A stretch of DNA of 38,792 nucleotides. Origin: Reclinomonas americana ATCC 50394 (Eukaryota). Shown in pieces: positions 1 through 38,792 of the stretch. Positions within the stretch are counted from its first letter, which is position 1, and the number at the start of each line of letters is the position of its first letter. The notes under the pieces were generated by a model. It ran no database searches. It was not told where the DNA came from and saw nothing but the letters and a program-made list of their open reading frames with translations. The position numbers were made by a program, and so were the translations under genes. The stretch is from positions 24,102 to 62,893 of the forward strand of contig PS015198.1 of assembly GCA_048213135.1 (NCBI GenBank), given 5' to 3'.

Positions 1-310
1 CGAAGGGGAAGCGAAGGGGAAGCGAAGGGGAAGTGAAGGGGAAGCGAAGGGGAAAGTCGAAGGGGGAAGACGATGGGGGAAGAGGATGGGGGAAGCAAAG
101 GCGAAGCACAAGGGGGAGCAAAGGGGGAAGCGAAGGGGAAGCGAAGGGGAAGCGAAGGGGAAGCGAAGGGGAAGCGAAGGGGGAAGCGAAGGGGAAGCAA
201 AGGGGGAAGACGAAGGGGAAGCAAAGGCGAAGCACAAAGGGGAGCAAAGGGGGAAGCGAAGGGGAAGGGGAAGAGGAGGGGGGAAGACAAGGGGGAAGAC
301 AAGGCGAAAA
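1..310. repeat. 11-bp minisatellite (CGAAGGGGAAG)n with variants, inside the exchanger intron
   Basis: Directly visible tandem unit; forms a pyrimidine tract on the coding (-) strand. Confidence 0.9.
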
Positions 311-642
311 AGAGGGGGAGACATGGGGGAAGACAAATGCGGAAGACGAAGGGGGAGAAGTGGGAGAAAGGAAAATCGTTGGCCGAAGACAAACTCTCTT
401 TCAAGCACGCAAAGACAGCCATCTGAACTCTCCGTTCACCCTTATCCTCATTTTCCCCTTGCGCTCTATCTCTCATTCCCCGTCTCCCCCCGATAGCTGC
501 TGAGAATGAAGAGAGGACGGCCGCTGATGCGAGGGATAGTCCCTTCTCTGTCAACTCGGCCCTTCTCAAGTGCGACGGTGGATCGTTGCAGGACAAGAGG
601 TGGAGAGGGGAATTTTTCTTTCTCTCTCTGCTGTTTACGCAC

Positions 643-1433
643 CTGCCAAAGACTACCGTGGAGATGAAGGCACCGGCGCCAATTGGTTCGGAAACACCAA
701 TGTCGGCGTGGCCGGCGAGAATGCCGATGATGATGGCCGCGAGGTCGGGGGCGCCACTGCACGAGGGGGGACAAGAGAGTGAGAAGTCTGGAGAGGAGAG
801 AAGACACGAGCTGTCTCCAGCTGGGCCTCTCTCTCACTCTGCGAACTATTTCCTCTCATGGTGTACATCCCTTGTGGAATGACACAGAGTAAGAGGCAGT
901 TGAGCAAGAGAGAGCGGAAGAAGTGGTGCTTGAGGGGTGAGAGAACGTGTGAGAATCAAAGGGGAACCAAGGGACAGAGTGGGAAAGAGGAGAAGAATGG
1001 CGCAGAGAGAGAGAGAGAGAGAAGGTGAGACTCTAGCACGCTGGCTGCTTTCTCTCCCCTGTCTTCCCTCCAAGCTGAGTCGCACCTTCTCTCTCTCTGC
1101 GCCAGTCTTCTCCGCTTTCCCACTCTGTCCCTCTTTACTCTCGCTCCCAGCGTGCCAGAGAATGGTTGAGANNNNNNNNNNNNNNNNNNNNTCACTCTCA
1201 CTCAACTTTCCCAACGCCAACAACGTGACTCCCGCCACATTCGGCGACAATCGCAGTGCCTTGGACAGGCGAGTGAGCGCCGGACAGAAAAAGTGCTCAA
1301 CGACATTGGCCAGGAGGAGAAAGGTGAGTGCGAGGAGGAGGCACACGAGGATGGCGTGCAGAGGGAGAGGGAGGTGTGAGAGGAGGGCGATGATCCCGTG
1401 TGGTTCGTCGTCGTCTGAGAGAGGGAGAGGCAT
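643..1433 (-). CDS. Cation/Ca2+ exchanger (CaCA superfamily, CCX/NCLX-like), 5' exons only; gene runs off the window start
   Basis: Exons 1433-1207 and 756-643 splice to MPLPLSDDD...[44 protein letters not shown]...GAGAFISTVVFG. This is the conserved alpha-1 repeat ([13 protein letters not shown]) of CCX/NCLX exchangers. Confidence 0.9.
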
Positions 1434-1871
1434 GTCTTCTGGAGGAAGAGAAGTGACAAGACAAAGGACATGTGGGACTGTCAACAGAAGTTGTCACTCG
1501 TTTTTGGACCTCTACAACAGTCTGGTATACAAGAGAGACGAGTCTTGCAACCTGTCACACTGCGATCCACACGCAACAACGAGAACTCGCGCTCATAAGA
1601 TGCACAGCACTTGAGATATCGATATCGATCACAAGATGCGCAGTACTGCCAGACTGGCCTTGGTGTTGCGGCTACGGCTGTCTGCTGTACGCAAGAGACG
1701 AGTCTTGCAACCTGCAGCACCGCTAGCCACGCATAACATCGAGACATCGTTCGTCTAAGTGTGCAAGTTGTCGTCACTCTGCTTGTGCCTGACAAGCTGT
1801 TTCGTCTACGATGCTCTGCTGTGCATGAGAGACGAGTCCTTGTTGCAAGCAACAGCAGTACTGCTACGTAT

Positions 1872-2365
1872 TTGGACAGGCGAGTGAGCGCCGGGCAGAA
1901 AAAGTGCTCAACGACATTGGCCAGGAGGAGAAAGGTGAGTGCGAGGAGAAGGCACACGAGAATGGCGTGCAGAGGGAGAGGGAGGTGTGAGAGGAGGGCG
2001 ATGATCCCGTGTGGTTCGTCGTCGTCTGAGAGGGGGAGAGGCATGGCTTCTGGTGGAAGATAAGTGACAAGACAAAGGACATATGGGACTGTCAACAGAA
2101 GTTGTCACTCGTTTTTGGACCTCTACAACAGTCTGGTATACAAGAGAGACGAGTCTTGCAACCTGCAACACTGCGATCCACACGCAACAACGAGAACTCG
2201 TGCTAATAAGATGCTCAGCACTTGAGATATCGATATCGATATCGATCACAAGATGCGCAGTAGTACTGCCAGACTAAGCCTTGGTGTTGCGGCTACGGCT
2301 GTCTGCTGTGCGAAGGGACGAATCTTGCAACTTGCAGCACCGCTAGCCACGCATAACATCGAAAT
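1872..2365 (-). pseudogene. Tandem partial duplicate of the exchanger upstream region and first exon (copy of about 1261-1745), truncated at LTRLSK
   Basis: ttggacaggcgagtgagcgccgg occurs at 1261 and 1872. The ATG at 2044 gives the same MPLPLSDDDEPHG...CPALTRLSK peptide and then diverges. There are scattered substitutions between the copies. Confidence 0.75.
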
Positions 2366-2480
2366 ATCGTGGTTGAAAGGAGCTCGATGATGTGAACAGC
2401 GGAGATCAGAAGTTGTCACTCTGCAGGCCGTGCTATTCCGTTTACCCTTGACCCCTTGACAAGTGTCGGCAGCCATCCAA

Positions 2481-2991
2481 TCACTGGCGACTCAGGAGCT
2501 CATCAAGTTCGGCCTGGAAACTGCGGACACTGTGCAAGGGTCCGCGCGTCTGGTTGGTCGCCAGCACGATGTCGATACGCGCCTGTTACATCAACAAAAC
2601 AATCACTGTGTATGAGATAGAAAGAAAACACCAGCTCGGTGAAGCTACACACCTTCTCCTTCAACTCGCGAATTTCTTCCTGATGCTTTTGCTCGCGAAG
2701 CAATCCACGCATCTTCTCCTCGCGAAGCATCACTTGCTGCTCACGAAGCTTCGCTTCGCGAACCACTGATCGCAACAGCTGTTCGCGGAGCTCCGTCTGT
2801 AAGCGCTCCGCCTCTATGAGCGAGCCCTGCTCGCGCACGTTTCGATGAATCGTCAACACAGCCTCGCGCACGCCCGTGACGGACGGCGGCTCGCCTACTG
2901 CCGAGAGCCGATGCAGGACGCCATCCAACGACAGCAGGATCTGACGATTCCTCTCTGCCAGTTCTGGAATGGGTACTTCGCCCGCTTTCAT
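2481..2991 (-). CDS. Small coiled-coil protein of unknown function (upstream exons possible)
   Basis: Exon from ATG 2991 to AAG|GTGTGT (about 2652), then CAG| exon 2582-2481 (ARIDIVLATN...ELDELLSRQ*). E/R/L/Q-rich helical sequence. Confidence 0.55.
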
Positions 2992-3206
2992 GGGCACTGC
3001 GTTCTGTGGAGTGTCACAAATCTACAATACGAATTCGAACTCCACTCCCTCTCCCCCACCGAACACACCTTGCCTGTCGACTGCGAGGGCCGAGGGTGAG
3101 TTCGCCGCACCAGTCGTGTACGTCGCCTCTGCTTGCACAACGCCGAGGAGGAGTCCCCTCCACTGATAAGCGCGCTTTCATCGAAGCGCACTCTCCGATC
3201 TACATA

Positions 3207-3245
<39 letters not shown>

Positions 3246-3964
3246 NNNNNNNNNNNNNNNNNNNNNNNNNNNNNNNNNNNNNNNNNNNNNNNNNNNNNNN
3301 NNNNNNNNNNNNNNNNNNNNNNNNNNNNNNNNNNNNNNNNNNNNNNNNNNNNNNNNNNNNNNNNNNNNNNNNNNNNNNNNNNNNNNNNNNNNNNNNNNNN
3401 NNNNNNNNNNNNNNNNNNNNNNNNNNNNNNNNNNNNNNNNNNNNNNNNNNNNNNNNNNNNNNNNNNNNNNNNNNNNNNNNNNNNNNNNNNNNNNNNNNNN
3501 NNNNNNNNNNNNNNNNNNNNNNNNNNNNNNNNNNNNNNNNNNNNNNNNNNNNNNNNNNNNNNNNNNNNNNNNNNNNNNNNNNNNNNNNNNNNNNNNNNNN
3601 NNNNNNNNNNNNNNNNNNNNNNNNNNNNNNNNNNNNNNNNNNNNNNNNNNNNNNNNNNNNNNNNNNNNNNNNNNNNNNNNNNNNNNNNNNNNNNNNNNNN
3701 NNNNNNNNNNNNNNNNNNNNNNNNNNNNNNNNNNNNNNNNNNNNNNNNNNNNNNNNNNNNNNNNNNNNNNNNNNNNNNNNNNNNNNNNNNNNNNNNNNNN
3801 NNNNNNNNNNNNNNNNNNNNNNNNNNNNNNNNNNNNNNNNNNNNNNNNNNNNNNNNNNNNNNNNNNNNNNNNNNNNNNNNNNNNNNNNNNNNNNNNNNNC
3901 TTTCTACCCTCGTCAGTCCTCCACGTGAGACAACTACTAATACGTCTCTCTCTCTTCCCTTTCC

Positions 3965-4002
<38 letters not shown>

Positions 4003-4993
4003 TCCCCTTCTCAATAATAATAATAAAACTTCACTGATCCATACACAACAATGAGCATCTACCAGTGATCGCCAGCAAGCCTCGTTTGCTTTCCTTATTC
4101 TCTCTCTCTCTCTCGCTGTCTATCTGTCTGTTCTCTCGTCCACCAGACAGCTCTGACGATGCATACATCTTCCCGCTCCTCCTTCCTCTCTCTGCCGCTC
4201 ACCCGCTCTCTTTCAATCTCTCGAGCCAACATCCCCCTTGTGTAAATGAGATAAGCGAGGTTATCCTTCGCACGTACCACCGTGGAATTCCATTGTCAGA
4301 GAGGGTCCCTCAGCAACCACTGGCACAGCAGAGTCCCCCTTGTGGTGGACCTGTTGCTGCTGCTGTTGTTGTGCATATTCCTCGCGCAACACCAACCTTG
4401 TTGGCAATGACAGGTTCTCCTTGTCTGCATCAAGACCACATGCTTGTCCACTGCCGAGTGGGTGGACGATGGCGGTTGCAAGAGCGCTGCACTCTGACAT
4501 TCCGCCGACAGAGACTCACGTGGGACACTGGAGCAGGACGAGTAACTGATGACAGAGTAAAGAAAGGTCAAGAGACCAACTGCCATTGACTCGTGAAGAG
4601 GGAAAGGTGGGATAACAGAAAGACAGCAGGTGCAAAACATCATCCTTCACTGCTCTCTGTCTCAGTCAACTCGGCCCTATAGCAAAGCCAGTATCGCCAA
4701 CTGCAAACAGATGGTGAGGATCAGCTCCCTCAATCGTCCAATCTCAACTCGATGAAGTAGCGCACTGATTCTTACTCCTCCATCTCCTTTTGTTTTCCTC
4801 ACTCCACTCCCCTGTCCGCCATCGCTCACCTGTACCGCAGACCACATGATCGCTTGGCGGCTGCATTGCACTCCTCCAAGCACCATTCCCTGTTCCATCA
4901 CCAGCCAAACTGCGACAGATACTCAGCTACCTTGCAACCTCTCTGAAACGGCTGCAACATTGTGCGTCGGTAACACACCGTATTCTACTGCGA

Positions 4994-7900
4994 TCATGAA
5001 GATCCCGCTGCAGCCGACGCTGAGCCTCCAGCGTCGACCACACCGACGCCAACTGCCGAGTCACACAACCGCTTCAATTCGTCGTGCACATACGATGCCG
5101 ACACGCGCGTTGCTTGCGGCCTCTGCACCGTTACACGCACAATTACCATATCACCACAAATTTTCCCACCGGTGTGTCAGCACGCAACCCAGCACTGTCG
5201 AATCAAGTTGCGAATGTCCTCCGACACTTCTGCTCGCACACTCTGGTCGTCAAGATTGCCAGGCGGAACGCTATCAAGCATGCACCGCATGATGGCCGGT
5301 ATCGTCAGTCCACCGTACGGCTCACGGCGAGTGGAGATGAACCAGAGCAGTGATCCAAGACTGAATACGTCTGCCCTTTCGTCGTACTGAACGCGAGGGC
5401 GGAACAGAAGCGTGAGGTCAACTATGTTGCTCAGCCTGCGCAGACACAGCCAGATGCTCACTTCCTGGTCCAGCATGGTCTCGGGCGCAGCGTACGCCAT
5501 CGATCCGTGCTTTGACTGCATCCTGCCGAGAGTGCCATGAATCTTGGCCTCGCCAAAGTCGCAGACCTTGGCCACGAGTCGGTCAGCGCTGATGAGAATG
5601 TCTGCAGAGATTGACGAAGCAAAGAGCAGGATCAGCCTATGGGAGTGGGGATAGACAAGCAAACACATCGATAACTTGAACTCTTCGCAGTCAGCTTGTC
5701 ATAGCAGGTAATTAAGAGAGAGCGGCATTTCTCACCACCTCACTATTATCTCCCACTGCCTTTTCCTTTCTCTAATCCTGTCTTCTCTCTGTTTACTCAC
5801 TATGACACGCAACTTTGCGGCTTGAGATCTCGATGCACCACCCGACGTGAATGCATGTGGACCACCGCCGATGCAACTTGCACGAGCAGACTGAGCAACT
5901 GTTTAGTCGTCAAGTGCTGATCTTTCACCAAGTCGTGCAGCGTCTCTGCGTTGCCTCGCTCTCCTTCTTGACCGACATATTCAAGAACGAGGCCGAGACC
6001 ACTTGGATCGTCGTCGCACACAGCAAGCAATTTCACAATGTGTGGATGACTGTATGGAAGCTCATGAAGGACGGCGGCTAGCAGTCACACACAATGGTCA
6101 TTAATGCACGCAACTCAAGCTGCACCAACAGAGAGTGCTCGTTTTCGAAGCTCTCACGGACAAGTTTCCATTCCGCCGACCGCGAATTCCGAGCTTGTTG
6201 CCTGACCTGGTACCGCTTGTACGCCACAGTTTGCGTGACACCGCCTAGGTGGACAGAAGCATGGAAGACAGCATTTTGACCTGGGAGCACGACGCAGGAG
6301 ATATCAGGAATTCCTGTCCTGCACGGACGCATCGTCGCACAAACCGATAGCGAGCTGTCTCGCCATGGGGGAGATTTGAATTTCTGAGGAAAGAACAAGC
6401 GGTGCGCGAATGGCGAATCTGGATACTCTTTCAGTTACCAACTCCGCCGTCACATGAATGCGGCTCACGTCTGCGCCAGTGAATAAATGAGGAAGAATCA
6501 GCACAAAGCGGCAAGCGCTGCCGCATTCGCAACTCTCATATGCCTGAAACAACAGACGAATGCTCTCATGCTGTCCATCCGGGAACAGTGTGTGGAGCGA
6601 GTTGCGAACCAGTCGCATAACGCTCACATACTCAACGTCTTCGAGTGTAGAAATACGAGCCAGGTGAGCCACGCGATGGCGCACGTCCCGCAAGTTTTCC
6701 ACGGCTCGAATCTGCATGGTGGAGAATTGAGCGCAAAACAACGGAGACGCACACGAGAGTCTGCGAAAGATAATGCTCACTTTGGAGTCGTCAGCGAGCA
6801 TGCGCATTGCGAGTCGGTCCTCATTCGTGACAGGATCTAGGCGGACACGAGTATTCTGCAGATCCTCAACACGACAAGCGGTGACAGGAACGAAGGTGAT
6901 GTACAACAGCAAGGTGCTCAGCAACGACACATCCATGCCACTGGTCACTCCACTCCGTTTAAATTCCCGCACTGCTTCGTAGTTTGAAGGGAAAAGCTCG
7001 ACGGAGCGCATACGGATGTTGCCACGCTTGTCTAGAGTCATTCGACAATATCTGCAACCCACAATGAGCGGTCATGACCCAGCGCGGCGCAAAATGCAGT
7101 CTCTCACCTCGGTCGAGGAGACGGCAAGCAGAGTTGCTCAATGTCGAATGCACCTGGGAAAAACCCTACGACGAGTTGTTGCAGCAGCGAGCCAAGAGCC
7201 AGAGGAATTATCTCGTGCACAACCTCGGTGAGCATCAAGATTGGACGTCGGTCGCTGCGCACATAATTGCGAGTGAGGCGTCATGATGAGAGAAAAAGCA
7301 CATGATTGCCAAGAAACCTGAGGAAGTCCATATGAAACAGAGCTCGCAGCTGACGTTCTAACTCCTTAGCTTTATGTCTCCACTCGTCGCGTTCAGCGGA
7401 GGCCTTGGCAAGATACATGCGGAGGACGTCACATTCGGCGGTATCGGAATTGTAGACCAAACCAAATGGATCGTTGCGCTTACTAACAGCCTGCAGGGAG
7501 TCGAGATTTACGACGGGGGACAACAAACAGGACGTGAATCAACTAATAAGGCAAGGCAATGAGTACTTGAGCTCACCGATTGCGAAGAGGGCACTATGAT
7601 GGGATGGGGTACATGCAAAATCGTCAGTAGTTTTTAGAACAGTTGAGCACAACATGGAAACAGACCTAGAGCCGAGGTCTGCACTCGACGGCGCTTGCAG
7701 TAAAATAGCCAGTTGGCGAGAAGGGCGACGGCAGCGGTCCACACTATGGCGAGGAAGAGATCAGACACCAAGGCCATAAGTTTCGAAATCGACCACGGGA
7801 TGCCGTTGCGTTCAGTTCGCTTTCCCAGCTCCACGCCGTCACCACCTGCCAGTGACCACTCTCTCAAGATTTCGTCACCATCAGCATGAACAATGTACCC

Positions 7901-9731
7901 ACCATCTGGAGCAACAGCAATAGAGGCTATCCAACCCAAGTGTCGCTCCAACCGTCGCACTTCTTTCCCACTGGCTAGCGACCAAACTCGCACAGTCTTA
8001 TCTGTACTACTGCTTACAACGTGCTGGCCATCGGATGTGACAGTGACAGAGCGCACCCAGCTGGTATGTCCCACCAGTCGTCGCACTTCTTCTCCAGTGA
8101 CCAGCGACCACATTCGCACACTGAGGTCATCACTCCCGCTTACAATGTACTGGCCATCAGGAGTAACGGCTACGGAACATACCCAGTCTGTGTGTCCCGT
8201 CAGCTGAAGCACTTCTTCTCCCTTCTCCAGTGACCACACACGCACTGTCTTATCATTACCACCACTCACGATGTGCTGGCTATTGGGGGTGACGGTGACT
8301 GACTGCACTTCAGCGGTGTGTCCCTTCAACTGCAACACCTCGAGTCCACTCGCCAGTGACCATATACGCACAGTGTGGTCATCACTCCCACTCACGACAT
8401 GATGGCCGTCGGGAGTGACAGCAACAGAACGCACCCAGTCGGTGTGCTCTCTCAGCTGTCTTACTAGCTCACCACTTGCCAGTGACCACACTCGCACAGT
8501 CTTGTCTCGCCCTCCACTCACAACGTACTGGCCGTCGGGAGTGACGGCAATAGAGGACACCCCAAGAGTGTGTCCCTCCAGGCGTCGCACTTCCAGTCCA
8601 CTGGCCACTGACCAAACTCGGACTATGCCGTCATCACTTCCGCCAACCACATGCTGCCCGTCTGGAGTGAAAGCGAGAAAATTTACCTTTCCAGTGTGTC
8701 CACTAATGACCCTGCACGAGGTTGCGCCCAGAGTGGCACTGAACAATTATGGCAGTCAGTCCGAGACCTTGATTTCACGCACGTCAAATTGCAGCAAACC
8801 ATGTCGATCGCGCTTCCGCGCAGTTCCATTCGCCGAAGCCGGCAGGGCACAAGCACCTGTGAGTCACGCTATCGCAGATGCCACCATTGAGGCAAGTTTC
8901 CGGACCGCAGGGGAGAATGCTGCAGGAACCATCGCCGGCCGCTCCATCATTGCAGATCGAACCCATAGGGCATGTGCAGTAGTATTTACACAACGGGCCG
9001 TAGAAACCCGGACTGCATGTGCAAAGCCCAGTACTCTGATTGCACACACCGTGCCCAGAACTTCATGCAGGTTGTAAGTGGTCAGCACCGTCGGCAAGGA
9101 ACCATGCGACTGACTAACCACAGATGTGTGCACAGATCGACAAATGCAGGAATGCTGCAGTCGATTCCATGCCACATTGGCTGGCACTTGCAGCCAAATC
9201 CGTCAGGGTTGCACACTCCGTTTCCGTGGCAAGTCACCGACGGCTGGCAGTTGCTGCACCAACGAAAAGCATCAATAACAGAATCCTACCCGCAGAGTTA
9301 ACGAAGAGACCGACGACTCTAACAAACCAACGATCGCCGCCGAAACCTGGAGCACAGAAGCACAGTCCAGTTGACGGGTTGCACGCGCCGTTCGTGGGAC
9401 CTCCGCAAGTCTGAATGTCGTGGCATTGACACTGAGGGCCGTGCCAATCAACATCACACACACACGATCCACTCTCGCATGTTCCGTGATCGGAGCTGTA
9501 CACGTGTGAGTATGGCGCAGTTTGGAAAGCTTGAGAATTCCATGCCAAACACACACTCTCGATGTAACAAGAGCAACACATACACGTGGATGCACTCAAT
9601 CTCACACATGCGGTCAGACACACATCCGGTCTCACACACCTCAACCCAACAACAATCTCCGGCTCACACAGAGTCAGACACATGCACATGGCAATCAAGC
9701 ATGTCAACATCAACACACGTATCGGCTGCAT
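4994..9731 (-). CDS. Putative single-pass receptor kinase: signal peptide + EGF-like repeats + 7 WD40 + TM + coiled coil + DZIP3-like HEPN + Ser/Thr (TKL-like) kinase, about 1160 codons
   Basis: Phase-consistent GT-AG exon chain: 9731-9670 (least certain), 9495-9328, 9253-9119, 9060-8800, 8738-7666, 7593-7577, 7490-7318, 7254-7108, 7051-6781, 6711-6534, 6470-6345, 6280-6115, 6049-5814, 5601-5462, 5386-5189, 5122-4994. Splicing restores CSGHGVC (EGF), LDHPHIVKL and HRDLKPQNILI. VAYK, DFG, YAAPE and DVFSLG are present. TM segment is LFLAIVWTAAVALLANWLFY followed by KRRR. Confidence 0.75.
7840..8710 (-). repeat. Seven highly similar WD40 repeats (126-nt / 42-aa period) within one exon
   Basis: The unit GHTxxVxSVAVTPDGQxVVSGSxDxTVRVWSLxSGxEVRxL recurs in ORF 7634..8746. 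Confidence 0.95.
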
Positions 9732-9995
9732 TTGAACGCTTTCTTCTCGCGCAAGTGTTTCGCGTGTGTGTTCGGTGCTCAGCCAGGACACTTCGTCGGA
9801 GAACCGTCACACTTTGCAACCACCATCCGCGTGAAGCACAAAAGACAACCTATACACTGCCTGAGCGCCACGACCGCTGCAGCTTTAACCTCAAAAGTAC
9901 TCCGCCGCTTTCTTAGTTGATTCCTTCACACGACTTCACATTGTCAATATCCCTCTTTTTACTGCTTCCGCGAAGTTACTCTATATCGCTCCGCA

Positions 9996-12900
9996 TCAAT
10001 CCGCCCGACCCACCTGCACCATGCAATGCGCCGGCCACGTCAAGTACCGATACAGGAACGACGGAATCGCAAAGCTGAAGGCGATAGTGAGAAAACACCC
10101 TCATTTGCGCCCGATGTGCATGTGGTTTTTGAAGCGCTCTCACTTTCCCTTTCCCTTTCCGCCCCCTTCTCCCTTCCACCACCCGCCTCACCTATACCGC
10201 GGCACACCCAACCGCTTGGCAGCTGCATTGCACTCCTCCAACCGCCCACCCTTGCTCCACCCAAACTGCCGCAAATACTCCACCGGCTCCGACGTGCCAA
10301 ACAAAATCGGATGATTGCGATCGCGCATAGCCTTCAAGTACACGCTGTTGAACGAGTGCTCGATCATCGGCTGCGCGCAACGGGGAGGGTGAGGACAGAG
10401 GGGGGAGGCTGAGAGGGGGGGAGGGATAAAAAAGCGCACCGTGTTGACAAAGTCGCACACCAGCTGACTGCCGCGCGGGGACATGGCGGCCGTCGTCGCC
10501 AGCGTGTCCTTCACCAGTGCCTCGGGGAGGTACATGAAGACGCCCTGCGAAATAGGGGGGAAGGGGGAAGGGGAAGGGAGAAGGGCGTTAAGGGAGAAGG
10601 GGAAGGGGAAGGGAGAAGGGGAAGGGGAATGGGAAGGGGAATGGGCAGGGGAAGGGGCAGGGGAAGGGAATGGAAGGGAGAGAGAAAGATAGAGAGCGAG
10701 CGAGAGAGGGAAAGTGATAAAGAACGAAAAAAATCGAATAGAGAGAGAGAGAACAGATAAGCAACATGGTGCAAAAAGAACTTGAGGAGCACGATGGTGA
10801 TGTACTGACAGATGTGCAAAGCACGTTCAACAGAAGGCAACACCGAATAAAGACAAGAAAAAGGGAGAGAAACAGAAGACAGCAGCCCTTCTCCCACTCC
10901 CTTCCCCTACATGGACGCAACTTGCCACACAGATAGTACACGCCCGGCGACGCCAGCATGCACGAGCCAGTGGCCGTCGCACCCAACGCGCCCTGCGCAA
11001 ACGAGGCACCAGTGGCCACCGAGAACACCGCTTGCTGACCAGACGGGTCGCTGGACTGCAGAGAAGCGCTCGAATTCACAGCCGGTGATCCGCTGCAATC
11101 GGCGGCCGCGTACAGGCCAAACGAGCCACCAGCGCCCAGCTGACGATTGGCAAAGTGCTGGCCGGCCACTGTCAGGCGATAGTCGGCGAGACCGTTCACC
11201 AGCTGCGGTGAGCGGCTCACGGCGCTGATGGAGTCTGTTGGGGCGAGGAGGGAGAAAGGAGAGAAAGAAGGAGAGAATGAGCGCAAGGCCAACATAATGG
11301 AAAGGGTGGGCTGAGCACACAAGGTAGCGTATGCGGAAAAATCATCAGCATGGATGGAGACGCAACAGACAAACACAGTGGCCACAAACTCGTTGCGAGC
11401 GGCCGTGCCAGCACCGTCCACGTCGATGCACAGGTACCGCTCACCGCCATTGGCGTCAGCCGACGCATTAAAGGTGAGCGAGGCAGCAGCGTTGGAGTTG
11501 ACGACAGTGGTCGGCGACACGCTGGTGCACGAGCGATCGAGGAAGAGAGTGGCAGTGGAGGCAGTCGACCAGGCAATGGCCGAGCCACTCACATTGATGT
11601 CGACGATCTGGCCAGCGGTGCCGGCCTTGATGGCGATGTTGGAGGGCGAGATGACTTGCGAAGAGAAAACAAAATTGGGCGCGAAAAATCTTTAGTGACA
11701 TGTGCGTTCACCCAACGGTCAATGGTTTCGCGCCCATGGGGCTCGGAAATAGGTAGATGAGGATGCGATAGGGAGGGAGGGAGGGAGGGAGGGAAGAGGG
11801 GAAGAAAGAAAGAGGTGCAAAGAGAGGGGAGAGAGAGAGAGAGCGAGAGAGAAAGGGGAGAAAGGGACAAAGTGGGGGCAGCTGCAGATGAACATGCAGA
11901 CTCACGAACACAAGGAGAATGCGAGTGTGAGAGTGAGAGAACAAGATACTGCAGCACTCGCTGTCATCGTGCGCAGCAAAGTGAGAGTGCCAGCATAAAG
12001 ATCTAGATAAGAACATCGAGTCAAACACTGCACGTGGAGCAGGCTACGCACGCACAAGATGTGCCTCTCTCAAGTACACACACACGCACATATGTGAGAC
12101 TGTTGACAATGAATTGCAAACGAGGAAAACAAGTGCAAAGAGAAAAAGCGCGCGTAAAACCGTTTGGTTGCGAACAAACTTCCTGAATCGGCAGTGTGTG
12201 GCCTGTGCGTGAGAGAGAGAGAGAGAGAGTGTGTGTGTGTGTGTGCACTCACTTACAGCTGCAGCTGTGCTGCACAGCACAGTGAGCGACAGCAGTGCGA
12301 TGAGGCACAGCGCAGTGGTGGAGCGGACAAGAGCGGGAGCTGACATGTTGTTGCCCTCCTGTGCGCACGCGCGAGAGTGGTGAGAGAGAGGCACAGGCAC
12401 GATGGTGGTGTGCGTGTGTGTGTGTGATGGAGAAAAGAGAGAGAGACACACAAGCTTGAGAGAGACGAACACAAAGCACAGCAAGAGATACCAACATGCA
12501 GTCAATGGAAAAGGAAAGCAGGGTGCGACGAAGAAGAGAGTGGAGGCACAGTGGAGGCTGTCAAGAGGGAGGCAAGAGACAAGCGGCAAGGTGAGTGCTC
12601 ACCGAGAGAGACAGAAAAAATTAAGGCTGTGTGCGCCGATCGATCGGTCTGATATCTGCGAAAGTGTATCGAAGCGCAGTCTCCGCACCGGGAATTACAG
12701 ACGACAGCAATGCATCATACACCATCTGAGACATCACAAACATGCAGCCAAACTGCAAGATTTCGGGGTTCGTTTCTCTTTGTCACTCAATATTTCTCGC
12801 TTGCACCGTCCACCATCTTCACTCTAACGCGCAAACTCATCCCTTCTGACCTTCCACGCCCTGTGTATGTATCAAACGAAGATGCAATCCTCACTCCCTC

Positions 12901-13586
12901 TTCTCACCCCCATTCGGCATGCATCGCACGATCTCGCAGTGCTCTCTTTCTCGCTCCCTCGGTCTCCATCCGTGGACCTTTCTTCAGGAAGTGAATGGTA
13001 CAAACTCACCATCCTCTCTTATCTCTGCTCCCACTCTCGACACATAAATATCACTCACCCATTTTACACCGCCCCTGCTCTTCGACACGCATTGCACGAA
13101 CTCCCCGATTGCTCTTTTCCCCCACTATTTTCCTCCATGCCCGCACCCTGACTCACTCCCTTGTTAGCAAAGCAGTGGGTTCATCTGCTCACACGAAGTT
13201 GCAATCCTCTCATTGCCTTTCTTCCTTTCCACCATTGCCCCCGTCATTCTGCTTTCGAATGCGTTGCAGGAACTCATTAGAGCCCTGCCTTCCCTTCTTC
13301 ACCTTCCTCATCCTCTCGACATCTGCGCATGCACTGTCCCTCCTCAGAATGAATGGTACACACCACCATCCTCCCATTCTCGACGCATGAATAACCCCCA
13401 TCTCATCACAAACTAAGTGCATAAACTCACCATGCTATCTCGCTCGCTCGCTTATTCGCCACTTTTCCTCAGCGACACAAACTCACCACTTCCTCATTCC
13501 CATATCTCCCTACTTCCCCTCCACCCAAAATACACACCACTCATCGCTTTACACCACTCCCGCTCTCCCACATACCATCGCACAAG

Positions 13587-13644
<58 letters not shown>

Positions 13645-15967
13645 CACACACACACTACTACTACTACTACGTACCGTCGTCGTCACTACGTCGACGTACG
13701 CGGCGGCCGGTACCGGACCGACCGTACCGACCGACCGACCNNNNNNNNNNNNNNNNNNNNNNNNNNNNNNNNNNNNNNNNNNNNNNNNNNNNNNNNNNNN
13801 NNNNNNNNNNNNNNNNNNNNNNNNNNNNNNNNNNNNNNNNNNNNNNNNNNNNNNNNNNNNNNNNNNNNNNNNNNNNNNNNNNNNNNNNNNNNNNNNNNNN
13901 NNNNNNNNNNNNNNNNNNNNNNNNNNNNNNNNNNNNNNNNNNNNNNNNNNNNNGGGACGAAAAGGGGGGAGGAAAAGGGGGACGAAAGGGGGAGGAAAGG
14001 GGGACGAAAGGGGGAGGAAAGGGGGAAGGGGGGAGGCGAAGGGAGAGGTTGAGAGGGGGGAGGAATGGGGAGGGAAAGGGAGGGAGGGAGAAGGGAAGGG
14101 GAAGAAGAGAGCGGAGGAAGAAAAATGCTCTCTCGTTCTCCCTCCGCCCATCTCTTCCCCTTTCCTCCCCATTCCCACCTCTTTCCCTCGCCTATTCCCC
14201 TCCCCCTTCCACCCTCCCCACCCCTCTCCTCTCGAATGAGAGTGGACGCAGCAAATCCTTTCTCTTTCTCTCTTCTTCCTGCGCCTCTCGTGTTGAAGTA
14301 AGGGAGCGCATTCTTCTTCTTTTGCTTCCTTTCCTTCATCTTCGAGAGAATGACGTGTGAGAGTGCAATTCACACTCTCTCCTTTGTTTCCTCTCGTTTT
14401 CTTCGTCCATATATTCTTTTCCTCTCTCGAATGCCTGGTAGACAAAAGTGCCAGTTCTTCCTCTGCCTCTTCTTCTCCTTCATTTCCTCTTGGCAAGACG
14501 ACAGAAAGTGTGCTTCTTTCTCTCTCTCTCCTCTGAGTGCGCTTGTCTTGTCTCCTCTTTTTACTCTTACTCCCTCTCGAACAACAAAAGAGGGAAGACG
14601 TTAAAGGTTCTTTTTCTTCTTCCTCGGCTCATTCTTCCCTTGTGAGAAAGACATCACAGAGTGCAGTTCTCTCTTTTCTCTTTCCCCTCTCGTCAGAGAA
14701 GAGCACATATCCTTTCGGTCTTTTCTCTTCCTCTCTCTATCTCGAGGCAATCAGGAAAAGAGGTGCATTGTTCTTCGTATTTCTCTCTGCGCAGCAGACA
14801 AGATCGTGCGTTTCCTAAGTCTTCCTTCTCTCTTCTTCCGCTCTTCTCGACTGAGAGAGTGCAAATTGCACATCATCCTCTTCTCCTCTACCTGCATGCC
14901 TTCTTCCTCTTCTTTGTCCTTCATTCTTCTCCAGAAAAAGGCGACAGATCCTTCTTTCTCTCTCACCAGAAACCCTGCATGTCTGATCTCCTCTTCTCTC
15001 TTCCCCTCTCGAGCGACAATATGCATAGTTCATCGTCTTCCTCCTCTCGTCCTCTTGCCCTTCCACCTCCCCCTCCCTTCTTCCTTCTCCTTCTCACCTT
15101 GGTATCCATTCCACACCCCAGAACGCACACATCCACGGCCTTGGCGCCGGAACTCTCCTGCATTGACACCCAACCCATGTAAGCACCCTCCTTCCTCCCT
15201 TCCCCCTTACTCCCCACCCCCTCACCAACGCCCTGTGCACCGCCTCCAAACACCAATCGTCCATGACGCGATGGCGCAACGGCAGCCCGCGCGCAAACGC
15301 ATCGCCCACCGTGCGCACTTTCTCCGCCGACGGCCGGAACCCGGCAACACCGCGGCGCTGCAGCTCCGTCACCCACAGCTCTTGGAAGAAGAGGGTCTTG
15401 TCGCGGCCGTCTGCGAGGGAGGGAGGGGGGAGGAGTGAGATACAAGCGACAACAGAGATGGGTGTTGGTTGTGTGACTTGCCTTTGTTGACAAACACCGC
15501 GGAGAGCGGGTCGTTCAGCACGCGGTCGTTGGCAGGGCGAGCGGCTTCCACTGCGCAAGAGAGGCGTGGAGGGGGAGAGGGGGGGAGAGAGGCAGAGACA
15601 GGCAAGGAGAGAAGCAGGTGCGGAAAGAGGCGGGTGCGGAAAGGTACAAATAGAGAGAGAGAGAGAATGAGAGAGAGAGAGAGAGAGCGCGCGCGCGAGA
15701 GAGAGAGATATACAACGAGAATCCCAGAATCTTTGAATCAGCGAACCGTTTCATGTGCATGACAAAACTTCAATGCGCTCGGCCCGACTTACATNNNNNN
15801 NNNNNNNNNNNNNNACCAGTGGTGGCGACGGGAAGCAGCGGAATCGAGGGCGGCGGTGTGTCATTGGCATTGACTGACACTAGCAGCTGCGAGAGAGAAC
15901 GCGAATGTTGCTGCTGCTGGCGCGGAGCAGCAAGCAGAGTGCGAGTGGTGCGCGAGAGGAGAAGCAT
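9996..15967 (-). CDS. SAM-dependent methyltransferase, LCM/TIGR00027-like family, with a possible N-terminal organellar targeting peptide; middle exon(s) not visible, probably in gap 13741-13953
   Basis: Exons 15967-~15793 (contains a small gap), 15550-15482, 15410-15226, 15157-15098, [missing], 10544-10440, 10370-10192, 10074-9996. Motifs: xEAARP..RVLNDPLS, RHRVMDD, VCVLGCGMDTK, GVFMYLPE, GSQLVCDF. Confidence 0.8.
10922..12346 (-). pseudogene. 5' part of a secreted or surface protein gene, nested on the same strand in the methyltransferase intron; apparently 3'-truncated
   Basis: Signal-peptide exon 12346-12257 (MSAPALVRSTTALCLIALLSLTVLCSTAAA), probable exons 12202-12180 and 11762-11717, then 11655-11367 and 11234-~10922. 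These encode beta-rich sequence with two YLC motifs (ERYLCID, GVYYLC). No downstream exon found. Confidence 0.6.
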
Positions 15968-16077
15968 TGGTGGCGTCTCTCTCCCTTCGTGTGTGTTGGA
16001 TAGACGGAGGCGGACACGCGCGTTTTCGATATCCGTTTCGGGAATTATGGATTGCAGCGTAATAACAGCAGCGTGGC

Positions 16078-16350
16078 AACCCTCAGCCCTCAACCCTCGA
16101 TCATCAACCCTCACTATTCGACCCTCAAACCTCAACCCTCAACCCTTCACACTCAAACCTTAACCCTCAACCCTTCACCCTCAACCCTCAACCCTCGTCC
16201 CTCAACCCTCCACCCTTAACCCTCAACCCTCGACCATCAACCATCAACCCTCCAGCAGCAACCCTCGTCCCTCAACCCTTCCTCCACTACCCTCCACCCT
16301 TCCCCCACTACCCCATTACCCTCCACCCTCCACCCTCAACCCTCAACCCT
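16078..16350. repeat. Degenerate heptamer array (CCCTCAA / TTGAGGG)n, telomere-like, intergenic
   Basis: Many aaccctc, accctcaa and acccttaa units between the Vps41-like stop (16401) and the methyltransferase ATG (15967). Confidence 0.75.
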
Positions 16351-16400
16351 TTCCGCATTACCCCCTTCCCCTCTCACGGAATGCAACACAAACCACTTCA

Positions 16401-17630
16401 CTACGGCGATAATGGCGATGGCGACGGCGATGCCGCAGTACGCGGCGACACCATAAACTGCGACGGTGGCTGGCTGCTCAACGTGGATGGAGCGCGCCCT
16501 CGTCGTTGATGTTTCGAGCTGTCAATCTCCCGGCAGTATGCCTCCAGGCCGAGTTGAGCGCACCGCTCGCGAACTGCGCGTGAGGGGAGGGATAGGTGAG
16601 AAGGAGAGAAGGAAGTGCATGGACAAGTAAACATGCTGACCTGGTTGAGCATCAAAGTACACACTGGTGCGCAGCACCGACTCGAAGACCTCAATCAGTT
16701 GCTTTTCGACGGCCAGTGGGAATACTGCGTATGCGTGGAAATATGAGAGGCAGATGAGAAGTGGCGGGAAGTGATCGAGGGCAGGAAAGGGAAGAAAATG
16801 ACGCTCACACTAACACGCACACGCATACTCAGAAAAAAGAGAGAGGTGGACAGCAAGGTACGAGGTGATATGATAGCGAAATTGAATGAGGAAGAACGTC
16901 TTTCCCTCCTCCTCTGCATTTTTTCGTTGCAGAGAAAGCGCACAAGAGGTAAAGTCGAACAAAGGATCTCACTCTCGAACTCAATCACGCTCACTCACTG
17001 ACTGACTCACCCTCTTCTCACTCTCCTCAACCTAAATCGTACCCCATGCCACCTGCTTCCTCAAGCACTCAAGTACTCTCTCACTTCCTCACTCACTCTC
17101 CCTTCAATTCTCTGGCGCACACATTCCATCATTCCCTCCACTTTCATGTCTCACCACCACTGGACTCGCTGACTCCTCCACCCTCCACTTTTCAACCTCC
17201 ACTCTCAGCACACACAAACTCACTGCACCACCTTCCTTCCTCACACTCAGACACACACATCTTTGGCTCGCTTTCTAGCACTCCAACTCCATTGGCTTCC
17301 CACTCACACTCCAATACCCCCCCCCACACACACACACACACATACACNNNNNNNNNNNNNNNNNNNNAGAGAGAGAGATAGAGAGAGAGAACGCACAGCT
17401 GTGGCTACATGAAAGGCACAGAGAGAACAATGGCAACACATAATGCAACAGACCCACGGAAGAGAGAGAGAGAGAGAGAGATGAAACATTCACGGAGAGA
17501 AGAGAGGACAGCTATCCAGTGTATTCCATGGGTGTATAAACTGTGTGTGATGTGTACTTTCATGCACATGATCACGACGAGTAATCGAACCTGACACCTG
17601 CAATCGTTTTGGCCGACACACACACACACA

Positions 17631-17678
<48 letters not shown>

Positions 17679-18627
17679 CACTCACTGCTCCACATTCCTC
17701 ACTCGCCCTCACACTCACACACACATCTTTGGCTCGCGTCTAACTCTATCACTCGCACCCACCTTCCTCACTCACTCACTGCCTATCTCATTACCTTGCT
17801 TGCAGCACCCTGCACGGACTAAATTATACTTACTTACACACTCAATCTCTAACTCCCTCACTCCCCCTTCCCCCTCTCCCCCTTTCCCCTTCCCACGCAC
17901 ATGGCGGCTCCTCCTCCTCCGCCTCAAACGCCGGAGTCGACGGCACCGCCGGCGGCGGCGACGACAACGACGACGGACTGTCGGTCACATCCGTAAACCT
18001 CGACGACGACGACGACGACACCCCCTGCTGCTGCGGCGGCGACTCCACGCCCACCGGCGACGGACTCGCCGTGGATGGCGAGCGATCGCGCATCGCGGGC
18101 GACAGCGACATGGACGACGGCGAGGCCGCGCCAGTCATCATGTCGCTGAATTGCCGCTGCCGCGCGGTGCGCCGGTACGCCGGCGCCACCACCTTTTCCA
18201 GCAGCCACGCAATGAGATCGGCGTGGTAGCGCGACGAGCGCTGCGGGTCGGTGCGGGTGACGCGGGCGAGGAAGAGAAATTTGAGTTCCTCGTCGGGCGC
18301 CAGCAGCTCCACCATGTGATACATGTCGAGGGTGCACTGCGAGAATTCTTGCAGGGCGCGGACTGGATTCAACTCCACGAGCTGCGCGGGAGGGGAGAAG
18401 GGGGAAAGGCAAAGGGTGAGGAATGGGGAAGGGTGAGAAGGGGAAGGGAACGGGATAAATATCAACAAAGGGCAAAGGAAGAGTGAGAGAGAAAAGGGAG
18501 AAGGCAGGCAGGAGAATGGAGGAGGATAGGATTGAAGGCAGAAACGGCAATCGAGGAGACGGACGAGCGCGACAGCGAATTGTCAAATAGTTGAAGAAAG
18601 ACAGCTTCATATTGAGAGAATGATGGC

Positions 18628-18680
<53 letters not shown>

Positions 18681-21600
18681 AACACTCAAATGCAAACAGA
18701 ACGAGAGAACACCGCAGAGGGAATGAGACAGACAATGCACGAGAGACGGGGAACGAAAGAACGAGAGAGAAGAGGAGACACAGACAGAGACAGAGAGATA
18801 CAGAGCGTCAAAGAGAGAGATACAGAGACAGAGTCAGAGACAAAGAGATAGATAGAGAGAAAGATAACGTGGCGAAGACAACAGAGACAGAGTCAGAGAC
18901 AAGCGAGATCGATAGAGAGAAAGAAATCGTGGCGGAGACAGAAATAGAGATAGAGAGCGAGACAGAGACAACGAAAGTGAGACAGAGAAAAGAGCGTAAG
19001 TTACGGAGGAGAGATACAACGGCGAACAAGCTAGGATACTCACACAACGTAAAGAGAGAGAGAGTGTGTGTGTGTTGAGCTTTACAAAACAGAGCGAGTG
19101 ACCGGAGACAGACACTTGTGCAATACCGCACGCAACAGAAGGAAACGAATGAGGAAAGGACGAAATGAGCACACGGATGGTGCAGCAGACAAGAACAGAG
19201 CATGCGAGTGCGAATGCAACAGAGTGAGACCAGAGGAAAACGCACTCTCTCTCTCTTTCTCTCGCGACGAGAAAGGTGTGTGGGCGACGTCGCCGAGAAA
19301 CAACAGCAGCGAGACGGAAAACAAAATCACAGTGAGCATAAAAGAGGACAGTGACGCCACTGAGAAAAAAGACATAATACAGCGCGGGCCGACATGGCAA
19401 AACAAACACAATCAAAAGTAAAGCAAGCAAGAGAATGACAGACACTGAAACACGAGAAGAAGAATACGAACAAAACTCTCACACAAGAGAGAGAGAAGGA
19501 CAATGAATCCAGATCATTAAAGTGGGTCGACAGCAAACTCACGTCCAGCATCTTCTCAATATCTTTCCCTTCTCTCTCCCATCCCTTCACCCCCTTCTCC
19601 CCTCCCTCACCCTGAACACCAAATCCGTCTTGAACCGCTGCTGCAACTGATCATTAGCCCCCTCCGCCTCCTCCGCCTCCGAACCCATACTCGACGACGA
19701 AATGGCCGGCCGCATACCCCCCGGTCCCACCCGCGGAGCCAGATGCATGCTGGGCGCGGCGTTGGCCGCTCGAGCCGCCGCCGTGGGGTCGCCACCGGGG
19801 TCCTCCTTGAGCGCAAATTTGACGGCGTGTTCGCGAAAGTAGTCAAAGGCGCGCTCGTCGCGAAGGTCCAGCAGGACTTCCAGGGCCTCGAGGTACTGCG
19901 ATGGGGAAAAGAGGAGAGGGGAGAAGGGATGAGGGGGAAGGAGAAGGGACGAGGGGAAAAGGGAGAAGTGATGAGGGAAGAGAGCAGTAGGCAGAAGGGA
20001 TGACGGAGTTGCGATCAAACACGGCGACAGACTCCGTCAAGACGCGACCTTGATACCAGTGGAGAGCGGATGGAACAGGGATGCAACAGAAGGACAGCAA
20101 ACAAAATGACAACAGAGACGAGTGGGAGGAGAGAGCGAGTGAATACTGGCATGAGAAGGGCACCAATTGAGGGCAACTGAGAACAGAGTAAAAAGAGGTC
20201 AAAGAAAAACAATTTTGCAAGCTGTCAGTCTCATATTCTCCTTGCGTCTCTCTCTTCCTCTCAACTCATTGTCTCTCACTCGTACCTTCTCATCTCAAAC
20301 CTTCTCTCATTCTCTCGTCCTCACATGTTGCAGTCTTTCTTCCCTATTCTCTCCACTCACTGCTCCTCTTATTCTCTGCCATTTTATCATCTCGCTGACT
20401 CGTTCTCTCATTCCTTGCATCTCGCCTTCATCTCACTCGCATTCTCTCATCTCGACACTCCTCTCATTACTCACACCTCACATTGCAGTCTTTCGCTCTT
20501 CCTTGTTCTCTCCACTCTGAGTCCCTCTTATTTTCCCTCATTTCCTCATCTCGCTGTCTCTCTCTCTCCCATCCTCTTTCATTGTCTCACATCTTCTCTC
20601 ACCGCCTCCTATCTCTCAGTTCTCCTCAACTCGTTGTCTCTCTCGTTCTCTCTCCTCCTCTCATGCCCTCCCATTTCGCAGTCTCTCATCTTGTCTCTCT
20701 GATTCTCAGCTCTCTCCTTCCTCTCTCACCCCCTCATCTCGCTGTCTCTCTAATTCTCCCTTTCCCAATTCTCTCTCCCCCTTCCCCTGTCCCTTCCCCT
20801 CTATCCCCCTTTCCCCAAAATGCACCTTGTGACTGTAATCCAACAACCTATGCAACGCCCGCAGCAAATCCACAATCTGCCGCACTTGCTCCGTCGTCGG
20901 CACCGGCAACCCGAGCTGCGCCAGCGACTCGGCCGACAAGCTCCCCAGATTCTGTGCCGCCGACGGCGTGCGCGGGAGTCGCGGCGCGAGTGGTGTGCGC
21001 GCCGGTCCACCACCGAGAGGTGACGCCACGGCGCGACGAGTGACCGACGGTGTCATGTTGGCCTCGCGCAGCACTTCGTAGATGCCGGAGCGGGCGCTGT
21101 GTGGAGTTGAGTGAGAGAGAGAGAGAGGATAGTAAAAGGAGAGGAGAGAGATGACTGGACGCACGGTGTGGCCACGACAATGCGCGGCGAGAAACTGGAC
21201 ATGTTCAGGCCGCGCGTGACCTCCAGAAGTTCCTCGCGCACACGCTTGGCGAGTTGTCCTGCGACGTCGAGTGACAGATGAGCATCACCACTCTCTGTAC
21301 GAAAAAGGGAGAGACGCAACTGGTGGAGTAATAAATGGGCCAGCGAGTGACGCAGCCGAGAAAGGTGCGGTAGTCCTTCCGCTTCAAAAACGTCTCCAGG
21401 ACGCGAAAGTACACGTCGCCTTTGAGAAGCGAGCGGCTGTTGAAGGGGAGGTATTCTTCCAGCAGGGGGAGTTGGTCGCACTGCGCAAAAGGGGGAAGAA
21501 GAGAGAGAGGAGAGAGATTGAGAAAGTAAGAAGACGAAGGAGAAGAAGAAGAAGAAGAGGAGGAGGAGGAGGAGGAGGAGAAGAAGAGCAAGAACAAAAA

Positions 21601-21743
21601 GAAGACGAAGAAGAAGAATAACAAGAACAAGAACAAGAAGAAGGAGAACAATTACAAGAAGAAGAATAACAAGAACAAGAAGAAGAAGAAGAAGAAGAAG
21701 AACAAGGACAGGCGAACAGGAAGAAGAAGAAGCAGAGGAGCAG

Positions 21744-21776
<33 letters not shown>

Positions 21777-24700
21777 AAGAAGAAGAAGAAGAGGAGGAGG
21801 AGAGAGAAAGACTGCATTGTTGAGATAACGAGAGGAATGTGTTGCTGCCTACTGTAAGAGAGATTGACAATGTGAGAAGCGCGGCAAGCTGGTCACATGT
21901 GCGAGACAGAAGGAACAAGGAGAAGAACAGAGCGTCTAGTCACCCTGCTTGTTTCTGTGCTCATTCTTTCTGTACTCTCTGTTTCCTCTCTCAGTGAAGC
22001 TGTTGATCCACAGAGCGTTTCTTCTTCTTCTTCTTCTTCTTCTTCGTCTTCTTCTTTGTGATCCACACAAACAAGGCGAGTGGCAACCCATTGCTTCCAT
22101 TATTCAACAGACACGGACTCTCTTCTCCTTCTCCTTCTTTCTGTTTCTATACTGAAGAGGTGACAGGTAAGCCATTCTTCTCCTCGTTTCGAATCGACGC
22201 ACGCTGTTTCGTTTTCTATTCCTTGCTGCCCCACACTCGCACGGTGACGCACAACACATTATTCTCAATAGTTGAATGAGACAGACATTTCTTTCTCCCT
22301 CTACTTTTCTCTGTTCCACAGTAAAAGGACATAGACTCTCTATTTCTCCAAGGTACGCATCCAGCAATCCATTGTTTCAATCGATGCAGACATTTTTGCT
22401 TTTCCGTCCCACACCAAGCCCACGCTCGCTAATTCAATCTCTTATCCTCTTGTCCTTCTTCTTGCTGTCTCGCACGAATAAGCAACAGGCACACCATTCT
22501 CCTCCCCTCTCCATTCCCTATTCTCTCACGCTCTGATAAGTTCAATCTCTTCCTCTCGTTCTTCTTCTTGCTGTCTCACATGGACAAGCAACATGCAAAC
22601 CACTCTCGTCCTCCTTCCCACCCTTTCCCTATTCTGCCTCCCCAATCCTTTCTCGTCGCGCCCACCCTTTCCTTTATCCCCACCCTTTCTCTTATCTCAC
22701 CCTTTCCCTATTCTCCCTCCCCACCCTTTCCCTTTTTTCCCCTTTTCACGAAACTTCCGCTAATCTCTCCGCAAACACCGCCCAGTAATCGCGCGTGGCA
22801 CGCGGCAGAATAAACTCGCTGTACACCGTAATGGCCGTGCGGAACTGCTTGCGCTCCCTCCACAAGTGCGCGGCGTAGTAGTCGGCGATCTCCACCACAG
22901 ATTTCACCCTATTGGCAAGTGAGTCACGAGTCACCTTCCCCGATTTGTCCATCAACCGCGCAACTGATTCGCTGTCTTGGCCGCCTGCGTGGCGTCCGTA
23001 AATCTCCCCTCCATGACAAACGAGAGCACCCTGTGATCCCATCCCCCGTGTCAGTCCCAGTGAGAGCCTCTCAGAATGCAGTCTGCAATGACGCACCTCT
23101 CGGCCGTGTTCAGTGGTCTCAGCAGGTACACCTCCGAGTCGAGCACGAAATACACCACCGGCACGTCGCGCGTGTTGGTGGAGGTCGAGTGGCGCCCAGA
23201 GTAACCGGGTCGGCTGATGGAGCCGAAGGAGCCGAGTGGTTGCATGCCGTCGAGGAGGGGGGACTCCTGAGAGGAGGGTGAGGCGCCAAAGAGGAAGGGG
23301 GGAGAAAAGGGAAAAGAAAAAGGGAGAAGAAAGGGAGGAAGGGAGAGGAGGAGGGGATAGGAAAGCGAAAAATGATAGGCTGGGGGAGAAAGAGAATTGT
23401 ATCTGTCTCTCTGCACCTTCTCTCTACACGCACAGCAAGAATGAGCGAGAGATCAGTTGGATCACGCATTTCCTCACATGCATCTGCAGAATTTAAGAGC
23501 CTCTCTTTGTCTCTAACGTGCTGAAGCATTCGCTTCTTCTGTTTTATGTCTCTGTTCTCACCCGTCTCGCGCACACACACATCAAGGATGAGCAAGAGCT
23601 TTGACGGAAAATGCGCTTCCTCAATGCATCAAAGCAAGAGACTCTCTTTGTCCCTTGCTTGCTCCTGCTCCTTCTGCAAATTTCTCTCCCATCTCTCACA
23701 CCGTGTAACAAGAATGAGCGAGAGATCTGACGGACCATGCTTTTCTCACAAGGCATCTGCGGATCTCTCGTTGTCTCTTCGCAGTATCTCGCTTCCCTCA
23801 CACACATACAGAAAGAACTGGTGAGAGATCTGACGGATCATGCCTTCCACGCCTACATCTGCAGACTTTGTCAACCTCTCACTGTCTTGTTCCTCCCTGA
23901 AGCATTTCGCTTCTTCTGTTTTCTGTCTGTCTTCTCCCGTCTCACACCCGCAGAAGAGAGAAAGAGCGGGAGAACTGTCATATCATACCTTCCTCGCATC
24001 ACGTGTCTCTCTTGTTTCTCTCAACTCGCTCCTTTTCTTGCTCTTCCACATCACAAGCTCACTCTCATCCTTCTCCTATCACCTCCCTTCTCCAGATTCC
24101 CTTCCCCACCCATCCCTCTCACGCAACTTCCATTATTGTCGATGCATGCATATCAAACGTCGTAAACGTGCCGAAAAATCTGCAGCACTTTCAGTCACCC
24201 GCACACCCCCTTCACTCCTTCCATGCCCACTCACCTCCTCGCCGTCGAGTGCGGGAACGGCAACACCTGCTGAAACTCAAAATCGGGCGCCGCCGAGTAC
24301 AGCGACACCACGGGAATGGAGTGTTGGCGCGTGTCGGAGGCGCGCAGCTCGAGCGGGACAAAGAACTGCACGAGCTGGCTCGTTGCCGGCACCTCCTCGG
24401 TGACCACCACGACCTTGTCGTCGATTTCGGCCACGGCGACGACGGGGGCAGTGTGGTCGAGCACGCTGTTGATTTGGATGGCGGCGCTGAAAGAGGGAAG
24501 GGAAAGGGACGAAGGGCAAAGGGAAGTGAGATTGCATCGAAGGGAGAGGGGCGAAAATGGATTGCGTGTGAGACCGAGCACAACAAGGGACTCGAAAAGA
24601 GCAGCGATGGATGTAAATGCGTGCAAGAACAAGAGAGGCAAGCGGAAAGGGTTGAGAGCAGGAGAGCAGCAGTGGATGGAATGCGTGTCGTACAAAAGAG

Positions 24701-27700
24701 AGCATGGGAAGAGGTGCACGCGCGTGTGGAGCGCATCACGAAGAGACAGGGAGATGAAACACAAGAGAGACGTTGTAATAGCAACGGATTGTATGCATGT
24801 GACAGAAAGAGAGGCTCGCGTCAATGACGGAAGCAACGAGACAGGAGAGCAGTGAAGGATGCAACGAGACAGGAGAGCAGCAACGTATGCGTGCCCATCA
24901 ATGAGAAAAAAGAGAAGGAGGACAGGCAAGGAGGACAACAATGGATAAGAATGCGAGCGAGAGCAATGGCGGCGCTTGTCTCGCAAAACAATTGAGTGGA
25001 GAGCTGTGCTCTCTCATTCGGCCGTGCTACCTTAGTCTCTCCCACTTCGAAGACTCCTCCTACTCAGTGACTCTCTTCCTCACACTCCTTCTCCTCTTCC
25101 TCCTCTTCAAGAACAACCATCAAGTGGGACATAAAGACACCGCAAATGGGAACAGGAGTCCAGACAGAGATGGGCTCGAGGCACACCGAACAAAGCACGC
25201 AAAACGAAAGAGCACACCAGCAGGAAGGAGAGGCACATGTGTGAGGACAGAGTAGGCGGTGTGGAAGAATAAGAGACAGTCCGTGTGTGGGTAAGAGCAA
25301 CTAAGTGGGACATAAAGACACCGCAAATGGGGACAGGAGTCAGACAGAGATGGGCTCGAGGCACAAAAAAGGAGGCACGCAAACGAAATGGCATACCAGC
25401 AGGAAGGAGAGGCACATGTGTGAGGACAGAGTAAGAAGGTGTGGAAGAATAAGAAAGTGATTCCGCGTGTCTGTGAGCGAGAGAGTGACGGGCCGGAATG
25501 AGAACCTCTCTCTCTCTCTCATGCACACACTCTCCCTCCCTCCCTCCCTCCCTCCCTCCCTCCCTCCCTCCCCATCCCTTCACCCTTTCCCATACACGCA
25601 ACGAATCCTGCATCAACTTCCTCCCGTCAATGACGAACAGACTGCATCCGCTCGTCACATAGATGCTGGCGTTGCCGAGGAAGAAGTTGACGGCTGCCAC
25701 ACAGAGATGAGTCATCGTAGCCGGCAAACACCTCCACATCCGACGCAACGAATATCGGGACGATCGTAAAAGCGCACGAGAATCTGCTGCCGTCGGAGGC
25801 TGTACACCACGACCTCCTCGTTGTTGGTCAGCACGAAACGGTCGCTGCGATCACGACAGAGTCAGTTTCTCCTCCCGATGCACTCTTTGTTTGACAGCGC
25901 GCAACTTCAAGTGCACAATCTTGGTCACGGGAAGGTGCGGATTCTGCAGCTTCACCACCACCGACGCACTGTGGCCGATGATCAGGCGGATGCCGCGCTT
26001 CACCACGCGACCGGCCACGCCGCAGTACACAACGCCCATGTTCTCGCCGAGGGGTTCAGTGACGCAGAGGCTGTGGACTGTGTGGGGGGATGGTGAGGGC
26101 AGGGAGGAGGAGGAAGGAGAAGGGTGAGCAGGCACGGAACTGGGTGTTTCGAGGGATTTGCCAAAGGCCAGCACAGAGTCGTCGAGAAAGTCGTATACCA
26201 TGATGCGGCCGTCTTGGCCGCCGCTGACGACGGCGGTGTCTTGCAGGCAGATGGAGAGGACGGCACCCTGTAAAAAGGGGAAGGGGGGTGTAAGGGAATG
26301 GGGGACAAGGGGGAAGGAGGAGGAAGAAGAGGAGAAGATGAAGAAGAGGAGAACGCCCTCTCTGTCTCTCACACACTCTCACTCCGTCTCTCGCTCTCAC
26401 TCCCTCTCAAGGAAAAACGAAGGAAGAAGGAGGAGGACGAGAACACATCCTCCTTCCCTTCTCCCTCGCCCGTTTCTGTCATTCTGCGTCACTCGCCTCA
26501 CATGTTCTCTGTCTCTTGGAAAAGTGAGGAGGAAGGTAAGAGGAACACTGTCTCTCTTTCTTCTATTCTGTCCGCTCTTTCTCTCTCCGTTTCTCTCTCT
26601 CTCTCTCTTGTGAAGAAGAACGAGAAGATAAAAACGACGACGGAGACTGAGACTACATCCTCTCACTCTCTCTTGAAGAACAAGAAGAGGGAAAGGATGA
26701 GGGACGAGAGGAGAAGAAGAGGAACACTGTCTCTTTCTCTCTCAAGAACAAGAACAAGAACAAGAAGAACGGAGAAGATGAGAAGACAGCAGTCTCTCTC
26801 CCTCTGTGAAGAAGAACGAGAAGATGAAAACGACGACGGAGACCGAGACTACAGCCTCTCACTCTCTCTTGAAGAACAAGAATAGGGAAAGGGCGAGGGA
26901 CGAGAAGAGGAGAAGAAGCTCTCTCAAGAAGAAGAAGAAGAACAACAACAACAACAAGAACGGAGACGATGAGAAGACAGCAGTCTCTCTCCCTCTCTGA
27001 AGAAGAACGAGAAGATAAAAACGACGACGGAGGCTGAGACTACAGCCTCTCACTCTCTCTCATGAAGAACAAGAAGAGGGAAAGGGCGAGGGACGAGAAG
27101 AGGAGAAGAAGCTATAAGAGGAACAAGAACAAGAAAAACGGAGAAGATGAGAAGACAGCAGTCTCGCTCTCCCTCTCTGAAGAAGAACGAGAAGATAAAA
27201 CCGACGACGGAGACTGAGACTACAGCCTCCCTCTCTCTCTCTCTTGAAGAACAAGAAGAGGGAAAGGAGGAGGGACGAGAGGAGAAGAAGAAGCTCTCTC
27301 AAAGAGAAGAAGAAGAAGAACAACAAGAACAAGAACGGAGAAGATGAGAAGACAGCAGTATCTCTCTCCGTTTCTGAAGAAGAATGAGAAGATGAAAACG
27401 ACGACGGAGGCTGAGACTACAGCCTCCCTCTCGCTCTTGAAGAACAAGAAGAAGAAGAAGAACAACAACAACAACAAGCACGGAGAAGATGAGAAGACAG
27501 CAGTCTCTCTCTCCCTCTCTGAAGAAGAACGAGAAGATAAAAACGACGACGGAGACTGAGACCACAGCCTCTCTCTCTCTCTCTCTCTTGAAGTACAAGA
27601 AGAGGGAAAGGATGAGGGAGAAGAAGAAGAGGAAACACTGTCTCTCTTTCTCTCTCGTGTCACTCTCTGTCACACATACACTTTCTCTCTCAGGAAGAAG

Positions 27701-28290
27701 AAGAAGCAGCAGCAGAAGAAGAAGATGAAGAGAGAGAAGAAGAAGAAGAAGAAGAAGAAGAAAAACAAGAAGAAGAAGAAGAACAAGAACAAGAACAAGA
27801 AGAACGGAGACGATTAGAAGACAGCAGTCTTTTCNNNNNNNNNNNNNNNNNNNNNNNNNNNNNNNNNNNNNNNNNNNNNNNNNNNNNNNNNNNNNNNNNN
27901 NNNNNNNNNNNNNNNNNNNNNNNNNNNNNNNNNNNNNNNNNNNNNNNNNNNNNNNNNNNNNNNNNNNNNNNNNNNNNNNNNNNNNNNNNNNNNNNNNNNN
28001 NNNNNNNNNNNNNNNNNNNNNNNNNNNNNNNNNNNNNNNNNNNNNNNNNNNNNNNNNNNNNNNNNNNNNNNNNNNNNNNNNNNNNNNNNNNNNNNNNNNN
28101 NNNNNNNNNNNNNNNNNNNNNNNNNNNNNNNNNNNNNNNNNNNNNNNNNNNNNNNNNNNNNNNNNNNNNNNNNNNNNNNNNNNNNNNNNNNNNNNNNNNN
28201 NNNNNNNNNNNNNNNGTTTCCCTCGGCTGTTCCACTGGCACACACACGTCGCGACGCACAAAACGCTTGCGCACTGGCCAGACTCTGAGG
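16401..28290 (-). CDS. VPS41: Vps41-like HOPS/CORVET subunit (N-terminal beta-propeller + alpha-solenoid); 5' end lost in gaps
   Basis: Exons 28290-28216 (AFCASRRVCASGTAEGN), 26268-26141, 26077-25906, 25844-25750, 25693-25603, 24486-24235, 23266-23097, 22908-22755, 21480-21321, 21258-21165, 21096-20826, 19895-19611, 18381-17901, 16573-16401. QLPLLEEYLP...YFRVLETFL..DYRTFLGCVTRWP and FLARV...D....YHADL resemble Vps41 motifs. One 1-nt phase conflict at 24235/23266. Confidence 0.65.
21530..21805. repeat. (GAA)n/(GGA)n trinucleotide microsatellite forming the pyrimidine tract of a Vps41-like intron
   Basis: Directly visible. Confidence 0.9.
25120..25455. repeat. About 180-bp direct tandem duplication (2 copies) in a Vps41-like intron
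   Basis: aagtgggacataaagacaccgcaaatggg at about 25122 and 25303, with similar continuations. Confidence 0.9.
26610..27834. repeat. Intronic tandem array of about 150-200 bp purine-rich units (about 6 copies)
   Basis: gaagaagaacgagaagat(a/g)aaaacgacgacggag.c.gagac.aca.cctc recurs at about 26612, 26808, 26999, 27179, 27376 and 27521. Confidence 0.9.
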
Positions 28291-29123
28291 CTAAAAAGAG
28301 AGAGAGTGAGAGAGAGTGAGAGACAGAGAGAGAGTGAGAGAGAGAGGAGGGGAAGGGTGGGGTTGTGAGAGAGAGAGAGAGAGTGAGAGAAAAGGGTGCG
28401 ACATGTCTCACAGAGAGACAACAGAGAGCGCACAGTGTGTGAGAGTGTGTGGAGAGGGAGTGAGAGGGGAGAGTGTGTGAGAATGAGTGAGTGAGTGTGA
28501 GTGTGTGTGTGTGTGTCAACTCATGCATCTTTCATCTCAAAATGTGTTTGTGTGTGAGAGTGTGTGAGAGTGTGTGTGTGTGTGTGTGTGTGTTGTGTGT
28601 ATGTGAGTGTGAGTGAGTGAGTGAGTGAGTGTGTGTGAGAGTGTGTGTGTGTGTCAACTCATGCATCTCTTAACTATCAATGTGTTTGTGTGTGTGAGAG
28701 AGAGTGAGAGAGAGAGAGAGAGTGTGTGTGTGTGTGAGTGAGTGTGAGAGTGTGTGTGTGTGAGTGTGCAAGAGTGTAAGTTGACTGCAACACTCTCACA
28801 TTCACTCACACACTCACTCTCTTTCTCACACTCTCTCTCTCACTCACTGCACTTCTCTCTTATCTTCTCTCTCTCTCTCTCTCTCTCTTTGTGTGTGTGT
28901 GTGTGGGTAGGGGGNNNNNNNNNNNNNNNNNNNNNNNNNNNNNNNNNNNNNNNNNNNNNNNNNNNNNNNNNNNNNNNNNNNNNNNNNNNNNNNNNNNNNN
29001 NNNNNNNNNNNNNNNNNNNNNNNNNNNNNNNNNNNNNNNNNNNNNNNNNNNNNNNNNNNNNNNNNNNNNNNNNNNNNNNNNNNNNNNNNNNNNNNNNNNN
29101 NNNNNNNNNNNNNNNNNNNNNNN

Positions 29124-29173
<50 letters not shown>

Positions 29174-29185
29174 CGTCTCTCTCTT

Positions 29186-29233
<48 letters not shown>

Positions 29234-29476
29234 ATTCCGTTCCATTCCATCGTCTCTTCCCTCAGTTCACTCCTCTTTCCCTTCTCTCATTCTGCCATTT
29301 TCACTACTCGTCTCCGGGTGCTTGCTTGCCTTCACTGCTCCCCTCTCACACACTTCGCATCCTTTCCTTGTCACTCTTTCTCGTCCTTGCTCTCTGCATC
29401 CACTCTCCCCTCTTCACCCCCTCCCCTCTTCACTCCGTTCCCTCTCACTCCCCTTCCTCCCTTCTTGCAGCCCACC

Positions 29477-31373
29477 ATGCGCGGCAACCTGCAACGCCGC
29501 GCCGGCACCGCCAAGTGGATCGCCGAACCCGACGACGATCTCCACCAATCCACTCCCCCGTCTCCCCCATCTCCCTCCTCCACCACCACCACCGCCTCCG
29601 GCAATCCGACTGCCGAGTTCCGCGACTGGTTCCGCACGCACGAGATGGGCAACTACTGGGGCGGCGACTGGCACCTCGCGCTGACCTCGGTGGTGTGCCT
29701 GACGGTGGCCGTGGCGTCGCTGGTGTTTGGCGTGCGCTGGGCCACGCTGCGGTGGTGGGAGGTGTTGACGGTGCCAGTGAGCTTTGTGTATGCAAAGTTA
29801 CTCACTCGCTCTCTATCTCTCTCACACACACGTTTCAGCCTCGTCTTACTTATCCTTCTCCCCTTCTCTCCTTCCTCCTCCTCACAGTGCCATCGAATAC
29901 TTTGGCCACAAGGGCCCGCTGCACCACCGCGGTGTGGCCGCCTTTGCCTACCGCCGCCACACGCAGATCCACCACCGCTACTTCAATCACACCAACATGC
30001 ATTGCGACTCGTGGGCCCTGGACGCCAAGGCGATTTTGTTCCCGCCGACCATGACGCTCTTTTTCGTGGTGCTGGCGATGCCGATGGCGTGGGTAGGTGA
30101 GTTGGGGCGGAAATGGGGAAGGGGGGAAAAGGAGGGGAAGGGGGAGGGAGGGAGAGAAGGGGAAAGACTTGCAAAGGGACTGAAGGAGAGAAGAGACAGA
30201 GTCATTTGCAGATATGTTGAGACGCGATCGCATCAGCGGAGTGTGCTTGCCGAGGAGAGAAAACAAGCCGAGAGGGGAAAGGCAGAGGCGCGAGGAAAAG
30301 AAGGCGATGAGTAGATGAGAAAGACACGTAAAGAGAGAAAGCAGGAGATTGTCGGAGTTAGAAGGGAGATAGAAAAGAAACGACAGAGTCACCTGCAGAC
30401 GTGTTGAGTAACAGTCGCTTCAGGAGTGTGCTCTCCAAAGGCAGGAAGTCGTCATTGGCGAACCGAGCGGGAATGAGAACGGAACAGAGAGGAGTGAGAC
30501 AGCCAACGACGAGTAAATGAGACAGACGCATAGAGAGACGAAGAAGAAGGGTAATAGAAAGATAGCCAGGGGGGAACGAAAGAGAATGAGAGAATGAAAT
30601 GAGATAATTCAAGATAGAAGGAGAGACAGTGTGAGAAGGCCGAGCAAGAGAAACTTGGAGTGGCAAAAAGAGTTGAGTGAGAAAGCCATGCGAAAGCAAC
30701 AGTATCAACAACAGAGAGATGAAGAGGAGCAGACTTAGGATGGGCATCGTGGGAAGCGCTTGGAAATGACAGAGGAGAGAAAGGAATGCAGAGAGAGATA
30801 ACGAAACAGCGCCGAGAGTGACAGAATCACTTGGGCGAGAATAATTTTGAGCGCGCTCACCACTTCTCCCTCTCACAGTGTCACTGCTGTTCACGACCAA
30901 CTGCGCGTTCCTCTGCACGGCCACGTGCATGGTGTACTACGTGAACTAGTTGCGTGCTTCCTCGCCCCCTCTTACCCCCATTGATGCTCACATCTCGCGG
31001 CAGTGAATTCCTCCATCTGGCGTGCCACATGCTGCCGCTGGACAAGCCGCAAACGTCGCTGCCGATGCGCCTGTTGGCCGCCATTGCGCAGCACCATCGC
31101 ATCCACCATCACAAGGAGCACGCGCTGCAGGGCAACTGGAACATCACATTCCCGCTTTTTGATTATCTGATGGGGTTGCGTTGGTGGAATGATGTGGTGG
31201 GTGGTGGTGGTGGTGGCGAGTGGACTCACTGATTGGTGCGCAGAACCAAGATCGACCCGGCGACGGTGAAGTTGCGGGGGTTTTGTATGCTCTTGTACTC
31301 GACGGTCAGACTCACTCCCGTTCTGTGCTGCAGGCCGGAGCTGAAGCCGACGACGAAGAAGGCGGGAAAGTAA
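29477..31373 (+). CDS. Fatty acid hydroxylase / sterol desaturase superfamily membrane protein
   Basis: Exons 29477-29796, 29888-30096, 30879-30948, 31004-31174, 31244-31270, 31334-31373. His boxes EYFGHKGPLHH, YRRHTQIHHRYF, YEFLHLACH and QHHRIHH, then NWNITFPLFDYLMGT. Lys-rich C-terminus KKAGK*. Confidence 0.9.
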
Positions 31374-32325
31374 ACGCCTGCAGTTGTCGTCCACTGCGCA
31401 ATGCAGAGGGAGAGAGAGGAAGGAAGAGGAGAGGCCAGAGTTTTGCTGATCCAAAGAGCAACACAGCTGCGCGAAGATCACCATGTTGAGTGAGCACCAG
31501 AAACTCAGCACGTGAATAGTGAGAACAAGTCGAGATGTCCAATGCTGGCGCTTCTGCAAGAGAAACCACGGCACGTGACAGGCATGGATTTGACGTCAAA
31601 TTCCAAAGAGGATTGCAGAAAGTAAGAGCGCTCTCCTGACTAGAGTCCACCAAGCCAGGTGGCTTGCTCTCGTAAGAGAGGAAGCCTACAGAAGCAAGGA
31701 ATTTGATTGTCCTCGACTTCGTGTTAACGTTCCGCAGCTAGCGCTCAACACTTCCATCAGTGTTGGTGTCAGAACTCGTACAGTAGGAAAACCCAACAAA
31801 GCCAGGCAACGTGCATGAAAGTCCGGGAAGGAACTGAGGCTGATATCGATGATATCGATGGTGTTGCTCTGACGACAAGAAGACGAGCTGCAATTGCGAA
31901 AGGTTTTGCATGCTCACGACTCCTGCGGGTAGTGTAATCACAAGCACTGTGCCACTCTCACCTGCACTCACTGGCCCAAGCCGGTCGTGGTTTCTCTTGC
32001 AGAAAGGCTTGAGAGCTCTGCAGATCTGCAAGCTGGTGCTCATCGATATCGCAACCCCGTTGCACTCTAGCTCGTTATGCAAGCTTTTCACGCGCGTACT
32101 CAAACGAATGCATCCTCTGCGCTTCTGTGACCTGTGAAAACGCGACAAATAAAACCTTACACAAAGTCCGTCGATTGACTCACTCACACACTCACTCACG
32201 GAAGAGCGTGGGCTTTGTTGATGGAAGTGGATGCGTCTGCAGGTGTGAGAGAGAGTGTGTGTGTGAGAGAGAGAGTGAGTGAGAGTGTGCCTCTAAGTGT
32301 GTGCTCTGTGTGTGTGTATGCATGT

Positions 32326-32362
<37 letters not shown>

Positions 32363-33287
32363 GTGTGTGTGTGTGTGTGTATGTTTGTGTGTGTGTGTAT
32401 GTTTGTGTGTGTGTGTATGTGTGTGTGTATGTGTGTGTGTAAGGCTGTGCTTGTGTGTATGTGTGTGTGAGAGAGTGTGTGTGTGTGTGCGTTCTTACAT
32501 TGAGTGAGAGTGTGCCTCTGCTCTTCTCTCTCACACGCACACTGCTCCCTTCTCTCTCCCTCTCTCTCCTTCTCTCTCCTTCTCTCTCNNNNNNNNNNNN
32601 NNNNNNNNNNNNNNNNNNNNNNNNNNNNNNNNNNNNNNNNNNNNNNNNNNNNNNNNNNNNNNNNNNNNNNNNNNNNNNNNNNNNNNNNNNNNNNNNNNNN
32701 NNNNNNNNNNNNNNNNNNNNNNNNNNNNNNNNNNNNNNNNNNNNNNNNNNNNNNNNNNNNNNNNNNNNNNNNNNNNNNNNNNNNNNNNNNNNNNNNNNNN
32801 NNNNNNNNNNNNNNNNNNNNNNNNNNNNNNNNNNNNNNNNNNNNNNNNNNNNNNNNNNNNNNNNNNNNNNNNNNNNNNNNNNNNNNNNNNNNNNNNNNNN
32901 NNNNNNNNNNNNNNNNNNNNNNNNNNNNNNNNNNNNNNNNNNNNNNNNNNNNNNNNNNNNNNNNNNNNNNNNNNNNNNNNNNNNNNNNNNNNNNNNNNNN
33001 NNNNNNNNNNNNNNNNNNNNNNNNNNNNNNNNNNNNNNNNNNNNNNNNNNNNNNNNNNNNNNNNNNNNNNNNNNNNNNNNNNNNNNNNNNNNNNNNNNNN
33101 NNNNNNNNNNNNNNNNNNNNNNNNNNNNNNNNNNNNNNNNNNNNNNNNNNNNNNNNNNNNNNNNNNNNNNNNNNNNNNNNNNNNNNNNNNNNNNNNNNNN
33201 NNNNNNNNNNNNNNNNNNNNNNNNNNNNNNNNNNNNNNNNNNNNNNNNNNNNNNNNNNNGCCACTCTGAGACATTCACACTTCTCTC

Positions 33288-33320
<33 letters not shown>

Positions 33321-33965
33321 CTCACTCTCTTGCTCTCTCTCTCTCTCTTCTCTCACACACGCACACACAGGCACAGCGATGAAGGGCGTTCTCTCTCACA
33401 CAAGTCTGAGACACTCACATTCTCTCTCACACACACATTACGCACACCCCTGTGCAGGGAAGAAGGGCGAGAGGCATTCGCTCTCTCTCTCTCTCTCTCT
33501 TGCTCTCTCTCTCTCTCACACACACAACCTCAGGCGCAGAGCGACTCCTCAGAAGAAACGACTCATTCACTTGCATTCCCTCCTTCACTCTCCCTCTTTC
33601 GCTGCAAAGTTGCATTCCACACTCACAAAGACACTCATTCTCACTCTCTTCGAGTCACAAACTCCGGAGTGAGAAAAGCTCGCCTTCGTTGTTGATGACA
33701 CGCTCGCAGACTGTCATTACGCTCTCGTTCGAGATCTTCTCTCTTTCATGCAGAGACGTCCTCGTTGCAGTCACATAACAGAGAGAGATGTGCACACACG
33801 CACGTATTGCTTACTCCATGCATCCCACTCGCGTTCTGCACTCTCTCTCTCTCTCTCTCGCACACACACACCCTCTCACTCTCTCTCTCTCCCTCCCTCT
33901 TTTCCTCTCCCTCTTCTTCTCTCCCTTTCCCTTCGCTCACTCCACTCCCTCTCCTTCTCCCGTAG

Positions 33966-36900
33966 AGTGACCCCCAGCCCGCCACGCCCATGCAAGAAGA
34001 CGACTCTGCTGCGCCTCTACCTGCCTCTTCTTCCGCGCCAGATACCACTGCCAGCGGCGACTCAATGGGACCTCCTCCCGTTGTCGTTTCCGCACCATCA
34101 CTTTGTTGCGTAATTGCTATTGCCTTTCGATGGCAGTGCACGCTGTCTGCTTTTACTTTCTCGTTCTCCCTTCATCATGTGCCTTCATTTGCTGACATTC
34201 ACTCAGCCGTCTCTGCTCTCCATCTCCTCGTGATCGCATGCATCGCAAGCGCTTATCTTCCCTCATTTTCAGCCACAATTTCCCTTTATCTGTTCTCGCA
34301 CGCAGCACGTGTTTGCTTGTTGTCGTGTGACTTGCATCCGTGCGTCGCTCTCTCATGCACATTGATTTTCTGTCCCTTTTCCCGTCCTCAATTCACCTCC
34401 CACTCCCTTTCCCCTTTCCCCCCTTTCCCCCTTTCCCCCTTTCCCCCCTTTCCCCCTTTCCCCCCTTCCCCCATTTCCCCTCTTCCCCCCTTCCCCTTCC
34501 CCCTCACCCACCCCTCCCCTTTTTNNNNNNNNNNNNNNNNNNNNNNNNNNNNNNNNNNNNNNNNNNNNNNNNNNNNNNNNNNNNNNNNNNNNNNNNNNNN
34601 NNNNNNNNNNNNATAAGGGGAAGGGGATAAGGTGGAGAGACGCAGTCATAGGCAGTGAGAATGAGGTGCGCAGTAAGCGAAGGTTCCACCCTCAGCTCAC
34701 TGTCTATCTCTCTAGCTGTCTCTCTTGCTCATTCTCCAGCCTCTCGCTCTCTTTGTCTCTCTGTCTCTTTCCGCCTCGCTCTCTTTCCTATCTAGTTCTC
34801 TTTATGGGTGGAGAATGAGCCAGGTAAGGGAGAACGAGGCAAAGAGAGATGAGGAGAGAGTGAGAGAGACGGAGAGAAAGAGAAACGAAAGAGAGAGAGA
34901 AAGAGAACAAGGGGCTTCTCTCTGCCACTCTCTTTCTCTTGTCTCTGCCTTGCTCACCTTTTCTCTCGTTCTCTACGCGAGTTGAAAGTGAGCTAGATAG
35001 AGAGAGAACGAGGCAGTGAGTGAAAGAGATCAAGGGGCTTCTCTCTGCCACTCTCTTTCTCTATCACGCTCTTTCTTGTCCCCCTCTCTCTACCTCGCTC
35101 ATTCTTCATCCCGTCCCTCTGTCTTGTTCTCTCTCTCTTTCTCTCTCTCACACACACACTCACTCTGCTTCGCTCACTTTCCTTTGTCGTTCTCTTCATG
35201 GGTGGAGATTGAGCCGGACAGAGAGATAAAGAGAGAGAGAGAGAGTGAGAGACTGTGCGAGAGAGTGAGAGTGAGAGAAAGAACAAGGGCTTCCCTCTGC
35301 AACCTCTTTCTTCTATCGGGGTGGAGAATGTGCGATGGAGAAAGAGAATGATGCAGGGAGAGAGGGTCTCTCTCTGCCTCGATCTCTCTCTCTCTCTTCT
35401 CTGCCTCTCTCTCTCTCTCTTCTTCTCGTTCTCTGCTCGGGTGGAGGATGAGTGAGAGATAAGAAAAATGACGCTCTGAGAGAGAGAGAGGTCCTCCCTC
35501 TGCCTCGTTCTCTTTCTCTGTTTCTCTGTCTCTCTCGCTCTCTCTTTGTCGCATTACGCATGTCCCTGGAATGCATTCACATTCCCTACTCTCCCCCAAT
35601 CCCACTCACTCCTCATCTTGCATTGCAGCGACGTGCGCTTCAGTGTGGCGGTCGACCGGCACGCGGAGCACGTGGTGGGAGTGATGCCGCCCAAGCCGCC
35701 ACCGACGGGCGAGGAGGAGGCGGTGGATTTTGCGGCGTTTGGGACGAGGGGGGAGAGGAGGAAGGATGGGAGGGGGAGACTAATGACGATGCTGGAGGGT
35801 GCGTAAGAGGAGAGTGAAGGGGAAGGGGAAGGGATAGGGAAAGGCAGGGGATAGAAATGGGAAGGGATGTGGAAAGGGAAATCAAGCTGGAATGTTGCAG
35901 GGAGGAAAGAGTTGTGTGTGGGAAGGGATGTGGAAAGGGAAATCGAGTTGGAAGGGTGCCGGGAGGAAAGAGTTGTGTGTGGGAAGGGATGTGGAAAGGG
36001 AAATCGAGTTGGAAAGGTGAAGGGAAGAAAGAGTTGTGTGTTAGGGAGTGAGATGGAATGAGAGATATTGTTGCCAAAGCAGTTTGCAAGAAGAGGGCAC
36101 ATGCTGGTTGCAAGGCTGTGCGTCTTCTTCAAGGACCTGAGAAGTTGCATACATTGAGTTGGACTTGTAGGTTTTTGTTAGTGCATGTGGCAGGGACAAG
36201 AAATGGCACGCCTTGATAGAATGATAGGACTGAAGCGCTGAGGGGCATTGTGTGTGAGAGACAGAACATTCGTGCCTCGGGGAGTGATTGGAGTTCTGAT
36301 TGATTTTTTGTGAAAGAGGGAGAGAGAGTAAGGGAGGGGGCGTGAGGACATGAGAATGCGAGTGCTTGATGATGACGATTCCGAGCTTCTCTCATGCCGT
36401 GCTCACTCTCCTCCCACAGAAAACATCGTCGCTGGGCCCCTCAGTTCTGCACGTGGCTCTATTCGCAAGCCGGAGGATGTACTGCGTGCTGAACATGCCG
36501 CCCTCATGTCACGAGTGCGTTTCGCGGCGCCGCGGTTGTCGTCGGCGCTAGGTGTGCGTGATCTTGCTACGTATGTGGCGCTCCATGAAGGTGTGTTTTG
36601 GGGGAGAGGGGAAGGGACAGGAAAGGGTCTGTGTGAAGCAGAGGGCTCACGCAAGGCATGAGGCTGCCTAACGATCTCTCTCTTTGCCCCATTCCCTTTG
36701 CCCTTGTTTCTCTCTCTTTCTTCATTTTGTCGCATACGCGCTGTACAATCGCGCAAATATGAGCACCGAGAGATGAGAGAGTAGGACAAGCAGTGTCCCT
36801 CTGCCAGTTTACTCTCATGCCGCTTGTCTCTACTCTTGTTTAATCCTGTGTTTTTTTGCATTCGTGTTTCGATATGAGGCAGCCTCTCTCTTTCTTTCAT

Positions 36901-38121
36901 TCACTCTCTCTTTCCTCCCTCAAGCAGCTTTTGTGCGTTGTCCGTCTGTCTTTCGTGTGAATTCTGCCACTCTCGCGTTCTCTCACTCTCTCTCGTTTCC
37001 GCACTCATTTGTGCGTCTGTGCGGCAAAGAGAGAGAGAGAGAGCGTGAGAGAGAGAGGCTGTCAGGCAGCATGAGAGCAAAACTAAGAGAGACGCACGGT
37101 CATAAGCACAAACTATATCAAAAGACATCCTGACAGCACTTCGCGTTCTCCGTCTCCATCTCTCTCTCTCTCTCTGTGGGTGTGCGTGTGTGCTTTGCTC
37201 ACTTTCTCTCTCTCTCTCTCTCCCTTTGCCCGCCTTTTCCCACTCACCCTCACCCTCGCCTCCGCCAGACGCATGGGCCTCCGTTATCAAATCCATTGGC
37301 GTACCGCACATCTCCCTCGACGGTACGTGACAATCCCTTTCACCCCGCCCCCTTTCCCCCTTTCCCCCCTTTCCCTCACCACCCACGGCAGACGTTCACC
37401 CACTCTTCGGCTTCGTGTCGGCCAACAAGCGCGACATTTTGTGGCGCCTGGAGGAGTACTCGCTGCCGGAGGTCGTGGCCGTGCACGCGGTGGAGATTCT
37501 GAATGGCGCGCTCGGCGACGGCGGCCTGCAGGATCGCAGCGTGCACGACTCGTTTTTCACGGAGGTGGCGCCGGAGTTTGTGGCTGACTGCCGCGAGCTG
37601 GTGGAGGAGCATGAGCGGGAGCTGGACGAGTGTCAGTATCGGCGTGATGCGGCGATTGCGGGGGTGGATGTCAATGTGCAGGCCGAGATGGAGCAGTTGG
37701 AGAATGATTTCGAGGTTGGTGGGGAGAAGTAGGGGAAGGGGGAAGGGAGAAGTAGGGAAAGGGAGAAGGGAGAGAGGGGAAAGAGGAAGCGGAAAGGGGA
37801 AAGGGGGAAGAGAAAGGAGCGTGAGAGAGAGAAAGAGAAAGAGAGAGACTGGATAGTTAACATGCAGGATTTGTCGCTGGCAGCATTACTGAGAGAGAAA
37901 GGATCCAGACAACGAGAAGGAAGAGGAGGAAGTGATCGAAGTAGGCATTGTTCGTTTCGATCCTCCGCCCTTTCGTTCTCACCCTTCCCCTTCCACAGGA
38001 CGCCGTGGAACGAGTGCGAGAGAACATGCTGCAGCAGCTGAAGGAGCGACTGCAACGCATGGTGGTAGTGCGCGACGCGGCGCTTGACTATCCGCGTCGT
38101 AAAATGCCCGTGGGGCGCTAA
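33966..38121 (+). CDS. Hypothetical protein with an acidic helical/coiled-coil C-terminus (partial model)
   Basis: Coding-like exons at about 33966-34079, 35629-35736, 36420-36551, 37269-37322, 37392-37714 and 37999-38121 (TAA). The last four are phase-consistent. Another exon may lie in gap 34525-34612. Confidence 0.65.
35858..36040. repeat. About 60-bp tandem repeat, 3 copies, intronic
   Basis: gggaagggatgtggaaagggaaatc.ag.tggaa...gaaagagttgtgtgt is repeated. Confidence 0.85.
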
Positions 38122-38792
38122 TGTGTTGAATGAACGAGAGGATGAGTGTTCTGGACATGAGGGAGGGGAGAGTGAGCTGTGCCACTGTACAAGTCAAGGA
38201 GAACTTGATTACGCTCGAAATCGATTGCAAAACGTTGAAGGAGCGTGCTCGGATCAGTGCTTGCGCAGACAACAGTCGAGGAGAGCAAGATAGCGCTCGA
38301 AAATGGATTGCAAAACATTGCAGCAGCGTGCTGCTGCTGTATGCTTGCGAAGAGTAAAGTCAAGGAGAACATGATTCCGCTCTGACTGGGTTGCATGAGC
38401 ACTGAATACAACGGATTGACAGCGTGCGTGCTCCTGTGCGCGAGAAAAGGCGACGATAGCAGTCCTGCGCTTGAGGACGAGTATGCATCTCGCCACTTTC
38501 TCTCTCTCATTTTCCCTCTGTCTGTCTGGCTTTCTGTCTCGTTCTATTAGTCGTTCATATTTCCTGCTGTACACTCCCCACCTCTTTCTGTTTTTCCTCC
38601 TCCTTCCTTCTAGCTCTCTCTCCTCCTCCTCTCACCCTGTTCCTCTCTCCTCCCCCTTCCCCTTCCCCTTTCCCCCTTCCCCCCCATCCCCCTCCCCCCT
38701 TCCCTACCCTTAACTATTCATTACATTGTCGTTATGAAAATCTATCTCTTCTCTTTACCTTTTTCCGCCTCACATGGTCATCACCACATCCG

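Follow-up and report, generated by a model that had tools for sequence, protein, structure and literature searches.

The introns in this stretch of Reclinomonas americana DNA appear to use two classes of 5' splice site, the usual AG/GTGMGT (the slash marks the exon end) and a tight A/GTTGCGT(G), which would correspond to the usual word with its first intron G replaced by T, cut one base upstream. Our leading reading, to which we give about an even chance as a whole, is that the introns with this second type of donor, here called GTTNNG, are ordinary U2-type GT-AG introns with a second class of 5' splice site, and that shifted-register pairing of U1 is the most likely mechanism for the GTTGCGT class.

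The sample is a single 38.8 kb window, that is, the whole stretch of 38,792 nucleotides that was analysed, with eight gene models. The donor census was taken from these hand-made models, whose GT/GC..AG ends and open frames were verified by script, and comprises 45 donors: 18 of GTTNNG type, six that begin with GTT but lie in the normal register, and 21 others. The 15 positions listed by the first-pass annotation all carry the GTT heptamer given for them, in the sense orientation of the gene they lie in (12 on the minus strand, 3 on the plus strand), and the base before the cut is other than G in 13 of them, as it had reported (A 10, C 2, T 1, G 2); 24127, 22964 and the unplaced 34105 complete the set of 18. 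The annotation was right that the motif class is present, but its share is higher than the suggested one third of introns, namely 18/45 donors (40%) in the window census. Calling it a major class is borne out inside the window, where GTTNNG donors occur in six of the eight gene models (five if the unplaced 34105 is left out). Both ends are known for 41 modelled introns, 40 of them GT-AG and one GC-AG. The predicted GTTNNG donors, with one candidate outside the census and one GC-AG comparator, are as follows.

757..1206, minus strand: intron of a Na+/Ca2+ exchanger-like gene, donor A/GTTGAGT; GT..AG ends and open frame checked.
1478..1577, minus strand: possible 100-base first intron of the exchanger gene, donor T/GTTGCGT; outside the census count.
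5123..5188, minus strand: intron of a kinase gene, donor G/GTTGCGT, after ...LIRQCW.
5602..5813, minus strand: intron of the kinase gene, donor A/GTTGCGT, in HRDLKPQ-N-IL.
6050..6114, minus strand: intron of the kinase gene, donor A/GTTGCGT, in L-D-HPHIV; open frame in the model.
6471..6533, minus strand: possible in-frame 63-base intron of the kinase gene, donor A/GTTGCGA; uncertain.
11235..11366, minus strand: in-frame 132-base intron of a secreted-protein gene, donor T/GTTGCGT.
15411..15481, minus strand: comparator GC-AG intron, donor AAAG/GCAAGT; ends checked, frame open by eye.
21259..21320, minus strand: 62-base intron of a large gene, donor A/GTTGCGT; no alternative compatible GT; ends CGCAG.
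21481..22754, minus strand: intron of the large gene, donor A/GTTTCGT; read-through meets a stop after 6 bases.
22909..22964, minus strand: intron, donor A/GTTGCGC; absent from the first list; no alternative compatible GT.
23267..24127, minus strand: intron, donor A/GTTGCGT; absent from the first list; sole compatible GT.
24487..25602, minus strand: intron of the large gene, donor C/GTTGCGT; open frame in the model.
25694..25749, minus strand: intron of the large gene, donor C/GTTGCGT; open frame in the model.
25845..25905, minus strand: intron of the large gene, donor A/GTTGCGC; sole phase-compatible GT for the fixed acceptor.
26078..26140, minus strand: in-frame 63-base intron of the large gene, which starts with WD40, donor A/GTTCCGT; no alternative compatible GT.
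30949..31003, plus strand: intron of a fatty-acid-hydroxylase-like gene, donor A/GTTGCGT, in N-Y-EFLH; open frame in the model.
31175..31243, plus strand: intron of the fatty-acid-hydroxylase-like gene, donor G/GTTGCGT, in LMG-T; open frame in the model.
31271..31333, plus strand: possible in-frame 63-base intron, donor A/GTTGCGG; uncertain.
34105..34111, plus strand: GTTGCGT after a possible first exon (ATG 33990); donor unplaced, counted as uncertain.

The sequence statistics favour a displaced register, a reading that they support in part. G stands at -1 in only 2 of the 18 GTTNNG donors versus 22 of the 27 other donors in the window census (Fisher p = 3.4e-6), in keeping with the earlier observation that most unshifted donors have G there, while A stands at -1 in 12/18 versus 2/27 and thereby matches the A found at -2 in 16/27 ordinary donors. 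Among the 13 better-supported GTTNNG donors the -1 base is A in nine, G in two and C in two. The six other donors with T at +3 (GTTTGT, GTTAGT, GTTTGC, GTTGGT, GTTTCT and GTTACT) are in the normal register, with G retained at -1. Scored against the profile of the other donors, the GTTNNG sites average -4.11 unslid and +3.92 after a one-base slide, which improves the score in 18/18. Part of the fit at +3 to +6 follows from the class definition itself (GTT, with G at +6); positions -1, -2, +4, +5 and +7 are independent of it. Ordinary donors, scored with a leave-one-out profile, give +2.06 unslid and -3.47 slid. Counted as base pairs to AUACUUACCUG, the textbook U1 and possibly not the host's, GTTNNG donors form 4.28 pairs unslid and 7.00 slid (better slid in 17/18), and ordinary donors form 7.22 with the same textbook, possibly non-host, U1 in the normal register. 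The near-perfect textbook fit of the donor at 15411..15481 hints at an ordinary U1 5' end. The proposed one-nucleotide displacement holds in that the profile fits only when slid, but the sites vary less than a displaced version of the usual consensus would: C occupies +5 in 17/18 GTTNNG donors versus 8/27 with C at the matching +4 among the others (p = 1.4e-5), and G occupies +8 in 12/18. Standard U1 pairing fails to explain the +5 C, because that C would face a U.

In the mechanism that we propose, U1 snRNA would pair with the second class in a register shifted by one nucleotide, placing the -1 A opposite U10, the +1 G opposite C9, the +3 U opposite A7, the +6 G opposite C4 and the +7 U opposite A3, and later-acting parts of the spliceosome would then cut at the only GU present. 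Because the GTTNNG consensus is tighter than the slid one, a dedicated or altered U1 stays a live rival, if an unlikely one in our estimation. Here the class would be read in the normal register by a second U1, or by one whose 5' end has changed to complement GUUGCGU, implying co-evolution of snRNAs and splice sites (cf. Entamoeba and Mastigamoeba), with two U1 species for two donor classes. The separate tight consensus, with its +5 C (17/18, against 8/27 for the +4 C) and its +8 G (12/18), speaks for such an RNA, as does the account in a preprint of U1 5' ends altered to fit the donors in Entamoeba and Mastigamoeba (10.1101/2022.06.08.495308). However, if a single ordinary U1 slides, the usual -2 base A is expected at -1, as observed; a variant retaining the usual CUG would still prefer G at -1, and the full complement of AGUUGCGUG would be unlike the standard U1 5' end at most positions. 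A search of the window with Rfam gave no match and no snRNA gene. Extended to the whole genome, the proposal becomes a tentative one, possible rather than probable: GT-AG 5' splice sites would be recognised in two parallel ways, by one U1 in two registers or by a second U1 (perhaps U6) variant for A/GUUGCGUG.

It seems improbable that U1 instead pairs in the normal register on either side of a single bulged U (at +2 or +3), with GCGU pairing as +3 to +6. GU-U-GCGU can be drawn in this way, with G+1 and U+2 pairing as usual, Table 3 of PMC4856993 lists +2/+3 bulge registers for 68 predicted human sites, and the extra U between GU and the downstream pairing block recalls the bulged-nucleotide and asymmetric-loop registers described there. 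Those registers, however, predict G at -1, since this base would stay opposite C9, whereas G is rare at -1 here, being kept in 2/18 GTTNNG donors versus 22/27 others. The displaced register is further favoured over a bulged U because the ordinary donor profile and a standard U1 5' end are matched only when the sites are slid by one base.

A slightly more doubtful explanation is that many of these sites are not donors, the exon boundaries having been mis-traced and GTTGCGT being a sense-strand motif of another kind, located in introns or close to exon ends. Two sense copies, at 10921 and 19136, do sit inside introns, four of the listed sites belong to optional in-frame introns, and a donor-blind exon chainer recovered only part of the modelled junctions. 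The position of several junctions nevertheless argues against this, and we infer that the GTTNNG sites are spliced as modelled. Pfam profile coordinates fix two of them to the residue, with none missing or extra. In the Na_Ca_ex profile, position 46 is the last of the exon upstream of 1206, 47 is the split codon N, and 48 opens the next exon, whose second residue is 49; in Pkinase, the exons on either side of 5813 end at 127 and start from 129, with the split codon N as 128 between them. A cut at or before 30949 is required because the exon end falls within an in-frame TAG (TA/G). Five of the 17 GTTNNG donors with a known acceptor are the sole phase-compatible GT, read-through meets a stop within 13 bases in 7/17, and all 16 exons of the large gene combine into a single open frame of 908 residues. 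The motif itself is enriched, with 16 copies of GTTGCGT on both strands of the whole window against 3.34 expected, a number reached in 0/100 shuffles, and GTTGCG occurs 23 times in gene-sense orientation versus 11 times antisense in the window. Modelled donors account for 15 of the 23 sense copies, and the eight outside donors are no commoner than the 11 antisense copies, which also speaks against a general sense-strand motif.

Support for the other junctions varies. Conserved motifs had been thought to pin several donors, and of these HRDLKPQ-N-IL at 5813 is exact by Pfam and L-D-HPHIV at 6114 fits the start of the kinase profile, the Pkinase match beginning at the first residue, H (profile 57), of the exon after that intron. 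A rival 32-base GTGCAT..TAG intron at 6114 was rejected, its length being far below the intron minimum of 55 in the window. The Pkinase match stops at the exon end before 5188, at profile 244 of 263, and read-through there reaches a stop after 9 bases; the following exon, RPQATR..., gave no match of its own in the Pfam search. Similarly, the FA_hydroxylase match reaches the last exon residue before 31175 (profile 130 of 132). Read-through at 24127 meets a stop after 6 bases, the preceding 52-base exon lying between two checked junctions. At 22964 the stop comes after 10 bases, and the 56-base length falls within the short class. The acceptor for 21320 is set at 21259/21260, as a nearer CAG would leave merely 26 bases, and the intron at 25845..25905 has a CTGAC motif 17 bases from its 3' end. 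One alternative compatible GT, at -24, exists for 22754. Two exist for 25749 (GTCCCG at -12 and GTGGAG at +12), so that the donor choice rests partly on the motif, and seven lie within the long read-through at 25602; the choice at such ambiguous sites leaned on the motif. The phase of 34105 (phase 1) does not suit the exon at 35629, the next one known, from which it is separated by an N gap.

The in-frame introns at 6533, 11366, 26140 and 31271 had been singled out as less certain, and we agree, the case for them consisting of a low codon score, a branch motif and a length typical of introns. The length and the CTNAY branch-like motifs of 6471..6533 agree with the short-intron class, and its mean codon log-odds is -0.19, versus +0.11 upstream. 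The corresponding values are -0.35 inside 11235..11366 versus +0.44 and +0.40 in its flanks, and -0.60 inside 26078..26140 versus +0.20 and +0.25. The former also has a pyrimidine tract and CAG, and the donor-blind exon chainer likewise picked it as an intron. For 31271..31333 the mean is -0.19, with a CTCAC motif 19 bases from the 3' end.

Apart from their donors, the GTTNNG introns resemble the others. CAG acceptors are found in 16/17 GTTNNG introns and 22/24 others (38/41 overall), CTNAY motifs are present 11-30 bases before the 3' end in 9/11 short GTTNNG introns and in 10/15 other short introns listed, and a short-length mode of 55-74 bases is common to both donor classes. In agreement with U2-type introns, the ends are GT/GC..AG in 41/41, intron removal gives open frames and joined profile motifs, and a branch-site-like motif and a pyrimidine-rich 3' end precede YAG. 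It is very improbable that a single mobile introner element, carrying its own 5' end, gave rise to the GTTGCGT introns: their first 7-8 bases are near-identical and many are 55-69 bases long, but all-against-all blastn of the 41 introns gave 25 pairs, all low-complexity matches of 15-28 bases and none linking two GTTNNG introns, and introns with ordinary donors have the same short-length mode. U12-type introns have the donor consensus RTATCCTT and the branch consensus TCCTTAAC. Such an identity does not fit the donor words GTTGCGT, GTTGAGT, GTTTCGT or GTTCCGT, or the short introns, in which inspection by eye showed no TCCTTAAC. The GTTGCGT introns are like U12-type introns in forming a second donor class, of tighter consensus, alongside the major class in the same genes, and unlike them in sharing CAG acceptors and CTNAY motifs with the other introns.

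The closest parallel to shifted-register pairing is provided by the +1-shifted human 5' splice sites (Roca and Krainer 2009, as summarised in Tan et al. 2016, PMC4856993), which likewise start with GUU, fit U1 poorly in the normal register and well when slid, and are cut at the GU. According to that summary, a shifted U1 register has been demonstrated for a few human sites, and the validated noncanonical registers together make up 1.5% of 201,541 sites (PMC4856993). Unlike these rare sites, the class predicted here comprises 18/45 donors in the window, with the tight consensus A/GTTGCGT(G). According to the preprint, Entamoeba has GUUUGU(U) donors matching a U1 5'-AACAAAC-3', and its relative Mastigamoeba has GUGCGC donors and a U1 with ACGUAC (10.1101/2022.06.08.495308). 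As in Entamoeba, the donor consensus has U at +3 and is specific to the lineage, and an snRNA change has been proposed as explanation; the six normal-register GTT donors (GTTTGT etc.) resemble the Entamoeba type, and GC-rich GUGCG-type donors like those here are seen in Mastigamoeba. As described there, however, Entamoeba and Mastigamoeba each have one consensus in the normal register, while here two classes, one base of register apart, would coexist. Our literature search found no published description of such a donor class.

If RNA confirms the junctions, a GTTGCGT start in about four of ten introns would be an unusual way of marking introns. With a single U1 in two registers, the choice of cut site would be independent of the U1 helix in about 40% of introns, and a second U1 variant would amount to an additional splice-site code, specific to the lineage, within the major spliceosome. 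What is known of how the cut site is fixed under an out-of-register U1 comes just from reporter experiments and a handful of sites in humans, and a genome with a large share of tight, one-base-displaced donors would be a natural system for asking whether U1, U6, U5 or Prp8 sets the cut site, whether snRNAs and splice sites co-evolve, and how two donor codes coexist within the same genes. Gene finders trained on GTRNGT would mis-call about four of ten exon ends in such a genome.

Lastly, we note some details of individual copies of the motif and of the exchanger-like gene. The sense GTTGCGT at 10921, not a modelled donor, lies 21 bases inside an intron, and that at 19136, also not a modelled donor, lies deep within one. 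The intron at 757..1206 contains an N gap. In the possible first intron at 1478..1577, an ATG and 19 bases are followed by GTTGCGT, the ACAG end is at 1478, and the phase suits the next exon; this stretch has a duplicate at 2188.

The window holds nuclear DNA of a eukaryote, interrupted by N gaps and rich in microsatellites; its genes lie on the minus strand between about 600 and 26,300 and on the plus strand from 29,477 onward. We traced exons by eye on three-frame printouts to give eight gene models (GC content 59.9% in exons, 50.5% in introns), and a script checked each intron for GT/GC..AG ends and the exons, once joined, for an open frame. A self-written exon chainer blind to donors mis-built the kinase and hydroxylase genes and was kept as a side check only. 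A search of the whole window with Rfam at gathering scores gave no matches. The share of GTTNNG donors, i.e., 5' splice sites of the GTTGCG kind, was as follows in the eight models.

Gene models and their share of GTTNNG donors
Minus strand, Na+/Ca2+ exchanger-like gene: 1 of 2 donors
Minus strand, kinase gene, weak HEPN-like match in its upstream part: 4 of 7
7634-9495, minus strand, gene with EGF repeats and WD40: 0 of 3
Minus strand, secreted-protein gene: 1 of 5
15098-15550, short three-exon partial model, family not assigned: 0 of 3
Minus strand, large gene starting with WD40 repeats, at least 16 exons, 908 residues as modelled: 8 of 15
Plus strand, fatty-acid-hydroxylase-like gene: 3 of 5
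Plus strand, gene with family not assigned: 1 of 5

The first-pass annotation had listed 15 GTT donors, and indeed each site carries its stated heptamer in the sense orientation of the gene it lies in, with a base other than G at -1 in 13 of 15, as it had claimed. It had put the GTT type at about one third of donors; our census of 45 donors from the hand-made models gave a higher share, 18 GTTNNG donors. The observation is confirmed, and in a stronger form than first stated. Fifteen of these are GTTGCG, with one each of GTTGAG, GTTTCG and GTTCCG, and three (24127, 22964 and the unplaced 34105) were absent from the earlier list. The other 27 donors comprise six that begin with GTT but are otherwise normal and 21 of the GTGCGT, GTGAGT and similar types, GTGCGT being the common form, including one AAAG/GCAAGT (slash, exon-intron boundary). 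Most eukaryotes rarely have T at +3; here the six T+3 donors in normal register read GTTTGT, GTTAGT, GTTTGC, GTTGGT, GTTTCT and GTTACT. Five of them have G at -1, and the Cys pattern in EGF-like repeats pins two of them.

Further donors
9327, 9118, 8799 and 7317, minus strand: normal-register GTT donors
37715 and 29797, plus strand: normal-register GTT donors
15411-15481, minus strand: GC-AG intron, donor AAAG/GCAAGT, matching the textbook consensus almost perfectly
1577: possible first-intron donor, left out of the census

GTTGCGT was observed 16 times in the window, where dinucleotide-preserving shuffles predict 3.34; none of 100 shuffles reached 16. The hexamer GTTGCG has 23 copies on gene-sense strands versus 11 antisense, and since modelled donors account for 15 of the sense copies, the remaining 8 are no commoner than the antisense ones.

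The two donor classes differ in the last base of the exon. G occupies -1 in 2/18 GTTNNG donors versus 22/27 other donors (p = 3.4e-6), and A in 12/18 versus 2/27; A is the usual base at -2 of the other donors (16/27). We built a donor profile from the other donors, using positions -3 to -1 and +3 to +6 and scoring these donors leave-one-out. GTTNNG donors had a mean score of -4.11 in the normal register and of +3.92 when slid one base, with the slid register better in all 18, whereas the other donors scored +2.06 in the normal register and -3.47 slid. Counted against the textbook U1 5' end, which may not be that of the host, GTTNNG donors could form 4.28 pairs unslid versus 7.00 slid, and the other donors 7.22 in the normal register. 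The -1 base, the profile scores and the pair counts argue that A/GTTGCGT acts as a slid AG/GTGCGT in which the intron's first base is altered and cleavage falls one base upstream. This is the picture of the first-pass annotation, a donor consensus displaced by one nucleotide, and we infer from the 45 hand-modelled donors of this one window that a displaced register is the best-supported explanation.

Several individual junctions could be anchored in protein families. At the intron starting at 1206, the upstream exon closes on position 46 of the Na_Ca_ex profile, N at 47 comes from the split codon, and the downstream exon picks up at 48/49. Around the 5813 intron, the Pkinase profile is matched from 57 to 127 before the intron and from 129 to 244 after it, and the split codon gives N at 128, completing HRDLKPQNIL. 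Moving both intron ends by one base would swap the conserved N for K in the exchanger motif and for S in the kinase loop, and we reason on this ground that the cuts at 1206 and 5813 fall before the G of GTT. The 6114 junction is supported because the following exon matches Pkinase from residue one, 30949 because the exon end interrupts an in-frame TAG, and 31175 because the FA_hydroxylase match reaches the last residue of the exon, 130 of 132. With the acceptor fixed and a scan from -45 to the first in-frame stop, 5/17 GTTNNG donors were the sole phase-compatible GT; read-through met a stop within 13 bases in 7/17. Junctions of the large gene rest on the window's own sequence through its hand-made model. 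The donors at 6533, 11366, 26140 and 31271, which the first-pass annotation regarded as less certain, deserve that caution, being optional in-frame introns whose support consists of intron-like length, branch-like motifs and codon scores.

The GTTNNG donors follow a stricter consensus than the ordinary ones: C stands at +5 in 17/18 donors (at the matching +4 of ordinary donors, C in 8/27 and A in 13/27), and G at +8 in 12/18. Standard U1 puts a U opposite the C at +5. This base would be explained by a U1 whose position 5 is G, as a preprint reports for Mastigamoeba (10.1101/2022.06.08.495308), or by a variant U1 dedicated to the class. The sole GC-AG intron, however, has the textbook AAAG/GCAAGT donor, which hints at an ordinary U1 5' end in the host. 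A normal register with a bulged U would retain G at -1, and this is not the pattern seen (2/18).

Apart from the displaced donor, we saw no sign that GTTNNG introns are of a different kind. CAG acceptors end 16/17 of them versus 22/24 of the others, CTNAY motifs lie near the 3' end of most short introns of both classes, and both classes occur in both modes of a bimodal length distribution, a tight mode of 55-74 bases and a group of 0.2-1.3 kb. Repeats of the (CT)n, (GA)n and GAAGGG-like kinds fill the longer introns. When all introns were compared with one another by blastn, 25 pairs matched, all over short stretches of low complexity, and no pair linked two members of the GTTNNG class; this speaks against an introner family. 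A U12 type is rejected because the donor words differ from the U12 consensus.

A displaced register of this kind is described for a few human sites: one study puts validated noncanonical U1 registers at 1.5% of human 5' splice sites, the shifted register being one rare kind among them (PMC4856993). A tunicate paper raises it merely as a possibility in its discussion. In the main texts of the papers returned by our literature searches on GTTGCG/GUUGCG donors and a shifted U1 register, we found no genome described with a major one-base-displaced donor class. The preprint describes GUUUGU donors with a matching U1 in Entamoeba, a type that our six normal-register GTT donors recall, and GUGCGC donors with a U1 of ACGUAC in Mastigamoeba (10.1101/2022.06.08.495308). 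Mastigamoeba balamuthi is not supported as the source of the window: its genome has 60.7% GC and GUGCGC donors, whereas the whole window has 53.5% GC, and GTGCGT as its common form.

Our models give two sense-strand copies of GTTGCGT no role as donors. The copy at 10921 (minus strand) lies 21 bases into the intron starting at 10941; as a donor it would mismatch the phase of the next exon, the 377 bases between hold no exon, and C/GTGTAC at 10941 was used instead. This copy may act as a decoy or as an alternative donor, though its phase misfits the next exon. The copy at 19136 was rejected as lying deep in an intron, with no AG and, by eye, only pyrimidine-rich sequence upstream. A further copy, at 7805, was rejected as a donor because it is antisense within a WD40 exon.

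Word-based protein searches with hydroxylase exon 2, the kinase exon and hydroxylase exon 4 gave no match, and a protein atlas search returned generic WD40 look-alikes only. An exhaustive HMMER search of representative proteins with the exon query 18381-18112 gave three matches (P0001-P0003). P0001 is the single true relative among them, a 121-residue ORF on a contig no longer than 1,174 bases in an ENA metagenome assembly. It is 55% identical to the exon at 17901-18381 (minus strand), with a match that begins at the exon's second residue, and indicates that a relative of the window's organism exists in environmental data. P0002 and P0003 were set aside as internally repetitive. A metagenome scan with the kinase exon found seven loci, at 33-42% identity too distant for intron comparison.

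Some further features of the genes were recorded. In the 7634-9495 gene (minus strand), a single open frame over three short introns takes in EGF-like Cys repeats, some eight WD40 repeats in an array and, at the C-terminus, a hydrophobic stretch, an unusual domain combination if this is truly one gene. The partial model at 15098-15550 might be a fucosyltransferase, although this is a guess. The upstream region of the kinase gene, 6534-7051 (minus strand), gives a weak Swt1-like HEPN match around an RHRVAH motif (E = 0.015, under the Pfam cut-off); an RNase L/Ire1-like arrangement of HEPN and kinase is possible but unproven. Downstream of the kinase gene, 4830-4930 (minus strand) holds a partial second copy of the exon that ends in ...EYLRQFGW...LEECNAAAKR..RYR (10192-10300, minus strand), probably a pseudogene fragment since it has an in-frame TGA. 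A tandem duplication (1261-1750 and 1872-2370, 93.8% identity over 500 aligned bases) spans the upstream region of the exchanger-like gene and the 5' part of its first large coding exon, and has GTTGCGT in both copies, at 1577 and 2188. Lastly, a minisatellite of degenerate heptamers at 16090-16350, which reads (CCCTCAA)n on the plus strand, lies directly downstream of the stop codon of the large gene.

Follow-up and report, generated by a model that had tools for sequence, protein, structure and literature searches.

The question raised by this locus is whether the minus strand between ATG 9731 and TGA 4994 encodes a single receptor in which EGF-like modules, WD40 repeats, a transmembrane (TM) helix, a HEPN domain and a kinase follow one another, as the original prediction had proposed. 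All features of the gene lie on the minus strand, and positions are those of the whole window, that is, the complete stretch of 38,792 nucleotides that was analysed. A 12-exon model running from ATG 9731 to TGA 4994 is open throughout (1212 aa). Its product is most likely a single-pass type I membrane protein of about 1200 codons, with the following predicted order from the N to the C terminus: signal peptide, about five EGF-like modules, seven-blade WD40 propeller, TM helix with KRRR, charged helical linker, HEPN-like domain and kinase. Judged from the sequence, the two halves are probably joined in one gene, and the cytosolic region quite probably adopts a HEPN fold; for both to hold together the chances appear evenly balanced, and the same may be said of the whole span as one gene for an EGF-WD40-TM-HEPN-kinase protein. 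The EGF, WD40, TM and kinase parts of the proposed domain list were borne out by Pfam and hydropathy (the EGF modules, the WD40 propeller and a split Ser/Thr kinase scored above the Pfam cut-offs), and the HEPN part came out as plausible, with a match that was sub-threshold only.

The ectodomain is encoded by four exons. Exon 1 (9328..9731) carries ATG 9731, a signal-peptide-like hydrophobic start (about 9731–9666; hydropathy peak 2.31, residues 4–22), a Cys-rich stretch and the first EGF-like modules, with a Pfam match to EGF_Teneurin (26.5 bits, cut-off 24.3); one further intron may be hidden in its TG-rich part. After an intron of 74 nt (9327–9254, donor GTTTGT) follows exon 2 (9119..9253) with an EGF-like module, for which the Pfam EGF matches of the exon alone were sub-threshold (21.4 vs. 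24.3 and 20.5 vs. 22.1); the EGF cysteine pattern, read by eye, is completed over the junction when exons 1 and 2 are joined. The EGF-like modules of exon 3 (8800..9060), which is preceded by an intron of 58 nt (9118–9061, donor GTTAGT, CTGAC branch motif), were recognised by Pfam as EGF_2 (31.3 bits, cut-off 22.1) and EGF (26.1 bits, cut-off 21.5). An intron of 61 nt (8799–8739) leads to exon 4 (7666..8738), which holds the WD40 repeats, the TM helix (about 7780–7700; hydropathy 2.21 at residues 587–612) and the basic KRRR stop-transfer sequence. Seven repeats of 40–42 residues were found in the WD40 region (about 8707–7832), with 238.5 bits for Pfam WD40 across six stretches and a period of 126 nt with 70% matches; the repeat is of the classical GH...WD kind and is 43–46% identical to bacterial WD40 proteins. 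Forty-four cysteines precede the WD40 region and three lie within it. In the standard layout of receptor kinases, a cytosolic kinase comes after a TM helix; WD40 propellers are usually cytosolic, which was counted against an outward-facing WD40 domain.

At the other end of the locus, the HEPN-like exon (6345..7051) contains the HEPN-like domain (about 7005–6520) with RHRVAH at 6681–6664, an upstream hydrophobic helix with MDVSLL, and the first kinase strand as read. The link between HEPN-like region and kinase within one gene is robust, because that region and the stretch read as the first kinase strand share an exon and an open frame, which is followed by an intron of 64 nt (6344–6281). The kinase N-lobe exon (6115..6280) shows, by motif reading, a degenerate Gly-loop, the VAYK lysine and a candidate alpha-C glutamate; this piece alone was not recognised by Pfam. 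After an intron of 65 nt (6114–6050, donor GTTGCGTG), the catalytic-loop exon (5814..6049) extends from the HPHIV strand to HRDLKPQ (HRD 5835–5827) and matched Pkinase with 50.5 bits (cut-off 31.7) as well as 499 PDB kinase sequences at E≤0.01. Removal of the next intron (5813–5602, 212 nt, donor GTTGCGTG) restores HRDLKPQN-ILIS over the junction and leads to the activation-segment exon (5462..5601) with DFG (5560–5552) and APE; Pkinase scored 39.5 bits on the frame 5180–5698. The intron before the C-lobe exon (5189..5386) has a length that is a multiple of three and contains no stop (5461–5387, 75 nt, donor GTGAGC), and the solved chains nearest to the C-lobe are TAK1, CTR1 and MLT/ZAK, with RAD53 in between. 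The last exon (4994..5122, preceded by an intron of 66 nt at 5188–5123 with donor GTTGCGTG) encodes a short C-terminal tail and ends in TGA 4996–4994; the tail after the kinase comprises only about 45 residues and holds no further domain. To judge from its motifs, the kinase is most likely a divergent TKL-like Ser/Thr kinase in which VAYK lysine, HRDLKPQN, DFG and APE are preserved and the glycine loop is degenerate.

Upstream of the HEPN-like exon lies the juxtamembrane or linker exon (7318..7490), a charged helical stretch within the open frame 7538–7281, for which no Pfam family match was obtained, including for the label "coiled coil" it had been given. Its donor at 7317 has the highest score in the region (10.2). 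The intron that follows (7317–7052, 266 nt) is uncertain and may contain two micro-exons (7254–7224 and 7153–7108); the alternative path through them is also open.

Assignment of 7005–6520 to the HEPN fold was supported by three methods that agree on the clade, namely Pfam HEPN_Swt1, ESM clusters of DZIP3/Swt1 type and a custom bacterial profile; no match exceeded the Pfam cut-off. HEPN_Swt1 was aligned on the RHRVAH motif with 16–17 bits against a cut-off of 27.5 (E 0.006–0.015). In the ESM Atlas, a DZIP3-like HEPN family set made up 12 of the 30 matches (top score 0.92, 186 of 256 features shared), with a recognition value of 1927, below the 2300 reached by 91 of 100 known-family proteins. 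With the custom profile, built from 24 planctomycete Swt1-like HEPN domains, hmmsearch gave 11.2 bits, a value that none of 2000 shuffles reached (maximum 10.0), and hhalign gave P 0.0064 and a probability of 5.9% over 31 columns. All HEPN profile signals arise from one stretch of about 35 residues. LRDVRHRVAH is identical in 8 of 10 residues to LRDVRNRWAH of one domain (L087), and a second match (MDVSLL to WDxxxLL) lies upstream in the correct order, with about 50 residues inserted between the two motifs relative to the bacterial domains. The MDVSLL helix (KD of at least 1.6) could be mistaken for, or be, a TM segment. RHRVAH is an intact Rx4H motif, and its polar His after Arg agrees with the Rx4-6H motif with a polar residue after R that is given for HEPN domains in the available text of PMC3710099.

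It is improbable that the single receptor Ser/Thr kinase gene carries at this place a helical domain restricted to its lineage, juxtamembrane or regulatory in kind and perhaps a bundle like that of MLKL, in which an Rx4H-like string has arisen by chance. Such a domain would account for the sub-threshold Pfam and ESM values, for the low hhalign probability and for a best shuffle that comes to 10.0 bits when the real sequence scores 11.2. It would also suit the lack of sequence homologues, none being found among 1.84 billion representatives or in further homology searches, and the low confidence of both AlphaFold models (pLDDT 31 and 38). PADLOC and NCBIfam gave no match. The agreement of three methods on one clade, the near-identity with L087, the ordered second motif and the polar His, as is usual in HEPN domains, speak against it. 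On the side of a HEPN domain, one of the two low-confidence AlphaFold models is all-helical, and RHRVAH closes a long helix in it. The reading retained here, which is plausible, is a HEPN-like domain of the Swt1/DZIP3 clade that has diverged strongly but keeps the catalytic Rx4H motif.

The one-gene model is weakest where the EGF-WD40-TM half meets the HEPN-kinase half. The WD40-TM open frame (8746–7634, 370 codons) closes at TAA 7636–7634. This stop, the splice-site letters around it and the 17-nt stretch on which the original prediction relied were all found in place, and removal of the two introns that it proposed (7665–7594 and 7576–7491) does connect the WD40-TM frame with the one downstream, no stop intervening: 8746–7666, 7593–7577 and 7490–7281 form a single open frame. 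Intron 1 (7594..7665, 72 nt) contains the TAA and has donor G|GTCTGT at 7666|7665 and acceptor CATAG| ending at 7594; a CTGAC motif at about 7627–7623 lies 31 nt before this acceptor. Of the 5825 AGs in the window, 159 have a CTRAY motif in the branch zone (2.7% background), whereas the motif is present in 4 of the 8 domain-supported introns. The micro-exon (7577..7593, 17 nt, in frame) follows from the fact that no AG other than 7595–7594 lies between the TAA and 7577, next to the GTGAGC donor. Intron 2 (7491..7576, 86 nt) has donor GTGAGC, a pyrimidine-rich 3' end and CTGCAG| ending at 7491. Its donor hexamer at 7576 (score 4.3) is identical to that at 5461, and acceptor 7491 (score 6.8) ranks first among the 22 AGs scored over 7800–7280; each strand has about 50 acceptors of this strength per 36.5 kb. 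The score of acceptor 7594 is low (−5.7), on a weight matrix built from eight sites only. With 72 and 86 nt, the proposed pair is of typical size beside the introns backed by domains (n=8), which measure 58–75 nt with a single exception of 212 nt.

The splice signals at the junction look real, and frame compatibility by itself is not beyond chance. In-frame single introns result from 55 of 196 GT-AG pairs, and when the spacer was shuffled 1000 times, an in-frame path with one or two introns and comparable site scores turned up in 141 cases; the micro-exon model is thus one among several in-frame solutions. These include an intron of 60 nt from donor 7653 to acceptor 7594 (a multiple of three, confirmed open), one of 57 nt from donor 7650 to the same acceptor (also a multiple of three, worked out by hand) and a single intron of 194 nt (7684–7491), likewise in frame. 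No orthologue that tests the junction was found in searches of sequence databases.

The same data can be read as two adjacent genes on one strand, which we regard as unlikely: an EGF-WD40-TM surface or secreted protein with a cytosolic tail of about 20 residues would end at TAA 7634, and a separate soluble protein with HEPN-like region and kinase would start at 7418, the first in-frame ATG of the linker exon, the splice-like signals either arising by chance or marking an intron in the 5' UTR of the second gene. On a plain reading the TAA cleanly closes a complete protein, an in-frame ATG is available, and the shuffles, the low score of acceptor 7594 and the unusual requirement for a 17-nt micro-exon all fit two genes. 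The TAA and ATG 7418 are, however, only 216 nt apart, a tight space in which to fit a 3' end together with a promoter and a 5' UTR. Acceptor 7491, the strongest in the region, directly precedes the downstream frame, which is open for 24 codons upstream of the ATG and back to 7538, and CTGAC precedes the sole available AG. Excision of 7576–7491 makes the WD40-TM frame and the downstream frame coincide, broken by the single TAA alone. This last observation could also mean that a former single gene has been broken or mis-assembled and that the TAA arose either by nonsense mutation, in a pseudogene or null allele, or through a base error, without an intron 1. The window contains nine runs of N and a 300-nt duplicate, 97% identical, beside a 20-N gap, and its assembly quality is therefore modest; every other exon is nevertheless intact, the catalytic motifs are kept, and the stop falls exactly among donor, branch and acceptor signals, so that such damage is very improbable.

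If one gene is assumed, TAA 7634 would be removed with a short intron ending at AG 7594, followed by the micro-exon and the intron 7576–7491. Ligand binding at the EGF/WD40 ectodomain, or clustering via the linker, might then bring two cytosolic parts together, paired HEPN domains could form an RNase site, and the kinase might gate this pairing by trans-phosphorylation or nucleotide binding. The ligand-driven dimerisation that was originally suggested to switch on both RNase and kinase is inference only. Kinase-mediated dimerisation activates the RNase in Ire1 and RNase L; the proposed working would follow this logic with reversed domain order and a different HEPN family.

No description of an EGF, WD40, TM, HEPN and kinase architecture was found in the literature searched; several known systems resemble parts of it. 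MLKL, a soluble protein, has a four-helix-bundle killer domain followed by a pseudokinase, and thus likewise an all-helical N-terminal effector directly before a TKL-like kinase fold, but no MLKL-type Pfam match was found here and the Rx4H and HEPN leads point elsewhere. For the plant receptor kinases of the CRINKLY4 (ACR4) type, the available text of bioRxiv 10.1101/2020.08.10.245050 describes an extracellular seven-blade propeller (the authors' "WD40 domain"), a Cys-rich domain, one TM helix and a Ser/Thr kinase; as far as that text goes, they are therefore a precedent for an outward-facing propeller on a receptor kinase. The order is reversed, with the propeller first in CRINKLY4; each of its blades has a disulfide, whereas the region here combines three cysteines with the classical repeat, and CRINKLY4 has no HEPN-like domain.

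Pfam and the ESM Atlas suggest the same clade as the DZIP3/hRUL138-type and Swt1-type HEPN domains. According to the part of PMC8260672 available, these HEPN domains are the commonest NACHT partner in the NLRs of cnidarians, where WD40 repeats are used as well, and Table 1 of PMC3710099, as far as available, gives HEPN fusions with NACHT, Death, CARD, LRR, TPR and RING. In contrast to these animal immune proteins, the predicted protein has no NACHT or STAND ATPase and spans the membrane; its partner is a kinase, which that part of Table 1 does not give for the DZIP3 or Swt1 families, and membership lies below the family thresholds. To judge from the gene structure, the organism is also no animal.

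Like Ire1, the predicted protein would combine a kinase fold and a HEPN-type RNase module on one polypeptide; in Ire1 the pair lies behind a single TM helix, with the sensor across the membrane. In Ire1 and RNase L, a kinase or pseudokinase is followed by KEN, a HEPN-family RNase (PMC3710099, available part). Here the HEPN-like region precedes the kinase, after which only the short tail remains; the weak profile match is Swt1-like, the ESM neighbours are DZIP3-like, and KEN is found in neither, so that membership of the Ire1/RNase L family was rejected. The closest chains to the C-lobe are TAK1 and CTR1; the 25 matches listed for it do not include Ire1, chains of which appeared only among many generic matches for the catalytic-loop exon. 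The sensor, unlike that of Ire1, consists of EGF modules and a WD40 propeller and would therefore face the cell exterior or a lumen. If both the HEPN fold and the single gene hold, it would be a variation on the scheme of sensor, TM helix and kinase plus HEPN, with an EGF and WD40 sensor.

The features relevant to the candidate receptor gene all lie on the minus strand, where the stop-to-stop reading frames follow one another from 9806 to 4994. Cys-rich EGF-like pieces come first and are followed by a WD40 frame of 370 codons (8746-7634), which ends in a hydrophobic helix, the residues KRRR and a TAA, by a linker frame of 85 codons (7538-7281), in which Pfam detected nothing, and by a HEPN-like frame of 255 codons (7071-6304), after which the kinase pieces are found. 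Eight introns were fixed by domain continuity (minus strand: 9327-9254, 9118-9061, 8799-8739, 6344-6281, 6114-6050, 5813-5602, 5461-5387, and 5188-5123). Removal of each of them restores a known pattern: the cysteines of an EGF module, the strand that precedes HPHIV, HRDLKPQN-ILIS, the residues following APE, or the C-lobe CW motif. Of these introns, seven are 58-75 nt long and one is 212 nt long; a CTRAY motif is located 13-36 nt before the AG in four of the eight. The donors begin with GTT in seven cases, the remaining one being GTGAGC (5461), and the octamer GTTGCGTG is the donor of three of the eight introns (6114, 5813, and 5188, minus strand). A GTT start, in place of the usual GTA or GTG, represents an unusual 5' splice-site preference.

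The EGF part must join the WD40 frame, because the latter has no start of its own and a 61-nt intron fits in phase; the membrane therefore cannot separate the two. The HEPN-like frame continues directly into the stretch taken to be the first kinase strand, after which a 64-nt intron begins, and therefore, judged by the continuity of the frame, the HEPN-like domain and the kinase certainly belong to one gene. The intron preceding the HEPN-like exon (7317-7052, minus strand, 266 nt) is a size outlier. It can be replaced in frame by three short introns (47, 70, and 56 nt) with the micro-exons 7254-7224 and 7153-7108; the first donor of this two-micro-exon path scored -8.7 vs 10.2 for the donor at 7317 in a splice-site matrix (PWM) built on only the eight domain-supported sites, with leave-one-out scores between -8.4 and 8.3 (donors) and between -13.3 and 6.3 (acceptors).

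An ectodomain of EGF and WD40 modules had been predicted, and both were recovered with the Pfam profiles. EGF_2 was matched with 31.3 bits (cut-off 22.1), EGF with 26.1 bits (21.5), and EGF_Teneurin with 26.5 bits (24.3); the six-Cys pattern is present as well, and 44 Cys fall within the first 266 residues. PF00400 gave 238.5 bits in six stretches, and seven units of 40-42 residues each, enough for a closed propeller, were read by eye at 8707-7832 (minus strand), with a repeat period of 126 nt and 70% matches at the DNA level. The WD40 units are 43-46% identical to actinobacterial and cyanobacterial WD40 proteins. They resemble the repeat type found in STAND/NLR-like sensors.

Kyte-Doolittle analysis of the 1212-residue model gave three peaks: an N-terminal, signal-like one of 2.31 (residues 1-22), a transmembrane (TM) one of 2.21 at about residues 584-612, and a third, weaker one at about residue 726, within the HEPN-like domain. 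A single-pass type I receptor layout is predicted from these peaks. The helix MDVSLL...ITFVPV (about 6936-6880, minus strand) has Kyte-Doolittle values of at least 1.6 across 19 residues; it is probably a buried core helix of the HEPN-like domain, and a second membrane segment is a possible alternative.

The two halves of the model meet at the TAA at 7636-7634, for which the original prediction had proposed two introns (7665-7594 and 7576-7491) around a 17-nt micro-exon (7593-7577). These coordinates proved to be exact and the join to be in frame, and the resulting model is open from the ATG at 9731 to the TGA at 4994 (1212 aa). Without 7576-7491, the downstream frame continues that of WD40-TM, interrupted by one TAA, and a single AG (7594) is located in the stretch from this TAA to the donor GTGAGC at 7576. 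With AG 7594, introns of a multiple of three nucleotides are obtained from three donors, these being 7665 (72 nt), 7653 (60 nt), and 7650 (57 nt); the open frame was checked by script for 7665 and 7653 and worked out by hand for 7650. The donor at 7653 reads GTTGTGCT and resembles the recurrent GTTGCGTG. A single intron of 194 nt (7684-7491) also works, with a donor score of -6.2. The single intron 7665-7491 was rejected, being out of frame. A variant code with TAA as a sense codon was likewise rejected: neither TAA nor TAG occurs in frame in the 370 codons of the WD40 frame or in the other exons, and the model terminates at TGA.

Several features count in favour of the two proposed introns being real. 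A CTGAC is located 31 nt before AG 7594 (window-wide background for such a motif: 159 of 5825 AGs, 2.7%), and the acceptor at 7491 has the top score of the region (6.8, with about 50 equally strong acceptors per 36.5 kb per strand). The hexamer GTGAGC at 7576 also forms the supported donor at 5461, intron lengths of 72 and 86 nt are compatible with the 58-75-nt class, and the distance from the TAA to the first downstream ATG (7418) is only 216 nt. Where introns are this short, the splicing machinery is generally held to recognise the intron and not the exon, a mode that tolerates micro-exons. An in-frame single intron was obtained from 55 of 196 GT-AG pairs, and 141 of 1000 shuffles of 7690-7419 contained an in-frame path of one or two introns whose sites scored at or above post hoc thresholds; together with the eight-site PWM, these counts caution against over-reading the junction. 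It is likely, on the splice-site and reading-frame features, that both halves form one gene.

The HEPN superfamily is marked by an Rx4-6H motif, in which N, D, or H usually stands right after the R (PMC3710099). The HEPN-like domain (about 7005-6520, minus strand) contains RHRVAH at 6681-6664, with a polar H directly after the R. The HEPN assignment claimed for this region stood in part: the motif is intact and the HEPN_Swt1 profile (PF18731) matches around it, but the score remains below the Pfam cut-off. Three overlapping queries gave 16.0, 16.4, and 17.3 bits vs the curated cut-off of 27.5 (E 0.015-0.006). The match is confined to profile positions 63/64-101 of 115 and always surrounds RHRVAH; HEPN_Swt1 was the sole Pfam match of the 255-codon frame (E 0.015, 16.0 bits). 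The profile of the DZIP3-type HEPN (PF18738) gave no match at E ≤ 10. Of 30 ESM Atlas hits, 12 came from the DZIP3-like HEPN family set (top score 0.92, 186 of 256 features in common) and further hits belonged to HEPN_DZIP3/DUF4559 and HEPN_Swt1 clusters; the recognition value was 1927, below the 2300 typical of known families.

PF18731 is present in 36 of 301 sampled planctomycete genomes, and its domains there (L081-L111) are mostly found in open frames of about 245-290 aa or about 1100-1200 aa. A planctomycete HEPN profile was prepared by alignment of 24 among 30 fetched PF18731 domains. With hmmsearch, the real sequence reached 11.2 bits against this profile, a value attained by none of 2000 shuffles (maximum 10.0), and hhalign gave P 0.0064 over 31 columns with a probability of 5.9%; the match to this profile and the HEPN_Swt1 Pfam match are not independent of one another. 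By eye, eight of ten residues surrounding the motif are the same as in the HEPN domain of one planctomycete sequence (L087), and the upstream MDVSLL, which aligns with the WDxxxLL helix of the planctomycete HEPN domains, keeps their order but is about 50 residues farther from the motif. The HEPN core is an all-alpha bundle of four helices, the third of which ends with the motif. The AlphaFold single-sequence models were of low confidence (pLDDT 31.1 and 38.3); the second (38.3) consists of helices throughout, helix 88-115 ending in the motif, and would be compatible with a HEPN fold but is not evidence for it.

Searches with the HEPN-like piece returned 0 hits at E ≤ 0.001 with phmmer among 1,835,955,588 representatives, 0 of 65 candidates among proteins of similar length (E ≤ 10), 0 of 1444 candidates among longer proteins, 0 hits in the PDB (E ≤ 10), and 0 confirmed cases from 169 pattern matches in JGI metagenome contigs. 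No PADLOC or NCBIfam family was found on the piece, and no paralogues of it within the window. Taken as a whole, the sequence comparisons make it quite likely that the region around RHRVAH adopts a HEPN fold.

The predicted kinase was borne out by Pkinase matches of 50.5 and 39.5 bits on two frames vs a cut-off of 31.7 (Pfam). The model contains the VAYK Lys, HRDLKPQN (Ser/Thr type), DFG, and APE, together with a candidate alpha-C Glu (by reading). The first Gly alone of the GxGxxG glycine-rich loop is kept, across the 6344-6281 junction, and kinase activity is therefore uncertain. The degenerate loop is a hint that the kinase fold may be used for regulation, as in RNase L, possibly through nucleotide binding; autophosphorylation is equally possible. 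The catalytic-loop exon matched kinases generically (499 PDB kinase sequences at E ≤ 0.01), and the solved chains closest to the C-lobe were TAK1, followed by RAD53, CTR1, and MLT/ZAK, mostly of the TKL type. A search with the C-lobe among longer proteins gave 0 of 579 candidates, so that neither an annotated gene model nor a related architecture came to light. Past the kinase, the model continues for about 45 residues.

The window is eukaryotic draft sequence with nine runs of N and many CT/CA microsatellites, and no Rfam families or tRNA were found in it. Ten long neighbouring open frames (including 10188-11691, 17842-23628, and 25851-26378) gave no Pfam family at E ≤ 0.01; by this measure, the neighbourhood is as orphan-like as the candidate gene itself. 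A direct repeat of 300 nt with 97% identity (1261-1560 and 1872-2171, spacing 611 nt) is located beside a 20-N gap (1172-1191) and arose either by recent tandem duplication or as an artefact of assembly. The duplicated part, on the minus strand, is the beginning of a hydrophobic open frame reminiscent of a cation/Ca exchanger repeat; a Pfam search of 1484-2104 gave no match.

HEPN RNases generally work as dimers in which two Rx4-6H motifs are paired; in Ire1 and RNase L, such dimers are assembled through dimerisation of the kinase domains (PMC3710099). The putative order in the candidate is TM helix, charged helical linker, HEPN-like domain, and kinase, in which receptor clustering would naturally bring the HEPN domains into pairs. 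The EGF and WD40 ectodomain would sense a ligand or a non-self surface, and dimerisation would activate a Swt1/DZIP3-type HEPN RNase that has the membrane on one side and a gating Ser/Thr kinase on the other. Its activation would convert an outside signal directly into RNA cleavage, whether for defence, suicide, or translational shut-down. We regard this reading, in which the principle of Ire1 and RNase L would have evolved independently in a surface or luminal receptor of a microbial eukaryote, as rather unlikely. A receptor with such a HEPN domain between TM helix and kinase, beneath an EGF-WD40 ectodomain, would mean that the kinase-gated RNase originated more than once and that a membrane receptor can be coupled directly to RNA cleavage, and it would provide an additional case of a classical WD40 propeller facing outward. 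If the halves were separate genes, the second would encode a soluble HEPN-like-kinase protein, still an undescribed pairing but a less striking one.

To our knowledge, Ire1 and RNase L, with their kinase-KEN pair, are the only eukaryotic cases in which a HEPN RNase is coupled to a kinase; both are central stress and antiviral switches. In these proteins the KEN domain is C-terminal to the kinase or pseudokinase, whereas the candidate gene has no KEN domain (Pfam) and, in the order originally predicted, carries its HEPN-like domain N-terminal to the kinase in the model; because no KEN domain follows the kinase, the candidate is not a member of the Ire1/RNase L family. Its HEPN-like domain does not reach the Pfam threshold of either the Swt1 or the DZIP3 HEPN family. 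DZIP3-type HEPN domains are presumed to be the effector heads of invertebrate NLRs. In cnidarian NLRs the DZIP3-type HEPN is the commonest NACHT partner (PMC8260672), and Table 1 of PMC3710099 names no kinase among the partners of the DZIP3 and Swt1 families. No description of a HEPN domain N-terminal to a kinase, or of an EGF-WD40-TM-HEPN-kinase protein, was found in the literature, supplementary architecture lists (e.g., PMC3710099 Additional file 1) being outside the scope of the search. The candidate, if real, would be an orphan, fast-diverged gene on the theme of sensor, TM, and kinase plus HEPN. CRINKLY4 provides a precedent for an outward-facing seven-blade propeller on a receptor kinase; it has a disulfide in each blade, whereas the candidate WD40 region has only 3 Cys, and its propeller is N-terminal to the Cys-rich domain, whereas in the candidate the EGF modules come first (10.1101/2020.08.10.245050).
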